Positions 1 through 59,947 of a stretch of 59,947 bases of DNA are shown piece after piece; within the stretch, counting starts at the first letter, position 1, and the number at the start of each line of letters is the position of its first letter. The position numbers and the translations under genes were made by a program. Source of the stretch: Naegleria gruberi. Its lineage: Eukaryota. The notes below the pieces were generated by a model that was given only the letters and a program-made list of their open reading frames with translations, was not told the origin of the DNA and did no database searches. Location of the stretch: NCBI GenBank assembly GCA_000004985.1, contig GG738937.1, one strand, 5' to 3'.

Positions 1-928
1 TAAAGATGTTGCGTTGTACAGTCCTCTCTATCTGGAACGAAATGTGTGATAATTGCCATGTTACAACTCATGTTGATGTTGGATGCATTCAACACATCTT
101 GAATACATGTAAATATGAATGCATGTAAACATGAACATGAGAAATATTAAGGACACATTCATTATAATTGCTCATGCTAGTAATCAAGGGGGAGCAAAAT
201 CTCAAAGACATGAGTTGGTAGTATTATTAATCAAACATCTTTCCACATCACTGACATTGTGCTCAATGCGACTTGAATCTCGGACAACATTCTAACATCT
301 GGTCCAAGAACCTCAACAAGCCAACACATCATGATTCTTAACAAGTTTAATACCGAGAGGAGGACAACATTTAAATTTTCTCAAGTCCCTATTTGGTTTC
401 GTAGGAGTGACATATCTCTGATACTGGTGCCCACCACTCACTGTAATAGGCATATCCGTATTGATCGGAATTTCACACAGAGATATTGGCAGTATTTGCC
501 CTGTCTCATTGTCAACTATCGTAGTTTTTTATATCGTGTGCATGTCATTGGTAATATGAATGTGGGAGAATTACATGTGTTATTTGTGGGATAATCATCC
601 CCAAGTTTCACACAAAATCATATACCAATAGAATGTTTCAAAATAGTTGGAATTATTGAAGGAATGAAAGATGATTTGATTGTAATTTTAAAGCAAATTA
701 AATGCTTTTGGAAACTGAAATAGAAATTTCGTTACGTTAATGAAATATAATAATTATTAATATTGAATTCATGTCAGCTAATTTTTATTCTTTTTTTATC
801 CTCTTATGGAGCCATGCAAGATGCAGTGAAATCAAGTTGCAAGGTAAAAAATGTCAAAAGCCAAAATTAATTAAGGAAGAAGGTTTAAAGGAGAATGAAA
901 AAGATGTTTAAGTCTGAACGGGAATAAA

Positions 929-1049
929 AAAGACTACAGCACCACATGTTCCCAAGTTGTCTCCAACCTCAGTACTGATGTGGCTCGACGATGCTTAACT
1001 TCTCAAATCGGACGGGATGAGGTGCGTTCATCGTGATATGGTCGTAGCC
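929..1049 (-). rRNA. 5S ribosomal RNA, full-length copy A (about 121 nt)
   Basis: The reverse complement reads GGCTACGACCATATCACGATGAACGCACCTCATCCCGTCCGATTTGAGAAGTTAAGCATCGTCGAGCCACATCAGTACTGAGGTTGGAGACAACTTGGGAACATGTGGTGCTGTAGTCTTT. It carries the universal 5S blocks CCCGTCCGAT, GAAGTTAAGC, GTACTGAGGTTGGAGAC and GGTGCTGTAG. The 5' end GGCTACGA pairs with the 3' end CTGTAGTC to form helix I. A T-run follows the 3' end. Confidence 0.85.
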
Positions 1050-1080
1050 ATTCAATCCCTTAATCTTTCACTCTTCAATT
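1050..1080 (-). promoter_or_regulatory. Conserved 5S upstream element shared by copies A and B
   Basis: The 30 bp immediately 5' of the 5S start (plus strand ttcaatcccttaatctttcactcttcaa) are nearly identical to 13002-13029 upstream of copy B. Flanks diverge beyond that point. The element is absent upstream of copy C. Confidence 0.3.
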
Positions 1081-2607
1081 AATAATTTGAATGACACCAG
1101 ATTCACTTTTCAACAATAAATTTAGGCAAATAAATCAGCGGATGCAAATTGAAATAGTTCCATATCTTTCTCACTTAATGTCATGAATATTCCTTATTTG
1201 ATCTCATTTTAGTGNNNNNNNNNNNNNNNNNNNNNNNNNNNNNNNNNNNNNNNNNNNNNNNNNNNNNNNNNNNNNNNNNNNNNNNNNNNNNNNNNNNNNN
1301 NNNNNNNNNNNNNNNNNNNNNNNNNNNNNNNNNNNNNNNNNNNNNNNNNNNNNNNNNNNNNNNNNNNNNNNNNNNNNNNNNNNNNNNNNNNNNNNNNNNN
1401 NNNNNNNNNNNNNNNNNNNNNNNNNNNNNNNNNNNNNNNNNNNNNNNNNNNNNNNNNNNNNNNNNNNNNNNNNNNNNNNNNNNNNNNNNNNNNNNNNNNN
1501 NNNNNNNNNNNNNNNNNNNNNNNNNNNNNNNNNNNNNNNNNNNNNNNNNNNNNNNNNNNNNNNNNNNNNNNNNNNNNNNNNNNNNNNNNNNNNNNNNNNN
1601 NNNNNNNNNNNNNNNNNNNNNNNNNNNNNNNNNNNNNNNNNNNNNNNNNNNNNNNNNNNNNNNNNNNNNNNNNNNNNNNNNNNNNNNNNNNNNNNNNNNN
1701 NNNNNNNNNNNNNNNNNNNNNNNNNNNNNNNNNNNNNNNNNNNNNNNNNNNNNNNNNNNNNNNNNNNNNNNNNNNNNNNNNNNNNNNNNNNNNNNNNNNN
1801 NNNNNNNNNNNNNNNNNNNNNNNNNNNNNNNNNNNNNNNNNNNNNNNNNNNNNNNNNNNNNNNNNNNNNNNNNNNNNNNNNNNNNNNNNNNNNNNNNNNN
1901 NNNNNNNNNNNNNNNNNNNNNNNNNNNNNNNNNNNNNNNNNNNNNNNNNNNNNNNNNNNNNNNNNNNNNNNNNNNNNNNNNNNNNNNNNNNNNNNNNNNN
2001 NNNNNNNNNNNNNNNNNNNNNNNNNNNNNNNNNNNNNNNNNNNNNNNNNNNNNNNNNNNNNNNNNNNNNNNNNNNNNNNNNNNNNNNNNNNNNNNNNNNN
2101 NNNNNNNNNNNNNNNNNNNNNNNNNNNNNNNNNNNNNNNNNNNNNNNNNNNNNNNNNNNNNNNNNNNNNNNNNNNNNNNNNNNNNNNNNNNNNNNNNNNN
2201 NNNNNNNNNNNNNNNNNNNNNNNNNNNNNNNNNNNNNNNNNNNNNNNNNNNNNNNNNNNNNNNNNNNNNNNNNNNNNNNNNNNNNNNNNNNNNNNNNNNN
2301 NNNNNNNNNNNNNNNNNNNNNNNNNNNNNNNNNNNNNNNNNNNNNNNNNNNNNNNNNNNNNNNNNNNNNNNNNNNNNNNNNNNNNNNNNNNNNNNNNNNN
2401 NNNNNNNNNNNNNNNNNNNNNNNNNNNNNNNNNNNNNNNNNNNNNNNNNNNNNNNNNNNNNNNNNNNNNNNNNNNNNNNNNNNNNNNNNNNNNNNNNNNN
2501 NNNNNNNNNNNNNNNNNNNNNNNNNNNNNNNNNNNNNNNNNNNNNNNNNNNNNNNNNNNNNNNNNNNNNNNNNNNNNNNNNNNNNNNNNNNNNNNNNNNN
2601 NNNNNNN

Positions 2608-2758
2608 CTTCAATTTTGTATACTTGATCACAATTCGAATTGATGAGACGAAACCTTGCTCTTTCCCTTGCAGATAAATTTAATAAAACATTAGAAACCA
2701 CTTCCGGTAAATTAAAAACAGAATAAATCTGCTTCTCTCCATCATCCTCTAATGACAT
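2608..2758 (-). CDS. F-box-like protein, N-terminal part; the rest is in the gap
   Basis: ATG at 2758. Translation MSLEDDGEKQIYSVFNLPEVVSNVLLNLSARERARFRLINSNCDQVYKIE shows the LPxE..L..L..R.i F-box pattern. The ORF stays open into the N-run. Confidence 0.45.
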
Positions 2759-2835
2759 TTTTTTATCCAAATTGTGACCAAGAATACAAAACACAAATAT
2801 TCGAAACTAAACTATTTATTCTTTGCATCATTGAT

Positions 2836-3234
2836 TTACAAATCTCTAACAAAAATTCTCTCAACCAACTTTCTTCCATTAAGAGTTGAACAAAATTGCA
2901 CAACATCATAATTACGTTGTTCAGCCAACTTGAATCCCTTATCACTCAACAATTGGAATAAAGTCCAAGAACCATTTGTCATAATTCCCTTAAGTTTGGA
3001 GACAACTTGTCCATTCTTATTGAAAATTCTCTCAATTCCAGCGTACAAATCTAAATTGGCGCCACTGGTTGGAATTCTGGCAATTCTTTCGCCGGCTGTG
3101 GTTCCTGTTGGATATTCGATTCCAAAAACATATTCGAAAACAGAGTCGCTGCACTTGAATTGAGACCAGATTTCATTGCTGCCGTCATCTTGTTCGACAC
3201 ATTTTTCGAGGACAATGAGGAATTGTTGTGGCAT
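2836..3234 (-). CDS. Hypothetical protein, 132 aa
   Basis: Complete ATG-to-TAA ORF with coding-like composition and no frame breaks. No domain recognised by eye. Its stop lies 77 bp upstream of the next same-strand start codon. Confidence 0.5.
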   Translation of the reverse strand: MPQQFLIVLEKCVEQDDGSNEIWSQFKCSDSVFEYVFGIEYPTGTTAGERIARIPTSGANLDLYAGIERIFNKNGQVVSKLKGIMTNGSWTLFQLLSDKGFKLAEQRNYDVVQFCSTLNGRKLVERIFVRDL

Positions 3235-3846
3235 CTTTTTATGATTGATTGGTTTTTGTTTTTTTTTGTTGTGAAATTTTGTGAGATTTTGCAGCAGTTT
3301 TTATTCGAAAGTTGGATGGACACGAGAATGGCGCAGTGGAAAGTTCACCAGAGCTGCATATTGTAATGGATAGAATGTTGCAGAACAAGGACAAACGCTG
3401 GAACTATCGTTGTCCATGACACTTCAATCTCATACCTTGATGTAAGGTTTTGGACAATTGACAGAATAAATTTGGATATGATTGGCCGCAAATTAGATAA
3501 ATGGTAGGTATGTCACTCACTTTTGTAAATTGTATTATACTGTTGTAATTGTACTACAATTATTTGGACACATGTCAGAAAATCGTAGTGGGTGCCATCA
3601 TTACAATGAAACTGACTCTTCTCTTATTTGACATATGGTTTGTTCAGCAACACCTCTTCACATAAATTTATTTCAATCAGTTCAACTGAAATATCTCTAG
3701 GAATATAAAATTGAACATTGAATATGACCGTAATCCACACATCAAAATACGATAAAACCTGAAAATGCAGATTAGATTGGTGGATGCTTTTCCACACAAT
3801 TTCAGGATCCAACAAGGAGTTTCAACCGGAGTTCACAATAAAAAAA

Positions 3847-4437
3847 ATGTCAGCATCAGATACTTCCCTGCATCGTGCCAACAGCAACAACAAAGTCACA
3901 CTAAACGTTGCCATTTGTCAATGCGATATAAAATTCAAACAAATAGACATTAACAAGGAACACATTTCACACATGCTTTCTCCACTCGATTCGAAATTAA
4001 TTGATTTTCTCGTCTTTCCGGAAATGACACTCTCTGGCTATGTTTTCAAAGATAGGGAGGATATCTTTCCATTCTGTGAGAGATCTGGTCCTGGTGGAGA
4101 GTATTTNNNNNNNNNNNNNNNNNNNNNNNNNNNNNNNNNNNNNNNNNNNNNNNNNNAGGAAATTGGATCTGATGTATTGGTATTCATGTGTAATTGGTTT
4201 TCAACTGATTGTCTCGAGTATTGGTTGGATAGATTACAACCCATGATTTCTACCAAAGAGCAATTTCCATATTTTGTGGCTTGTAATCGAATTGGAAATG
4301 AATGTGGAATTGATTTTTGTGGAATGAGTTGTGTTTATAATNTGAGTCATGAAATGCAACCAAGTAATGCTTTGGTAACTAGTTTACCACAATCAGAGGA
4401 AGCTGTCAAGCTTGTTAGCATTGCCTTGAATTTGTAA
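3847..4437 (+). CDS. Carbon-nitrogen hydrolase family protein, Nta1-like amidase
   Basis: ATG at 3847. LNVAICQCDIKFKQIDINKEHISHML...IDFLVFPEMTLSGYVFKDREDIFPFCE matches the N-terminal signature of the nitrilase/CN-hydrolase superfamily (Q...N / FPE..L.GY). A 50-nt internal N-run (4107-4156) and one N at 4342 interrupt it. Confidence 0.55.
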   Translation: MSASDTSLHRANSNNKVTLNVAICQCDIKFKQIDINKEHISHMLSPLDSKLIDFLVFPEMTLSGYVFKDREDIFPFCERSGPGGEYXXXXXXXXXXXXXXXXXXEIGSDVLVFMCNWFSTDCLEYWLDRLQPMISTKEQFPYFVACNRIGNECGIDFCGMSCVYNXSHEMQPSNALVTSLPQSEEAVKLVSIALNL

Positions 4438-4504
4438 TCTCAATAGAGATGAAATAAATTAGAAATAAATAAATTCATGATGAATACTGTTATTTCCGAA
4501 AAAA

Positions 4505-5533
4505 ATGTATCCAATGCTTTCATCATCAAGCAGAACACCTATTGATGGTCGCCAATTTATTAAGTTATTAAAAACTAATACCAACGAAAATAAGGGAGAA
4601 TTAGAAACCTTTTTTCCATTAAGCGAATTAGAAAAATCCAAGATTGAAACGCTCATCAATTTGGACAATATCGAATCAGCCATTGTTTCTACGAGCTCTG
4701 TTCTTTGTACGTATCCAAATCCTTTGTCTATGGATGTTATAGATAAAATCACAATGGCCATTACTTCCAATGCTTTCTTTCACAATGAGAAGGATACTGG
4801 TGGTAAAAAGTCTTCAGAGTTTTTCAAGGAATGGACTAATTTCGTTTCAAATCTCAACAAGTTCAAGATGAATCATCCCAGTTCCTCAGTTTTTTACACT
4901 ATTTCTCGTTTATATGAAGAGACGACATCTTCCAACACTGGTTTCCCTTCACTCACCCAAGAGTTTTTTCTGGCAGCTCTTCATTGCAATATTTATTTCT
5001 TTGAAAACTACCTTCAACCCCAATCTGCACATATTCCTGCTCTACTCTACAAATTAGTTATGTTAGCAAGGGCATATCGGCCCTCAATATGTGCTGAATC
5101 CCAAATGACAACCATTCTGGAACATGCTTTTAAAATGTTTAGATATGTTTACTGGAAGCACAATGCTAATATCACGTTCGTTTCAGCATTTGACGAAAGG
5201 GATGCTACAATTCAATTTCCATTGGCAGAGTTCACTGATTGCTGTATTCACGTTGTAGAAACATCAGATTCTTTGGAATTTGTAAAACAAACTCTTTCCA
5301 CAGCAATAGAACTACTAAATGAAGTGAAAGACAGAATATCCCACAACCAAGTCATTTTCCACTCAACCTGCCTATGCAAATGTTATAGTGCATGCCTAGA
5401 ACATTTAAGAACTACTGAATCACCTCAAAATGTTTCCATCTGGGAGATTAATCAAAAAAAGTTGCGTTCTGAAATTAATAACGAATTGTTTTCTCAAACA
5501 ATGAACACAAATATTGATGAAGATTTAACATGA
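4505..5533 (+). CDS. Hypothetical protein, 342 aa
   Basis: Uninterrupted ATG-to-TGA ORF. It starts 67 bp after the previous stop. No recognisable domain. Confidence 0.5.
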   Translation: MYPMLSSSSRTPIDGRQFIKLLKTNTNENKGELETFFPLSELEKSKIETLINLDNIESAIVSTSSVLCTYPNPLSMDVIDKITMAITSNAFFHNEKDTGGKKSSEFFKEWTNFVSNLNKFKMNHPSSSVFYTISRLYEETTSSNTGFPSLTQEFFLAALHCNIYFFENYLQPQSAHIPALLYKLVMLARAYRPSICAESQMTTILEHAFKMFRYVYWKHNANITFVSAFDERDATIQFPLAEFTDCCIHVVETSDSLEFVKQTLSTAIELLNEVKDRISHNQVIFHSTCLCKCYSACLEHLRTTESPQNVSIWEINQKKLRSEINNELFSQTMNTNIDEDLT

Positions 5534-7770
5534 TCCTTTACAAAATAAAAGAGCGGAAGCAAATGATTATTAAGGAAGAAGAGCATTGATTTTGGATTTG
5601 TATTGTTTCGATAGATTGAAGAATTTGTCAATTCAATTAATGGATCAGTTTTCAGTCGTTGGAGTTGGTGTATGCATACTATGTTTCAGAAGGATTTATT
5701 CTATCATTCTCAGTTGCCATTTCGTTTGAGAGAAATGAAACTTGTTGACTTGTGTGAACTCCTCACCAGAAGATATCCATTTAATACTTGAAGGAAACGG
5801 TATGAATCCTCAGCATTTACGATTGTAGTATTGTTGTCATTGTGATTTTAAAAGGAGAAAGAAAAATGAAACTTTCTAACAAATTGATGCAAGAAATTGA
5901 TTCTTTGATTGAAANNNNNNNNNNNNNNNNNNNNNNNNNNNNNNNNNNNNNNNNNNNNNNNNNNNNNNNNNNNNNNNNNNNNNNNNNNNNNNNNNNNNNN
6001 NNNNNNNNNNNNNNNNNNNNNNNNNNNNNNNNNNNNNNNNNNNNNNNNNNNNNNNNNNNNNNNNNNNNNNNNNNNNNNNNNNNNNNNNNNNNNNNNNNNN
6101 NNNNNNNNNNNNNNNNNNNNNNNNNNNNNNNNNNNNNNNNNNNNNNNNNNNNNNNNNNNNNNNNNNNNNNNNNNNNNNNNNNNNNNNNNNNNNNNNNNNN
6201 NNNNNNNNNNNNNNNNNNNNNNNNNNNNNNNNNNNNNNNNNNNNNNNNNNNNNNNNNNNNNNNNNNNNNNNNNNNNNNNNNNNNNNNNNNNNNNNNNNNN
6301 NNNNNNNNNNNNNNNNNNNNNNNNNNNNNNNNNNNNNNNNNNNNNNNNNNNNNNNNNNNNNNNNNNNNNNNNNNNNNNNNNNNNNNNNNNNNNNNNNNNN
6401 NNNNNNNNNNNNNNNNNNNNNNNNNNNNNNNNNNNNNNNNNNNNNNNNNNNNNNNNNNNNNNNNNNNNNNNNNNNNNNNNNNNNNNNNNNNNNNNNNNNN
6501 NNNNNNNNNNNNNNNNNNNNNNNNNNNNNNNNNNNNNNNNNNNNNNNNNNNNNNNNNNNNNNNNNNNNNNNNNNNNNNNNNNNNNNNNNNNNNNNNNNNN
6601 NNNNNNNNNNNNNNNNNNNNNNNNNNNNNNNNNNNNNNNNNNNNNNNNNNNNNNNNNNNNNNNNNNNNNNNNNNNNNNNNNNNNNNNNNNNNNNNNNNNN
6701 NNNNNNNNNNNNNNNNNNNNNNNNNNNNNNNNNNNNNNNNNNNNNNNNNNNNNNNNNNNNNNNNNNNNNNNNNNNNNNNNNNNNNNNNNNNNNNNNNNNN
6801 NNNNNNNNNNNNNNNNNNNNNNNNNNNNNNNNNNNNNNNNNNNNNNNNNNNNNNNNNNNNNNNNNNNNNNNNNNNNNNNNNNNNNNNNNNNNNNNNNNNN
6901 NNNNNNNNNNNNNNNNNNNNNNNNNNNNNNNNNNNNNNNNNNNNNNNNNNNNNNNNNNNNNNNNNNNNNNNNNNNNNNNNNNNNNNNNNNNNNNNNNNNN
7001 NNNNNNNNNNNNNNNNNNNNNNNNNNNNNNNNNNNNNNNNNNNNNNNNNNNNNNNNNNNNNNNNNNNNNNNNNNNNNNNNNNNNNNNNNNNNNNNNNNNN
7101 NNNNNNNNNNNNNNNNNNNNNNNNNNNNNNNNNNNNNNNNNNNNNNNNNNNNNNNNNNNNNNNNNNNNNNNNNNNNNNNNNNNNNNNNNNNNNNNNNNNN
7201 NNNNNNNNNNNNNNNNNNNNNNNNNNNNNNNNNNNNNNNNNNNNNNNNNNNNNNNNNNNNNNNNNNNNNNNNNNNNNNNNNNNNNNNNNNNNNNNNNNNN
7301 NNNNNNNNNNNNNNNNNNNNNNNNNNNNNNNNNNNNNNNNNNNNNNNNNNNNNNNNNNNNNNNNNNNNNNNNNNNNNNNNNNNNNNNNNNNNNNNNNNNN
7401 NNNNNNNNNNNNNNNNNNNNNNNNNNNNNNNNNNNNNNNNNNNNNNNNNNNNNNNNNNNNNNNNNNNNNNNNNNNNNNNNNNNNNNNNNNNNNNNNNNNN
7501 NNNNNNNNNNNNNNNNNNNNNNNNNNNNNNNNNNNNNNNNNNNNNNNNNNNNNNNNNNNNNNNNNNNNNNNNNNNNNNNNNNNNNNNNNNNNNNNNNNNN
7601 NNNNNNNNNNNNNNNNNNNNNNNNNNNNNNNNNNNNNNNNNNNNNNNNNNNNNNNNNNNNNNNNNNNNNNNNNNNNNNNNNNNNNNNNNNNNNNNNNNNN
7701 NNNNNNNNNNNNNNNNNNNNNNNNNNNNNNNNNNNNNNNNNNNNNNNNNNNNNNNNNNNNNNNNNNNNNN

Positions 7771-7852
7771 GCTCATAATTCTTGCTGTCAGCACAAGCAG
7801 TTAAAATAATAGCCATCGTTGTAGAGTCGGGTGAAATATTTAGATGTTGCAT
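7771..7852 (-). pseudogene. Continuation of the PPR-like repeat ORF in a shifted frame (MQHLNISPDSTTMAIILTACADSKNYE...), running into the gap
   Basis: Same repeat peptide as the upstream ORF but in the +1 frame. Open to the gap edge. See the frameshift finding. Confidence 0.4.
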
Positions 7853-8700
7853 TTCAGCAAGTATTTCTATTGCTCCATTTAAATCACCTTTTCCAATATA
7901 GGATTGAATTAAACAGTTGTGATGATGTGGTATCTAATCTATCTTTTGAAACACTCTCAAATAATTCAATGGCCTTATCAAATTTTTCACATTTGTTATA
8001 GAAATTAATCATTGAGGTTATCGAATGATTATTTGATGTCTTGTTCTCTCCAATTATATTTAACACCTTCAATCCTTGTTCATAATTCTTGCTGTCAGCA
8101 CAAGCAGTTAAAATAATTGTCAATGTGGCCGAGTCGGGTGAAATATTTAGATGTTGCATTTCAGCTAGTATCTCTATTGCTCCATTTAAATCACCTTTTC
8201 CAATATAGGATTGAATTACACAATTATATGATGTGGTATCTACTCTATCTTTTGTAACGCTCTCAAATAATTCAATGGCCTTATCAAATTTTTCACATTT
8301 GTTATAGAAATTAATCATTGCATTCAACATCCTAATAGTGATGTGCTTGATTTTGTTCTTAAGCGAAAGTACTTTCAACCCTTGTTCGTAATTCTTACTG
8401 TCAGCACAAGCAGTTAAAATAATTGTAAATGTGGCCGAGTCGGGTGAAATATTTTGCTGTTGCATTTCAGCAAGCATCTCTATTGCTCTATTTAAATCAC
8501 TTTTTCCAATATAGGATTGAATTAAACAATTATATGAAGTTGTATCCAATCCATCACTGCTAACGTTTCTAGTAATTTCAATTGCCTTATCATAGTCTTC
8601 ACATTTGTTATAAAAATTCACCATTGTGGTTAATAGCACTTTGTTGGTAGTTTTGGAATGTTCAATCATTGAGCAAATCATTCTACTTTCTTTTTGTTTG
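7771..8700. repeat. Tandem repeat of about 306-308 bp encoding a three-helix-hairpin PPR-like module (about 102 aa)
   Basis: The string (c/t)ataattcttgctgtcagcacaagcagttaaaataat recurs at about 7774, 8081 and 8387. Units are more than 90 percent identical. The array abuts the 5915-7770 gap and very likely continues into it. Confidence 0.8.
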
Positions 8701-9251
8701 TTTTTCTTTAAAGAGAAAGTCAATGAGGAAATAAACAGATTATCAAAAATTTTGATTTTTTGAGCATTCATTTCATGTAATAATGTCATCCCCTCTTCAA
8801 AATTATATTTAAACAAACACTGTGCATAGTAATTGTAGGCGTATAAACTGACTTGTTTTCTTTCAAGTAAAACAGAAAATATATGTTTGGCAATATCCAA
8901 TTCAAAATCATTCGGATAACTTGAGAGAACTTTTAAGATTTGATCCAATCTAAAACTCTTCAGAGAAGCAAGTGATGAATTTCCAAGTTTTCTAACAAGA
9001 GTTACAACCTCATCATAGCCTTCTTCTTGCACTAATGTAGAAATGGCAATATCAATGGTTCTAATAGTGGCAGAGCCTTCATCAAAATGATGAATAATAT
9101 TTTTCAATTCATCAATATATTTCCTTCTTTCCACTTCCGATCGTTTATGCTTAGAGCACAAAGTAATCATAAGGGTTGCAAGACTCATTGATTTTGTGTT
9201 CGTATTCGCATACAGACTTGCGCATTCTTCAAAGGTTAAATGTGGTTTCAT
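7884..9251 (-). CDS. Pentatricopeptide (PPR)-like helical-repeat protein
   Basis: First in-frame ATG at 9251; a TAA lies upstream in frame at 9363-9365. Repeated units such as SYNCLIQSYIGKSDLNRAIEMLAEMQQQNISPDSATFTIILTACADSKNYEQGLKVL fit the PPR consensus (t.YN.lI..y.k.g....A..l...M...g..Pd..T..iil.ac). The ORF ends DTTSSQLFNSILYWKR where the repeat frame is lost. Confidence 0.65.
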   Translation of the reverse strand: MKPHLTFEECASLYANTNTKSMSLATLMITLCSKHKRSEVERRKYIDELKNIIHHFDEGSATIRTIDIAISTLVQEEGYDEVVTLVRKLGNSSLASLKSFRLDQILKVLSSYPNDFELDIAKHIFSVLLERKQVSLYAYNYYAQCLFKYNFEEGMTLLHEMNAQKIKIFDNLFISSLTFSLKKNKQKESRMICSMIEHSKTTNKVLLTTMVNFYNKCEDYDKAIEITRNVSSDGLDTTSYNCLIQSYIGKSDLNRAIEMLAEMQQQNISPDSATFTIILTACADSKNYEQGLKVLSLKNKIKHITIRMLNAMINFYNKCEKFDKAIELFESVTKDRVDTTSYNCVIQSYIGKGDLNGAIEILAEMQHLNISPDSATLTIILTACADSKNYEQGLKVLNIIGENKTSNNHSITSMINFYNKCEKFDKAIELFESVSKDRLDTTSSQLFNSILYWKR

Positions 9252-9279
9252 TATTTCTCTGAACACTTTTTCTGCCGAA

Positions 9280-9615
9280 TTAAAGAAAGGTCGGATAGTA
9301 GAAGAAAGTGCCGAACAGTGGCAGAGCGAATGGAAAAGAGAGGTCGCATTTTTTTTGAGAGTTTAATTTGTTTGCTGATTTGAGGAATCTCCCCTTAATC
9401 AAAATCTCAGCTGATGAAAAAAAGACCAGAACCTTATGACCAATATAATGATGATAGCAACAATTTGAATTAGATGAAGAATTAACTTGAATGGTATCAT
9501 TCAGAGAGAAGGATAATTCACCATGTCTTTGATAAGGGGGAATTAAGAGCTCCAATCTGTAAATATTAATCCCTCCTCTGCCATTCGTTTCCGAAATTGC
9601 ATCACAAGTTTCCAA
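9280..9615 (-). CDS. Small hypothetical ORF, 111 aa
   Basis: ATG-initiated ORF directly upstream of the PPR gene. Possible SH3-like segment (GELSFSLNDTIQV). Weak evidence. Confidence 0.2.
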   Translation of the reverse strand: METCDAISETNGRGGINIYRLELLIPPYQRHGELSFSLNDTIQVNSSSNSNCCYHHYIGHKVLVFFSSAEILIKGRFLKSANKLNSQKKCDLSFPFALPLFGTFFYYPTFL

Positions 9616-10009
9616 TTATTTGAATTATCACCCCAATTTATGTGAGGAAAGCACTTCAAAAGAGAATTCAGGTGGATGGAAATCATTGTGGTGATTTTTC
9701 ACTTGTCAATGCCACCGACATTATGACAAAACCATTCTCTTCTAATTACAAAGCTTTCCTAGACTAGGTGATTACGATGAAGGAGAATTTATTTAATGAT
9801 TGGGAAGATAGAATATTTGGAAAAGAAGAATAAAGTAAATTTCCTTACTGAAAATATAGGCTATTGTGCAGTGAATTTAGGAAGAGTCAGACCATAACCA
9901 AATTCTATTTTACGAATTGCAAAACCTTAAGCTTTTTAAACTTTCATATGTAAAAAAATGCCAAACAAGTTTACCGCCATTTTATCTAATTAATCCAAAA
10001 CTACAGAAA

Positions 10010-11026
10010 ATGAGTGAACAATATGTTACCATTACAGAGGAGAACGGAAATGAAGCGCTTGTTTCATTGACAGAAGCAATAGATAAATTGCCAACCCACT
10101 TGTCGTTTTTTATACATATTCCTCGGGAAACACAGGTTAAGAGAAATATTAGAGCACTAGCTGTGCATGCGGATGTTTATGGTGAGGTGTCGAGAATTTA
10201 TTGTTCACCACCATCAGCTGAAATACAAGGTGATTCTTCTTTTATCAAAGTAGTATGCTTTTCAAGGAGCAGGAGAAAGATTAAAACCTTTTTAATGTTG
10301 TTGTATAATAGCTGGATAGCTGATTACCCCATTGAATTCTGTGTCAAAGAACCTGCAACCTTTGGCCATCACAGATTTAACATTGTCAAAGAAAGCAGAC
10401 AGGATAATTCTGTCACATTAACAGAAGATATAATTACTATACCAAGTATTGAACAGAGCCATTCCTGTAATGATAAACCTCTTTCGTTTTATAAAAGAAC
10501 TTGGGGTGGTAAGGGCAATATTTCAAGGCATTCATCTTGGGAAGCCATTAAAAGATATACTTCAAATGTTGAAGCACTACTAGACTATCTTTCAGAACCA
10601 CTAACCTCCTCTTCAGAGGGTCTTTCTGAATCAAGCAAAGAATTTAAATATACAAAAACGAAACAAAAACGAAAAGAGCGTGCCCAAAACAACACATCGA
10701 TAAGGGTTGCAAATATTGAGTCAAAATTACAATTAATGAAATTACAATTAGAAGAACAAACAAAAATTGAGGGGACTTTGCAAAAGGCAACAGGTTTTTT
10801 AGAAATTTCTGAATTCAAACTTGATAAAAGCAAACCAAAATCGTGGAGAAGGGAACAAATGAGAATGGTTTTGATAGACTATGATGTAGGAGTTGGGATC
10901 AATGAGGAAGACCTTCAGTCAAAAATAGTTAGTGGATTTGATTTGGAAAATGTTGTGGATACCTTAATATTCTTTAAAGGAGAAAAAGAAGAAAAAATTG
11001 AACATGCATGTACAAGGAATCGATAG
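10010..11026 (+). CDS. Hypothetical protein, 338 aa
   Basis: First in-frame ATG at 10010 (MSEQYVTITEENG...). No frame breaks. Lys/Glu-rich coiled-coil-like C-terminal half. No domain recognised. Confidence 0.5.
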   Translation: MSEQYVTITEENGNEALVSLTEAIDKLPTHLSFFIHIPRETQVKRNIRALAVHADVYGEVSRIYCSPPSAEIQGDSSFIKVVCFSRSRRKIKTFLMLLYNSWIADYPIEFCVKEPATFGHHRFNIVKESRQDNSVTLTEDIITIPSIEQSHSCNDKPLSFYKRTWGGKGNISRHSSWEAIKRYTSNVEALLDYLSEPLTSSSEGLSESSKEFKYTKTKQKRKERAQNNTSIRVANIESKLQLMKLQLEEQTKIEGTLQKATGFLEISEFKLDKSKPKSWRREQMRMVLIDYDVGVGINEEDLQSKIVSGFDLENVVDTLIFFKGEKEEKIEHACTRNR

Positions 11027-11556
11027 TAATGTTGTAAATGCCATTGTGAGATGGGCTTACAGGAATTTAACAGAAACCAAATAAGAGTCAAAAATCATTC
11101 ATTCTTTGTTGCTATTCGATTGTCAAAAACCTATTCAGAAAACCTCAAAGTAACTTTTCAAATAATCGATTCAGTGGTAGAACTTAAATTGAATTTCCAA
11201 AGATTGAAAAGTTATTCCTCCAGAGCCGGATTGACGATGTTTGCCTTTTGTTCAGTTTATTAAGGTAATTGATGGATCTATTTCAATGGAGTTTGATCAT
11301 ATTGGATGAACAACATCCTTATAGTTATCAATAACTTTAACAATTCCTGAAACACCAATGTGGTATTTACACCCAAAGTTGATTGTAGACAACAACCATT
11401 CCTCCAAATAAAAGATCGCTTAGCTGTGTCAATTATTAATTTTGGACGGGAAGCCTGCCAGGAATATGGCGACAATAAAGTCGTTGAAATTGAAACTTCA
11501 TAAATTTCAAAATTATTTACAATTTACAATTTACTGAATTATTTACAAGTTGTAAT

Positions 11557-11853
11557 TTACATCTTTTTCGATTTGGTAATCTTCTTATTTGTTGTGGTTG
11601 ATTGTTGTTTAGCTCTCTTTTCAATTGAATTTTTCGAAGATCTTTTCACTGAAATTTGTTTACCATTTAAATTTGCATGATGATAATCAATATTATTACG
11701 ATGTCTAGTTCCACTTATAATATTTGAAGTATCAATATCAAATAATGGTAATCTTTTAGATAAATCAATTGGTTTAGATCTTGACCAGACTGTTTTTGTT
11801 GGAATTCTATCTTCGGAAGATGAAGAATTTGATGAAGTATTTCTAGCTGGCAT
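11557..11853 (-). CDS. Small basic Ser/Asn-rich protein, paralog A (98 aa) with a GTRHRNNIDY motif
   Basis: ATG at 11853 and TAA at 11557. Shares about 45 aligned residues with the divergently oriented ORF at 12067-12282 (NIISGTRHRNNIDY...EKRAKQ versus NIIGGTRRRNLIDY...EMRNKQ). DNA identity across the motif is about 70 percent. Confidence 0.4.
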   Translation of the reverse strand: MPARNTSSNSSSSEDRIPTKTVWSRSKPIDLSKRLPLFDIDTSNIISGTRHRNNIDYHHANLNGKQISVKRSSKNSIEKRAKQQSTTTNKKITKSKKM

Positions 11854-12066
11854 TTTGATTAGTATTTGTTATTTAGTTATTTTGTTTTGTTGTGGAAATA
11901 TCATCCAAAACCAATTATCTATTTATTTCCATTGATGATTTCCACTAATTTTGTGATTCCGATTTTTAGTGGATTTTCCACTCATCACAAGAATTTGAAT
12001 TTTTCTATTAATATTTTGATGAAAGAAATTTAATGAAAACCAACAAAAGAAAATAACAATAAGAAA

Positions 12067-12282
12067 ATGGTCTCAACAAGAAGAAATATGTATAATTCCT
12101 CCAATAACACTTCACAATTTAATTCCGAAATTTCATTGGATAATATTATTGGTGGAACAAGAAGAAGAAATTTAATTGATTACAAAACATTGAATTCTAT
12201 TGGAAGTGAAACAAGTAAAACTTCTAAATCTCAATCACATAACACCTTAGAAATGAGAAACAAACAATTCAAAATGTGGTAA
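12067..12282 (+). CDS. Small basic Ser/Asn-rich protein, paralog B (71 aa) with a GTRRRNLIDY motif
   Basis: ATG at 12067. Paralogous to 11557-11853 on the opposite strand, head-to-head, with 213 bp between the two start codons. Confidence 0.4.
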   Translation: MVSTRRNMYNSSNNTSQFNSEISLDNIIGGTRRRNLIDYKTLNSIGSETSKTSKSQSHNTLEMRNKQFKMW

Positions 12283-12908
12283 TCTCCATTAAACTCAAAA
12301 TTTTGTAAACCTAGGCATTCATTGTAAATAAATCAAAATGTAAATATTCAATAAAGCACACAGTTGAGTTTTTTTGACCCCTTATTTCGTTGAACTTTTG
12401 TTCAATACACGTCCTACTTAAATTTCAATGTAATTTATCAACTCTGTGTTTACTTCATGTTCAACTATCTCAGAGAAGTTAAATCATACAATAACAAACA
12501 ACGACCATAATTCAGTTCTCAAAAACCATACATCTTGAAAGGCTTTTAAGATTTGTTCGAATTTCCACTCTTTGGTTTCTTCATACTTACCTTGAAGGAC
12601 ATTTCAGTGATCATGCAGACTGAAATGTGAATCTGGAAACTCTCCTCCTTGCACTCAGAGGATGAGAAGCCAGAATTTGGTCAATAATCAAAGTGGTTGT
12701 TGCCCTCCTTCTCAATTTTTTCCTGTGAGGATTCATCTGGTATGATTTCTCGCTCTGTTAAATAATAGAAATTTTGTGTGTGTTGGAATTTTGCTGCGGT
12801 GAAGATCCAATGCCAACTGAAACCAATACAAGGCAAATTATAGGTTTGCTGAAGCTACATCAAAATTCCAAAAGCTCAAGATTGTGAGCAAGTCTGTGGT
12901 AAAAGATA

Positions 12909-13001
12909 AAAAGACTACAGCACCACAGGTTCCTGGCTCGACGATGCTTAACTTCTCAAATCGGACGGGATGAGGTGCATTCATCGTGATATGGCCGTAG
13001 C
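12909..13001 (-). pseudogene. 5S rRNA variant (copy B) with a 28-nt internal deletion
   Basis: Its termini and central region match copy A, but the 28 nt caagttgtctccaacctcagtactgatg are missing. That removes most of the helix IV/V arm. Plus-strand 12931-12937 reads ggttcct followed directly by tggctcgacg. It shares the 30-bp upstream and about 20-bp downstream flanks with copy A. A T-run follows the 3' end. Confidence 0.7.
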
Positions 13002-13139
13002 CATTCACTTCCTTAATCTTTCACTCTTCAACAATATGAAGTAAATCTATCTTTAGAATAACACAAACATAGCACGGCGGGTACAATCAATAAGTTAACT
13101 AGGCACTTTACAATTTATTCATCAATTTCATACAAATAT

Positions 13140-13601
13140 TTAAGAAGTTCCATAATCAAAACAGTAAACATGTGCATTTGCAATTCCAACAAAACATTTG
13201 TTATTTCCATTACAACAAGTTCTAATGCATTTCCCAAACTTTTCTGGTAAACCTTCAAATGTTTTAATCTTTGATTTGGCAGATTTCAATTCTTCCAATT
13301 CAATTGGCATTATTTCTAACATACTCATTAGGTCGATACTTTCGTATACTTCTCTTTCGTCCTCTCTCAAATAATCTTCATTCAAGAATTGAGTAATAAA
13401 ATCCTCTGATGAATGAACTCCAAATTTTACACCAATCGGAGTTCGGTAAATTGCTAATCCCCAATCTCCGTAGCTGATTAACTTTAAAGCACCATTTGAT
13501 GTGGTTTCTCTTCCGATACAAAAATTATGAATTAGAAAATCGTTTAATTGGGGAGGTGCAAAAGTGGTTGGTGTGGGAGTAGCTTGTTTCTTTTTAGTCA
13601 T
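13140..13601 (-). CDS. Hypothetical protein, 153 aa, with a Cys-rich C-terminus
   Basis: ATG at 13601. C-terminal cysteine cluster CIRTCCNGNNKCFVGIANAHVYC. No recognised domain. Confidence 0.4.
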   Translation of the reverse strand: MTKKKQATPTPTTFAPPQLNDFLIHNFCIGRETTSNGALKLISYGDWGLAIYRTPIGVKFGVHSSEDFITQFLNEDYLREDEREVYESIDLMSMLEIMPIELEELKSAKSKIKTFEGLPEKFGKCIRTCCNGNNKCFVGIANAHVYCFDYGTS

Positions 13602-13662
13602 TTTTTTATTCGATTCAAAGTTAATTATATCTGCAAGTGCAAGTTCAAAAAAACAGATGGTA

Positions 13663-13977
13663 TCAACTTTCTAATAATAAAGTTGTTTGATAATAGGATG
13701 AAACAACAACTGTTAGTGTTGTTCGAAGAATGGTAATCAACCCAAACAAATCCAATCCGAAATTTTGACATTGTTCCAGAAAAAAACTATCTAATCTCAT
13801 CGATTTCCTTAAAAATCGAATACTCTTTGAATTTCTCACTGAACTAACTACATGCTCTTTGAGAGCTTGTAAAACAATTTCTTTATCAACTTTCAATCTT
13901 CCTCTAGCATTAGAAATAGAACCACCGTTTTTGACAGCTGTTAATACAATATCACGATCATTTAGTAGCTCAATATT
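13663..13977 (-). pseudogene. DUF4116-repeat fragment with no start codon, in inverted orientation next to the intact DUF4116 gene
   Basis: This minus-strand frame is bounded by TAG at 13978-13980 and encodes NIELLNDRDIVLTAVKNGGSISNARGRLKVDKEIVLQALKEHVV..., two DUF4116-type units (DkeivL.AVk.nG). There is no ATG before the repeats. The only in-frame Met is late, at RKSMRLD. The intact gene on the opposite strand starts at 14147, 170 bp away. Confidence 0.4.
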
Positions 13978-14146
13978 CTACTCATGAGTTTGGATGTGAA
14001 TTGAGTTTAACATGAAGTTAACTCATTATTTCTCCAGATAAATTTTCAGATAAATCCCAAAATGTTGTTATACGAGTGGAATAATCAAAATATATTTTTT
14101 CCTTTTTTACAAACTTAAAAAAATAATTCAACATCACAACCAACCC

Positions 14147-15100
14147 ATGCTGTCGAATATTGATAATTTAACTGATGGGTTTCTTGTCATTTTAATCCTG
14201 GATTCGAATATTAAATCCGAAATGTTTTTTCGTAAATTATCTGGCAAGCCAAAGAAATATGAAGTGACTTTAATTGTACATACCATGCAAGGTTTCTCCC
14301 TCTTGGGAGGTAAAAACCACCTAAACATTATAGGATTTGATCTTGTAAGGAACAGAAATCAAATTACAAAACTTTTAGTCAACTTGATCAATTCCAATTT
14401 CAAACACAATACAACTGAAAACCCAATTCTAAAAATGGTTTCTATATTCGATTTGTGGGATCATAAACCAGTTGTTCTCGCAATTTTCTCAATTCATTTC
14501 AAAGAAAAACGTCAACCGTTGCGAGCTGTCAGTAAAAGATTAAGAAATGACAAGGAAGTTGTGATGGCAGCATTTGAAAAAGATTATTCACAGTTTAAAT
14601 ATGCTTCCAGTGAATTGAGAGCAGATAGAGAATTTGTATTATTACTTGCTAGAAGTTTTGGTGATATTGGACTAGTTCTTGAATATATTTCTTCTGATTT
14701 GACAAGTGACAAGGATTTTATGAGTGGTTTATTTGAAGCAGATTCTAAAGGTTTTGGATACTTTCCAATTGAATTAAGATCAGATAAGGATTTCGTTTTA
14801 CAAATTATTGGTAAATCTACTTATGATTTAAATTTGGAATTTCTAAGACATTTGAGTGACAATCTTAAAGCGGATAAGGAAATAGTGTTGAAAGCAGTTT
14901 TTCCTAATGAATATTCAACCCAACAGCTAGATATCTACCTTAATAATGATAGAGAAATAGCTCTGACAGCTGTCAGGAAGGAACGTTTGGTATTTCGATT
15001 TCTATCAAAAGAATTACAAAGCGATGAAGAAATTCAAAAGTATATGATTGAATCGTTTGGTAATGATCTTGTCAATTCCAAAAAAAGGAATAAAATCTAG
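14147..15100 (+). CDS. DUF4116 repeat-containing protein
   Basis: At least five tandem units of about 35 aa: DKEVVMAAFEKDYSQFKYASSELRADREFVLLLAR, DKDFMSGLFEADSKGFGYFPIELRSDKDFVLQII, DKEIVLKAVFPNE, DREIALTAVRKERLVFRFLSKELQSDEEI. ATG at 14147. An internal Met at about 14437 could be the true start. Confidence 0.6.
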   Translation: MLSNIDNLTDGFLVILILDSNIKSEMFFRKLSGKPKKYEVTLIVHTMQGFSLLGGKNHLNIIGFDLVRNRNQITKLLVNLINSNFKHNTTENPILKMVSIFDLWDHKPVVLAIFSIHFKEKRQPLRAVSKRLRNDKEVVMAAFEKDYSQFKYASSELRADREFVLLLARSFGDIGLVLEYISSDLTSDKDFMSGLFEADSKGFGYFPIELRSDKDFVLQIIGKSTYDLNLEFLRHLSDNLKADKEIVLKAVFPNEYSTQQLDIYLNNDREIALTAVRKERLVFRFLSKELQSDEEIQKYMIESFGNDLVNSKKRNKI

Positions 15101-15252
15101 CATTTTTTAATTTTGTTATTCCAAAATGAAAATGTGAAAAGTGTTGATTACATTGAAGATGGAATTGTATTGTTCTGATTCGAAACCTTTCTAATAATTA
15201 ACTTTTGAGTGATCTTCAATGAAGTGAATTAAATAATGTTTCTAATAAAAAA

Positions 15253-16050
15253 TTAACCTTTAAAATTTATATAAGTTATTTCAACATCTTCACAATTATG
15301 ATGAGAAAGAGTTTGGACTGATCTGTGGAGTGCTGTTTTGTAATTTTTCAACAATTCAAAAAGAGAAGCATTCGAATCATCAGAATAATCTAGAAGAAAG
15401 TTGAGTACATAAATCAAACGATTGAAAACCAAGATATCTGAAGGATTTTCATCGATGTATCTTTGAAAGATTCGTCTTGCTTCTCTGACTTTCTCTACAA
15501 AGTTTGATTCTTCAGTTTCCACTTCAAATATCGAAACGAAAGAATTTTGTAAAACTTTAAATTGTGAATTACTATTCGATTGTTCCAATTCATAAAGCCA
15601 TTCATCAGGATTGACCAAATTTTCCCTCAATACTTCATGAACTGAAATAATCTGTTTAGTTTTCGAATTGAAAACTTCCATTTCGATTCGGTCAATTGGT
15701 CTAATCACAAATTGACTTATTACTACAGGTGATAACGTTCCACTATCCACCAAAACTTTACAATCAAGAGTATGCCCAAAAATTGCCAATTTTCTAGCAT
15801 TTGAAACAATTGGACCAACCACAGAATAGCAACGTAAAGAATGGTTTCCAATATTTCCAATGTACGCCATGTCAGTAAAAATTCCAATGCAATAACTAAC
15901 TTTTTTCTCTGATTTTCCAAGAATATTATCTAGAATTTTGCTAATTTTTAAGCTTGCCTCAATGGAAGCCATTTCACATTTCTTATTGGAATCGACGAAA
16001 GTGAGTTGGTATTCGTCTATTCCAAAAATGAGTAAATCCGAGACTTGCAT
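15253..16050 (-). CDS. Adenylyl/guanylyl cyclase homology domain protein (class III, divergent)
   Basis: ATG at 16050 and TAA at 15253. DLLIFGIDEYQLTF ... KISKILDNILG ... IGIFTDMAYIGNIGNHSLRCYSVVGPIVSNARKLAIFGHTLDCKVLV follows the class III cyclase motif order: FsDIvgFT, then ..IGDaYm.., then IGihtG.v.aGvvG...Y.vwGd.VN.A.r+es.g....i.vS. The same frame stays open upstream to a TAG at 16156-16158. A different frame is open into the 16162-19758 gap, so this may be the C-terminal domain of a longer gene. Confidence 0.5.
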   Translation of the reverse strand: MQVSDLLIFGIDEYQLTFVDSNKKCEMASIEASLKISKILDNILGKSEKKVSYCIGIFTDMAYIGNIGNHSLRCYSVVGPIVSNARKLAIFGHTLDCKVLVDSGTLSPVVISQFVIRPIDRIEMEVFNSKTKQIISVHEVLRENLVNPDEWLYELEQSNSNSQFKVLQNSFVSIFEVETEESNFVEKVREARRIFQRYIDENPSDILVFNRLIYVLNFLLDYSDDSNASLFELLKNYKTALHRSVQTLSHHNCEDVEITYINFKG

Positions 16051-19000
16051 GGTTTTGCAAAGAGTTGAAAGTCCATTAGCGATCTTGGAAAATATATTCG
16101 AAATTTCATTTGTCGAAACCTGTTCATGAAACCAAATAGCTTGACATTTACAACGCTACATNNNNNNNNNNNNNNNNNNNNNNNNNNNNNNNNNNNNNNN
16201 NNNNNNNNNNNNNNNNNNNNNNNNNNNNNNNNNNNNNNNNNNNNNNNNNNNNNNNNNNNNNNNNNNNNNNNNNNNNNNNNNNNNNNNNNNNNNNNNNNNN
16301 NNNNNNNNNNNNNNNNNNNNNNNNNNNNNNNNNNNNNNNNNNNNNNNNNNNNNNNNNNNNNNNNNNNNNNNNNNNNNNNNNNNNNNNNNNNNNNNNNNNN
16401 NNNNNNNNNNNNNNNNNNNNNNNNNNNNNNNNNNNNNNNNNNNNNNNNNNNNNNNNNNNNNNNNNNNNNNNNNNNNNNNNNNNNNNNNNNNNNNNNNNNN
16501 NNNNNNNNNNNNNNNNNNNNNNNNNNNNNNNNNNNNNNNNNNNNNNNNNNNNNNNNNNNNNNNNNNNNNNNNNNNNNNNNNNNNNNNNNNNNNNNNNNNN
16601 NNNNNNNNNNNNNNNNNNNNNNNNNNNNNNNNNNNNNNNNNNNNNNNNNNNNNNNNNNNNNNNNNNNNNNNNNNNNNNNNNNNNNNNNNNNNNNNNNNNN
16701 NNNNNNNNNNNNNNNNNNNNNNNNNNNNNNNNNNNNNNNNNNNNNNNNNNNNNNNNNNNNNNNNNNNNNNNNNNNNNNNNNNNNNNNNNNNNNNNNNNNN
16801 NNNNNNNNNNNNNNNNNNNNNNNNNNNNNNNNNNNNNNNNNNNNNNNNNNNNNNNNNNNNNNNNNNNNNNNNNNNNNNNNNNNNNNNNNNNNNNNNNNNN
16901 NNNNNNNNNNNNNNNNNNNNNNNNNNNNNNNNNNNNNNNNNNNNNNNNNNNNNNNNNNNNNNNNNNNNNNNNNNNNNNNNNNNNNNNNNNNNNNNNNNNN
17001 NNNNNNNNNNNNNNNNNNNNNNNNNNNNNNNNNNNNNNNNNNNNNNNNNNNNNNNNNNNNNNNNNNNNNNNNNNNNNNNNNNNNNNNNNNNNNNNNNNNN
17101 NNNNNNNNNNNNNNNNNNNNNNNNNNNNNNNNNNNNNNNNNNNNNNNNNNNNNNNNNNNNNNNNNNNNNNNNNNNNNNNNNNNNNNNNNNNNNNNNNNNN
17201 NNNNNNNNNNNNNNNNNNNNNNNNNNNNNNNNNNNNNNNNNNNNNNNNNNNNNNNNNNNNNNNNNNNNNNNNNNNNNNNNNNNNNNNNNNNNNNNNNNNN
17301 NNNNNNNNNNNNNNNNNNNNNNNNNNNNNNNNNNNNNNNNNNNNNNNNNNNNNNNNNNNNNNNNNNNNNNNNNNNNNNNNNNNNNNNNNNNNNNNNNNNN
17401 NNNNNNNNNNNNNNNNNNNNNNNNNNNNNNNNNNNNNNNNNNNNNNNNNNNNNNNNNNNNNNNNNNNNNNNNNNNNNNNNNNNNNNNNNNNNNNNNNNNN
17501 NNNNNNNNNNNNNNNNNNNNNNNNNNNNNNNNNNNNNNNNNNNNNNNNNNNNNNNNNNNNNNNNNNNNNNNNNNNNNNNNNNNNNNNNNNNNNNNNNNNN
17601 NNNNNNNNNNNNNNNNNNNNNNNNNNNNNNNNNNNNNNNNNNNNNNNNNNNNNNNNNNNNNNNNNNNNNNNNNNNNNNNNNNNNNNNNNNNNNNNNNNNN
17701 NNNNNNNNNNNNNNNNNNNNNNNNNNNNNNNNNNNNNNNNNNNNNNNNNNNNNNNNNNNNNNNNNNNNNNNNNNNNNNNNNNNNNNNNNNNNNNNNNNNN
17801 NNNNNNNNNNNNNNNNNNNNNNNNNNNNNNNNNNNNNNNNNNNNNNNNNNNNNNNNNNNNNNNNNNNNNNNNNNNNNNNNNNNNNNNNNNNNNNNNNNNN
17901 NNNNNNNNNNNNNNNNNNNNNNNNNNNNNNNNNNNNNNNNNNNNNNNNNNNNNNNNNNNNNNNNNNNNNNNNNNNNNNNNNNNNNNNNNNNNNNNNNNNN
18001 NNNNNNNNNNNNNNNNNNNNNNNNNNNNNNNNNNNNNNNNNNNNNNNNNNNNNNNNNNNNNNNNNNNNNNNNNNNNNNNNNNNNNNNNNNNNNNNNNNNN
18101 NNNNNNNNNNNNNNNNNNNNNNNNNNNNNNNNNNNNNNNNNNNNNNNNNNNNNNNNNNNNNNNNNNNNNNNNNNNNNNNNNNNNNNNNNNNNNNNNNNNN
18201 NNNNNNNNNNNNNNNNNNNNNNNNNNNNNNNNNNNNNNNNNNNNNNNNNNNNNNNNNNNNNNNNNNNNNNNNNNNNNNNNNNNNNNNNNNNNNNNNNNNN
18301 NNNNNNNNNNNNNNNNNNNNNNNNNNNNNNNNNNNNNNNNNNNNNNNNNNNNNNNNNNNNNNNNNNNNNNNNNNNNNNNNNNNNNNNNNNNNNNNNNNNN
18401 NNNNNNNNNNNNNNNNNNNNNNNNNNNNNNNNNNNNNNNNNNNNNNNNNNNNNNNNNNNNNNNNNNNNNNNNNNNNNNNNNNNNNNNNNNNNNNNNNNNN
18501 NNNNNNNNNNNNNNNNNNNNNNNNNNNNNNNNNNNNNNNNNNNNNNNNNNNNNNNNNNNNNNNNNNNNNNNNNNNNNNNNNNNNNNNNNNNNNNNNNNNN
18601 NNNNNNNNNNNNNNNNNNNNNNNNNNNNNNNNNNNNNNNNNNNNNNNNNNNNNNNNNNNNNNNNNNNNNNNNNNNNNNNNNNNNNNNNNNNNNNNNNNNN
18701 NNNNNNNNNNNNNNNNNNNNNNNNNNNNNNNNNNNNNNNNNNNNNNNNNNNNNNNNNNNNNNNNNNNNNNNNNNNNNNNNNNNNNNNNNNNNNNNNNNNN
18801 NNNNNNNNNNNNNNNNNNNNNNNNNNNNNNNNNNNNNNNNNNNNNNNNNNNNNNNNNNNNNNNNNNNNNNNNNNNNNNNNNNNNNNNNNNNNNNNNNNNN
18901 NNNNNNNNNNNNNNNNNNNNNNNNNNNNNNNNNNNNNNNNNNNNNNNNNNNNNNNNNNNNNNNNNNNNNNNNNNNNNNNNNNNNNNNNNNNNNNNNNNNN

Positions 19001-19758
19001 NNNNNNNNNNNNNNNNNNNNNNNNNNNNNNNNNNNNNNNNNNNNNNNNNNNNNNNNNNNNNNNNNNNNNNNNNNNNNNNNNNNNNNNNNNNNNNNNNNNN
19101 NNNNNNNNNNNNNNNNNNNNNNNNNNNNNNNNNNNNNNNNNNNNNNNNNNNNNNNNNNNNNNNNNNNNNNNNNNNNNNNNNNNNNNNNNNNNNNNNNNNN
19201 NNNNNNNNNNNNNNNNNNNNNNNNNNNNNNNNNNNNNNNNNNNNNNNNNNNNNNNNNNNNNNNNNNNNNNNNNNNNNNNNNNNNNNNNNNNNNNNNNNNN
19301 NNNNNNNNNNNNNNNNNNNNNNNNNNNNNNNNNNNNNNNNNNNNNNNNNNNNNNNNNNNNNNNNNNNNNNNNNNNNNNNNNNNNNNNNNNNNNNNNNNNN
19401 NNNNNNNNNNNNNNNNNNNNNNNNNNNNNNNNNNNNNNNNNNNNNNNNNNNNNNNNNNNNNNNNNNNNNNNNNNNNNNNNNNNNNNNNNNNNNNNNNNNN
19501 NNNNNNNNNNNNNNNNNNNNNNNNNNNNNNNNNNNNNNNNNNNNNNNNNNNNNNNNNNNNNNNNNNNNNNNNNNNNNNNNNNNNNNNNNNNNNNNNNNNN
19601 NNNNNNNNNNNNNNNNNNNNNNNNNNNNNNNNNNNNNNNNNNNNNNNNNNNNNNNNNNNNNNNNNNNNNNNNNNNNNNNNNNNNNNNNNNNNNNNNNNNN
19701 NNNNNNNNNNNNNNNNNNNNNNNNNNNNNNNNNNNNNNNNNNNNNNNNNNNNNNNNNN

Positions 19759-20310
19759 GTTGGATGTTCAATCAGCAAATCCAACAATTCCAAATAATTG
19801 TACAATAAAGATCTATTTAGTTTTTTCAATTCCGCAACATGATCTATACTATCTAGTGGTTTATCACCGTAAAGCTTTTTAACAGTTTCAAATCCTGTTT
19901 TAATTGGATTAAATTCATTCTATTTAATAAATAGTAGTGATGGTAAATAATTCAATCCAAATATTATCGATAAACAATAATAAATTGATCCAATTTGATG
20001 ATGATAATAATTTAAACAAAATATTAATTCCATTCCAATAATAATTTTAATTTGATGAATATTTTGATCCACAACATGACCAAACAACACCATCATATAT
20101 TGTTAAATATTATTTACATCAGGAGGAGCAAAAACTTACAAAAGATGTTAATGTTTCTCCGAATGATATGTATGTTTCTCCTCTAGGAACTGGTTTAGGT
20201 GGTTCTGGAGGAATATATTCACTCTTTGTTGGATGATACAATCTATAGAATGCTGGTGGTGGAGGAAAATCATCCTTAAAAGCCTCCTCTTCATTATCGT
20301 TAATCATCAT
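19759..20310 (-). CDS. MED7: Mediator subunit MED7, 5' part. Exon 1 is 20140-20310 and exon 2 is 19919 down into the gap at 19759, with a 220-bp intron at 19920-20139
   Basis: Exon 1: MMINDNEEEAFKDDFPPPPAFYRLYHPTKSEYIPPEPPKPVPRGETYISFGETLTSF. Donor GTAAGT, acceptor AAATAG. Exon 2: NEFNPIKTGFETVKKLYGDKPLDSIDHVAELKKLNRSLLYNYLELLDLLIEHP.... The spliced product parallels the human MED7 N-terminus (PPPP..Y.k.y, PKPPPPI....Y..FG, then [26 protein letters not shown]). The C-terminal half lies in the gap. Confidence 0.6.
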
Positions 20311-20574
20311 TTTTTTCAATCTTTTTTAATTCCTTTCAAATACTTCACATCATTAACATCACTAACAACTTTCTTTGTTCTTAATATTTCATCATTGATT
20401 CTTACTAGGAGTGCTAAAACATTTAATTTACTACTTGTTCAATGTAATTTTCTTTGTTCATCCACAATCAGTGTGTTGTATTTTCATCTCCCAACAAGCT
20501 TCAAATAAAAATATTAATAAAAATTTCCAATCATCAAAAAATAATCAATTATTCATCATCAACAATAATTTATC

Positions 20575-20931
20575 ATGTCGCAAACAGTAGCAGCCACCAC
20601 AGAAGCTCCACAAAAGACTGCTGAGGAATTGGAAAAGGAAGAGGAATTACTGTTTGAAAAGGGACCACTCTCGTTATTGTTGGAAAGTGTTCGTGAACAA
20701 ACACAAATTTTAATTAGTTGTAGAAATAATAGAAAATTGTTGGCTAGAGTTAAAGCCTTTGATAGACACTGTAATATGGTATTGGAAAATGTACAGGAAA
20801 TGTGGACGGAACAACCAAAAAGTGGAAAGGGAAGAAAAAAGTCAAAGCCAATCAACAAGACACGTTTCACAAACAAGTTGTTTTTGAGAGGAGATTCTGT
20901 AATTTTAGTGTTGAGAAATCCAAAGAGATGA
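20575..20931 (+). CDS. SMD2: Small nuclear ribonucleoprotein Sm D2
   Basis: Single exon, 118 aa. [87 protein letters not shown] is near-collinear with metazoan and fungal SmD2, including the Sm1 and Sm2 motifs. It is divergently oriented to MED7, 264 bp away. Confidence 0.85.
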
Positions 20932-21269
20932 TCGACTTTTTCGAGATGTGATTTAGACATGATTTTGAACACCTATTACCTCCATTTGTTTTCACACCAA
21001 TCTTCCCTTCTCAATTCCTATCACAACCAAAACAAAATAATGTAATACTTTGAATCTAGGCAAATAAATCTTCAAGATGATTCTTGATCCTTTTCCATTA
21101 AAATTCGAGTGTATTAAAGTATTTTCCAAAACAACAAGAGTGAATTATTTTGAAAAGTAGAAGATAAATATCCTTGCTTGATATCTTTAGACAATGATAC
21201 TATTGCGCTTTGATAATTAACAACAAAATATTCTCAACTTGTTTTAATTTTAAGATTTAGAGAACAAAT

Positions 21270-21642
21270 TTATTGCTTCTTGGTTTCCTTCTTTTCTGGG
21301 TGGTTAATGTAAGACTTCTTCAAAGTTGGTGGGAGAGCCTTTTCCAATTGTTGAGCCTTAACCTTGTTCTTCATCTTCAAAGTGTAAAGGTATTGTCTGG
21401 TTCTAAGCTTGAACTTGTATGATCTGTTCTTTCTGTCCTTTGACTTGTAGAGGGTGATGCTTCCCTTTTCCTTAGCGGCAACAGCAAGAGCAAGGAATTC
21501 CTTAACGTTCAAGATTTGCTTTGGCTATAATTTTGATGATGAAATAAGATTGTTGATAATTGTGGTGTTTGGGAGATATTCAACATGAAAATTAAATGAA
21601 GGTGGTGTAAGAAAAAAGGATGAGGTGACTGATACATACCAT
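21270..21642 (-). CDS. RPL38: 60S ribosomal protein eL38. Exon 1 is the ATG only (21640-21642), the intron is 21525-21639 (115 bp), and exon 2 is 21270-21524
   Basis: Exon 2 encodes PKQILNVKEFLALAVAAKEKGSITLYKSKDRKNRSYKFKLRTRQYLYTLKMKNKVKAQQLEKALPPTL..., collinear with eL38 (MPRKIEEIKDFL...VKFKVRCSRYLYTL...LPPGL). No in-frame ATG precedes PKQI. An upstream ATG is followed directly by GTATGT, and TTATAG immediately precedes CCAAAG. The exon 2 assignment is strong. The one-codon exon 1 is inferred. Confidence 0.7.
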
Positions 21643-22002
21643 TTTACGATTTTTTTTTCAACAAACTTTTAAAATTTTTGGATGACTTGGAGGTAGTGTA
21701 GTTTACAATAAAGTTTTTAGGCAAGGCATTTTTGACAGAATAAAAGAATTGACAGTTTTGTGTCCCTTCACCAAGATATCTTCTTCATCATCACAACAAT
21801 TTTGGAGGAGCATCATGTGTGATACTATTGGAAATAATAACATTTAATTTTTCTACAGTTTATTAATAGTACAATAATTAATTTTGATTTACAAGTAAAT
21901 GGCACATGAGATAACGTTCGTTACTCCATCATCTTGTGTACTCAATCCATCGGATTCACAATCATCAACATGATGATTCCTAGTATAAAGAGTTGGAATA
22001 AT

Positions 22003-22527
22003 TTAGAATTTCCATGGCTTCTTCTCACTGGCAGCCTTTGGTGTTGCCGAAGTTAATTTACCAAAAGTCTTTAAATCTTCTTCATTCCACTGAGCTGCCT
22101 TGTCCAACATTCTATTGTAGGACTTATCGATTGGATCCGAATATTGAGGACTATCAAGTTTTTCAGCTTTTCCGAACAATTGACTACTTACACAAAAGTA
22201 TCCTTTGTTGTTGATTTATAAATTTCTGTTGGAACAACATATCCTGGATTGATTCTCTACATGCAATTAATTTCCATCATCATCAAGGTTTTATCATCAC
22301 ATCATTTATGAAAATTGAGGTTAACCACTACAACCTACCTTCCATATCGAAAACGATAAATCACTTTGGGCCTTAACTGCTTCCTTCTCCTTTTGTTGTT
22401 GAAGATATTCATTGACAATTTCCATTCGTTCCTCCTTGGTTTTGTGTTTGTTGGCGCTCATTTTCTTCCTTTTTATTTGATGATTTACAGATTTTAAACA
22501 GCTAGTTTTTTCGTAGATAATATGCAA
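22003..22527 (-). CDS. Small conserved-looking protein (133 aa) in three exons: 22339-22527, 22192-22256 and 22003-22150. Introns are 82 bp (22257-22338, GTAGGT...TGTAG) and 41 bp (22151-22191, GTAAGT...GATAG)
   Basis: Spliced product MSANKHKTKEERMEIVNEYLQQQKEKEAVKAQSDLSFSIWKRINPGYVVPTEIYKSTTKDTFVPQYSDPIDKSYNRMLDKAAQWNEEDLKTFGKLTSATPKAASEKKPWKF. Both splices restore a single open frame. Exons 2 and 3 lie antisense to the spurious ORF at 22014-22214. Function not recognised. Confidence 0.45.
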
Positions 22528-25500
22528 AAGACACTTATTGATGAGGATGACCTTGAAATATCTCTCCTATCATAATATTAATACAATGATAATGAGTGAA
22601 TTTATACAGCAATACTCTAATAACAATATCAAGGTGATTCTTGAGTGACTGATTACATTGTGGAGTGAACATTAACAACTTTCCCTCCAAAATTTCAAAG
22701 CCTTAAATTGTGATTACCACTAAAAAAATTGCCATCATCAAAACTACTGATTGACTACTCAACTACGTAACAATGTTTGAGCATAGTGCAAGGACTATCN
22801 NNNNNNNNNNNNNNNNNNNNNNNNNNNNNNNNNNNNNNNNNNNNNNNNNNNNNNNNNNNNNNNNNNNNNNNNNNNNNNNNNNNNNNNNNNNNNNNNNNNN
22901 NNNNNNNNNNNNNNNNNNNNNNNNNNNNNNNNNNNNNNNNNNNNNNNNNNNNNNNNNNNNNNNNNNNNNNNNNNNNNNNNNNNNNNNNNNNNNNNNNNNN
23001 NNNNNNNNNNNNNNNNNNNNNNNNNNNNNNNNNNNNNNNNNNNNNNNNNNNNNNNNNNNNNNNNNNNNNNNNNNNNNNNNNNNNNNNNNNNNNNNNNNNN
23101 NNNNNNNNNNNNNNNNNNNNNNNNNNNNNNNNNNNNNNNNNNNNNNNNNNNNNNNNNNNNNNNNNNNNNNNNNNNNNNNNNNNNNNNNNNNNNNNNNNNN
23201 NNNNNNNNNNNNNNNNNNNNNNNNNNNNNNNNNNNNNNNNNNNNNNNNNNNNNNNNNNNNNNNNNNNNNNNNNNNNNNNNNNNNNNNNNNNNNNNNNNNN
23301 NNNNNNNNNNNNNNNNNNNNNNNNNNNNNNNNNNNNNNNNNNNNNNNNNNNNNNNNNNNNNNNNNNNNNNNNNNNNNNNNNNNNNNNNNNNNNNNNNNNN
23401 NNNNNNNNNNNNNNNNNNNNNNNNNNNNNNNNNNNNNNNNNNNNNNNNNNNNNNNNNNNNNNNNNNNNNNNNNNNNNNNNNNNNNNNNNNNNNNNNNNNN
23501 NNNNNNNNNNNNNNNNNNNNNNNNNNNNNNNNNNNNNNNNNNNNNNNNNNNNNNNNNNNNNNNNNNNNNNNNNNNNNNNNNNNNNNNNNNNNNNNNNNNN
23601 NNNNNNNNNNNNNNNNNNNNNNNNNNNNNNNNNNNNNNNNNNNNNNNNNNNNNNNNNNNNNNNNNNNNNNNNNNNNNNNNNNNNNNNNNNNNNNNNNNNN
23701 NNNNNNNNNNNNNNNNNNNNNNNNNNNNNNNNNNNNNNNNNNNNNNNNNNNNNNNNNNNNNNNNNNNNNNNNNNNNNNNNNNNNNNNNNNNNNNNNNNNN
23801 NNNNNNNNNNNNNNNNNNNNNNNNNNNNNNNNNNNNNNNNNNNNNNNNNNNNNNNNNNNNNNNNNNNNNNNNNNNNNNNNNNNNNNNNNNNNNNNNNNNN
23901 NNNNNNNNNNNNNNNNNNNNNNNNNNNNNNNNNNNNNNNNNNNNNNNNNNNNNNNNNNNNNNNNNNNNNNNNNNNNNNNNNNNNNNNNNNNNNNNNNNNN
24001 NNNNNNNNNNNNNNNNNNNNNNNNNNNNNNNNNNNNNNNNNNNNNNNNNNNNNNNNNNNNNNNNNNNNNNNNNNNNNNNNNNNNNNNNNNNNNNNNNNNN
24101 NNNNNNNNNNNNNNNNNNNNNNNNNNNNNNNNNNNNNNNNNNNNNNNNNNNNNNNNNNNNNNNNNNNNNNNNNNNNNNNNNNNNNNNNNNNNNNNNNNNN
24201 NNNNNNNNNNNNNNNNNNNNNNNNNNNNNNNNNNNNNNNNNNNNNNNNNNNNNNNNNNNNNNNNNNNNNNNNNNNNNNNNNNNNNNNNNNNNNNNNNNNN
24301 NNNNNNNNNNNNNNNNNNNNNNNNNNNNNNNNNNNNNNNNNNNNNNNNNNNNNNNNNNNNNNNNNNNNNNNNNNNNNNNNNNNNNNNNNNNNNNNNNNNN
24401 NNNNNNNNNNNNNNNNNNNNNNNNNNNNNNNNNNNNNNNNNNNNNNNNNNNNNNNNNNNNNNNNNNNNNNNNNNNNNNNNNNNNNNNNNNNNNNNNNNNN
24501 NNNNNNNNNNNNNNNNNNNNNNNNNNNNNNNNNNNNNNNNNNNNNNNNNNNNNNNNNNNNNNNNNNNNNNNNNNNNNNNNNNNNNNNNNNNNNNNNNNNN
24601 NNNNNNNNNNNNNNNNNNNNNNNNNNNNNNNNNNNNNNNNNNNNNNNNNNNNNNNNNNNNNNNNNNNNNNNNNNNNNNNNNNNNNNNNNNNNNNNNNNNN
24701 NNNNNNNNNNNNNNNNNNNNNNNNNNNNNNNNNNNNNNNNNNNNNNNNNNNNNNNNNNNNNNNNNNNNNNNNNNNNNNNNNNNNNNNNNNNNNNNNNNNN
24801 NNNNNNNNNNNNNNNNNNNNNNNNNNNNNNNNNNNNNNNNNNNNNNNNNNNNNNNNNNNNNNNNNNNNNNNNNNNNNNNNNNNNNNNNNNNNNNNNNNNN
24901 NNNNNNNNNNNNNNNNNNNNNNNNNNNNNNNNNNNNNNNNNNNNNNNNNNNNNNNNNNNNNNNNNNNNNNNNNNNNNNNNNNNNNNNNNNNNNNNNNNNN
25001 NNNNNNNNNNNNNNNNNNNNNNNNNNNNNNNNNNNNNNNNNNNNNNNNNNNNNNNNNNNNNNNNNNNNNNNNNNNNNNNNNNNNNNNNNNNNNNNNNNNN
25101 NNNNNNNNNNNNNNNNNNNNNNNNNNNNNNNNNNNNNNNNNNNNNNNNNNNNNNNNNNNNNNNNNNNNNNNNNNNNNNNNNNNNNNNNNNNNNNNNNNNN
25201 NNNNNNNNNNNNNNNNNNNNNNNNNNNNNNNNNNNNNNNNNNNNNNNNNNNNNNNNNNNNNNNNNNNNNNNNNNNNNNNNNNNNNNNNNNNNNNNNNNNN
25301 NNNNNNNNNNNNNNNNNNNNNNNNNNNNNNNNNNNNNNNNNNNNNNNNNNNNNNNNNNNNNNNNNNNNNNNNNNNNNNNNNNNNNNNNNNNNNNNNNNNN
25401 NNNNNNNNNNNNNNNNNNNNNNNNNNNNNNNNNNNNNNNNNNNNNNNNNNNNNNNNNNNNNNNNNNNNNNNNNNNNNNNNNNNNNNNNNNNNNNNNNNNN

Positions 25501-28500
25501 NNNNNNNNNNNNNNNNNNNNNNNNNNNNNNNNNNNNNNNNNNNNNNNNNNNNNNNNNNNNNNNNNNNNNNNNNNNNNNNNNNNNNNNNNNNNNNNNNNNN
25601 NNNNNNNNNNNNNNNNNNNNNNNNNNNNNNNNNNNNNNNNNNNNNNNNNNNNNNNNNNNNNNNNNNNNNNNNNNNNNNNNNNNNNNNNNNNNNNNNNNNN
25701 NNNNNNNNNNNNNNNNNNNNNNNNNNNNNNNNNNNNNNNNNNNNNNNNNNNNNNNNNNNNNNNNNNNNNNNNNNNNNNNNNNNNNNNNNNNNNNNNNNNN
25801 NNNNNNNNNNNNNNNNNNNNNNNNNNNNNNNNNNNNNNNNNNNNNNNNNNNNNNNNNNNNNNNNNNNNNNNNNNNNNNNNNNNNNNNNNNNNNNNNNNNN
25901 NNNNNNNNNNNNNNNNNNNNNNNNNNNNNNNNNNNNNNNNNNNNNNNNNNNNNNNNNNNNNNNNNNNNNNNNNNNNNNNNNNNNNNNNNNNNNNNNNNNN
26001 NNNNNNNNNNNNNNNNNNNNNNNNNNNNNNNNNNNNNNNNNNNNNNNNNNNNNNNNNNNNNNNNNNNNNNNNNNNNNNNNNNNNNNNNNNNNNNNNNNNN
26101 NNNNNNNNNNNNNNNNNNNNNNNNNNNNNNNNNNNNNNNNNNNNNNNNNNNNNNNNNNNNNNNNNNNNNNNNNNNNNNNNNNNNNNNNNNNNNNNNNNNN
26201 NNNNNNNNNNNNNNNNNNNNNNNNNNNNNNNNNNNNNNNNNNNNNNNNNNNNNNNNNNNNNNNNNNNNNNNNNNNNNNNNNNNNNNNNNNNNNNNNNNNN
26301 NNNNNNNNNNNNNNNNNNNNNNNNNNNNNNNNNNNNNNNNNNNNNNNNNNNNNNNNNNNNNNNNNNNNNNNNNNNNNNNNNNNNNNNNNNNNNNNNNNNN
26401 NNNNNNNNNNNNNNNNNNNNNNNNNNNNNNNNNNNNNNNNNNNNNNNNNNNNNNNNNNNNNNNNNNNNNNNNNNNNNNNNNNNNNNNNNNNNNNNNNNNN
26501 NNNNNNNNNNNNNNNNNNNNNNNNNNNNNNNNNNNNNNNNNNNNNNNNNNNNNNNNNNNNNNNNNNNNNNNNNNNNNNNNNNNNNNNNNNNNNNNNNNNN
26601 NNNNNNNNNNNNNNNNNNNNNNNNNNNNNNNNNNNNNNNNNNNNNNNNNNNNNNNNNNNNNNNNNNNNNNNNNNNNNNNNNNNNNNNNNNNNNNNNNNNN
26701 NNNNNNNNNNNNNNNNNNNNNNNNNNNNNNNNNNNNNNNNNNNNNNNNNNNNNNNNNNNNNNNNNNNNNNNNNNNNNNNNNNNNNNNNNNNNNNNNNNNN
26801 NNNNNNNNNNNNNNNNNNNNNNNNNNNNNNNNNNNNNNNNNNNNNNNNNNNNNNNNNNNNNNNNNNNNNNNNNNNNNNNNNNNNNNNNNNNNNNNNNNNN
26901 NNNNNNNNNNNNNNNNNNNNNNNNNNNNNNNNNNNNNNNNNNNNNNNNNNNNNNNNNNNNNNNNNNNNNNNNNNNNNNNNNNNNNNNNNNNNNNNNNNNN
27001 NNNNNNNNNNNNNNNNNNNNNNNNNNNNNNNNNNNNNNNNNNNNNNNNNNNNNNNNNNNNNNNNNNNNNNNNNNNNNNNNNNNNNNNNNNNNNNNNNNNN
27101 NNNNNNNNNNNNNNNNNNNNNNNNNNNNNNNNNNNNNNNNNNNNNNNNNNNNNNNNNNNNNNNNNNNNNNNNNNNNNNNNNNNNNNNNNNNNNNNNNNNN
27201 NNNNNNNNNNNNNNNNNNNNNNNNNNNNNNNNNNNNNNNNNNNNNNNNNNNNNNNNNNNNNNNNNNNNNNNNNNNNNNNNNNNNNNNNNNNNNNNNNNNN
27301 NNNNNNNNNNNNNNNNNNNNNNNNNNNNNNNNNNNNNNNNNNNNNNNNNNNNNNNNNNNNNNNNNNNNNNNNNNNNNNNNNNNNNNNNNNNNNNNNNNNN
27401 NNNNNNNNNNNNNNNNNNNNNNNNNNNNNNNNNNNNNNNNNNNNNNNNNNNNNNNNNNNNNNNNNNNNNNNNNNNNNNNNNNNNNNNNNNNNNNNNNNNN
27501 NNNNNNNNNNNNNNNNNNNNNNNNNNNNNNNNNNNNNNNNNNNNNNNNNNNNNNNNNNNNNNNNNNNNNNNNNNNNNNNNNNNNNNNNNNNNNNNNNNNN
27601 NNNNNNNNNNNNNNNNNNNNNNNNNNNNNNNNNNNNNNNNNNNNNNNNNNNNNNNNNNNNNNNNNNNNNNNNNNNNNNNNNNNNNNNNNNNNNNNNNNNN
27701 NNNNNNNNNNNNNNNNNNNNNNNNNNNNNNNNNNNNNNNNNNNNNNNNNNNNNNNNNNNNNNNNNNNNNNNNNNNNNNNNNNNNNNNNNNNNNNNNNNNN
27801 NNNNNNNNNNNNNNNNNNNNNNNNNNNNNNNNNNNNNNNNNNNNNNNNNNNNNNNNNNNNNNNNNNNNNNNNNNNNNNNNNNNNNNNNNNNNNNNNNNNN
27901 NNNNNNNNNNNNNNNNNNNNNNNNNNNNNNNNNNNNNNNNNNNNNNNNNNNNNNNNNNNNNNNNNNNNNNNNNNNNNNNNNNNNNNNNNNNNNNNNNNNN
28001 NNNNNNNNNNNNNNNNNNNNNNNNNNNNNNNNNNNNNNNNNNNNNNNNNNNNNNNNNNNNNNNNNNNNNNNNNNNNNNNNNNNNNNNNNNNNNNNNNNNN
28101 NNNNNNNNNNNNNNNNNNNNNNNNNNNNNNNNNNNNNNNNNNNNNNNNNNNNNNNNNNNNNNNNNNNNNNNNNNNNNNNNNNNNNNNNNNNNNNNNNNNN
28201 NNNNNNNNNNNNNNNNNNNNNNNNNNNNNNNNNNNNNNNNNNNNNNNNNNNNNNNNNNNNNNNNNNNNNNNNNNNNNNNNNNNNNNNNNNNNNNNNNNNN
28301 NNNNNNNNNNNNNNNNNNNNNNNNNNNNNNNNNNNNNNNNNNNNNNNNNNNNNNNNNNNNNNNNNNNNNNNNNNNNNNNNNNNNNNNNNNNNNNNNNNNN
28401 NNNNNNNNNNNNNNNNNNNNNNNNNNNNNNNNNNNNNNNNNNNNNNNNNNNNNNNNNNNNNNNNNNNNNNNNNNNNNNNNNNNNNNNNNNNNNNNNNNNN

Positions 28501-31500
28501 NNNNNNNNNNNNNNNNNNNNNNNNNNNNNNNNNNNNNNNNNNNNNNNNNNNNNNNNNNNNNNNNNNNNNNNNNNNNNNNNNNNNNNNNNNNNNNNNNNNN
28601 NNNNNNNNNNNNNNNNNNNNNNNNNNNNNNNNNNNNNNNNNNNNNNNNNNNNNNNNNNNNNNNNNNNNNNNNNNNNNNNNNNNNNNNNNNNNNNNNNNNN
28701 NNNNNNNNNNNNNNNNNNNNNNNNNNNNNNNNNNNNNNNNNNNNNNNNNNNNNNNNNNNNNNNNNNNNNNNNNNNNNNNNNNNNNNNNNNNNNNNNNNNN
28801 NNNNNNNNNNNNNNNNNNNNNNNNNNNNNNNNNNNNNNNNNNNNNNNNNNNNNNNNNNNNNNNNNNNNNNNNNNNNNNNNNNNNNNNNNNNNNNNNNNNN
28901 NNNNNNNNNNNNNNNNNNNNNNNNNNNNNNNNNNNNNNNNNNNNNNNNNNNNNNNNNNNNNNNNNNNNNNNNNNNNNNNNNNNNNNNNNNNNNNNNNNNN
29001 NNNNNNNNNNNNNNNNNNNNNNNNNNNNNNNNNNNNNNNNNNNNNNNNNNNNNNNNNNNNNNNNNNNNNNNNNNNNNNNNNNNNNNNNNNNNNNNNNNNN
29101 NNNNNNNNNNNNNNNNNNNNNNNNNNNNNNNNNNNNNNNNNNNNNNNNNNNNNNNNNNNNNNNNNNNNNNNNNNNNNNNNNNNNNNNNNNNNNNNNNNNN
29201 NNNNNNNNNNNNNNNNNNNNNNNNNNNNNNNNNNNNNNNNNNNNNNNNNNNNNNNNNNNNNNNNNNNNNNNNNNNNNNNNNNNNNNNNNNNNNNNNNNNN
29301 NNNNNNNNNNNNNNNNNNNNNNNNNNNNNNNNNNNNNNNNNNNNNNNNNNNNNNNNNNNNNNNNNNNNNNNNNNNNNNNNNNNNNNNNNNNNNNNNNNNN
29401 NNNNNNNNNNNNNNNNNNNNNNNNNNNNNNNNNNNNNNNNNNNNNNNNNNNNNNNNNNNNNNNNNNNNNNNNNNNNNNNNNNNNNNNNNNNNNNNNNNNN
29501 NNNNNNNNNNNNNNNNNNNNNNNNNNNNNNNNNNNNNNNNNNNNNNNNNNNNNNNNNNNNNNNNNNNNNNNNNNNNNNNNNNNNNNNNNNNNNNNNNNNN
29601 NNNNNNNNNNNNNNNNNNNNNNNNNNNNNNNNNNNNNNNNNNNNNNNNNNNNNNNNNNNNNNNNNNNNNNNNNNNNNNNNNNNNNNNNNNNNNNNNNNNN
29701 NNNNNNNNNNNNNNNNNNNNNNNNNNNNNNNNNNNNNNNNNNNNNNNNNNNNNNNNNNNNNNNNNNNNNNNNNNNNNNNNNNNNNNNNNNNNNNNNNNNN
29801 NNNNNNNNNNNNNNNNNNNNNNNNNNNNNNNNNNNNNNNNNNNNNNNNNNNNNNNNNNNNNNNNNNNNNNNNNNNNNNNNNNNNNNNNNNNNNNNNNNNN
29901 NNNNNNNNNNNNNNNNNNNNNNNNNNNNNNNNNNNNNNNNNNNNNNNNNNNNNNNNNNNNNNNNNNNNNNNNNNNNNNNNNNNNNNNNNNNNNNNNNNNN
30001 NNNNNNNNNNNNNNNNNNNNNNNNNNNNNNNNNNNNNNNNNNNNNNNNNNNNNNNNNNNNNNNNNNNNNNNNNNNNNNNNNNNNNNNNNNNNNNNNNNNN
30101 NNNNNNNNNNNNNNNNNNNNNNNNNNNNNNNNNNNNNNNNNNNNNNNNNNNNNNNNNNNNNNNNNNNNNNNNNNNNNNNNNNNNNNNNNNNNNNNNNNNN
30201 NNNNNNNNNNNNNNNNNNNNNNNNNNNNNNNNNNNNNNNNNNNNNNNNNNNNNNNNNNNNNNNNNNNNNNNNNNNNNNNNNNNNNNNNNNNNNNNNNNNN
30301 NNNNNNNNNNNNNNNNNNNNNNNNNNNNNNNNNNNNNNNNNNNNNNNNNNNNNNNNNNNNNNNNNNNNNNNNNNNNNNNNNNNNNNNNNNNNNNNNNNNN
30401 NNNNNNNNNNNNNNNNNNNNNNNNNNNNNNNNNNNNNNNNNNNNNNNNNNNNNNNNNNNNNNNNNNNNNNNNNNNNNNNNNNNNNNNNNNNNNNNNNNNN
30501 NNNNNNNNNNNNNNNNNNNNNNNNNNNNNNNNNNNNNNNNNNNNNNNNNNNNNNNNNNNNNNNNNNNNNNNNNNNNNNNNNNNNNNNNNNNNNNNNNNNN
30601 NNNNNNNNNNNNNNNNNNNNNNNNNNNNNNNNNNNNNNNNNNNNNNNNNNNNNNNNNNNNNNNNNNNNNNNNNNNNNNNNNNNNNNNNNNNNNNNNNNNN
30701 NNNNNNNNNNNNNNNNNNNNNNNNNNNNNNNNNNNNNNNNNNNNNNNNNNNNNNNNNNNNNNNNNNNNNNNNNNNNNNNNNNNNNNNNNNNNNNNNNNNN
30801 NNNNNNNNNNNNNNNNNNNNNNNNNNNNNNNNNNNNNNNNNNNNNNNNNNNNNNNNNNNNNNNNNNNNNNNNNNNNNNNNNNNNNNNNNNNNNNNNNNNN
30901 NNNNNNNNNNNNNNNNNNNNNNNNNNNNNNNNNNNNNNNNNNNNNNNNNNNNNNNNNNNNNNNNNNNNNNNNNNNNNNNNNNNNNNNNNNNNNNNNNNNN
31001 NNNNNNNNNNNNNNNNNNNNNNNNNNNNNNNNNNNNNNNNNNNNNNNNNNNNNNNNNNNNNNNNNNNNNNNNNNNNNNNNNNNNNNNNNNNNNNNNNNNN
31101 NNNNNNNNNNNNNNNNNNNNNNNNNNNNNNNNNNNNNNNNNNNNNNNNNNNNNNNNNNNNNNNNNNNNNNNNNNNNNNNNNNNNNNNNNNNNNNNNNNNN
31201 NNNNNNNNNNNNNNNNNNNNNNNNNNNNNNNNNNNNNNNNNNNNNNNNNNNNNNNNNNNNNNNNNNNNNNNNNNNNNNNNNNNNNNNNNNNNNNNNNNNN
31301 NNNNNNNNNNNNNNNNNNNNNNNNNNNNNNNNNNNNNNNNNNNNNNNNNNNNNNNNNNNNNNNNNNNNNNNNNNNNNNNNNNNNNNNNNNNNNNNNNNNN
31401 NNNNNNNNNNNNNNNNNNNNNNNNNNNNNNNNNNNNNNNNNNNNNNNNNNNNNNNNNNNNNNNNNNNNNNNNNNNNNNNNNNNNNNNNNNNNNNNNNNNN

Positions 31501-34500
31501 NNNNNNNNNNNNNNNNNNNNNNNNNNNNNNNNNNNNNNNNNNNNNNNNNNNNNNNNNNNNNNNNNNNNNNNNNNNNNNNNNNNNNNNNNNNNNNNNNNNN
31601 NNNNNNNNNNNNNNNNNNNNNNNNNNNNNNNNNNNNNNNNNNNNNNNNNNNNNNNNNNNNNNNNNNNNNNNNNNNNNNNNNNNNNNNNNNNNNNNNNNNN
31701 NNNNNNNNNNNNNNNNNNNNNNNNNNNNNNNNNNNNNNNNNNNNNNNNNNNNNNNNNNNNNNNNNNNNNNNNNNNNNNNNNNNNNNNNNNNNNNNNNNNN
31801 NNNNNNNNNNNNNNNNNNNNNNNNNNNNNNNNNNNNNNNNNNNNNNNNNNNNNNNNNNNNNNNNNNNNNNNNNNNNNNNNNNNNNNNNNNNNNNNNNNNN
31901 NNNNNNNNNNNNNNNNNNNNNNNNNNNNNNNNNNNNNNNNNNNNNNNNNNNNNNNNNNNNNNNNNNNNNNNNNNNNNNNNNNNNNNNNNNNNNNNNNNNN
32001 NNNNNNNNNNNNNNNNNNNNNNNNNNNNNNNNNNNNNNNNNNNNNNNNNNNNNNNNNNNNNNNNNNNNNNNNNNNNNNNNNNNNNNNNNNNNNNNNNNNN
32101 NNNNNNNNNNNNNNNNNNNNNNNNNNNNNNNNNNNNNNNNNNNNNNNNNNNNNNNNNNNNNNNNNNNNNNNNNNNNNNNNNNNNNNNNNNNNNNNNNNNN
32201 NNNNNNNNNNNNNNNNNNNNNNNNNNNNNNNNNNNNNNNNNNNNNNNNNNNNNNNNNNNNNNNNNNNNNNNNNNNNNNNNNNNNNNNNNNNNNNNNNNNN
32301 NNNNNNNNNNNNNNNNNNNNNNNNNNNNNNNNNNNNNNNNNNNNNNNNNNNNNNNNNNNNNNNNNNNNNNNNNNNNNNNNNNNNNNNNNNNNNNNNNNNN
32401 NNNNNNNNNNNNNNNNNNNNNNNNNNNNNNNNNNNNNNNNNNNNNNNNNNNNNNNNNNNNNNNNNNNNNNNNNNNNNNNNNNNNNNNNNNNNNNNNNNNN
32501 NNNNNNNNNNNNNNNNNNNNNNNNNNNNNNNNNNNNNNNNNNNNNNNNNNNNNNNNNNNNNNNNNNNNNNNNNNNNNNNNNNNNNNNNNNNNNNNNNNNN
32601 NNNNNNNNNNNNNNNNNNNNNNNNNNNNNNNNNNNNNNNNNNNNNNNNNNNNNNNNNNNNNNNNNNNNNNNNNNNNNNNNNNNNNNNNNNNNNNNNNNNN
32701 NNNNNNNNNNNNNNNNNNNNNNNNNNNNNNNNNNNNNNNNNNNNNNNNNNNNNNNNNNNNNNNNNNNNNNNNNNNNNNNNNNNNNNNNNNNNNNNNNNNN
32801 NNNNNNNNNNNNNNNNNNNNNNNNNNNNNNNNNNNNNNNNNNNNNNNNNNNNNNNNNNNNNNNNNNNNNNNNNNNNNNNNNNNNNNNNNNNNNNNNNNNN
32901 NNNNNNNNNNNNNNNNNNNNNNNNNNNNNNNNNNNNNNNNNNNNNNNNNNNNNNNNNNNNNNNNNNNNNNNNNNNNNNNNNNNNNNNNNNNNNNNNNNNN
33001 NNNNNNNNNNNNNNNNNNNNNNNNNNNNNNNNNNNNNNNNNNNNNNNNNNNNNNNNNNNNNNNNNNNNNNNNNNNNNNNNNNNNNNNNNNNNNNNNNNNN
33101 NNNNNNNNNNNNNNNNNNNNNNNNNNNNNNNNNNNNNNNNNNNNNNNNNNNNNNNNNNNNNNNNNNNNNNNNNNNNNNNNNNNNNNNNNNNNNNNNNNNN
33201 NNNNNNNNNNNNNNNNNNNNNNNNNNNNNNNNNNNNNNNNNNNNNNNNNNNNNNNNNNNNNNNNNNNNNNNNNNNNNNNNNNNNNNNNNNNNNNNNNNNN
33301 NNNNNNNNNNNNNNNNNNNNNNNNNNNNNNNNNNNNNNNNNNNNNNNNNNNNNNNNNNNNNNNNNNNNNNNNNNNNNNNNNNNNNNNNNNNNNNNNNNNN
33401 NNNNNNNNNNNNNNNNNNNNNNNNNNNNNNNNNNNNNNNNNNNNNNNNNNNNNNNNNNNNNNNNNNNNNNNNNNNNNNNNNNNNNNNNNNNNNNNNNNNN
33501 NNNNNNNNNNNNNNNNNNNNNNNNNNNNNNNNNNNNNNNNNNNNNNNNNNNNNNNNNNNNNNNNNNNNNNNNNNNNNNNNNNNNNNNNNNNNNNNNNNNN
33601 NNNNNNNNNNNNNNNNNNNNNNNNNNNNNNNNNNNNNNNNNNNNNNNNNNNNNNNNNNNNNNNNNNNNNNNNNNNNNNNNNNNNNNNNNNNNNNNNNNNN
33701 NNNNNNNNNNNNNNNNNNNNNNNNNNNNNNNNNNNNNNNNNNNNNNNNNNNNNNNNNNNNNNNNNNNNNNNNNNNNNNNNNNNNNNNNNNNNNNNNNNNN
33801 NNNNNNNNNNNNNNNNNNNNNNNNNNNNNNNNNNNNNNNNNNNNNNNNNNNNNNNNNNNNNNNNNNNNNNNNNNNNNNNNNNNNNNNNNNNNNNNNNNNN
33901 NNNNNNNNNNNNNNNNNNNNNNNNNNNNNNNNNNNNNNNNNNNNNNNNNNNNNNNNNNNNNNNNNNNNNNNNNNNNNNNNNNNNNNNNNNNNNNNNNNNN
34001 NNNNNNNNNNNNNNNNNNNNNNNNNNNNNNNNNNNNNNNNNNNNNNNNNNNNNNNNNNNNNNNNNNNNNNNNNNNNNNNNNNNNNNNNNNNNNNNNNNNN
34101 NNNNNNNNNNNNNNNNNNNNNNNNNNNNNNNNNNNNNNNNNNNNNNNNNNNNNNNNNNNNNNNNNNNNNNNNNNNNNNNNNNNNNNNNNNNNNNNNNNNN
34201 NNNNNNNNNNNNNNNNNNNNNNNNNNNNNNNNNNNNNNNNNNNNNNNNNNNNNNNNNNNNNNNNNNNNNNNNNNNNNNNNNNNNNNNNNNNNNNNNNNNN
34301 NNNNNNNNNNNNNNNNNNNNNNNNNNNNNNNNNNNNNNNNNNNNNNNNNNNNNNNNNNNNNNNNNNNNNNNNNNNNNNNNNNNNNNNNNNNNNNNNNNNN
34401 NNNNNNNNNNNNNNNNNNNNNNNNNNNNNNNNNNNNNNNNNNNNNNNNNNNNNNNNNNNNNNNNNNNNNNNNNNNNNNNNNNNNNNNNNNNNNNNNNNNN

Positions 34501-37500
34501 NNNNNNNNNNNNNNNNNNNNNNNNNNNNNNNNNNNNNNNNNNNNNNNNNNNNNNNNNNNNNNNNNNNNNNNNNNNNNNNNNNNNNNNNNNNNNNNNNNNN
34601 NNNNNNNNNNNNNNNNNNNNNNNNNNNNNNNNNNNNNNNNNNNNNNNNNNNNNNNNNNNNNNNNNNNNNNNNNNNNNNNNNNNNNNNNNNNNNNNNNNNN
34701 NNNNNNNNNNNNNNNNNNNNNNNNNNNNNNNNNNNNNNNNNNNNNNNNNNNNNNNNNNNNNNNNNNNNNNNNNNNNNNNNNNNNNNNNNNNNNNNNNNNN
34801 NNNNNNNNNNNNNNNNNNNNNNNNNNNNNNNNNNNNNNNNNNNNNNNNNNNNNNNNNNNNNNNNNNNNNNNNNNNNNNNNNNNNNNNNNNNNNNNNNNNN
34901 NNNNNNNNNNNNNNNNNNNNNNNNNNNNNNNNNNNNNNNNNNNNNNNNNNNNNNNNNNNNNNNNNNNNNNNNNNNNNNNNNNNNNNNNNNNNNNNNNNNN
35001 NNNNNNNNNNNNNNNNNNNNNNNNNNNNNNNNNNNNNNNNNNNNNNNNNNNNNNNNNNNNNNNNNNNNNNNNNNNNNNNNNNNNNNNNNNNNNNNNNNNN
35101 NNNNNNNNNNNNNNNNNNNNNNNNNNNNNNNNNNNNNNNNNNNNNNNNNNNNNNNNNNNNNNNNNNNNNNNNNNNNNNNNNNNNNNNNNNNNNNNNNNNN
35201 NNNNNNNNNNNNNNNNNNNNNNNNNNNNNNNNNNNNNNNNNNNNNNNNNNNNNNNNNNNNNNNNNNNNNNNNNNNNNNNNNNNNNNNNNNNNNNNNNNNN
35301 NNNNNNNNNNNNNNNNNNNNNNNNNNNNNNNNNNNNNNNNNNNNNNNNNNNNNNNNNNNNNNNNNNNNNNNNNNNNNNNNNNNNNNNNNNNNNNNNNNNN
35401 NNNNNNNNNNNNNNNNNNNNNNNNNNNNNNNNNNNNNNNNNNNNNNNNNNNNNNNNNNNNNNNNNNNNNNNNNNNNNNNNNNNNNNNNNNNNNNNNNNNN
35501 NNNNNNNNNNNNNNNNNNNNNNNNNNNNNNNNNNNNNNNNNNNNNNNNNNNNNNNNNNNNNNNNNNNNNNNNNNNNNNNNNNNNNNNNNNNNNNNNNNNN
35601 NNNNNNNNNNNNNNNNNNNNNNNNNNNNNNNNNNNNNNNNNNNNNNNNNNNNNNNNNNNNNNNNNNNNNNNNNNNNNNNNNNNNNNNNNNNNNNNNNNNN
35701 NNNNNNNNNNNNNNNNNNNNNNNNNNNNNNNNNNNNNNNNNNNNNNNNNNNNNNNNNNNNNNNNNNNNNNNNNNNNNNNNNNNNNNNNNNNNNNNNNNNN
35801 NNNNNNNNNNNNNNNNNNNNNNNNNNNNNNNNNNNNNNNNNNNNNNNNNNNNNNNNNNNNNNNNNNNNNNNNNNNNNNNNNNNNNNNNNNNNNNNNNNNN
35901 NNNNNNNNNNNNNNNNNNNNNNNNNNNNNNNNNNNNNNNNNNNNNNNNNNNNNNNNNNNNNNNNNNNNNNNNNNNNNNNNNNNNNNNNNNNNNNNNNNNN
36001 NNNNNNNNNNNNNNNNNNNNNNNNNNNNNNNNNNNNNNNNNNNNNNNNNNNNNNNNNNNNNNNNNNNNNNNNNNNNNNNNNNNNNNNNNNNNNNNNNNNN
36101 NNNNNNNNNNNNNNNNNNNNNNNNNNNNNNNNNNNNNNNNNNNNNNNNNNNNNNNNNNNNNNNNNNNNNNNNNNNNNNNNNNNNNNNNNNNNNNNNNNNN
36201 NNNNNNNNNNNNNNNNNNNNNNNNNNNNNNNNNNNNNNNNNNNNNNNNNNNNNNNNNNNNNNNNNNNNNNNNNNNNNNNNNNNNNNNNNNNNNNNNNNNN
36301 NNNNNNNNNNNNNNNNNNNNNNNNNNNNNNNNNNNNNNNNNNNNNNNNNNNNNNNNNNNNNNNNNNNNNNNNNNNNNNNNNNNNNNNNNNNNNNNNNNNN
36401 NNNNNNNNNNNNNNNNNNNNNNNNNNNNNNNNNNNNNNNNNNNNNNNNNNNNNNNNNNNNNNNNNNNNNNNNNNNNNNNNNNNNNNNNNNNNNNNNNNNN
36501 NNNNNNNNNNNNNNNNNNNNNNNNNNNNNNNNNNNNNNNNNNNNNNNNNNNNNNNNNNNNNNNNNNNNNNNNNNNNNNNNNNNNNNNNNNNNNNNNNNNN
36601 NNNNNNNNNNNNNNNNNNNNNNNNNNNNNNNNNNNNNNNNNNNNNNNNNNNNNNNNNNNNNNNNNNNNNNNNNNNNNNNNNNNNNNNNNNNNNNNNNNNN
36701 NNNNNNNNNNNNNNNNNNNNNNNNNNNNNNNNNNNNNNNNNNNNNNNNNNNNNNNNNNNNNNNNNNNNNNNNNNNNNNNNNNNNNNNNNNNNNNNNNNNN
36801 NNNNNNNNNNNNNNNNNNNNNNNNNNNNNNNNNNNNNNNNNNNNNNNNNNNNNNNNNNNNNNNNNNNNNNNNNNNNNNNNNNNNNNNNNNNNNNNNNNNN
36901 NNNNNNNNNNNNNNNNNNNNNNNNNNNNNNNNNNNNNNNNNNNNNNNNNNNNNNNNNNNNNNNNNNNNNNNNNNNNNNNNNNNNNNNNNNNNNNNNNNNN
37001 NNNNNNNNNNNNNNNNNNNNNNNNNNNNNNNNNNNNNNNNNNNNNNNNNNNNNNNNNNNNNNNNNNNNNNNNNNNNNNNNNNNNNNNNNNNNNNNNNNNN
37101 NNNNNNNNNNNNNNNNNNNNNNNNNNNNNNNNNNNNNNNNNNNNNNNNNNNNNNNNNNNNNNNNNNNNNNNNNNNNNNNNNNNNNNNNNNNNNNNNNNNN
37201 NNNNNNNNNNNNNNNNNNNNNNNNNNNNNNNNNNNNNNNNNNNNNNNNNNNNNNNNNNNNNNNNNNNNNNNNNNNNNNNNNNNNNNNNNNNNNNNNNNNN
37301 NNNNNNNNNNNNNNNNNNNNNNNNNNNNNNNNNNNNNNNNNNNNNNNNNNNNNNNNNNNNNNNNNNNNNNNNNNNNNNNNNNNNNNNNNNNNNNNNNNNN
37401 NNNNNNNNNNNNNNNNNNNNNNNNNNNNNNNNNNNNNNNNNNNNNNNNNNNNNNNNNNNNNNNNNNNNNNNNNNNNNNNNNNNNNNNNNNNNNNNNNNNN

Positions 37501-39655
37501 NNNNNNNNNNNNNNNNNNNNNNNNNNNNNNNNNNNNNNNNNNNNNNNNNNNNNNNNNNNNNNNNNNNNNNNNNNNNNNNNNNNNNNNNNNNNNNNNNNNN
37601 NNNNNNNNNNNNNNNNNNNNNNNNNNNNNNNNNNNNNNNNNNNNNNNNNNNNNNNNNNNNNNNNNNNNNNNNNNNNNNNNNNNNNNNNNNNNNNNNNNNN
37701 NNNNNNNNNNNNNNNNNNNNNNNNNNNNNNNNNNNNNNNNNNNNNNNNNNNNNNNNNNNNNNNNNNNNNNNNNNNNNNNNNNNNNNNNNNNNNNNNNNNN
37801 NNNNNNNNNNNNNNNNNNNNNNNNNNNNNNNNNNNNNNNNNNNNNNNNNNNNNNNNNNNNNNNNNNNNNNNNNNNNNNNNNNNNNNNNNNNNNNNNNNNN
37901 NNNNNNNNNNNNNNNNNNNNNNNNNNNNNNNNNNNNNNNNNNNNNNNNNNNNNNNNNNNNNNNNNNNNNNNNNNNNNNNNNNNNNNNNNNNNNNNNNNNN
38001 NNNNNNNNNNNNNNNNNNNNNNNNNNNNNNNNNNNNNNNNNNNNNNNNNNNNNNNNNNNNNNNNNNNNNNNNNNNNNNNNNNNNNNNNNNNNNNNNNNNN
38101 NNNNNNNNNNNNNNNNNNNNNNNNNNNNNNNNNNNNNNNNNNNNNNNNNNNNNNNNNNNNNNNNNNNNNNNNNNNNNNNNNNNNNNNNNNNNNNNNNNNN
38201 NNNNNNNNNNNNNNNNNNNNNNNNNNNNNNNNNNNNNNNNNNNNNNNNNNNNNNNNNNNNNNNNNNNNNNNNNNNNNNNNNNNNNNNNNNNNNNNNNNNN
38301 NNNNNNNNNNNNNNNNNNNNNNNNNNNNNNNNNNNNNNNNNNNNNNNNNNNNNNNNNNNNNNNNNNNNNNNNNNNNNNNNNNNNNNNNNNNNNNNNNNNN
38401 NNNNNNNNNNNNNNNNNNNNNNNNNNNNNNNNNNNNNNNNNNNNNNNNNNNNNNNNNNNNNNNNNNNNNNNNNNNNNNNNNNNNNNNNNNNNNNNNNNNN
38501 NNNNNNNNNNNNNNNNNNNNNNNNNNNNNNNNNNNNNNNNNNNNNNNNNNNNNNNNNNNNNNNNNNNNNNNNNNNNNNNNNNNNNNNNNNNNNNNNNNNN
38601 NNNNNNNNNNNNNNNNNNNNNNNNNNNNNNNNNNNNNNNNNNNNNNNNNNNNNNNNNNNNNNNNNNNNNNNNNNNNNNNNNNNNNNNNNNNNNNNNNNNN
38701 NNNNNNNNNNNNNNNNNNNNNNNNNNNNNNNNNNNNNNNNNNNNNNNNNNNNNNNNNNNNNNNNNNNNNNNNNNNNNNNNNNNNNNNNNNNNNNNNNNNN
38801 NNNNNNNNNNNNNNNNNNNNNNNNNNNNNNNNNNNNNNNNNNNNNNNNNNNNNNNNNNNNNNNNNNNNNNNNNNNNNNNNNNNNNNNNNNNNNNNNNNNN
38901 NNNNNNNNNNNNNNNNNNNNNNNNNNNNNNNNNNNNNNNNNNNNNNNNNNNNNNNNNNNNNNNNNNNNNNNNNNNNNNNNNNNNNNNNNNNNNNNNNNNN
39001 NNNNNNNNNNNNNNNNNNNNNNNNNNNNNNNNNNNNNNNNNNNNNNNNNNNNNNNNNNNNNNNNNNNNNNNNNNNNNNNNNNNNNNNNNNNNNNNNNNNN
39101 NNNNNNNNNNNNNNNNNNNNNNNNNNNNNNNNNNNNNNNNNNNNNNNNNNNNNNNNNNNNNNNNNNNNNNNNNNNNNNNNNNNNNNNNNNNNNNNNNNNN
39201 NNNNNNNNNNNNNNNNNNNNNNNNNNNNNNNNNNNNNNNNNNNNNNNNNNNNNNNNNNNNNNNNNNNNNNNNNNNNNNNNNNNNNNNNNNNNNNNNNNNN
39301 NNNNNNNNNNNNNNNNNNNNNNNNNNNNNNNNNNNNNNNNNNNNNNNNNNNNNNNNNNNNNNNNNNNNNNNNNNNNNNNNNNNNNNNNNNNNNNNNNNNN
39401 NNNNNNNNNNNNNNNNNNNNNNNNNNNNNNNNNNNNNNNNNNNNNNNNNNNNNNNNNNNNNNNNNNNNNNNNNNNNNNNNNNNNNNNNNNNNNNNNNNNN
39501 NNNNNNNNNNNNNNNNNNNNNNNNNNNNNNNNNNNNNNNNNNNNNNNNNNNNNNNNNNNNNNNNNNNNNNNNNNNNNNNNNNNNNNNNNNNNNNNNNNNN
39601 NNNNNNNNNNNNNNNNNNNNNNNNNNNNNNNNNNNNNNNNNNNNNNNNNNNNNNN

Positions 39656-41105
39656 TCTAGTATTCAAGATTTTGTTGGCAGTTTGGATGGCAATCTTCAG
39701 GCCAGCATTCCCGACTTTAGACCTGACGATATTACCATTGTTACTTTTAAAAATAGTTACAAATGCATTAGGGTTATCAGAGAAGATTCGTCGGATATTT
39801 ATCAAAGTCACACCAGCCACAAGGACTTTATAGCTCTCATTTCTCAGATGAAGATTGCCCTCTCTCATGCCATGAGGCAGCTTATCAAGAAAGATATTGA
39901 GGAATGGCACAATCAAGTATTAGTTTTAGGTATCACAACAGACAGACAGGCATCTCATTTGTATTCTTTGCACTGCTCATCAATCAGCTTGAATGGTAAA
40001 TCAATAACTCTTTCAAATTTTACTCTTTCATTCATTGGATCCTATAAGCACGAAGTTGTTATGGATCGAATTCATCTCATTGCTAGAATTATGACAGCTC
40101 TCATTTATCCAAATAATGAAGAGGTTACCGAATATTTAACTACACAACGCCAAATAAGTATGATGTCATCCAACCAAAAGAATGAAATTTCATTTCCTAA
40201 ATTAGATGCAGACAATCAATTGATAGAATACGACAAAAATTTTGACCCAATCCAAACCCGCTCAACTCTCAAAAAGGGGAAAATTAATGGCGTTGAGTAT
40301 TTTATTAAATACCAACCAAATATTAACATTAATGAGGATTCTATAAGATATAACTTCCTAACTCTGTATGCTCCAATGATTGACGGGAATTTTTCACTTT
40401 CATTAGCTGGTAAATGTATGACTAGGTTCTTTAATAAGGGAAAGAAGATTAATATTATGGCTTTTTTCATTGATTTGCTTGTTCAGGTCTGTTTCTTACA
40501 AAAACAGCAAATTACACATAATGATATCAAACCAGAAAATATTGTGTTGTATGATAAGCATTGGTTTATGATAGATTTTGAAATAGCAACGAAATTTTCG
40601 CTTGAAGATGGAATATGTGTAGATAAGAACTTGAATCCACTGACATCAAAGAATTTTTCAGAAGGTAAGTTTACAAACTACTCAACCTATATTTTACACA
40701 TCCCTTAATGTTGCAGGATACAGATCTCCTGAGAGTTGAGAAAAATTTAATTTCCCCAAAGAGCGATATTTATTCATTGGGAATGGTTCTGTTAGAAATT
40801 ATTCATGAGGAGAGGTTGGAATTTTTAGAAGATGAAGAGACTGTTGACCTTCAAATGATGACGAAAGTATCATTCTTTCCATTATCAAAAACAAGATACT
40901 GGTCAAGTCTATGGACAAGAGAATGGATGTTTTTAGTTTACTCGATCTTTTATTTATTCCTTCAGAGAATAATGCTACTCCAAAGGTTGTTCATTTAAAG
41001 CAAAAGGCAGAAATTGTTAAAACATACTTTCAAGATAAGGACTACTTTTTGAGGAAGCACAGTCCAAAACGTGAAGATAGTGTCAGTAGAACCCTAGCCT
41101 TTTGA
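39656..41105 (+). CDS. TKL-type protein kinase, 3' part. The 5' end is in the 16.8-kb gap. One intron at 40665-40723 (59 bp, GTAAGT...ACAG). One frame break near 40861-40868
   Basis: Catalytic loop HNDIKPENIVL, then DFE in place of DFG. After the splice comes FSEDLLRVEKNLISPKSDIYSLGMVLLEI, which aligns to the TKL motif [26 protein letters not shown]. Only the acceptor at 40723 keeps the frame; the nearer TTGCAG at 40716 gives an immediate stop. The C-lobe continues in another frame (ESIILSIIKNKILVKSMDKRMDVFSLLDLLFIPS..., stop at 41103-41105). Adding one A to the aaa run at 40864-40866 joins the two frames as MMTKSIILSIIKNK. Confidence 0.6.
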
Positions 41106-42634
41106 ATTGAGGCTTTGCTCATAATTTAATTTGGAAAGTATACTTTAAATTACACGNNNNNNNNNNNNNNNNNNNNNNNNNNNNNNNNNNNNNNNNNNNN
41201 NNNNNNNNNNNNNNNNNNNNNNNNNNNNNNNNNNNNNNNNNNNNNNNNNNNNNNNNNNNNNNNNNNNNNNNNNNNNNNNNNNNNNNNNNNNNNNNNNNNN
41301 NNNNNNNNNNNNNNNNNNNNNNNNNNNNNNNNNNNNNNNNNNNNNNNNNNNNNNNNNNNNNNNNNNNNNNNNNNNNNNNNNNNNNNNNNNNNNNNNNNNN
41401 NNNNNNNNNNNNNNNNNNNNNNNNNNNNNNNNNNNNNNNNNNNNNNNNNNNNNNNNNNNNNNNNNNNNNNNNNNNNNNNNNNNNNNNNNNNNNNNNNNNN
41501 NNNNNNNNNNNNNNNNNNNNNNNNNNNNNNNNNNNNNNNNNNNNNNNNNNNNNNNNNNNNNNNNNNNNNNNNNNNNNNNNNNNNNNNNNNNNNNNNNNNN
41601 NNNNNNNNNNNNNNNNNNNNNNNNNNNNNNNNNNNNNNNNNNNNNNNNNNNNNNNNNNNNNNNNNNNNNNNNNNNNNNNNNNNNNNNNNNNNNNNNNNNN
41701 NNNNNNNNNNNNNNNNNNNNNNNNNNNNNNNNNNNNNNNNNNNNNNNNNNNNNNNNNNNNNNNNNNNNNNNNNNNNNNNNNNNNNNNNNNNNNNNNNNNN
41801 NNNNNNNNNNNNNNNNNNNNNNNNNNNNNNNNNNNNNNNNNNNNNNNNNNNNNNNNNNNNNNNNNNNNNNNNNNNNNNNNNNNNNNNNNNNNNNNNNNNN
41901 NNNNNNNNNNNNNNNNNNNNNNNNNNNNNNNNNNNNNNNNNNNNNNNNNNNNNNNNNNNNNNNNNNNNNNNNNNNNNNNNNNNNNNNNNNNNNNNNNNNN
42001 NNNNNNNNNNNNNNNNNNNNNNNNNNNNNNNNNNNNNNNNNNNNNNNNNNNNNNNNNNNNNNNNNNNNNNNNNNNNNNNNNNNNNNNNNNNNNNNNNNNN
42101 NNNNNNNNNNNNNNNNNNNNNNNNNNNNNNNNNNNNNNNNNNNNNNNNNNNNNNNNNNNNNNNNNNNNNNNNNNNNNNNNNNNNNNNNNNNNNNNNNNNN
42201 NNNNNNNNNNNNNNNNNNNNNNNNNNNNNNNNNNNNNNNNNNNNNNNNNNNNNNNNNNNNNNNNNNNNNNNNNNNNNNNNNNNNNNNNNNNNNNNNNNNN
42301 NNNNNNNNNNNNNNNNNNNNNNNNNNNNNNNNNNNNNNNNNNNNNNNNNNNNNNNNNNNNNNNNNNNNNNNNNNNNNNNNNNNNNNNNNNNNNNNNNNNN
42401 NNNNNNNNNNNNNNNNNNNNNNNNNNNNNNNNNNNNNNNNNNNNNNNNNNNNNNNNNNNNNNNNNNNNNNNNNNNNNNNNNNNNNNNNNNNNNNNNNNNN
42501 NNNNNNNNNNNNNNNNNNNNNNNNNNNNNNAATGGATTGAAAGGAGAAACTATATATTCAAACTTGCAACATTTTCATGGACTTACCTCAGGATCACAGT
42601 GCTTGTTCATCAGAATATTTTTGAGGTTATGGAT

Positions 42635-42754
42635 GGCTACGGCCATATCACGATGAATGCACCTCATCCCGTCCGATTTGAGAAGTTAAGCATCGTCGAG
42701 CCACATCAGTACTGAGGTTGGAGACAACTTGGGAACCTGTGGTGCTGTAGTCTT
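42635..42754 (+). rRNA. 5S ribosomal RNA, full-length copy C
   Basis: GGCTACGGCCATATCACGATGAATGCACCTCATCCCGTCCGATTTGAGAAGTTAAGCATCGTCGAGCCACATCAGTACTGAGGTTGGAGACAACTTGGGAACCTGTGGTGCTGTAGTCTTT. It differs from copy A at about 4 positions. T-run terminator TCTTTT at 42751-42756, with further T-runs downstream. It starts 104 bp after the 41157-42530 gap. Confidence 0.85.
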
Positions 42755-42770
42755 TTACTCTTTTTGTTTT
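42751..42770 (+). terminator. Probable Pol III terminator (T-runs) after 5S copy C
   Basis: tcttttactctttttgtttttg directly at the 5S 3' end. Copies A and B have similar T-runs on their sense strand at 921-930 and 12901-12910. Confidence 0.4.
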
Positions 42771-43101
42771 TGTACGATATTTTGAGAGTGGTTGGCAAAT
42801 TTAGTGTTGAATCGCAAGGCAAGATCTGGTTATTCCTTCCTTATCTTGTACTTTTCTTTTCACAATTGAATCATCAGATTCAACCTCCAAAGTGTTTGTT
42901 GTCCTTTATTCATGCAATAGTTAAGTGATAACCCTCTTTTTTAAGTCAACGATTTCTAAGAATTTGTAACCATATGGTTCAACATGGAACTGTCAGGTTC
43001 AATTACTATGAAGATTCAATATTTTGAACTGAATGCTAAAAATAAATAGCTCGTAAATTATCAAGAAATACCATCAAAAAGAAAAACAAAACAATCATAT
43101 A

Positions 43102-43691
43102 ATGGCCTCTTCTTCGACCACTCTCATAACAAAGATTGATTCTACCTTTGTTGATTATAAATTCCTATTGGAAAAGTATCCTTCTCCTCATGTTATTGCC
43201 GGCTATGATAATGATAGTCAATGTTGGTGTTTCCAACAACGATTCTACACCACTTTTCAGAATCAATTAAGAATGTTGATGGTTGATGAGCAGGGTAGAC
43301 ATTTGGTTGCAAAGGAAGGTGAGGAAACTTTATTGGAATTCAATGAATCCATGGTTATTGATTGTAAATCTTATTCTGATGAGAATTTTGCAAAGATCAA
43401 TCGACCAAAAGCTGGAGTGAAACATTCACTTGCTGTGTATTATGTTCCGAGTAGAGAAATCGAAAGACCAGCTGAAAATGGATCAACAACAAGGGCCATC
43501 TATCCAGAAAGCATTCTAATTGTTTATCCTACAAGAAGAGTTCAAAATTTGGTAGAGTGGTATGTCAATAATGCAAGAAGTCCAAAACCTGGAAGAAATT
43601 TATATGCCTACAATGTCAAGGAAGAATATTGGATGAGAAAGTATCAATATATTGAATTGGAACAGTCCCATGTTTATGGTATTGATGACAA
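43102..43691 (+). CDS. Hypothetical protein, N-terminal part; continues into the gap
   Basis: ATG at 43102 (MASSSTTLITKIDSTFVDYKFLLEKYPSPHVIAGY...). Open for 196 codons to the gap edge. Confidence 0.45.
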
Positions 43692-44721
43692 NNNNNNNNN
43701 NNNNNNNNNNNNNNNNNNNNNNNNNNNNNNNNNNNNNNNNNNNNNNNNNNNNNNNNNNNNNNNNNNNNNNNNNNNNNNNNNNNNNNNNNNNNNNNNNNNN
43801 NNNNNNNNNNNNNNNNNNNNNNNNNNNNNNNNNNNNNNNNNNNNNNNNNNNNNNNNNNNNNNNNNNNNNNNNNNNNNNNNNNNNNNNNNNNNNNNNNNNN
43901 NNNNNNNNNNNNNNNNNNNNNNNNNNNNNNNNNNNNNNNNNNNNNNNNNNNNNNNNNNNNNNNNNNNNNNNNNNNNNNNNNNNNNNNNNNNNNNNNNNNN
44001 NNNNNNNNNNNNNNNNNNNNNNNNNNNNNNNNNNNNNNNNNNNNNNNNNNNNNNNNNNNNNNNNNNNNNNNNNNNNNNNNNNNNNNNNNNNNNNNNNNNN
44101 NNNNNNNNNNNNNNNNNNNNNNNNNNNNNNNNNNNNNNNNNNNNNNNNNNNNNNNNNNNNNNNNNNNNNNNNNNNNNNNNNNNNNNNNNNNNNNNNNNNN
44201 NNNNNNNNNNNNNNNNNNNNNNNNNNNNNNNNNNNNNNNNNNNNNNNNNNNNNNNNNNNNNNNNNNNNNNNNNNNNNNNNNNNNNNNNNNNNNNNNNNNN
44301 NNNNNNNNNNNNNNNNNNNNNNNNNNNNNNNNNNNNNNNNNNNNNNNNNNNNNNNNNNNNNNNNNNNNNNNNNNNNNNNNNNNNNNNNNNNNNNNNNNNN
44401 NNNNNNNNNNNNNNNNNNNNNNNNNNNNNNNNNNNNNNNNNNNNNNNNNNNNNNNNNNNNNNNNNNNNNNNNNNNNNNNNNNNNNNNNNNNNNNNNNNNN
44501 NNNNNNNNNNNNNNNNNNNNNNNNNNNNNNNNNNNNNNNNNNNNNNNNNNNNNNNNNNNNNNNNNNNNNNNNNNNNNNNNNNNNNNNNNNNNNNNNNNNN
44601 NNNNNNNNNNNNNNNNNNNNNNNNNNNNNNNNNNNNNNNNNNNNNNNNNNNNNNNNNNNNNNNNNNNNNNNNNNNNNNNNNNNCCAATTTTGAAAGTATG
44701 ATGGTTTTGTTGGTATTTCAG

Positions 44722-45676
44722 TGCTCGTCTTGATAGTAAGGGAAATTATTTCGCTACCATTCTTTTGAGTGGTGACGATTCCTTAATTGTCAGAGTTGAC
44801 CTTTCCAATAGAATCGGCCAAGTTTCGCATTTTGAAAGAACAAACATTTATACTTCAGTTTTAGCTGAAACTCAAAATTTTTACATTATTGGAACTTCTC
44901 CTCCTTCCATTCTTGGTTTAGATGCCACTACTCTCCAATTGAAGTGGACTGCAAACGTTACTGGAAGTGAAATGATTTTGGTCAACTCTGCAAATAGCAA
45001 GGATGATGTCATTTATGCAGCTGATTACAACATTTTGCACAAAATTCGTGTAAACGATGGTCGGATCATATCTTCATTCAAATTCCCACATGATATTGAT
45101 AATATCGCATATGTGAGTGGTGTGAATGGATGGGTTTCGGTTACTTTAGCAAACGATACTTCTATTTCTGTATCTTTCCTTAATATTGAAAACCAAATTG
45201 AAACAAGACTTGAAGTGATGAGTACTAGACATATGCCACATGTTGATTCTAATTCAGCTTGTTCTTATCCAATTGCTACTGCCAATCAAACTGGAAATAT
45301 TTTGGAAATTACGTCAATTGTCAAGTGTGAAATTACTTCAGGTTTTGGAGGCTCAGAAAAGATTATTGCAGTCAAATCCAGATTTGATAAAAATTCCTTA
45401 AAGCCATTGCCAAACGAACCAAACTTGATTTGGTCAACTGACACTTCTGCCCTCGTAATTGCCCAAATTGACTCCAAGACCATTCTATCAATGGAATATT
45501 CAGCAGAAAACAGCATTTATATTCAATACGATATTTCCACTGGTAAGATCATCAAAACATCTCCCTCTCGCATTTCAAGTGGTTATGGTTTCCCATATCT
45601 CGTAACAAGTTCCAACAATAAGGTCTATAGATATGAATTGACTCCACATATTGATGTTGAATCAGCTGATTTGTAA
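44722..45676 (+). CDS. Downstream exon of a gene, probably the same gene as 43102. Beta-rich, Ser/Thr/Asn-rich region of about 318 aa, stop at 45674-45676
   Basis: The frame opens at the acceptor GGTATTTCAG at 44719-44721 with no ATG; the track's start is a TTG. It encodes ...ARLDSKGNYFATILLSGDDSLIVRVDLSNRIGQ...YRYELTPHIDVESADL. Propeller-like composition. Homology not recognised. Confidence 0.45.
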
Positions 45677-45777
45677 AAGAATGGAAAGAATGGAATAAAA
45701 AGTGTTGGATTTATGGAATTCCTCCTTCATACTTCTTTCAATCATTACAATAATTGTTTTATCCGTATCGTACATTA

Positions 45778-45800
45778 CAGTCACGTCTCGAATAATGCGG
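45778..45800 (+). repeat. Left terminal inverted repeat of the MITE
   Basis: cagtcacgtctcgaataatgcgg; exact reverse complement at 46270-46292. Confidence 0.8.
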
Positions 45801-46269
45801 AGTCAGTCGATTTTTAAAACACTCCGAATTATTTGCATCCATTTTGTAATGAATTGATATGTTTTATGCATAAATCCTAACTTTTGATAATCTTGACAGC
45901 CATAAAGATGCCCAAAGAATGCAGCTAATGTAAATGTGACTTGTCATTCAACAGATCCTTCCAATGTAAGCTAAGAGATTTGCAAGCCGAATGGTATGAT
46001 GAGCAAGCAGAAATTATCATCAACAATAAGAAGAAGGTAAACACATTCCCAAAAGTCTCAACACAGCAACTAATTAACTGGACATCAATGGCATTAACTT
46101 CAGTAGAAGATAGAACAATTGTGAGTGGGTTCAAACAGGATTAGGCCTTGCAAAGGACGGTAGTGAAGATGATGAAGTGCTTTAGAAGAAGCATGCTGAA
46201 GAATAACACTCCGAATTATTTTTGTTGTTGCAATTTTTTTTTGAAAATCGACCTCCGAATTAATAAAAA

Positions 46270-46292
46270 CCGCATTATTCGAGACGTGACTG
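46270..46292 (-). repeat. Right terminal inverted repeat of the MITE
   Basis: ccgcattattcgagacgtgactg, followed by the TA duplication at 46293-46294. Confidence 0.8.
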
Positions 46293-46513
46293 TACCAAAA
46301 TACCATTGTAACTACAAGTCACATTCCAATTCGAAAATTTAATTCCCAATAATTCAATAGAATGACGCTTCTGGTGCTTTGAAGCTTAAATTTATACTGA
46401 TAGTTGATGCCATGAAAATTGGAAAGCACTTGTTTAAAGGATGTTGAGAGAAAACTCACAATCAGCATGAAGCTGGGCAAGACCAGTCTAAAAAATAGAA
46501 TTACACACACAAT

Positions 46514-47036
46514 ATGGGGCAAACACTTGCATACCCTGTCATGATCCAGACCATCCTTGATGGATGCAATTTTCTCTCAACATCCTTTAAACAAGTTGAT
46601 TTAAAGAAAACCTTCTTGGAATATGGTGAACAATGTAATGCCTTGAGTATTTTTGTAAAGGAAGCTAACAAACACATTTCAGAATTTTCTCCAACACTTA
46701 AAGAGAGATATAAATCGTTAAAGGTCAAACTCTATGAAGAATGTATGAAATTGACTAATTTGAATACCACATTCCGAACAACATTGAATTTGATGAAAAA
46801 AGAATTAGAATATTTTAGAGTTCTTGCGAAAACAGACGAAACTGCATTATTATTCACAAACAAAATCGCTTCACACGAAACAACTTTTAATGAAATGGCT
46901 AAAAGTTTTGAAAAGTACAAGGATGATTTAGGAACAATGGGCAGTGAATGTGTTGACATTGCCCAACAGATAGATAACGAAATACCAAAAGAGAAATTTG
47001 TAAAGCTCGTGCTTGGACAATTGTTGGCATAATTAC
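46514..47036 (+). CDS. Hypothetical protein starting MGQTLAYP..., N-terminal part; continues into the gap
   Basis: ATG at 46514. Gly2 gives a possible N-myristoylation context. Coiled-coil-like Lys/Glu-rich sequence. Open to the gap edge. Confidence 0.45.
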
Positions 47037-49448
47037 NNNNNNNNNNNNNNNNNNNNNNNNNNNNNNNNNNNNNNNNNNNNNNNNNNNNNNNNNNNNNNNN
47101 NNNNNNNNNNNNNNNNNNNNNNNNNNNNNNNNNNNNNNNNNNNNNNNNNNNNNNNNNNNNNNNNNNNNNNNNNNNNNNNNNNNNNNNNNNNNNNNNNNNN
47201 NNNNNNNNNNNNNNNNNNNNNNNNNNNNNNNNNNNNNNNNNNNNNNNNNNNNNNNNNNNNNNNNNNNNNNNNNNNNNNNNNNNNNNNNNNNNNNNNNNNN
47301 NNNNNNNNNNNNNNNNNNNNNNNNNNNNNNNNNNNNNNNNNNNNNNNNNNNNNNNNNNNNNNNNNNNNNNNNNNNNNNNNNNNNNNNNNNNNNNNNNNNN
47401 NNNNNNNNNNNNNNNNNNNNNNNNNNNNNNNNNNNNNNNNNNNNNNNNNNNNNNNNNNNNNNNNNNNNNNNNNNNNNNNNNNNNNNNNNNNNNNNNNNNN
47501 NNNNNNNNNNNNNNNNNNNNNNNNNNNNNNNNNNNNNNNNNNNNNNNNNNNNNNNNNNNNNNNNNNNNNNNNNNNNNNNNNNNNNNNNNNNNNNNNNNNN
47601 NNNNNNNNNNNNNNNNNNNNNNNNNNNNNNNNNNNNNNNNNNNNNNNNNNNNNNNNNNNNNNNNNNNNNNNNNNNNNNNNNNNNNNNNNNNNNNNNNNNN
47701 NNNNNNNNNNNNNNNNNNNNNNNNNNNNNNNNNNNNNNNNNNNNNNNNNNNNNNNNNNNNNNNNNNNNNNNNNNNNNNNNNNNNNNNNNNNNNNNNNNNN
47801 NNNNNNNNNNNNNNNNNNNNNNNNNNNNNNNNNNNNNNNNNNNNNNNNNNNNNNNNNNNNNNNNNNNNNNNNNNNNNNNNNNNNNNNNNNNNNNNNNNNN
47901 NNNNNNNNNNNNNNNNNNNNNNNNNNNNNNNNNNNNNNNNNNNNNNNNNNNNNNNNNNNNNNNNNNNNNNNNNNNNNNNNNNNNNNNNNNNNNNNNNNNN
48001 NNNNNNNNNNNNNNNNNNNNNNNNNNNNNNNNNNNNNNNNNNNNNNNNNNNNNNNNNNNNNNNNNNNNNNNNNNNNNNNNNNNNNNNNNNNNNNNNNNNN
48101 NNNNNNNNNNNNNNNNNNNNNNNNNNNNNNNNNNNNNNNNNNNNNNNNNNNNNNNNNNNNNNNNNNNNNNNNNNNNNNNNNNNNNNNNNNNNNNNNNNNN
48201 NNNNNNNNNNNNNNNNNNNNNNNNNNNNNNNNNNNNNNNNNNNNNNNNNNNNNNNNNNNNNNNNNNNNNNNNNNNNNNNNNNNNNNNNNNNNNNNNNNNN
48301 NNNNNNNNNNNNNNNNNNNNNNNNNNNNNNNNNNNNNNNNNNNNNNNNNNNNNNNNNNNNNNNNNNNNNNNNNNNNNNNNNNNNNNNNNNNNNNNNNNNN
48401 NNNNNNNNNNNNNNNNNNNNNNNNNNNNNNNNNNNNNNNNNNNNNNNNNNNNNNNNNNNNNNNNNNNNNNNNNNNNNNNNNNNNNNNNNNNNNNNNNNNN
48501 NNNNNNNNNNNNNNNNNNNNNNNNNNNNNNNNNNNNNNNNNNNNNNNNNNNNNNNNNNNNNNNNNNNNNNNNNNNNNNNNNNNNNNNNNNNNNNNNNNNN
48601 NNNNNNNNNNNNNNNNNNNNNNNNNNNNNNNNNNNNNNNNNNNNNNNNNNNNNNNNNNNNNNNNNNNNNNNNNNNNNNNNNNNNNNNNNNNNNNNNNNNN
48701 NNNNNNNNNNNNNNNNNNNNNNNNNNNNNNNNNNNNNNNNNNNNNNNNNNNNNNNNNNNNNNNNNNNNNNNNNNNNNNNNNNNNNNNNNNNNNNNNNNNN
48801 NNNNNNNNNNNNNNNNNNNNNNNNNNNNNNNNNNNNNNNNNNNNNNNNNNNNNNNNNNNNNNNNNNNNNNNNNNNNNNNNNNNNNNNNNNNNNNNNNNNN
48901 NNNNNNNNNNNNNNNNNNNNNNNNNNNNNNNNNNNNNNNNNNNNNNNNNNNNNNNNNNNNNNNNNNNNNNNNNNNNNNNNNNNNNNNNNNNNNNNNNNNN
49001 NNNNNNNNNNNNNNNNNNNNNNNNNNNNNNNNNNNNNNNNNNNNNNNNNNNNNNNNNNNNNNNNNNNNNNNNNNNNNNNNNNNNNNNNNNNNNNNNNNNN
49101 NNNNNNNNNNNNNNNNNNNNNNNNNNNNNNNNNNNNNNNNNNNNNNNNNNNNNNNNNNNNNNNNNNNNNNNNNNNNNNNNNNNNNNNNNNNNNNNNNNNN
49201 NNNNNNNNNNNNNNNNNNNNNNNNNNNNNNNNNNNNNNNNNNNNNNNNNNNNNNNNNNNNNNNNNNNNNNNNNNNNNNNNNNNNNNNNNNNNNNNNNNNN
49301 NNNNNNNNNNNNNNNNNNNNNNNNNNNNNNNNNNNNNNNNNNNNNNNNNNNNNNNNNNNNNNNNNNNNNNNNNNNNNNNNNNNNNNNNNNNNNNNNNNNN
49401 NNNNNNNNNNNNNNNNNNNNNNNNNNNNNNNNNNNNNNNNNNNNNNNN

Positions 49449-50371
49449 ATTCGATGATTCAAAGTGTCAACAATCAAAATCTCATTATTCAAACCCAATG
49501 CAACACTATTTGGATAATTCAATTTGGCACTTGTAGCCAAACCACCATCCCCACTCAATCCTGCAGTTCCAGTTCCTGCAATTGTTGTAATCTTTCCATT
49601 TTTAGAAATCTTTCTAATTCTGTGATTTCTAGAATCAGCAAAAATAATTTCACCAATTGAGTTGATGATTATTCCCTTTGGATTGAAGAGTTTGGCTGAA
49701 ACTGCATTTCCATTATCACCAGAGTATCCAGAACTTCCATAAACTCCAGCAATTGTTACAATAGTTCCATTAAGATAGACCTTTCGAATAACATTGTTAT
49801 TTGTATCTGAAATGATGACTTCTGCAGTTGAAGAATTGACGGCAAGATATTGTGGAGAATTAAGTGTGGTATTTGTTGCTAATGAGTTACTGTACTTGTT
49901 CAATTCAGTTTCACCTGCAATTCCAGCAATTGTTGTGATCTTTCCATTGAGAGCCGAAACCTTTCTAATAACATGATTAGACTTATCTGCAATATAGACA
50001 TCACCATTAGAATGAACAGCAACACCACTTGGAAAATTCAACTCTGCATTAATTGCCAAACCGCCATCACCACTAAATGATGAAGAACCAATACCAGCAA
50101 TTGTTGAAATAACGCCACTACTTGAAAACGAAACCTTTCGAATTCTGTGATTAAACGAATCAGCAATTAATAAATCACCATTATACATGGCCATACCAGA
50201 TGGATAGTTCAACAAGGCATTGGTTGAAATCAACCCATCACCAATAAAACTTCCTCCTCCAACAATTGTTGAAATATTGTTAAAAGAAAGTGCGCTCAAT
50301 TGGTGAATTAGAGAACAGCAAATCACAAATAGAAATAGGAACGACAATAGAGAGGCGGTGCCAGCAGTCAT
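49449..50371 (-). CDS. Secreted NHL-repeat protein, N-terminal part; continues into the gap
   Basis: ATG at 50371. A signal-peptide-like start MTAGTASLLSFLFLFVICCSLIHQLSALS is followed by at least six NHL units such as YPSGVAVHSNGDVYIADKSNHVIRKV and ITTIAGTGTAGLSGDGGLATSAKLNYPNSVALGLNNEILIVDTLNHR. No intron over 920 bp. Confidence 0.7.
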
Positions 50372-50748
50372 TGTGTAAAATCCTCTTGGAGAGTTCAACT
50401 GAAGCTCTGTTATTTTTTTTCTTTCATGTCGTTCACTAATCGACCTCAAATTTTAATGAAAAGTGATGGTTGTGTTCCATGTTTAATCATTTGAATGTCC
50501 ATATTTGAGAGCTTTAATACAATCTTTAATTTTTCAATGGATGATATCAATCATGTTTTGTAACAGAGTTGATTAGAATGTCAACGACTGATTTAACCTT
50601 TAATATTCTCGTCCTTTAAACCTTAAAGCTCTTGTTCAAGCTGCTTGTGTATTTCTTCCAATTATTCACATTTTCGAGAGGTTGTACATGATGAAAGCAC
50701 CAAACTTTCACAACATGATATAAATAGAACAGAAGCAATTATCATCAC

Positions 50749-50895
50749 ATGAAATTATGGAATTTATTTGGAAAATCACAAGTTGGTGTTCCATCATCCG
50801 ATAATTCACCAAAACCATCATCATTGTTTTCCATCCAATATAATGCTAAATTCATCATCACTGCTCTATTGGACAAGATGGAAAACTGTCAATGT
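50749..50895 (+). CDS. Possible 5' exon or start (MKLWNLFGKSQVGVPSSDNSPKPSS...) of the Cys-rich/TLDc gene
   Basis: ATG-initiated ORF running into the 50896-51415 gap on the same strand as the downstream gene. Its frame relationship to that gene cannot be determined across the gap. Confidence 0.3.
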
Positions 50896-51415
50896 NNNNN
50901 NNNNNNNNNNNNNNNNNNNNNNNNNNNNNNNNNNNNNNNNNNNNNNNNNNNNNNNNNNNNNNNNNNNNNNNNNNNNNNNNNNNNNNNNNNNNNNNNNNNN
51001 NNNNNNNNNNNNNNNNNNNNNNNNNNNNNNNNNNNNNNNNNNNNNNNNNNNNNNNNNNNNNNNNNNNNNNNNNNNNNNNNNNNNNNNNNNNNNNNNNNNN
51101 NNNNNNNNNNNNNNNNNNNNNNNNNNNNNNNNNNNNNNNNNNNNNNNNNNNNNNNNNNNNNNNNNNNNNNNNNNNNNNNNNNNNNNNNNNNNNNNNNNNN
51201 NNNNNNNNNNNNNNNNNNNNNNNNNNNNNNNNNNNNNNNNNNNNNNNNNNNNNNNNNNNNNNNNNNNNNNNNNNNNNNNNNNNNNNNNNNNNNNNNNNNN
51301 NNNNNNNNNNNNNNNNNNNNNNNNNNNNNNNNNNNNNNNNNNNNNNNNNNNNNNNNNNNNNNNNNNNNNNNNNNNNNNNNNNNNNNNNNNNNNNNNNNNN
51401 NNNNNNNNNNNNNNN

Positions 51416-52916
51416 GGAAGACCTTACTACCGAATTAAACAACCTCAAAGGAGCCAAATCTAAAATCCAATCAGCCATCGGCATTCTCTTCTCAGCAGCA
51501 GGAAATATGACCTCAACCATTGCTAAAAGACAAAAGCAAGCAGATAAAATCCAGAGCACCATTGATGGTCTGGAATCGGAGGTTGATATTATTGGTAAAA
51601 GATGTAAACATTATGGTGGTGAGGATTGTGATATTGCTTGTGCAGAGGGACGGAGAGGATATGATTGCTTAGCTCCAGTGTGTGATTCCAAATGTTCAAT
51701 ATGTGAATCGCCAGGTAATTGTTCTCAATGTTCAACAAATCATGATGGTGCCACCTGTTCTTTGTGTAAGACAGGATGGACTGGTGCTACTTGTTCAACC
51801 CCAGTATGTGATTCCAAATGTACAACATGTGGATCTCCTTCTGTTTGCTCAGTTTGTTCTGGTAATTATGATGGGACAACTTGTTCAATATGTAAAACTG
51901 GATGGTCTGGCATCACATGTTCAACACCGGTTTGTGATTCCAAATGTACAACCTGTGCATCTCCTGGTGTTTGCTCAGTTTGTTCTGGTAATTGGCAAGG
52001 ATCTACATGTTCCACATGTAAGACAGGATGGACAGGAGCAACTTGTTCAACACCAATTTGTGATTCCAAATGTACAACATGTGCATCTCCTGGTCAGTGT
52101 TCTGTGTGTTCTGCTGGTTGGACAGGAGCAACTTGTTCAACACCAGTTTGTGATTCTAAATGTACAACATGTACATCTCCTGGTCAGTGTTCTGTGTGTT
52201 CTTCTGGTTGGACAGGAGCAACTTGTTCAACACCAGTATGTGATTCCAAATGTACAACATGTACATCTCCTGGTGTTTGCTCAGTTTGTTCTGGTAACTG
52301 GGATGGTCCTTCATGTTCTGTGTGTAAAACTAGTTGGACAGGTTCATCTTGCAATCTCGCTCTTGGTGATTTTGCAAACTCACCATTATTCTCCGCTAGT
52401 TATGGAGCTAGGTTGATCACATCTATTTTGAGTGGCGTTATGAAGAAAACACCAACCAGACTCTATAGAGCCATGGGAAATGGCTATCATCCTTACGCGT
52501 TCCATAATGCCTGCAATGGTTATTCTTCAACAGTTACAATTGTGAAAACATCAGCAGGAGCCGTATTTGGTGCCTATCTAAGCATTCCATGGGAAGATTA
52601 TAATGCTGGGGATATAAGAATTCTCAAGACATTTTCAGATCCTAATGCATTTCTATTTAGTATGGTAACATCGAGCGGTGTGGAGAGATTTGTGAAATTG
52701 GGTTATTCTGGAGCTGTTGGACAAACTGTTACATACAATTTTATAACACATCCATTGTTTGGAGCGTCGGATATTTATTTGGGACAAGGGATGAGCTTTC
52801 AGCCAGCACCTGATGCTTATTCGAAACCAGCAACTTTTCAACCTTTGGAACCTAACTGGAGTTATGGAACTACATATTCATTCACTGTTTCTGATTATGA
52901 AGTGTATAGTGTTTAA
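51416..52916 (+). CDS. Coiled-coil segment, then a Cys-rich repeat array (furin-like/EGF-like CxxC repeats), then a C-terminal TLDc domain
   Basis: About eight units of the form CSTPVCDSKCTTCASPGVCSVCSGNWQGSTCSTCKTGWTGAT. C-terminal LYRAMGNGYHPYAFHNACNGYSSTVTIVKTSAGAVFGAYLSIPWED...NAFLFSM...LFGASDIYLG fits the TLDc consensus (LLYRgSRDGfsa.aFH.kCDgkg.TvtviKt..G.vFGGYts..W....FLFSL). Stop at 52914-52916. Confidence 0.7.
51620..52360 (+). repeat. Tandem coding repeats, 123-bp period, about 41 aa per Cys-rich unit
   Basis: acttgttcaacaccagt(a/t)tgtgattccaaatgtacaacatgt... recurs with high identity. This explains the out-of-frame ORFs in the track at 51682-52416 and 51866-52069, which are artefacts of the repeat. 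Confidence 0.75.
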
Positions 52917-53022
52917 ATTCAAAAATAAACCATCACCACAGAATAAGAAATAACTAAAATTATCTTTTTCTGTAATTTTCACTATTTTTACTCAAAATTC
53001 AAATATTCTCAATTAGAATAGC

Positions 53023-53856
53023 TCACATTCTAAGAATTGCACCTATTAAAAAGAACATGATAATCAGGAATGCGAATGAAGAAACCAATTGATTAGCATG
53101 AGAAACAATGGAATTGACCCTTTTGGTATTAGATAAAGTTCCAACTACAACTAGACCTGATGAAGTGGGTTGGTTTGAAACTGCCAAATTGAAACCATTG
53201 CTATTGACCACACCATTTGCATCAAAGACATAAACAAACAATTGATTAAGAGGAGTGTCTGTAAATTCTCCCAATCTCAAAGTTCCTTCAATGGTCGTTT
53301 CGTTCCACTTGTTTGGAACTATCAATTCCAGTTTAGTACAGTTGTAATAAACAGATGAGTTTCCCTTCAAAACTCGATGCCAAGTTTCATCAATATAGAG
53401 CGAGTCAAAATATTCGAATGAATTAATTTGAGCTCCATTAGAGACTTGAGTTTGATATACTTGTTTGAATGGATTTGGTCTTGAAGTTGTTCTAAACCGA
53501 AATCTCTTACTTTCATTCCAAGCTCTCAAGTTATCCTGCCAAAAGTGCAATTTTCCATCAATTTCATTAACACTATTAGATTGATACTGAAATTCTTCAT
53601 TTACCCATCTACGTTCAGCTGGTTGGATCTTATTCATCCAGGTTGATCTCAAGAATGGTCCATCTACACTATGTTCCACTTCCACCATTCCATATTTATC
53701 AAGACTCATATAGACATTAATTGGTTCCACTCCATACTCAACCCACAATCTAAAAACTTTGTGATTGAAAGAAAAGTAGACACCTGTGCCTTCATTGGCT
53801 GTCGCATTGATGAGTGGTGTTGAGAATTGGACATCATTTTCACCATAGAATAAGAT
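53023..53856 (-). CDS. C-terminal part of a large protein ending in a GPI-anchor-like signal. The 5' end is in the 5-kb gap
   Basis: The frame is open from the gap edge to TGA at 53023-53025. Several N-x-S/T sequons. A Ser/Thr-rich stretch NQPTSSGLVVVGTLSNTKRVNSIVSHANQ is followed by the hydrophobic tail LVSSFAFLIIMFFLIGAILRM at the very C-terminus. Confidence 0.55.
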   Translation of the reverse strand: MLFYGENDVQFSTPLINATANEGTGVYFSFNHKVFRLWVEYGVEPINVYMSLDKYGMVEVEHSVDGPFLRSTWMNKIQPAERRWVNEEFQYQSNSVNEIDGKLHFWQDNLRAWNESKRFRFRTTSRPNPFKQVYQTQVSNGAQINSFEYFDSLYIDETWHRVLKGNSSVYYNCTKLELIVPNKWNETTIEGTLRLGEFTDTPLNQLFVYVFDANGVVNSNGFNLAVSNQPTSSGLVVVGTLSNTKRVNSIVSHANQLVSSFAFLIIMFFLIGAILRM

Positions 53857-56800
53857 NNNNNNNNNNNNNNNNNNNNNNNNNNNNNNNNNNNNNNNNNNNN
53901 NNNNNNNNNNNNNNNNNNNNNNNNNNNNNNNNNNNNNNNNNNNNNNNNNNNNNNNNNNNNNNNNNNNNNNNNNNNNNNNNNNNNNNNNNNNNNNNNNNNN
54001 NNNNNNNNNNNNNNNNNNNNNNNNNNNNNNNNNNNNNNNNNNNNNNNNNNNNNNNNNNNNNNNNNNNNNNNNNNNNNNNNNNNNNNNNNNNNNNNNNNNN
54101 NNNNNNNNNNNNNNNNNNNNNNNNNNNNNNNNNNNNNNNNNNNNNNNNNNNNNNNNNNNNNNNNNNNNNNNNNNNNNNNNNNNNNNNNNNNNNNNNNNNN
54201 NNNNNNNNNNNNNNNNNNNNNNNNNNNNNNNNNNNNNNNNNNNNNNNNNNNNNNNNNNNNNNNNNNNNNNNNNNNNNNNNNNNNNNNNNNNNNNNNNNNN
54301 NNNNNNNNNNNNNNNNNNNNNNNNNNNNNNNNNNNNNNNNNNNNNNNNNNNNNNNNNNNNNNNNNNNNNNNNNNNNNNNNNNNNNNNNNNNNNNNNNNNN
54401 NNNNNNNNNNNNNNNNNNNNNNNNNNNNNNNNNNNNNNNNNNNNNNNNNNNNNNNNNNNNNNNNNNNNNNNNNNNNNNNNNNNNNNNNNNNNNNNNNNNN
54501 NNNNNNNNNNNNNNNNNNNNNNNNNNNNNNNNNNNNNNNNNNNNNNNNNNNNNNNNNNNNNNNNNNNNNNNNNNNNNNNNNNNNNNNNNNNNNNNNNNNN
54601 NNNNNNNNNNNNNNNNNNNNNNNNNNNNNNNNNNNNNNNNNNNNNNNNNNNNNNNNNNNNNNNNNNNNNNNNNNNNNNNNNNNNNNNNNNNNNNNNNNNN
54701 NNNNNNNNNNNNNNNNNNNNNNNNNNNNNNNNNNNNNNNNNNNNNNNNNNNNNNNNNNNNNNNNNNNNNNNNNNNNNNNNNNNNNNNNNNNNNNNNNNNN
54801 NNNNNNNNNNNNNNNNNNNNNNNNNNNNNNNNNNNNNNNNNNNNNNNNNNNNNNNNNNNNNNNNNNNNNNNNNNNNNNNNNNNNNNNNNNNNNNNNNNNN
54901 NNNNNNNNNNNNNNNNNNNNNNNNNNNNNNNNNNNNNNNNNNNNNNNNNNNNNNNNNNNNNNNNNNNNNNNNNNNNNNNNNNNNNNNNNNNNNNNNNNNN
55001 NNNNNNNNNNNNNNNNNNNNNNNNNNNNNNNNNNNNNNNNNNNNNNNNNNNNNNNNNNNNNNNNNNNNNNNNNNNNNNNNNNNNNNNNNNNNNNNNNNNN
55101 NNNNNNNNNNNNNNNNNNNNNNNNNNNNNNNNNNNNNNNNNNNNNNNNNNNNNNNNNNNNNNNNNNNNNNNNNNNNNNNNNNNNNNNNNNNNNNNNNNNN
55201 NNNNNNNNNNNNNNNNNNNNNNNNNNNNNNNNNNNNNNNNNNNNNNNNNNNNNNNNNNNNNNNNNNNNNNNNNNNNNNNNNNNNNNNNNNNNNNNNNNNN
55301 NNNNNNNNNNNNNNNNNNNNNNNNNNNNNNNNNNNNNNNNNNNNNNNNNNNNNNNNNNNNNNNNNNNNNNNNNNNNNNNNNNNNNNNNNNNNNNNNNNNN
55401 NNNNNNNNNNNNNNNNNNNNNNNNNNNNNNNNNNNNNNNNNNNNNNNNNNNNNNNNNNNNNNNNNNNNNNNNNNNNNNNNNNNNNNNNNNNNNNNNNNNN
55501 NNNNNNNNNNNNNNNNNNNNNNNNNNNNNNNNNNNNNNNNNNNNNNNNNNNNNNNNNNNNNNNNNNNNNNNNNNNNNNNNNNNNNNNNNNNNNNNNNNNN
55601 NNNNNNNNNNNNNNNNNNNNNNNNNNNNNNNNNNNNNNNNNNNNNNNNNNNNNNNNNNNNNNNNNNNNNNNNNNNNNNNNNNNNNNNNNNNNNNNNNNNN
55701 NNNNNNNNNNNNNNNNNNNNNNNNNNNNNNNNNNNNNNNNNNNNNNNNNNNNNNNNNNNNNNNNNNNNNNNNNNNNNNNNNNNNNNNNNNNNNNNNNNNN
55801 NNNNNNNNNNNNNNNNNNNNNNNNNNNNNNNNNNNNNNNNNNNNNNNNNNNNNNNNNNNNNNNNNNNNNNNNNNNNNNNNNNNNNNNNNNNNNNNNNNNN
55901 NNNNNNNNNNNNNNNNNNNNNNNNNNNNNNNNNNNNNNNNNNNNNNNNNNNNNNNNNNNNNNNNNNNNNNNNNNNNNNNNNNNNNNNNNNNNNNNNNNNN
56001 NNNNNNNNNNNNNNNNNNNNNNNNNNNNNNNNNNNNNNNNNNNNNNNNNNNNNNNNNNNNNNNNNNNNNNNNNNNNNNNNNNNNNNNNNNNNNNNNNNNN
56101 NNNNNNNNNNNNNNNNNNNNNNNNNNNNNNNNNNNNNNNNNNNNNNNNNNNNNNNNNNNNNNNNNNNNNNNNNNNNNNNNNNNNNNNNNNNNNNNNNNNN
56201 NNNNNNNNNNNNNNNNNNNNNNNNNNNNNNNNNNNNNNNNNNNNNNNNNNNNNNNNNNNNNNNNNNNNNNNNNNNNNNNNNNNNNNNNNNNNNNNNNNNN
56301 NNNNNNNNNNNNNNNNNNNNNNNNNNNNNNNNNNNNNNNNNNNNNNNNNNNNNNNNNNNNNNNNNNNNNNNNNNNNNNNNNNNNNNNNNNNNNNNNNNNN
56401 NNNNNNNNNNNNNNNNNNNNNNNNNNNNNNNNNNNNNNNNNNNNNNNNNNNNNNNNNNNNNNNNNNNNNNNNNNNNNNNNNNNNNNNNNNNNNNNNNNNN
56501 NNNNNNNNNNNNNNNNNNNNNNNNNNNNNNNNNNNNNNNNNNNNNNNNNNNNNNNNNNNNNNNNNNNNNNNNNNNNNNNNNNNNNNNNNNNNNNNNNNNN
56601 NNNNNNNNNNNNNNNNNNNNNNNNNNNNNNNNNNNNNNNNNNNNNNNNNNNNNNNNNNNNNNNNNNNNNNNNNNNNNNNNNNNNNNNNNNNNNNNNNNNN
56701 NNNNNNNNNNNNNNNNNNNNNNNNNNNNNNNNNNNNNNNNNNNNNNNNNNNNNNNNNNNNNNNNNNNNNNNNNNNNNNNNNNNNNNNNNNNNNNNNNNNN

Positions 56801-59308
56801 NNNNNNNNNNNNNNNNNNNNNNNNNNNNNNNNNNNNNNNNNNNNNNNNNNNNNNNNNNNNNNNNNNNNNNNNNNNNNNNNNNNNNNNNNNNNNNNNNNNN
56901 NNNNNNNNNNNNNNNNNNNNNNNNNNNNNNNNNNNNNNNNNNNNNNNNNNNNNNNNNNNNNNNNNNNNNNNNNNNNNNNNNNNNNNNNNNNNNNNNNNNN
57001 NNNNNNNNNNNNNNNNNNNNNNNNNNNNNNNNNNNNNNNNNNNNNNNNNNNNNNNNNNNNNNNNNNNNNNNNNNNNNNNNNNNNNNNNNNNNNNNNNNNN
57101 NNNNNNNNNNNNNNNNNNNNNNNNNNNNNNNNNNNNNNNNNNNNNNNNNNNNNNNNNNNNNNNNNNNNNNNNNNNNNNNNNNNNNNNNNNNNNNNNNNNN
57201 NNNNNNNNNNNNNNNNNNNNNNNNNNNNNNNNNNNNNNNNNNNNNNNNNNNNNNNNNNNNNNNNNNNNNNNNNNNNNNNNNNNNNNNNNNNNNNNNNNNN
57301 NNNNNNNNNNNNNNNNNNNNNNNNNNNNNNNNNNNNNNNNNNNNNNNNNNNNNNNNNNNNNNNNNNNNNNNNNNNNNNNNNNNNNNNNNNNNNNNNNNNN
57401 NNNNNNNNNNNNNNNNNNNNNNNNNNNNNNNNNNNNNNNNNNNNNNNNNNNNNNNNNNNNNNNNNNNNNNNNNNNNNNNNNNNNNNNNNNNNNNNNNNNN
57501 NNNNNNNNNNNNNNNNNNNNNNNNNNNNNNNNNNNNNNNNNNNNNNNNNNNNNNNNNNNNNNNNNNNNNNNNNNNNNNNNNNNNNNNNNNNNNNNNNNNN
57601 NNNNNNNNNNNNNNNNNNNNNNNNNNNNNNNNNNNNNNNNNNNNNNNNNNNNNNNNNNNNNNNNNNNNNNNNNNNNNNNNNNNNNNNNNNNNNNNNNNNN
57701 NNNNNNNNNNNNNNNNNNNNNNNNNNNNNNNNNNNNNNNNNNNNNNNNNNNNNNNNNNNNNNNNNNNNNNNNNNNNNNNNNNNNNNNNNNNNNNNNNNNN
57801 NNNNNNNNNNNNNNNNNNNNNNNNNNNNNNNNNNNNNNNNNNNNNNNNNNNNNNNNNNNNNNNNNNNNNNNNNNNNNNNNNNNNNNNNNNNNNNNNNNNN
57901 NNNNNNNNNNNNNNNNNNNNNNNNNNNNNNNNNNNNNNNNNNNNNNNNNNNNNNNNNNNNNNNNNNNNNNNNNNNNNNNNNNNNNNNNNNNNNNNNNNNN
58001 NNNNNNNNNNNNNNNNNNNNNNNNNNNNNNNNNNNNNNNNNNNNNNNNNNNNNNNNNNNNNNNNNNNNNNNNNNNNNNNNNNNNNNNNNNNNNNNNNNNN
58101 NNNNNNNNNNNNNNNNNNNNNNNNNNNNNNNNNNNNNNNNNNNNNNNNNNNNNNNNNNNNNNNNNNNNNNNNNNNNNNNNNNNNNNNNNNNNNNNNNNNN
58201 NNNNNNNNNNNNNNNNNNNNNNNNNNNNNNNNNNNNNNNNNNNNNNNNNNNNNNNNNNNNNNNNNNNNNNNNNNNNNNNNNNNNNNNNNNNNNNNNNNNN
58301 NNNNNNNNNNNNNNNNNNNNNNNNNNNNNNNNNNNNNNNNNNNNNNNNNNNNNNNNNNNNNNNNNNNNNNNNNNNNNNNNNNNNNNNNNNNNNNNNNNNN
58401 NNNNNNNNNNNNNNNNNNNNNNNNNNNNNNNNNNNNNNNNNNNNNNNNNNNNNNNNNNNNNNNNNNNNNNNNNNNNNNNNNNNNNNNNNNNNNNNNNNNN
58501 NNNNNNNNNNNNNNNNNNNNNNNNNNNNNNNNNNNNNNNNNNNNNNNNNNNNNNNNNNNNNNNNNNNNNNNNNNNNNNNNNNNNNNNNNNNNNNNNNNNN
58601 NNNNNNNNNNNNNNNNNNNNNNNNNNNNNNNNNNNNNNNNNNNNNNNNNNNNNNNNNNNNNNNNNNNNNNNNNNNNNNNNNNNNNNNNNNNNNNNNNNNN
58701 NNNNNNNNNNNNNNNNNNNNNNNNNNNNNNNNNNNNNNNNNNNNNNNNNNNNNNNNNNNNNNNNNNNNNNNNNNNNNNNNNNNNNNNNNNNNNNNNNNNN
58801 NNNNNNNNNNNNNNNNNNNNNNNNNNNNNNNNNNNNNNNNNNNNNNNNNNNNNTCGAAAGATGTCGAAATGATTGTAATATTTACATTTGGCAATGACAC
58901 ACAATTGGATTTGAGTTTGTTTCTTTGTCTGTATGACATCAATCAACCAATTGATGAAACATTTGAAGGGGTGATGTATTATTGTTTAATTCTATTAATC
59001 CAAAAGATTATACGAAGGGTTATTCGAAACGAACTACATTGAATATTTGGGGAATATAATAGTTTGGAGGTATTAGTTGAAGTAAACGTTGCTTGTAATA
59101 ATTAGAGATAGATAAAAACGTCTTTCACTTGTTGTACTACTTTGACATATCTCGGATTCAAGCTCCTTTTACTAAAACATCAAATGTCTTGTTATCTTTG
59201 CATAAACTTGATTAATTTATCAAATATTGACATACTAACAATAATTCATCTATTTTCACACATCTTGATTACATTCGAAACTTGAAAATACGAAACTTTA
59301 CAAAAAAA

Positions 59309-59912
59309 ATGCCTCCACAACATCACCTAACTGATCTTCCTCCTGAACTTTTACGGCACATTCTCGAATTTCTCATCATTGCAAATCCACTCCTCGCCCG
59401 ATCAGAGAAAAATATCAAAAATTTATGTAACTTGGAATTAATTTCTAAACAATTTGGAGAAAATTTTCAAAATTTATTGGAAAATTATTGGAAGATTATT
59501 TTGTTTCAATTTATTAATCTCCGATTGGAAGTGAAGAATGGACGAGAAGTGGTGAATTCAATTAATGTGCATGATCATTGGAAAAAGAAAGACGAAATTG
59601 TGGAGAAATTAAAGATGAAATCGAATAAGAGAATTTTTGGAATTTTGAAGGAGGCAGAAAGGAGGAGAAAGGACCAATTTTCAATTTCAGATCCCTATTC
59701 GAAAAGAGATGTTTTTAAACTTTGTGTTAGTGGACCAGGAGGGTCAGGTATTCATTCCTTCATCAATCGATATTTAAATGATCAATTCAATGAACAATAT
59801 GATTATTCGTTGGATGAAGTATTTTATAAGAATGTTCAATTTAATGAAACAGAATTGAAATTGGAAATTTGGGAAAATGGTTTCAGAAATGATTATTACA
59901 TGTTTCATGAAT
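59309..59912 (+). CDS. F-box domain fused to a Ras-like small GTPase domain with a degenerate P-loop. First exon only; GTAAGT donor at 59913
   Basis: ATG at 59309. F-box LTDLPPELLRHILEFL. Then KLCVSGPGGSGIHSFINRYLNDQFNEQYDYSLDEVFYKNVQFNETELKLEIWENGFRNDYY aligns residue for residue with Ras [60 protein letters not shown]. In it GKS becomes GIHS and DTAGQ becomes ENGFR. The exon ends at MFHE followed by gtaagt. G4 and G5 would lie beyond the window. Confidence 0.6.
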
Positions 59913-59947
59913 GTAAGTTTAATGATCTAAATTGTTTATGAATCAAT

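What the first reader, a model, noticed from the sequence alone, without database searches (positions are those of the whole stretch)
929..42754. 5S rRNA genes are dispersed as single copies rather than a tandem array
There are three 5S loci: 929-1049 on the minus strand, 12909-13001 on the minus strand, and 42635-42754 on the plus strand. Each sits alone between protein-coding genes and each ends in T-runs. The intact copies differ from each other at only about 4 positions, consistent with recent spread or homogenisation. Singleton, dispersed 5S organisation is lineage-restricted, so it is a useful marker for what kind of genome this is. It also means 5S copies will be scattered across scaffolds.
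Basis: seen in the sequence. Interest (0 to 1): 0.5.

Follow-up and report, generated by a model that had tools for sequence, protein, structure and literature searches.

The report
Scattered 5S rRNA genes in Naegleria
The window is a draft scaffold of the amoeboflagellate Naegleria gruberi carrying two intact 5S ribosomal RNA genes and one broken copy at separate sites; the genes are real and scattered, but two of the three were already listed in a 2012 paper, so the finding is ordinary.

Summary
Rfam RF00001 finds exactly three 5S loci: C at 42635-42753 (+, 105 bits), A at 931-1049 (-, 102 bits) and B at 12912-13002 (-, 70 bits).

A and C differ at 3 positions, not 4. B equals C except for a clean 28-nt deletion (nt 70-97). 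That deletion removes box C of the internal promoter and helix IV/loop E, so B is a pseudogene.

The window is Naegleria gruberi NEG-M scaffold_93. GenBank protein EFC36148.1 maps to it at 100%, and its contig length is 59,947 bp, the window length. A and C are already rows of Table S1 of PMC3369914, which lists 279 N. gruberi 5S loci.

From that table I computed 117 scaffolds, a median neighbour distance of 34 kb, a minimum of 462 bp, and no periodicity. The family is scattered with loose local clustering, although that paper's Table 1 calls it 'tandem'.

Corrections to the finding:
- 57% of the window is N, with gaps 165 nt and 104 nt upstream of A and C.
- B lies next to a U1 snRNA gene, not between two protein genes.
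- Few differences do not show recent spread. Flanks are unrelated beyond a conserved 34-nt upstream block.

Scattered 5S genes are rare but occur in several unrelated lineages, so they are a weak taxonomic marker. Interest is low.

The parts
42635..42753 (+). 5S rRNA gene copy C. It is full length (119 nt) and has the same similarity score (0.75) and length as most entries in the published table.
   Evidence: RF00001 at 105.4 bits, model positions 1-120. Box A consensus matches at nt 50-64, and the best box C match is at nt 80-97 with 2 mismatches. It is the row scaffold_93:42638-42754 of Table S1 in PMC3369914.
42601..42634 (+). Conserved upstream block (-34 to -1) of copy C; a putative upstream promoter element.
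   Evidence: 41-53% ungapped identity to the same block of A, B and environmental copy L005. Background is 28 +/- 8%, and the -70..-35 segment is at background.
42753..42771 (+). Pol III terminator of copy C: T4 at the 3' end of the gene, followed by two T5 runs.
   Evidence: Sequence read directly.
931..1049 (-). 5S rRNA gene copy A. It is full length and is a variant with 3 substitutions (G8A, T24C, C103A). G8A replaces the G8-C111 pair of helix I with an A-C mismatch.
   Evidence: RF00001 at 101.8 bits, with one non-standard pair flagged in helix I. Differences are listed and the helix I pairing. It is the row scaffold_93:930-1046 of Table S1 in PMC3369914, with similarity 0.742 against 0.75 for most entries.
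1050..1083 (-). Conserved upstream block of copy A.
   Evidence: 82% identical to the block of B and 44-47% to those of C and L005. The blastn A-B alignment runs 29 nt beyond the gene start.
926..931 (-). Pol III terminator of copy A (T6, including the last gene base).
   Evidence: Sequence read directly.
12912..13002 (-). 5S pseudogene copy B (91 nt). It is identical to copy C except for a deletion of nt 70-97, with no microhomology at the junction. The deletion removes all of box C, helix IV, loop D/E and part of helix V.
   Evidence: RF00001 at 69.9 bits, with 36 model positions replaced by 9. Exact prefix of 69 nt and suffix of 22 nt, overlap 0. Box C lies at nt 80-97. It is not listed in Table S1 of PMC3369914.
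13003..13036 (-). Conserved upstream block of copy B.
   Evidence: 82% identical to the block of A and 53% to those of C and L005.
12908..12912 (-). T5 run at the 3' end of copy B.
   Evidence: Sequence read directly.

Best explanation
The window is scaffold_93 of the Naegleria gruberi NEG-M draft genome. It carries three members of that genome's scattered 5S rRNA gene family, which has about 280 loci.

Each intact copy (A and C) is a self-contained RNA polymerase III transcription unit of about 160 bp. The unit has a conserved 34-nt upstream block, an internal control region (box A at nt 50-64, box C at nt 80-97) and a T-run terminator directly at the 3' end. It sits in otherwise unrelated intergenic DNA.

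The large rRNA genes of Naegleria lie on an extrachromosomal plasmid, so the 5S genes are unlinked to them.

The family most likely evolves by birth and death under strong purifying selection on the RNA. Copies arise occasionally, partly by local duplication: A and B are 12 kb apart on the same strand and have the most similar upstream blocks. Copies also die: B has lost nt 70-97, and with them box C, so it should be neither transcribed nor usable in a ribosome.

Shown: the genes, their anatomy, their unrelated flanks, the organism, and the genome-wide scatter. Inferred: promoter function of the upstream block, inactivity of B, and birth-and-death dynamics.
For: - Three RF00001 hits and no other rRNA family in the window.
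- Box A and box C consensus matches at canonical positions; T runs at the 3' ends.
- Flanks are at background identity outside -34..-1, whereas all six pairwise comparisons of the upstream block are 41-82% identical against 28 +/- 8% background.
- Organism: EFC36148.1 (N. gruberi NAEGRDRAFT_76177), from a contig of 59,947 bp, maps to window 14435-15097 at 100% over 221 aa.
- Table S1 of PMC3369914 has matching rows for scaffold_93.
- Genome-wide scatter: 279 loci on 117 scaffolds, median neighbour distance 33.9 kb, minimum 462 bp, no period. There are 32 neighbour distances under 5 kb, against about 9 expected for random placement, which is loose clustering.
- Naegleria 18S-5.8S-28S genes are on an extrachromosomal plasmid (PMC12482156).
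- Selection rather than recency: the 5S gene on L005 differs from C at 1 nt, while its neighbouring protein is 52-58% identical to named Naegleria and Willaertia orthologues.
- Positional turnover: the orthologous hydrolase loci of N. lovaniensis and W. magna and two further related contigs carry no 5S gene.
- All 13 metagenome contigs with a Naegleria-like 5S segment carry exactly one copy.
Against: - 57% of the window is N, and gaps lie 104-165 nt upstream of C and A. Further copies, or a short cluster, could be hidden.
- Draft Sanger assemblies can leave out tandem arrays altogether, so the scattered copies need not be the only 5S genes, or the expressed ones.
- PMC3369914 itself tabulates the N. 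gruberi arrangement as 'tandem: Y', although its coordinates do not show this.
- The upstream block rests on only four sequences.
- B is 100% identical to C over its remaining 91 nt. That is unexpected for an old dead copy and hints at gene conversion or a very recent deletion.
- Expression was not tested.
Confidence: 0.8

Rival explanations
1. Concerted evolution. The scattered copies are kept alike by ectopic gene conversion between loci rather than, or in addition to, selection on each copy.
For: Pseudogene B is 100% identical to C over its remaining 91 nt, although it should be free to drift. B's upstream block resembles A (82%), while its gene body carries the C-type bases at positions 8, 24 and 103. 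That is a mosaic pattern. Most rows of the published table share one similarity value and one length.
Against: The mosaic is equally explained by three derived substitutions in A after an A/B duplication. A different Naegleria-clade organism has a 5S gene only 1 nt away from C, so selection alone gives this level of identity. No conversion tract boundary can be shown with three copies.
Confidence: 0.3
2. Recent burst of a mobile 5S-derived element, either a retroposed 5S transcript or a 5S-SINE, or a 5S gene carried inside a transposon.
For: High copy number (279) and scatter over 117 scaffolds. Copy positions are not conserved between related species.
Against: Copies end in the T-run terminator, with no A-rich or LINE-like tail. 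A conserved block lies upstream of the transcription start, which an RNA-mediated copy would not carry. Self-comparison of the window shows no longer repeat around the copies. Flanks have diverged to background.
Confidence: 0.05
3. Assembly artefact. The three loci are remnants of a collapsed or mis-scaffolded tandem array in a poor, gap-rich scaffold.
For: 57% of the window is N. Gaps lie close to A and C. Many tiny scaffolds in the published table carry a 5S gene.
Against: The 104-165 nt between the genes and the gaps, and the 900+ nt on the other side, are unrelated between copies. Gaps elsewhere in the window interrupt ordinary open reading frames, so they reflect low coverage rather than repeats. 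Gap-free metagenome contigs of related organisms show single 5S genes between protein genes, for example L008.
Confidence: 0.03

Closest known systems
N. gruberi 5S rRNA gene catalogue (Table S1 of PMC3369914, PLoS One 2012)
   Same: Same genome and same scaffold. Rows scaffold_93:930-1046 and scaffold_93:42638-42754 are copies A and C. That paper also reports an internal control region, an upstream TATA-like element and T-run terminators for these genes.
   Different: The truncated copy B is not in the table. The paper's Table 1 records 'tandem arrangement: Y' for N. gruberi, while its own coordinates show scattered loci.
Scattered 5S genes of Neurospora crassa and other filamentous fungi, S. 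pombe and Acanthamoeba castellanii
   Same: Single Pol III units with unrelated flanks, unlinked to the large rDNA, with pseudogenes among them. They are interpreted as a birth-and-death multigene family (PMC1635290; PMC10462631).
   Different: A different eukaryotic supergroup (Heterolobosea, Discoba). The copy number of about 280 is higher than I recall for S. pombe or Neurospora (own knowledge, not checked here). Here the large rDNA is on an extrachromosomal plasmid. RIP, invoked for fungal pseudogenes, is not known in Naegleria; B died by deletion, not by transitions.
Tandem 5S rDNA arrays of animals, plants and trypanosomatids
   Same: The same RNA, the same type 1 Pol III promoter logic (box A / box C) and the same T-run terminator.
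   Different: No constant gene-plus-spacer unit and no periodic spacing.

Membership tests
5S rRNA (Rfam RF00001) | Covariance-model score above the curated gathering score (38 bits) | tested here: met
   105.4, 101.8 and 69.9 bits for C, A and B.
5S rRNA (Rfam RF00001) | Complete three-way-junction structure (helices I-V, loops A-E) over about 120 nt | tested here: met
   A and C align to model positions 1-120 with posterior probability about 1.0; A has one A-C mismatch in helix I. The feature is NOT met by B: helix IV, loops D/E and part of helix V (nt 70-97) are deleted. B is therefore filed as a pseudogene.
Eukaryotic type 1 Pol III gene (5S-type promoter) | Internal control region with box A near +50-64 and box C near +80-97 | tested here: met
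   The box A consensus quoted in PMC3369914 matches only at nt 50-64. The best box C match is at nt 80-97, with 2 mismatches of 18. B lacks box C entirely. Binding of TFIIIA was not tested.
Eukaryotic type 1 Pol III gene (5S-type promoter) | Run of at least 4 T at the 3' end as terminator | tested here: met
   T6 (A), T5 (B), and T4 plus two T5 runs (C).
Eukaryotic type 1 Pol III gene (5S-type promoter) | Transcription by Pol III and incorporation into the large ribosomal subunit | not testable with these tools
   No expression data were accessible.
Scattered (dispersed) 5S organisation | Each copy flanked by sequence unrelated to the flanks of other copies | tested here: met
   Ungapped identity in -70..-35 and downstream is 14-38%, the same as background (28 +/- 8%). 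Only -34..-1 is conserved. Self-blast shows no longer shared unit.
Scattered (dispersed) 5S organisation | No head-to-tail periodic array at genome scale | tested here: met
   Computed from published coordinates of 279 loci: 117 scaffolds, minimum spacing 462 bp, median 33.9 kb, no regular period. Caveat: arrays that never assembled would be invisible.
Scattered (dispersed) 5S organisation | No further copies hidden in assembly gaps next to the genes | not testable with these tools
   34,048 N in the window, with gaps 104 and 165 nt from C and A. Other N. gruberi scaffolds and reads could not be fetched.
Scattered (dispersed) 5S organisation | Not linked to the 18S-5.8S-28S unit | tested here: met
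   No SSU, LSU or 5.8S hit in the window. Naegleria rDNA is on an extrachromosomal plasmid (PMC12482156).
Tandem 5S rDNA array | Repeated unit of gene plus spacer with constant period | tested here: not met
   Copies are 12 kb and 30 kb apart, in mixed orientation (-, -, +), with unrelated spacers.
5S-derived SINE / retroposed 5S pseudogene | 3' A-rich or LINE-derived tail, target-site duplications, and no conserved sequence upstream of +1 | tested here: not met
   The 3' ends are T runs, and a 34-nt block upstream of +1 is conserved. Target-site duplications were not searched for.

The most novel reading that the evidence does not exclude
The unit that multiplies in Naegleria may be a discrete cassette of about 160-180 bp: the 34-nt upstream block, the gene and the terminator. 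It would be copied by a DNA-level mechanism that favours nearby sites. The observations behind this reading are the excess of published loci 1.5-5 kb apart, the A/B pair here, and the lack of positional conservation between Naegleria-clade species. The 34-nt block would then be a lineage-specific upstream Pol III promoter element needed because each copy lands in foreign DNA. If so, Naegleria, whose large rDNA is entirely extrachromosomal, would be a tractable system for studying how a scattered rRNA gene family spreads and stays uniform.
Probability: 0.12. Interest if true: 0.45.

Novelty: already known. Interest (0 to 1): 0.15.

Why it matters
The finding matters little beyond annotation.

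- It fixes the identity of the window as N. gruberi NEG-M scaffold_93.
- It adds one unlisted 5S pseudogene (B) and one U1 snRNA gene that scores below the Rfam threshold.
- It shows that the one paper cataloguing these genes labels their arrangement 'tandem' while its own coordinates show scatter. Anyone compiling 5S organisation across eukaryotes should record Naegleria as scattered.
- It gives a practical caution: near-identity of 5S copies is not evidence of recent spread, because the RNA is almost invariant across Naegleria-clade organisms.

Tried and rejected
- Fetching other N. gruberi scaffolds to align all copies and to test whether scaffold_93 is a second haplotype of a larger scaffold. 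The look-up of encoding contigs has no record for the window's SmD2 ORF, for P0001 or for P0040, so this could not be done.
- Looking for an allelic or duplicate region through copy spacing. Scaffold_37 has two loci 41,648 bp apart, against 41,708 bp for A-C. With about 50 pairs in the 30-50 kb range I estimate chance at about 0.3, which is not significant and is untestable here.
- Identifying the second group of metagenome contigs (VFQM/VFQO, 5S 26-30 nt different from Naegleria) through the FGGY kinase on L008. The best named hits are only about 40% identical (insects; Acrasis kona 38%), so the organism stays unknown.
- Synteny test of the L005 5S-hydrolase pair. Orthologous loci in N. lovaniensis, W. 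magna and two related contigs have no 5S gene. Whether the upstream neighbour gene is conserved in L005 was inconclusive.
- tRNA scan of the window: none found, so there is no Pol III gene cluster apart from the 5S copies.
- A literature search for an explicit statement of 5S organisation in Naegleria found only PMC3369914. The genome paper (PubMed 20211133) is not held.
- A canonical TATA box upstream of the genes: C and L005 have TATA-like AT runs, but A and B do not at the same place. I therefore describe a conserved block rather than a TATA box.
Full report
**Observation.** A scan of the whole window against Rfam at curated thresholds returns three hits, all to 5S rRNA (RF00001), and nothing else.
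- Copy C: 42635-42753 (+), 105.4 bits.
- Copy A: 931-1049 (-), 101.8 bits.
- Copy B: 12912-13002 (-), 69.9 bits.

The E-values (4e-22 to 1e-12) exclude chance. A permissive scan adds only a U1 snRNA-like hit. A short-word blastn with copy C finds no further 5S fragment in the readable sequence.

A and C differ at three positions: G8A, T24C and C103A. G8A turns the G8-C111 pair of helix I into an A-C mismatch. B is identical to C except that nt 70-97 are missing, with no microhomology at the junction. All three copies are followed directly by T runs.

**State of the sequence.** 34,048 of the 59,947 bases are N, in 11 runs.
- One run (1215-2607) begins 165 nt upstream of A.
- Another run (41157-42530) ends 104 nt upstream of C.
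- A lies 930 nt from the scaffold end, and that stretch has no ORF longer than 105 codons.

Several gaps interrupt open reading frames that continue on the far side. They therefore look like coverage gaps in ordinary DNA rather than collapsed repeats. Still, 'each sits alone between protein-coding genes' is only half verifiable for A and C. It is wrong for B, whose downstream neighbour 160 nt away is a convergent U1 snRNA gene. That gene has the 5' end AUACUUACCU, U1-70K and U1A loop motifs and an Sm site. It scores 51.6 bits, below the Rfam cut-off of 69.5, with E 8e-12.

**Organism.** ORF 14147-15100 matches N. gruberi predicted proteins. The cluster mate EFC36148.1 (NAEGRDRAFT_76177) comes from a contig of 59,947 bp, exactly the window length. 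It maps to window 14435-15097 at 100% over all 221 residues.

Table S1 of PMC3369914 lists 279 putative 5S genes in the JGI N. gruberi assembly. It includes scaffold_93:930-1046 and scaffold_93:42638-42754. The window is therefore N. gruberi NEG-M scaffold_93, and copies A and C were catalogued in 2012. Copy B is not in that table.

**Genome-wide arrangement.** I transcribed the 279 published coordinates and computed spacings.
- The loci lie on 117 scaffolds; 57 scaffolds have a single copy.
- The 162 same-scaffold neighbour distances have a minimum of 462 bp and a median of 33.9 kb.
- Only one distance is under 1 kb, and the few local clusters have irregular spacings.

This is a scattered family, not a tandem array. 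It is loosely clustered: 22 distances are under 3 kb and 32 are under 5 kb, against about 6 and 9 expected for random placement in 41 Mb. The same paper's Table 1 nevertheless enters 'tandem arrangement: Y' for N. gruberi. Its own coordinates do not support that entry.

Independent support comes from a metagenome scan with a 30-mer of the gene. All 13 contigs found (1-6.8 kb, gap-free) carry exactly one 5S gene. On L008 the gene sits in a 400-nt spacer between two protein-coding genes.

**Anatomy and likely mechanism.**
- The box A consensus matches only at nt 50-64. The best box C match is at nt 80-97. Both are the canonical positions of a type 1 Pol III promoter.
- Upstream, the 34 nt before the gene are conserved. 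All six pairwise comparisons among A, B, C and the Naegleria-type environmental copy L005 give 41-82% ungapped identity, against 28 +/- 8% for random 34-mers of the window. The -70..-35 segment and the downstream flanks are at background.
- I infer that each copy is an autonomous unit of about 160 bp (upstream element, internal promoter, terminator) set in unrelated DNA.
- B has lost all of box C and the helix IV/loop E region. It should be transcriptionally dead and structurally useless, so I class it as a pseudogene. This is inferred, not tested.

**Recent spread or homogenisation?** Low divergence among the copies says little about how recent they are.
- The 5S gene on L005 differs from copy C at one nucleotide. 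The hydrolase gene next to it is only 58% and 52% identical to its N. lovaniensis and Willaertia magna orthologues, and it has no N. gruberi hit. The RNA is thus nearly invariant across clearly different Naegleria-clade organisms, as expected under purifying selection.
- The flanks of A, B and C have diverged to background, which argues against recent duplication.
- A and B are the possible exception. They are 12 kb apart on the same strand, with the most similar upstream blocks (82%). That fits the excess of closely spaced loci genome-wide and suggests local duplication as one source of new copies.
- Positions turn over between species. The orthologous hydrolase loci of N. lovaniensis (L014) and W. 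magna (L015) and two related contigs (L016, L017) contain no 5S gene.

Together this fits the birth-and-death model described for the scattered 5S genes of filamentous fungi (PMC10462631). Gene conversion cannot be excluded. B's perfect identity to C over 91 nt, in a copy that should be drifting, hints at conversion or at a very recent deletion.

**Marker value.** A review states that 5S genes are 'only rarely' linearly scattered and names Neurospora, S. pombe and Acanthamoeba (PMC1635290). These lineages are unrelated, however, so the trait narrows the field but does not identify a genome. The protein match did that. In Naegleria the large rRNA genes are on an extrachromosomal plasmid (PMC12482156), so chromosomal 5S genes are necessarily unlinked to them.

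**Verdict.** The feature is real, correctly located and correctly read as non-tandem. It is also ordinary and already catalogued. The new items are minor:
- one unlisted pseudogene (B);
- a U1 snRNA gene that scores below threshold;
- a conserved 34-nt upstream block, resting on four sequences;
- an inconsistency in the published description.

The main untested risk is that gaps or unassembled DNA hide additional or arrayed copies.

Noticed in passing
window 12583-12752 (+): A U1 spliceosomal snRNA gene with a perfect AUACUUACCU 5' end, GAUCAUGCAG and UUGCACU loop motifs and an AAUUUUU Sm site. It scores 51.6 bits, below Rfam's gathering score of 69.5, so a standard annotation run would miss it. 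It is convergent with 5S pseudogene B, 160 nt away.
   Followed up: partly
window, 11 N runs (1215-2607, 4107-4156, 4342, 5915-7770, 16162-19758, 22800-39655, 41157-42530, 43692-44683, 47037-49448, 50896-51415, 53857-58853): 57% of the scaffold is N. Several gaps fall inside open reading frames that continue on the other side (for example ORF 3784-4437 across the 50-N gap, the PPR gene into 5915-7770, and the NHL-repeat ORF into 47037-49448). They look like coverage gaps in coding DNA.
   Followed up: partly
window 14435-15097 (+): The DUF4116 protein encoded here (EFC36148.1) has a 93%-identical twin (EFC45715.1) on a 502,116-bp N. gruberi scaffold. Scaffold_93 may be a diverged second haplotype or a segmental duplicate of part of that scaffold.
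   Followed up: partly
PMC3369914, Table 1 versus Table S1: The paper records 'tandem arrangement: Y' for N. gruberi 5S genes. Its own 279 coordinates show scattered loci on 117 scaffolds, with a median spacing of 34 kb and an excess of pairs 1.5-5 kb apart.
   Followed up: yes
window 7773-8632 (-): The PPR-repeat gene (ORF 7884-9266, Pfam PPR_2 at 2.8e-35) contains internal tandem duplications with a period of about 306 nt and 83-86% identity, and it continues into the gap at 5915-7770.
   Followed up: no
window 51675-52351 (+): A Cys-rich, EGF-like ORF (51416-52916, motif CSTPVCDSKCTTC...) is built of repeats of about 126 nt at 67-81% identity.
   Followed up: no
window 46428-46454 and 46570-46596: A perfect 27-nt inverted repeat with arms 115 nt apart, spanning the start of ORF 46514-47032: the left arm lies just upstream and the right arm inside the ORF. 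Its function is unknown.
   Followed up: no
L001-L004, L006-L012 (VFQM/VFQO metagenome contigs): These contigs come from an unidentified eukaryote whose 5S gene shares the Naegleria loop C segment but differs at 26-30 of 119 positions. The 5S genes are single copies with unique flanks and a pyrimidine-rich TTTCTTC motif just upstream. The proteins are at most about 40% identical to anything named.
   Followed up: partly
L005 539-657 (-) and 823-1908 (+): An environmental Naegleria-clade contig has a 5S gene 165 nt upstream of, and divergent from, an alpha/beta-hydrolase gene. The 5S gene is absent from the orthologous loci of N. lovaniensis, Willaertia magna and two related contigs.
   Followed up: yes

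Follow-up and report, generated by a model that had tools for sequence, protein, structure and literature searches.

The stretch of Naegleria gruberi DNA analysed here (contig GG738937.1 of assembly GCA_000004985.1, 59,947 nt, hereafter the window) consists of N over 57% of its length, which leaves 25.9 kb of non-N bases with a G+C content of 33.5%. The N-runs lie at 1215-2607, 5915-7770, 16162-19758, 22800-39655, 41157-42530, 43692-44683, 47037-49448, 50896-51415 and 53857-58853. An Rfam search of the window returned three 5S rRNA genes (RF00001), which we call copies A, B and C. Exact protein look-ups placed Sm D2 and NAEGRDRAFT_76176 among the open reading frames. By eye, two large repeat-rich ORFs on the minus strand resemble a PPR-like repeat protein (7884-9266) and an NHL-repeat-like protein (47033-50449), and a further repeat-rich ORF on the plus strand (50892-52916) resembles a cysteine-rich protein with about ten CSTPVCDSKCTTC…SVCS repeats. 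A scaffold of 502,116 bp carries annotated proteins identical to those of the window (EFC36156.1 and EFC45618.1 are examples), and thus JGI scaffold_93 of strain NEG-M, as the window is known, is probably an allelic or redundant haplotig of part of that scaffold. The surroundings of the SmD2 gene in N. fowleri contain other neighbours than those in the window, and no 5S gene was found within 20 kb of it.

Copy C (42635-42753, plus strand; 105.4 bits) is full length, equals the family consensus and is identical to a 5S gene from another N. gruberi strain (locus L005). Copy A (931-1049, minus strand; 101.8 bits) is also full length and departs from the consensus by G8A, T24C and C103A, the first of which breaks the helix I pair 8-113. 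Copy B (12912-13002, minus strand; 69.9 bits, E=1e-12) is the consensus 5S without positions 70-97, so that 9 nt stand in place of 36 positions of the RF00001 model. It is 91 nt long, and not 93 nt as given in an earlier note on this DNA. Outside the deletion it agrees with copy C at 91 of 91 positions, without point substitutions, and where A and C disagree, at three sites, it has the base of copy C. The clean internal deletion of 28 nt described in the earlier note is therefore real at the level of this assembly, and the string quoted there as deleted is the exact reverse complement of the missing segment, CATCAGTACTGAGGTTGGAGACAACTTG. The junction, GAGCCA|GGAACC (5S positions 69 and 98; window 12933-12934, minus strand), is unique and has no microhomology: the 69-nt prefix and the 22-nt suffix add up to 91 nt with zero overlap.

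Downstream of NAEGRDRAFT_76176, 137 bp past its stop codon, lies copy B. A U1 snRNA-like gene is arranged tail-to-tail with it, the 3' ends being 159 bp apart. The 3' end of copy B keeps the T-run that had been claimed for it, a Pol III terminator-like T5 at 12908-12912 (minus strand), with a second run of T4 three nucleotides further on. Such a run, of three to five T's past the final T of the gene, follows the gene in 10/10 5S loci.

The N. gruberi 5S family has been catalogued before. Table S1 of PMC3369914 contains 279 putative 5S genes over more than 100 scaffolds, including about 15 short entries of 80-112 nt. Copies A and C are listed there (scaffold_93:930-1046 and 42638-42754), while copy B is missing. 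Copy B is thus new as an uncatalogued locus, but it is of a known pseudogene kind. The same paper scores the family as 'tandem'; yet its own coordinates place the genes singly, on more than 100 scaffolds.

The gap in copy B might be an assembly or sequencing artefact at a locus that really holds a full-length 5S gene. The high N content of the window, the redundancy of the scaffold with part of the 502-kb scaffold and the presence of the deletion in a single assembly could all be read in this way; a search of other assemblies for a homologue of the ORF that spans the junction found none. Against this, the flanks of copy B are unique, and an independent metagenome contig (L003; ENA ERZ929261 contig k127_450021), which is the ortholog of the copy-B locus at about 99% identity, has a 5S-like sequence with the same upstream block exactly at this place. 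Moreover, a clean loss of 28 nt from a gene of 119 nt, with perfect sequence on both sides, is atypical of Sanger assembly error. Copy B is also absent from Table S1, in which A and C of the same scaffold do appear. We regard this explanation as highly improbable.

Further Naegleria-type 5S loci were obtained from sequence collections. A scan of metagenome contigs gave one, L004, which is environmental and of the N. gruberi type; neither a strict pattern nor a looser one found any in the bacterial and archaeal genome collection or in the viral contigs. Because 5S genes have an open antisense frame, spurious ORFs over them occur in the protein collection. A 50-aa antisense query retrieved eight such ORFs, and their contigs yielded six further 5S loci. 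The eight, proteins P0010-P0017 (ENA-derived, 37-87 aa), translate Naegleria 5S genes in antisense (…DYSTTGSQVVSNLSTDVARRCLTSQIGRDEVHSS) and represent spurious gene calls. An N. gruberi strain, from the same sample as L003, is the source of L005 and L006, while L007-L010 belong to a second Naegleria species, whose MCM8 shares 79% identity with its orthologs in both N. gruberi and N. fowleri and 68% with that of Willaertia. L006 (positions 1-1354 of ENA ERZ929261 contig k127_101776) is a cluster of Pol III genes, in which a 5S gene of 121 nt, with T33C and a 2-nt insertion in loop C (92 bits), has as neighbours tRNA-Glu(TTC), tRNA-Met(CAT) and a second tRNA-Glu(TTC). On L007, within a called ORF of 490 aa, positions 3910-3978 (plus strand) gave a U6atac-like Rfam match of 28.9 bits (gathering score 33; E=0.0013), which is probably a false positive.

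The consequences of the deletion can be read against the promoter of the gene. In type 1 Pol III promoters box A lies at +50-60, the IE at +67-72 and box C at +80-90 (PMC7279448); we used these positions together with the internal control region consensus of PMC3369914. Box A, AGTTAAGCATCGTCG, is kept in copy B (12939-12953, minus strand; 5S +50..+64) as an exact match to the consensus. The best box C match in copy C lies at +80..+97, with 2 mismatches to the consensus, and falls wholly inside the segment deleted from copy B, whose internal control region is consequently incomplete. Under the canonical type 1 model the deletion of the whole box C argues against efficient transcription of copy B, and the canonical, TFIIIA- and box C-dependent promoter function should be lost or crippled. 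TFIIIA, however, is reported as not recognisable in N. gruberi (PMC3369914), and our search of the literature on Naegleria TFIIIA returned only this 2012 paper, which reports its absence. Box C may therefore be less important in N. gruberi than it is in yeast or Xenopus, and copy B, with its upstream element, box A and terminator intact, could still be transcribed.

The deletion also alters the predicted RNA. By a six-sequence alignment copy B lacks 12 of 39 consensus base pairs, with helix IV, loop E and most of helix V gone, in agreement with the claim that the deletion takes out most of the helix IV/V arm. In the minimum free energy fold, a calculation that had been proposed for the short variant, helices I-III form as in full-length 5S, whereas the third arm collapses to a stub of 4 bp; the energy is -27.2 kcal/mol against -41.5 for copy C and is not better than that of shuffled sequences (z=-1.44, with 20 of 200 shuffles equally good). 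Compensatory changes distinguish the two Naegleria 5S types at four pairs, of which two lie in helix V; this indicates that the arm missing in copy B is under structural selection in the genus. A functional 5S gene is expected to match RF00001 over its full length with helices I-V; copy B does not, and its score lies below the range of 101.8-105.4 bits of its two neighbours. What it does combine is clear homology to 5S with a structure-destroying lesion, as a pseudogene should. From the established role of the arm and of box C, we infer that its product cannot be a working ribosomal 5S RNA. Considered by itself, copy B is chiefly a matter of annotation: its score still exceeds the Rfam 5S threshold, so that automated annotation will report a 5S gene here, and a pseudogene flag is warranted.

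The upstream block of copy B, from -1 to -32 (13003-13034, minus strand), carries TTGTT at -32..-28 (13030-13034). The corresponding block of copy A occupies 1050-1081 (minus strand), with the proximal TTRTT degenerated to TAATT, and copy C has TTGTT at 42603-42607 within its own -32..-1 segment (42603-42634, plus strand), which is without the A/B block. PMC3369914 had already reported an internal control region and a 'TATA box' for the 5S genes of N. gruberi. We compared the upstream regions of eight independent loci from two Naegleria species (copies B and C, L004 and L006-L010). Over the segment -32..-1 the mean pairwise identity is 0.41, and over -100..-33 it is 0.27. T occupies -32 in 6/8 loci and each of -31, -29, -28 and -5 in 7/8, and A at -26 and G at -10 are each found in 6/8. 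The motif TTRTT begins exactly at -32 in six of the eight, with a background of 0.0068 per position (P about 1e-9). Compared with 20,000 random draws from the same sequences, there are 4 columns with at least 7/8 identical bases (null mean 0.11), an information content of 19.7 bits (null 10.2 +/- 1.4) and a mean pairwise identity of 13.1 of 32 positions (null 8.5 +/- 0.5); on none of the three measures did a single draw reach the observed value.

The consensus at -32 is TTRTTnA (TTGTTGAA in copy B and L004). It is not TATAAA, nor does it otherwise qualify as TATA-type. The last three bases before the gene are species-specific, RAT in the gruberi type and mostly CTC in the second species, and the element is absent upstream of the three tRNA genes on L006. 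A core common to both species, in a flank that is otherwise not homogenised within either of them, looks like the outcome of selection on a functional element. TFIIIB/TBP sits at this upstream position on Pol III genes. From its place and its conservation in these eight loci, the -32 element most likely acts as an upstream Pol III promoter element. The question raised earlier, whether the block shared by A and B is such an element and whether an alignment of 5S loci would show it to be general, thus receives a divided answer. The portion formed by TTRTT at -32, A at -26, G at -10 and T at -5 is general, while the full block of 30 bp is specific to A and B and is a closely related sub-variant of a promoter-like element found throughout the genus.

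The kinship of A and B rests on this sub-variant. The claim that both copies carry the same upstream block of about 30 bp stands: they are identical at 27/29 positions over -1..-29 and at 28/32 over -1..-32, and the exact 21-mer TTGAAGAGTGAAAGATTAAGG (13011-13031 in copy B) occurs in the window only at A and B, with none expected by chance in 100 shuffles. Among the locus pairs the A-B value of 28/32 is an outlier, far above the 7-20/32 of the remaining 35, and points to recent shared ancestry beyond the general element. The flanks of copy C, previously described as unrelated, do lack the A/B block, but they match those of A and B at 16-18 of 32 upstream positions and share TTGTT at -32.

An alternative view is that A and B are not specifically related, and that purifying selection on a common promoter makes a duplication appear where there was none. 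A general upstream element does exist, as shown above, and the similarity of A and B stops about where this element stops, near -32; upstream of -33 it is not significant (z=0.33). In addition, two pieces of the A/B block, GAGTGAA and AGATTAA, recur in L010, from the other species, with different spacing (z about 4), an observation that is only suggestive given the 36 pairs tested. What this view does not account for is the distance between the identity of A and B, with its exact run of 21 nt, and that of independent loci, which share only 7-20 of the 32 upstream positions. Most positions of the block are unconserved in the family as a whole, and selection alone would not suffice to keep them alike in two neighbours 12 kb apart. 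We therefore think it unlikely that the common promoter explains the block, and keep to descent of A and B from a recent common source.

The extent of the shared unit is smaller than the earlier note supposed. Downstream, where it saw a similar block of 20 bp, only the T-run and the 7-mer CAGACTT (12890-12896, minus strand) are shared with copy A; the 7-mer is the sole match outside the T-run and is not significant, with at least eight of 45 locus pairs more similar in this region. Homology extending beyond the gene into both flanks, which a segmental duplication would leave, is thus not found for A and B. Since the downstream flank is not shared beyond chance, the unit would begin near -32 and end at the terminator, which makes some 155 bp and not clearly 180 bp; it reaches about 175 bp if CAGACTT is counted. 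Of the history proposed in that note, duplication of a unit of some 180 bp followed by internal loss, the kinship of A and B and a short, sharp-edged unit remain, but the common downstream flank does not.

A short unit with sharp edges at a new site is also what retroposition, or a transposon-like carrier, would leave behind, as in 5S-derived SINEs or processed pseudogenes. The unit shared by A and B, however, includes 32 bp lying 5' of the mature end, which would be absent from a Pol III transcript. No A-tail is present, and no direct repeats resembling target-site duplications were found flanking either the A or the B unit. Both the upstream sequence and the lack of such duplications argue against retroposition, and we give this route very little credence as the means by which A or B was dispersed.

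Copy A itself looks slightly degenerate, with TAATT in the place of TTRTT and the broken pair in helix I. A partial duplicate of its upstream block lies 35 bp further upstream (1102-1123, minus strand; 22 nt, 77% identity to 1067-1088). This distal duplicate keeps an intact TTGTTGAA, while the proximal version (1067-1088) reads TAATTGAA. The three substitutions of copy A are not found in copy B. Hence the copying would predate them, or the gene body of B was homogenised later. The zero substitutions of copy B against the consensus would fit either a young copy or one that is still homogenised, and they are compatible with function as well.

Taken together, we consider it probable that copy B is a 5S pseudogene within the dispersed family of about 279 copies, of one sub-lineage with copy A and disabled by the 28-bp deletion, and that the upstream block has two layers. 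In this scheme copy B would have been born as a copy of a minimal 5S unit, made up of the upstream element of about 32 bp, the gene and the T-run; it would share a sub-lineage with copy A, which lies 12 kb away. Positions 70-97 of the 5S would then have been lost in a single 28-bp deletion without microhomology; a copying step followed by internal loss is the simplest account of copy B. The first upstream layer would be genus-wide and fixed in position (TTRTT at -32..-28, A at -26, A/T at -14/-13, G at -10 and T at -5), and the second would be the identity specific to A and B, owed to the recent common descent of the two copies.

The ortholog of the locus in the other strain bears on the fate of copy B. 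L003 keeps an identical upstream block, but its 5S sequence lacks 9 nt (positions 6-14, CGGCCATAT; window 12989-12997), a gap that lies near the end of the metagenome contig, in its last 21 nt. The contig stops at about 5S position 30, short of the 28-nt junction, and its spacer differs from that of the window by insertions totalling 10 bp. The 9-nt loss would destroy helix I and loop A, and a different deletion in the ortholog could fit a copy-B locus in decay. L003, the variant gene of L006 and the roughly 15 short entries of Table S1 show together that defective copies are a regular feature of the Naegleria 5S family. Its pattern matches a birth-and-death multigene family that sheds defective copies and, by analogy, resembles the dispersed families of fungi.

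Could copy B nevertheless be a functional gene, a 'mini-5S' of about 91 nt that Pol III would transcribe from box A and the -32 element without need of box C? The whole upstream block with its intact TTGTT at -32, box A and the T5 terminator are all in place, the 91 nt that were kept match the consensus without a substitution, the fold of helices I-III is that of full-length 5S, and the report that TFIIIA was not found in N. gruberi (PMC3369914) leaves room for transcription driven from upstream. But the fold is no better than that of shuffles, the absence of substitutions is to be expected anyway at a strain divergence of about 1%, and the 9-nt deletion in the ortholog of the other strain would destroy helix I and loop A. 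The same junction was not found at a second locus, and short defective 5S copies are common in the N. gruberi genome. We thus hold a functional mini-5S to be an unlikely reading of copy B, and prefer that of a pseudogene. A bolder version of it, for which we see an equally slender chance, would make box C dispensable altogether: a non-TATA -32 element (TTRTTGAA-like) would be the main driver of 5S transcription, and copy B would give rise to a stable 91-nt RNA composed of helices I-III, the uL18/L5-binding half of the molecule. If this were true, copy B would amount to a naturally occurring mutant without box C, and would testify to an unusual, upstream-dependent promoter architecture of 5S genes.

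Dispersed 5S families that evolve by birth and death and include truncated 5S pseudogenes have been described in filamentous fungi (Selker et al. 1981; Rooney & Ward 2005, as related in PMC5555474), and PMC5555474 classes truncated fungal copies as pseudogenes with destroyed secondary structure. The Neurospora-type arrangement is similar to that of Naegleria in its scattered single genes, unrelated flanks and near-identical coding regions, with a minority of copies truncated or deleted. It differs in that Naegleria belongs to the Heterolobosea and in the nature of the lesion, which is an internal loss of 28 nt in copy B and end truncation in fungi. Fungal upstream elements are TATA-like, whereas the conserved core in Naegleria is TTRTT(G)AA at -32. 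The pseudogene of Xenopus laevis oocyte 5S DNA, for which the word 'pseudogene' was originally used, is a partial 5S near an intact gene, present as a 3'-truncated duplicate within each tandem repeat unit. Copy B is likewise a partial homologous copy, but it is dispersed, single and internally deleted.

The 5S genes of several fungi, plants and insects have, in addition to the internal promoter, an upstream TATA-like element near -30. Full-length Naegleria 5S genes agree with this type 1 architecture in having box A at +50-64, a box C-like sequence at +80-97 and a fixed element about 30 bp upstream. They depart from it in that the core is not TATA, TFIIIA has not been detected and the role of the element is read from conservation. 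Transcripts of human 5S pseudogenes, such as RNA5SP141, a RIG-I ligand, are an example of defective 5S copies that are transcribed and biologically active; they belong to an unrelated organism and an unrelated biology, and for copy B transcription is hypothetical.

The interest of copy B is that of a natural deletion mutant in which the upstream element, box A and the terminator are kept and box C is gone. Whether box C is required in Naegleria is a relevant matter because TFIIIA was not found in the lineage. The TTRTT motif at -32 is a concrete candidate for a genus-wide upstream promoter element of 5S genes, and is a more useful by-product of the analysis than copy B itself.

The U1 snRNA-like gene that faces copy B spans 12583-12752 of the window (plus strand). 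It matches RF00003 over the full length of the model with 51.6 bits (gathering score 69.5; E=5e-10), and shows the 5' end AUACUUACCU, the SL-I loop GAUCAUGCAG, the SL-II loop UUGCACUC and the Sm site AAUUUUUU. A TTGTT is found upstream of it at 12553-12557, that is, at -30..-26, which is 2 nt away from where the 5S element sits. Chance may explain it, or it could represent a promoter element shared among small-RNA genes.

Follow-up and report, generated by a model that had tools for sequence, protein, structure and literature searches.

Transposons of the Tc1/mariner and pogo groups have given rise to MITEs, among them the Stowaway-like elements and the human MER2-group elements derived from Tigger, and classic MITEs are defined by the presence of tens to thousands of near-identical copies. 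The pogo superfamily of IS630-Tc1-mariner transposons comprises the pogo, Tigger, Fot1/Fot-like, Passer, Lemi and Mover elements, and the joint presence of the PF03184 and PF03221 domains is the hallmark of their transposases (Gao et al. 2020, PMC7386202; Dupeyron et al. 2020, PMC7325037). Fot-like pogo elements have been reported from one excavate species (Gao et al., PMC7386202), and the part of the supplements to that study that was available does not name Naegleria. The published repeat content of Naegleria gruberi is 5.1 %, with DNA transposons accounting for 1.25 % of Naegleria lovaniensis (PMC6125883) and transposable elements for 0.28 % of N. gruberi (bioRxiv 10.64898/2026.06.24.734286). 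Our literature search returned no paper describing the pogo-type family discussed here in Naegleria.

We examined a short inverted-repeat element in N. gruberi NEG-M. The window, by which we mean the whole stretch of DNA that was analysed, is a complete scaffold of 59,947 bp, of which ~57 % consists of runs of N (1215-2607, 5915-7770, 16162-19758, 22800-39655, 41157-42530, 43692-44683, 47037-49448, 50896-51415 and 53857-58853). The readable part (25.9 kb) is AT-rich (33 % G+C) and intron-poor, and its predicted products include PPR, DUF4116, kinase, Ras and NHL-like proteins. This content had raised the idea of a giant virus as the source of the window, which was discarded when window proteins proved to match EFC36146, EFC36157 and EFC36154 of N. 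gruberi exactly. Our analysis indicates that the feature at 45776-46294 is very probably a non-autonomous, internally deleted copy of a ~1.47-kb pogo-type DNA transposon (DDE_1; IS630-Tc1-mariner) in the nuclear genome of this species.

Ends, subterminal motifs and position of the element

The element lies in an intergenic spacer of 837 bp that extends from the stop of the upstream ORF (45676) to the start of the downstream plus-strand ORF (46514). It starts 100 bp past the upstream stop codon and ends 220 bp before the next ORF, both genes being on the same strand, and it reads TA-CAGTCACGTCTCGAATAATGCGG ... CCGCATTATTCGAGACGTGACTG-TA, with a length of 515 bp, or 519 bp including both TAs. 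The terminal inverted repeats (TIRs) are perfect over 23/23 bases, with CAGTCACGTCTCGAATAATGCGG at 45778-45800 on the plus strand and its exact reverse complement at 46270-46292. The initial annotation had recorded the perfect 23-bp TIRs, the TA flanks, the 515-bp length and the 837-bp spacer between plus-strand genes, all correctly. A repeat finder reported a 100 % complementary inverted repeat with 469 nt between its arms; these arms are 25 nt long rather than 23 because the flanking TA is self-complementary. Searching with up to 3 mismatches detected only these two TIR sites within the window, and 100 dinucleotide-preserving shuffles contained no TIR matches. Judging by the behaviour of the family, the flanking TAs would represent a target-site duplication, and an empty site would be expected to carry a single TA (...CGTACATTACCAAAATACC...).

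A 13-bp motif from the inner TIR, AATAATGCGGAGT, recurs at fixed places in this element and in its relatives. The layout consists of one copy at positions 14-26 on the plus strand, an inverted copy at 44-56, and right-end copies ~82-94, 30-42 and 14-26 bp from the terminus. All five copies are present in the window element and in a full-length relative (L003), and four, at equivalent positions, in two others (L002 and L006). Additional direct and inverted repeats detected within the element (D1, which includes copy 2, and I4) are due to these motif copies. By analogy with other Tc1/mariner/pogo elements, the motifs are probably transposase-binding sites. The features of the element are as follows.

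45776..45777, no strand: left flanking TA, presumed target-site duplication; TA is found on both sides in all related full-length elements too
45778..45800, plus: left TIR, CAGTCACGTCTCGAATAATGCGG; first 26 bases 22/26 identical to the left end of full-length element L002
45791..45803, plus: motif copy 1, AATAATGCGGAGT, which overlaps the inner TIR (element positions 14-26) and is found at this position in L002, L003 and L006 too
45821..45833, minus: motif copy 2, AATAATTCGGAGT, inverted; element positions 44-56; identical position in L003 and L006, 46-58 in L002
45833..46206, plus: pseudogenised C-terminal third of a pogo-type DDE_1 transposase, approximately residues 270-413 of P0011, from phmmer, tblastn, stitched alignment and blastn
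45941..46144, plus: 67-codon open stretch, the best-kept part of the remnant; 59-64 % identical to P0010, P0011 and P0012
46208..46220, minus: motif copy 3; element positions 431-443, directly past the ancestral stop; equivalent in L003 at 1382-1394, directly past the transposase stop
46252..46264, minus: motif copy 4, with 3 mismatches; element positions 475-487; equivalent in L003 at 1434-1446
46267..46279, minus: motif copy 5, overlapping the inner right TIR
46270..46292, minus: right TIR, exact reverse complement of the left, from the repeat finder and the mismatch search
46293..46294, no strand: right flanking TA, read from the sequence

The gene just upstream of the element encodes a protein of 505 aa (P0008), and its gene model bridges a run of N, which is thus a real assembly gap. 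Over its C-terminal 300 residues, this protein is identical to a twin, EFC45707 (P0014; NAEGRDRAFT_66484), whose gene lies on a scaffold of 502,116 bp in the same assembly. Several window genes have identical or near-identical twins on that larger scaffold (EFC45617, EFC45618, EFC45622 and EFC45707), and these twin genes make it probable that the window scaffold is a redundant haplotig or that the corresponding region was assembled twice.

Transposase remnant and extent of the internal deletion

No intact transposase is present within the element, whose longest open stretches reach 67-69 codons. A phmmer search with the 67-codon open stretch at 45941-46144 against 1.84 billion representative proteins gave exactly two matches: a 90-aa fragment (P0010; 63 % identity over residues 2-69, E = 8.1e-20) and a 413-aa protein (P0011; 59 % identity over residues 323-390, E = 2.9e-18). 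The 67-aa remnant, which by itself is too short, matched no Pfam family, and a word-indexed protein search with a hand-stitched remnant of 85 aa returned no match. With tblastn, similarity reached well past the open stretch and into other frames on both sides, with LTFDNLDSH upstream in a different frame (90-100 % identical to P0011, P0012 and P0013) and GLGLAKDGSEDDEV downstream in the third frame. A stitched conceptual translation, in which the frameshifts were placed by hand, aligns from LIPFL (~residue 270) through the C-terminus, and the remnant therefore spans ~45833-46206 and is a pseudogene. The motifs FDNLDSH and CDLSFNRSF can be recognized in it, as can the GLGLAKDGSEDD tail, and a 37-bp deletion, stop codons and frameshifts disrupt it; the reading frame changes at least three times, and two in-frame stops, assigned by eye, stand where the relatives have Q and W. 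The initial annotation had proposed that a 60-codon remnant weakly resembles a transposase C-terminus; the resemblance to this part of the protein holds, but it is strong rather than weak and extends over more than 60 codons. Likewise, the element cannot encode a transposase, as had been stated, only the broken C-terminal third being left.

The extent of the loss can be gauged by comparison with L003. Three segments of the window element align to this relative by blastn: positions 1-51 with 2-52 of L003 (71 % identity), 97-127 with 991-1021 (90 %) and 137-519 with 1086-1480 (66 %), and in the protein alignment the coding similarity begins as early as element position ~56. From the DNA and protein alignments together, the window element corresponds to ~57 bp from the start of a full-length element joined to ~460 bp from its end. 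The deletion between them removed about 900 bp, and its junction lies at ~45834, at the 5′ edge of the remnant and right after motif copy 2. The deleted stretch held the 5′ UTR, the HTH DNA-binding domains and the candidate first catalytic Asp. With the start and end of the full-length relatives kept and the middle gone, the earlier interpretation of the locus, that a cut-and-paste element flanked by TA gave rise to it by deletion, is borne out, the derivation being reconstructed from cousins (the nearest full-length transposases are 56-63 % identical) and not from the actual progenitor.

Full-length relatives and placement among pogo-type transposons

P0011, which is encoded in assembly GCA_050043615.1, matched the Pfam domain DDE_1 at 63.5 bits (cut-off 22) over residues 200-388, covering the region homologous to the remnant. 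Its scores fell below the cut-off for DDE_3, the Tc1-type domain (15.7 bits; cut-off 28.6), and for HTH_Tnp_Tc5 (PF03221; 17.6 bits, cut-off 22.2), and a PDB sequence search with this protein gave no match. Only two relatives of P0011 were detected in a collection of 5.8 billion proteins. These are P0012 (409 aa, 63 % identical to P0011), from metagenome and read-archive assemblies, and P0013 (420 aa, 56 % identical to P0011), from N. lovaniensis, where it bears the source name HTH CENPB-type domain-containing. Both carry precomputed PF03184 and PF03221 assignments, the latter being marked weak on the fetched loci. Candidate catalytic motifs, placed by motif resemblance only, are NYDET, FDNLDSH and MCDL, which would correspond to D169/D286/D324 and a DD37D arrangement in P0011, P0012 and P0013; the second and third of these motifs are still legible in the window remnant.

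The genes for these three transposases each lie within a unit of 1455-1475 bp that has ends of the form TA|CAGT...ACTG|TA and TIRs of 21-28 bp. In all five related full-length elements (L002-L006), TA is present on both sides in differing contexts. The left ends compare as follows.

Window element: CAGTCACGTCTCGAATAATGCGGAGT
L002: CAGTCCCGTCTCGAATACAACGGAGT (closest TIR, 22/26 identical to the window)
L003: CAGTCTCCCCTTGAATACAACGGAGT
L006 (N. lovaniensis): CAGTAGTTCCTCGATTAGAGCGGAGC

A 1475-bp element encoding an identical 409-aa P0012 was found in three flanking contexts (L003, 4-1478; L004, 173-1647; L005, 76-1550) and in mutually unrelated datasets (ENA ERZ27315067, Logan SRR636569 and JGI 3300002220, the last being the source of L005). 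This indicates that the family transposes somewhere. Judged by its sequence, the P0012 element is seemingly intact and a candidate active element, whose host is possibly a heterolobosean.

These comparisons place the window element within a known superfamily and refine the label of Tc1/mariner-type that it had been given. This label is correct at the level of the IS630-Tc1-mariner superfamily, but the branch is pogo, as DDE_1 is matched at 63.5 bits versus 15.7 for DDE_3, and not Tc1/mariner proper. As in the pogo superfamily (PMC7386202, PMC7325037), the family has TA flanks and TIRs of no more than 40 bp ('type 1') that open with CAGT; its full-length members encode a single transposase of 409-420 aa with DDE_1 plus a candidate HTH_Tnp_Tc5 domain (marked weak in P0012 and P0013, sub-threshold in P0011), and their length of ~1.47 kb falls inside the reported range of 1.2-5.2 kb. 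The candidate D2-D3 spacing of 37, for residues assigned by motif only, lies within DD29-56D, yet does not coincide with the named common classes DD30D, DD35D and DD36D, and the window copy differs from these transposons in having lost two thirds of the transposase gene. The TA target, the short CAGT-type TIRs and a cut-and-paste mode are shared with Tc1/mariner proper, and the label fits the 'Tc1-Mariner' superfamily of Wicker. In contrast to Tc1/mariner proper, which is characterized by DD34E/DD34D and DDE_3/Transposase_1, P0011 falls below the DDE_3 cut-off, the candidate third residue is D and the spacing is 37, not 34.

The window element also resembles the MITEs derived from Tc1/mariner and pogo transposons in being short (below ~800 bp) and non-coding, in retaining the TIRs and TA that mark its parent family, and in its origin by internal deletion. 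Unlike classic MITEs, it is documented by one copy and its ortholog, and recognizable coding sequence is still present. The term deletion derivative suits it better than that of a classic MITE.

Age of the insertion and alternative explanations

A homologue of the upstream gene product (P0009, 99 % identical) is encoded on a 6.2-kb contig, L001, from an N. gruberi-like source (ENA assembly ERZ929261). This contig is co-linear with the window, with 94.6-99.6 % identity per aligned block. As the only other version of the locus retrieved, L001 provides no empty site; it is occupied by the same element at the same TA, and the left TIR is identical. The two copies differ in length only, with no point differences inside the element. 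L001 keeps 37 bp of coding sequence (...LLKVKVKMPLPKNA...) that are missing from the window, lacks ~16 bp inside the remnant, and lacks a further 65 bp (window 46226-46290), a loss that took away the right TIR together with the fourth and fifth motif copies. As the same insertion occupies the same site in both lineages, it is older than their split, and the different secondary deletions indicate that each copy has decayed independently. The initial annotation had taken the perfect TIRs and intact TA flanks as a sign that the family was recently mobile. This proposal does not follow from the evidence, since the occupied site is shared, the remnant has several frameshifts and stops, and the relatives are only 56-63 % identical in protein; with an insertion both shared and decayed, the perfect TIRs are no sign of recent movement and have simply not yet been hit in the window lineage.

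Outside the element, the window and L001 differ by a 21-bp indel (45747-45767), a 2-bp indel (46307-46308) and a replaced 27-nt patch. The patch forms part of a perfect 27-nt inverted repeat in the window (46428-46454 and 46570-46596), whose 115-nt loop holds the downstream ATG (46514) and whose right arm lies inside that ORF; folded as RNA, it gives -61 kcal/mol (z = -6.3). The right arm is present in L001 and the left arm is swapped for ~32 nt of unrelated sequence, which points to a templated inverted patch in one haplotype, arising through template-switch repair or as an assembly artefact. The sole Rfam match in 45500-46800 was a far-sub-threshold miRNA precursor on this hairpin, next to the element. 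In the wider comparison, 6-7 indel or complex events separate window 45700-46460 from L001 5190-5880, with one point difference (46380 T/G) in 1.1 kb, an excess of indels over substitutions.

The window copy is best read, from the sequence comparisons, as a fossil passed on by descent and not as a new insertion, because the same site is occupied in L001 with different deletions and the N. gruberi proteins yielded no intact transposase compatible with it. Following what is known of Tc1/mariner/pogo transposition, a transposase supplied in trans would have bound the repeated 13-bp motifs and paired the ends before excising the element and inserting it at a TA, with duplication of this dinucleotide. 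The window copy would now be movable only where a compatible transposase is present.

An alternative is that the element belongs to an amplified, homogeneous MITE family that is now, or was very recently, mobilized in N. gruberi by an autonomous pogo-like partner. This explanation, which we regard as unlikely, would account for the perfect TIRs and for all five presumed binding motifs being intact; the related full-length element is clearly mobile elsewhere, as attested by its three contexts, and the differences between the window and L001, which are almost exclusively deletions and include the loss of a TIR, could be scars of transposase breaks. It is opposed by the insertion at the same site in the second lineage, by the very low transposable-element content published for Naegleria (PMC6125883; bioRxiv 10.64898/2026.06.24.734286) and by the outcome of searches for further copies and for a partner. 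Within the 25.9 kb of readable window, there is one copy only, with no second copy or other transposase remnant. No N. gruberi protein appeared among the relatives of the remnant (1.84 billion proteins) or of P0011 (5.8 billion), although repeat masking before annotation could hide one, and an exact look-up of the small ORFs of the element in the protein collection, as a proxy for copy number, found none present. No autonomous partner with matching TIRs was found among the relatives retrieved. P0011 had no match in viral contigs, and the exact 23-bp TIR is absent from the viral and metagenome contig collections searched. A degenerate TIR, CAGTCNCNNCTNGAATANNNCGGAGT, was likewise without a match in prokaryotic genome contigs and viral contigs. 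In metagenome contigs, its single match (L007) was rejected as due to chance, since TA and a partner arm are missing there and the content is unrelated. L005 (JGI 3300002220) holds an exact match to the degenerate TIR, yet was missing from the results of the metagenome scan; that collection is thus incomplete for JGI data and the TIR negatives are weak. Overall, the shared occupied site, the heavy decay of the coding sequence and the lack of a partner among the proteins lean against recent activity.

A related and improbable proposition is that the 6-7 deletion or complex events, with their TIR loss and microhomology-flanked internal deletions, are abortive-excision scars of a pogo-like transposase that is still active in the N. 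gruberi lineage. If this were true, an element with five intact motifs would constitute a mobilizable endogenous vector backbone for an organism that is poor in genetic tools.

More doubtful still is the idea that the inherited copy has been co-opted and now supplies 3′-UTR, terminator or promoter sequence. Its place between two same-strand genes and its retention in two lineages are in keeping with such a role, but the deletions of 37, 16 and 65 bp that separate the lineages inside the element are the opposite of what purifying selection would produce, and Rfam detected no RNA family match in the element. Finally, the view that the structure is unrelated to transposons and is either an inverted repeat peculiar to this locus or an error of assembly, for which only the lack of further copies in the window could be cited, is effectively refuted. 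Five full-length elements of other genomes share homologous TIRs, flanking TAs, the layout of the motifs and the coding sequence of the remnant, and the same structure was independently assembled in L001.

The deletion derivative described here is an ordinary genomic fossil that matters little beyond annotation and challenges no current understanding. Its diagnostic deletions distinguish the two versions of the locus and can serve as a haplotype or strain marker. The analysis documents a Naegleria pogo-type family of ~1.47 kb that is flanked by TA, ends in CAGT-type TIRs and bears four to five copies of a 13-bp motif at fixed positions, and shows that N. gruberi harbours at least one decayed deletion derivative of this family. 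This description may be used for repeat annotation of Naegleria genomes, in which transposable-element content is low and poorly classified, and, should P0012 or another intact transposase turn out to be active, would provide a start for a Naegleria transposon tool.

Follow-up and report, generated by a model that had tools for sequence, protein, structure and literature searches.

An F-box-like protein of Naegleria gruberi with a predicted Ras fold and degenerate nucleotide-binding motifs

The Naegleria gruberi NEG-M scaffold analysed here (59,947 nt; the whole stretch is hereafter called the window) ends within a gene in which an F-box-like N-terminal region, a linker and a Ras-like G domain are joined in one polypeptide, and in which the G1, G2 and G3 motifs of the G domain are all altered. 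The loss of these motifs, together with the pattern of their conservation, points to a pseudoGTPase. The architecture as such has already been described for the genus, and an annotation of the gene exists; what is new is the F-box-like head on members of the subgroup curated as 'Ras' and the existence of a conserved clade of putative pseudoGTPases under selection. With modest confidence, we lean towards the view that the protein would act as a farnesylated, membrane-tethered Skp1/SCF adaptor with a pseudoGTPase binding module.

The gene is located on the plus strand and begins with an ATG at 59309-59311, from which an uninterrupted frame runs through 59912. This exon 1 (59309..59912) comprises 201 codons plus 1 base, and is followed by the first 35 nt (59913..59947) of a 50-nt phase 1 intron with a GTAAGT donor at 59913-59918. 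The window carries only exon 1 (201 aa) of the two-exon gene, which is truncated because the window represents the entire scaffold and stops inside the intron. The GenBank entry for the 201-aa product is XP_002668897.1, 'small GTPase, partial' (identical to P0154). A full-length twin, XP_002678448.1 (341 aa), named 'ras family small GTPase (RAP-1)', is encoded on a 502-kb scaffold, and its exon 1 part is identical to the window product. A protein k-mer search with the window product recovered three fragments, all from one metagenome sample; a second k-mer search, with the family alignment, added nothing useful, and a literature search on the metagenome project PRJEB11402 found no papers. Metagenome contig L001 shares 97.3% DNA identity with the window over 814 nt and contains the 50-nt phase 1 intron followed by an in-frame 421-nt exon 2 ending with TGA, the spliced product being 341 aa long. 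Exon 2 (L001 831-1252), which lies outside the window, encodes the G4 motif NKID, the G5 motif ETSCK, a C-terminal helix and the CaaX sequence CSIS. The complete gene was thus obtained from L001 and XP_002678448.1, both of which bear out the original prediction that it runs past the window end after the donor at 59913.

The position and phase of the intron are identical in the paralogs on contigs L002, L003 and L004 and are therefore common to four paralogs. The F-box-like and Ras-like segments, predicted to belong to one gene, lie within one exon; the assignment of the two parts to separate genes was rejected in view of the single ORF and the intron phase conserved in the four paralogs. In L001, a tRNA-His (GTG) gene occupies 1325-1396, starting about 70 nt after the full-length gene's stop codon. 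A minus-strand stretch at the end of L004 (about 2220-2278) also has a tRNA-like look but was not called by ARAGORN, perhaps owing to truncation.

Most of the scaffold consists of gaps or masked sequence, as 34,048 of the 59,947 positions (57%) are N bases, arranged in 11 runs within 1215-58853, of which 22800-39655 is the largest; the non-N sequence has a GC content of 33%. The interpretable parts contain genes of several other types. An ORF fragment at 2608-2794 (minus strand), ending at an N run and containing ...IYSVFNLPEVVSNVLLNLSARERARFRLINSNCDQVY, looks F-box-like by eye and has no Pfam match at E ≤ 0.001. A pentatricopeptide-repeat protein gene (7887-9266, minus strand; PPR_2, 120.6 bits) is accompanied by nearly identical pentatricopeptide repeats extending into the N run 5915-7770. 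The plus strand encodes a protein of seven DUF4116 repeats (14147-15097; 134.5 bits), a Sm/LSM-domain protein (20575-20928; 58 bits) resembling snRNP Sm D2 by eye, and a protein of Cys-rich EGF-like repeats with a C-terminal TLDc domain (51417-52913), which is cut by an N run, as is the NHL-repeat protein at 49451-50452 on the minus strand.

The N-terminal part of the Ras-like G domain, from beta1 to switch II, is encoded at 59711..59912 (plus strand; residues 135-201). Exon 1 alone scores 24.2 bits against Pfam Ras (PF00071; curated cut-off 21.6 bits) over profile positions 1-56, and the spliced 341-aa protein scores 62.7 bits over positions 1-158 of 162, so that both exceed the cut-off and the protein matches the family profile over the whole domain. 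In phmmer searches of the PDB, Rab3, Rap1 and Ral chains match at E about 1e-12, the top sequence matches being divided between Rab3 and Rap1/Ral. The predicted alignment with Ras/Rap from G1 through switch II agrees with the Pfam match and with the alignments to Rap1A and Rab3. The original prediction had allowed for a chance partial similarity should the downstream exon lack G4 and G5; both NKID and ETSCK are present there in L001 and XP_002678448.1, so the similarity to Ras concerns the whole domain, and a chance match is also ruled out by the full-length Pfam match. The AF2 model of the protein (pLDDT 81, pTM 0.69) superposes on Rap, Ral and KRas, with Foldseek TM(target) values of 0.83-0.87 and E about 1e-11 against RalA, Rap1 and KRas, and the G domain is predicted to have a Ras fold.

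Alignment to H-Ras, Rap1A and Rab3 reveals the replacements K16→I, S17→H, T35→S and D57-T-A-G-Q61→E-N-G-F-R. The P-loop, GPGGSGIHS, is encoded at 59732..59758 (plus strand; residues 142-150, placed by alignment to Rap1A and H-Ras) and departs from GxxxxGK[S/T] in that Ile takes the place of Lys16 and His that of Ser17. Switch I (G2), YDYSLDEVF, at 59798..59824 (plus strand), has Ser in place of Thr35. In switch II (59873..59887, plus strand; residues 189-193) the G3 sequence DTAGQ is replaced by ENGFR, whereby DxxG is lost and the Gln61 equivalent is Arg. The replacement of the invariant P-loop Lys and the ENGFR substitution had both been predicted, and the alignments place them at these residues. 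A one-residue insertion in the P-loop, which would convert Lys to His and retain Ser, was rejected since the ungapped alignment keeps the F28 spacing and the hydrophobic pattern of helix 1; the P-loop Lys is absent under either alignment. The F28 equivalent, NKID and the S-C-K of G5 are kept in this paralog.

Two further N. gruberi proteins, XP_002680544.1 (encoded on L002) and XP_002668642.1 (identical to P0156, with its exon 1 on L003), are about 55% identical to this gene. At this level of overall identity, GPGGSGIH and G-F-R are invariant in the three paralogs, and the G3 counterparts in the other two are DSGFR and ETGFR. XP_002680544.1 and XP_002668642.1 have also lost N116 and K117 (SQID and TQID). 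The fourth paralog, on L004, has GMSGSGVKS, RNGSA and NKID and ends with CILS. A search for paralogs of the fusion, suggested together with the original prediction, therefore did find N. gruberi genes with the same layout and intron phase. G1, G2 and G3 are altered in every member of the clade and G4 in two of the four full-length paralogs, a degree of motif loss characteristic of pseudoGTPases. The prediction of a pseudo-GTPase, or of a GTPase with unusual nucleotide handling, is consistent with replacements that are real, conserved among paralogs and under purifying selection.

The retention of NKID, the F28 equivalent and the G5 S-x-K in this paralog would leave room for some guanine-nucleotide binding. 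In such a case His or Ser of the non-canonical P-loop would take over the phosphate contacts while NKID, F28 and S-C-K hold the base, and the domain would operate as a slow or constitutively loaded switch with nucleotide-dependent capture of partners. The P-loop sequence is strictly conserved rather than decayed, and the P-loop block is confidently placed in the AF2 model (pLDDT about 90), both of which favour this possibility. However, Lys16, Ser17, Asp57-x-x-Gly60 and Gln61 are all replaced together, and the sister paralogs with SQID and TQID keep the same P-loop in spite of the loss of N116 and K117, so the conserved loop probably does not serve nucleotide binding. A working switch of this kind is considered distinctly improbable. 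The 'nucleotide-state-dependent degron reader' of the original prediction is a speculation, and it is the least likely for this particular clade because the residues binding phosphate and Mg are missing. The motif pattern fits better with a pseudoGTPase.

Comparison of the L001 copy with the paralog on L002 gave an overall ratio of non-synonymous to synonymous substitutions (dN/dS) of 0.22; the G domain has the same value (0.22) and the F-box part a lower one (0.16). These values are rough because dS is 1.1-2.0 and thus near saturation. They indicate that the genes of the clade are constrained by purifying selection and are not decaying. On the opposite view, the locus would be an artefact or a copy in decay, without a function of its own, either a product of birth-and-death pseudogenisation or a haplotype scaffold end duplicating the XP_002678448.1 locus. 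Such an origin would account for a whole scaffold that halts 35 nt into an intron and for the identical exon 1 protein on the 502-kb scaffold, and birth-and-death evolution with disrupted copies is reported for related Naegleria clades by Herman et al. 2021 (PMC8296547). There is also a paralog fragment from the same metagenome sample (L006 306-938) that keeps the F-box-like head and linker, then lacks any recognisable P-loop, and is followed by GTAAGT; it is either a pseudogene or a family member that has degenerated strongly. Nevertheless, the ORF is intact both here and in the second strain, with three synonymous differences and one non-synonymous difference in exon 1 between them, the full-length twin and the paralogs are likewise intact with the intron phase conserved and dN/dS about 0.2, and even as a haplotype duplicate the locus would represent the same functional gene. 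We therefore regard a functionless copy as very unlikely. The gene located upstream of the L002 paralog (L002 1-657) ends in a segment that appears RGS-like by eye (…RRSYCTEDILAFRDIETFK…).

The F-box-like region (59327..59512, plus strand; residues 7-68) was delimited using Pfam, hhalign and the AF2 helices at 12-24, 33-49 and 51-68. It starts with the F-box string LTDLPPELLRHILEFL (residues 7-22) and comprises helix 1 (LPPELLRHILEFL), an insertion of about 12 residues, helix 2 (LCNLELISKQF) and helix 3 (ENYWKIIL). The isolated N-terminus scores 19.2 bits against Pfam F-box (PF00646; curated cut-off 20.5 bits) and 18.5 bits against F-box-like (PF12937; 24.3 bits), and with the full or exon 1 protein as the query both scores are 14-16 bits, below the cut-offs in each case. 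At the family level the similarity is clearer. When 18 N-termini of the family were scanned one at a time, Pfam F-box-like was matched by 12 of them (best E 2.4e-7) and F-box by five, and a Willaertia relative without the loop insertion (P0045) passes the F-box-like threshold with 26.2 bits versus 24.3. When the family N-termini were aligned by hhalign to a manually entered reference set of ten canonical F-boxes, the match had a probability of 94% (E 1.4e-7), covered 45 columns including all three helices and placed the insertion of about 12 residues after helix 1. The LP-x-E-[IL]-[IL] start and a later Trp are nearly invariant across the family N-termini. The profile of N-termini matched PDB sequences weakly, with FBXL2 (E 0.17) and FBXL5 (E 0.63) among the hits, and structure searches with the N-terminal model returned only generic helical repeats. 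The region had originally been described as a clean F-box; the string and the homology at the family level stand, while in this protein the Pfam score falls short of the cut-off.

These observations allow two readings of the N-terminus. It may be an F-box remnant or lookalike that does not bind Skp1; it would then be a helical extension peculiar to the family, unconnected with ubiquitination, through which the Ras-like domain is regulated, localised or dimerised. The sub-threshold Pfam scores in this protein, the merely generic structural matches and the insertion between helices 1 and 2 agree with this, as does the fact that curators of the Naegleria Ras superfamily flagged the F-box on Rab rows and not on these 'Ras' rows. 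On the other hand, the hhalign match spans all three F-box helices, relatives without the insertion exceed the Pfam cut-off, the start motif and the Trp are nearly invariant, and purifying selection acts on the segment (dN/dS 0.16), so that a remnant or lookalike seems somewhat unlikely. As judged from these profile comparisons, the N-terminus is probably a diverged F-box with putative Skp1 binding.

The linker (59513..59710, plus strand; residues 69-134) consists, according to alignments and the AF2 model, of a beta-hairpin (strands 71-76 and 79-84) plus two helices (94-101 and 106-125), and includes a K-x-x-KR-x-F-x-IL helix that is conserved in the family. The distance between the F-box and the Ras-like domain, predicted to be about 100 residues, was approximate, as the P-loop lies about 135 residues from the start of the F-box and the G domain about 67 residues from its end.

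A HMMER search with the exon 1 profile against 1.84 billion representative sequences yielded only 11 matches at E ≤ 1e-10, and the top matches share the N-terminus, linker, Ras domain and CaaX. Every named relative comes from N. gruberi, N. fowleri, N. lovaniensis or Willaertia magna. This distribution indicates that the family is restricted to Naegleria and Willaertia (Heterolobosea). The family, a derivative of the Ras family, has a common layout, namely, an F-box-like three-helix head, a linker of about 65 residues, a Ras-fold G domain, a C-terminal helix and a CaaX. The canonical G1-G5 motifs are kept in most relatives and lost in the N. gruberi clade that holds this gene. The full-length protein ends, outside the window, with CSIS, a CaaX sequence predictive of prenylation; the clade ends are CSIS, CLLS and CILS, and those of the relatives CGLM, CLLQ, CLFM and CYLQ. 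A CaaX with Ser at the X position points to farnesylation.

Fusions of this general type are known from the genus. Herman et al. 2021 (PMC8296547) re-annotated more than 350 Ras-superfamily genes of N. gruberi; according to Additional file 4 of that study, no other accessory domain is as frequent as the F-box, which accompanies G domains of the Rab, Rho, Ran and Galpha types. The same source describes three Naegleria-specific Rab-like subgroups with an N-terminal F-box, one of which has a CaaX, and its authors proposed 'GTPase-dependent ubiquitination'. The gene described here resembles these fusions in its genus, in the N-terminal F-box (recognised at the family level) preceding a Ras-superfamily G domain, in its lineage-specific expansion and in its CaaX (CSIS), a feature of one of the Rab-like subgroups, and so falls within the definition of the published fusions. 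It differs in that the published F-box flags concern Rab, Rho, Ran and Galpha; in Table S8 of PMC8296547 XP_002678448.1, XP_002668642.1 and XP_002680544.1 are listed under 'Ras' with no F-box flag, and this gene is accordingly not a member of the three Rab-like F-box subgroups. The curated XP_002680544.1 model lacks the F-box part because it begins at Met109 (PMC8296547). Many models in the N. gruberi 'Ras' rows of Table S8 have an LP-x-E-I-L...F-W start and a CaaX end, none with an F-box flag there. The F-box-like head may, on the basis of these rows, be common across the Naegleria Ras expansion. The available part of the supplement contains no mention of P-loop degeneration (PMC8296547).

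In Euglenozoa, TbFRP is a FYVE–F-box–Ras-like GTPase for which its authors found no Naegleria orthologue (PMC3593210). Like the Naegleria gene, it places an F-box upstream of a Ras-like G domain in a Discoba lineage and relies on a separate module for membrane targeting (PMC3593210). Unlike the CaaX found here, however, its membrane module is an N-terminal FYVE (PI3P), and the two fusions are set side by side by architecture, not by homology. The architecture had been predicted to be unusual, but it is not new, given the fusions already reported in Naegleria (PMC8296547) and TbFRP (PMC3593210). Overall, the observation behind the original prediction is confirmed and its interpretation is supported in part, while the novelty of the architecture was overstated. 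Members of the ARF family fused to F-box or BTB have been noted as well. Rab40b-Cul5 and RhoBTB-Cul3 likewise pair a domain of GTPase fold with an adaptor for a cullin, Rab40 (Rab plus SOCS box) and RhoBTB (atypical Rho plus BTB) having the small-GTPase fold and a cullin-RING adaptor motif in one polypeptide (PMC13236570), and RhoBTB shares the atypical state of the G domain (PMC4812663). In those proteins, by contrast, the adaptors are of the SOCS/Cul5 and BTB/Cul3 types and lie C-terminal to the G domain, whereas the F-box is of the Skp1/Cul1 type; they are metazoan or Dictyostelium families and not homologous fusions.

Human FBXL2 combines an F-box with a C-terminal CaaX and is an SCF receptor tethered to the membrane. 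The same combination is found in Legionella AnkB, a CaaX-anchored F-box protein (PMC7542358). In both, the substrate-binding modules are LRR or ankyrin repeats, in contrast to the Ras fold present here. The G domain itself can be compared with pG1/pG2 of p190RhoGAP (PMC5593906) and with AAGAB (PMC12490416), which, in the available parts of those papers, are pseudoGTPases shown biochemically not to bind nucleotide, with a Ras-like fold that has lost G motifs and serves as a protein-interaction module. Unlike these, the N. gruberi protein is assigned to the pseudoGTPases from sequence alone and partly retains G4 and G5.

The reading that we prefer, a membrane-tethered adaptor, can be outlined as follows. 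Farnesylation at CSIS would place the protein on a membrane, and the F-box-like head would bring in Skp1 and, via Skp1, Cul1-Rbx1. The Ras-like domain, presumably devoid of nucleotide binding and hydrolysis and no longer acting as a GTP/GDP switch, would be a fixed protein-binding module for a substrate or partner, which could then be ubiquitinated. The outcome would be an SCF receptor anchored to a membrane and based on a pseudoGTPase, a putative Cul1-type counterpart to Rab40/Cul5 and RhoBTB/Cul3.

A broader and, in our estimate, unlikely extension is that much of the Ras expansion of Naegleria (about 80 genes) consists of prenylated SCF receptors in which the Ras G domain is the substrate-recognition module, the canonical members being GTP-gated and the GPGGSGIH clade representing a frozen switch that binds constitutively or acts as a decoy. 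If this were true, the canonical members would capture effectors only when loaded with GTP, resulting in GTP-gated ubiquitination at membranes, and the Ras expansion would acquire a new reading, since the published curation, in its available part, carries no F-box flag on the 'Ras' rows. The practical impact of the finding is limited by the poor genetics of Naegleria, by the existing annotation of the gene and by a function that is predicted only. Its biological interest lies in extending the F-box–GTPase theme of the Naegleria Rab, Rho, Ran and Galpha proteins to the large Ras-family expansion. Within this expansion, purifying selection has maintained the F-box-like head, linker and CaaX of one N. 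gruberi clade while the nucleotide-phosphate machinery has been discarded, and this clade may therefore be considered a natural experiment on the role of the Ras fold after its switch function ends.
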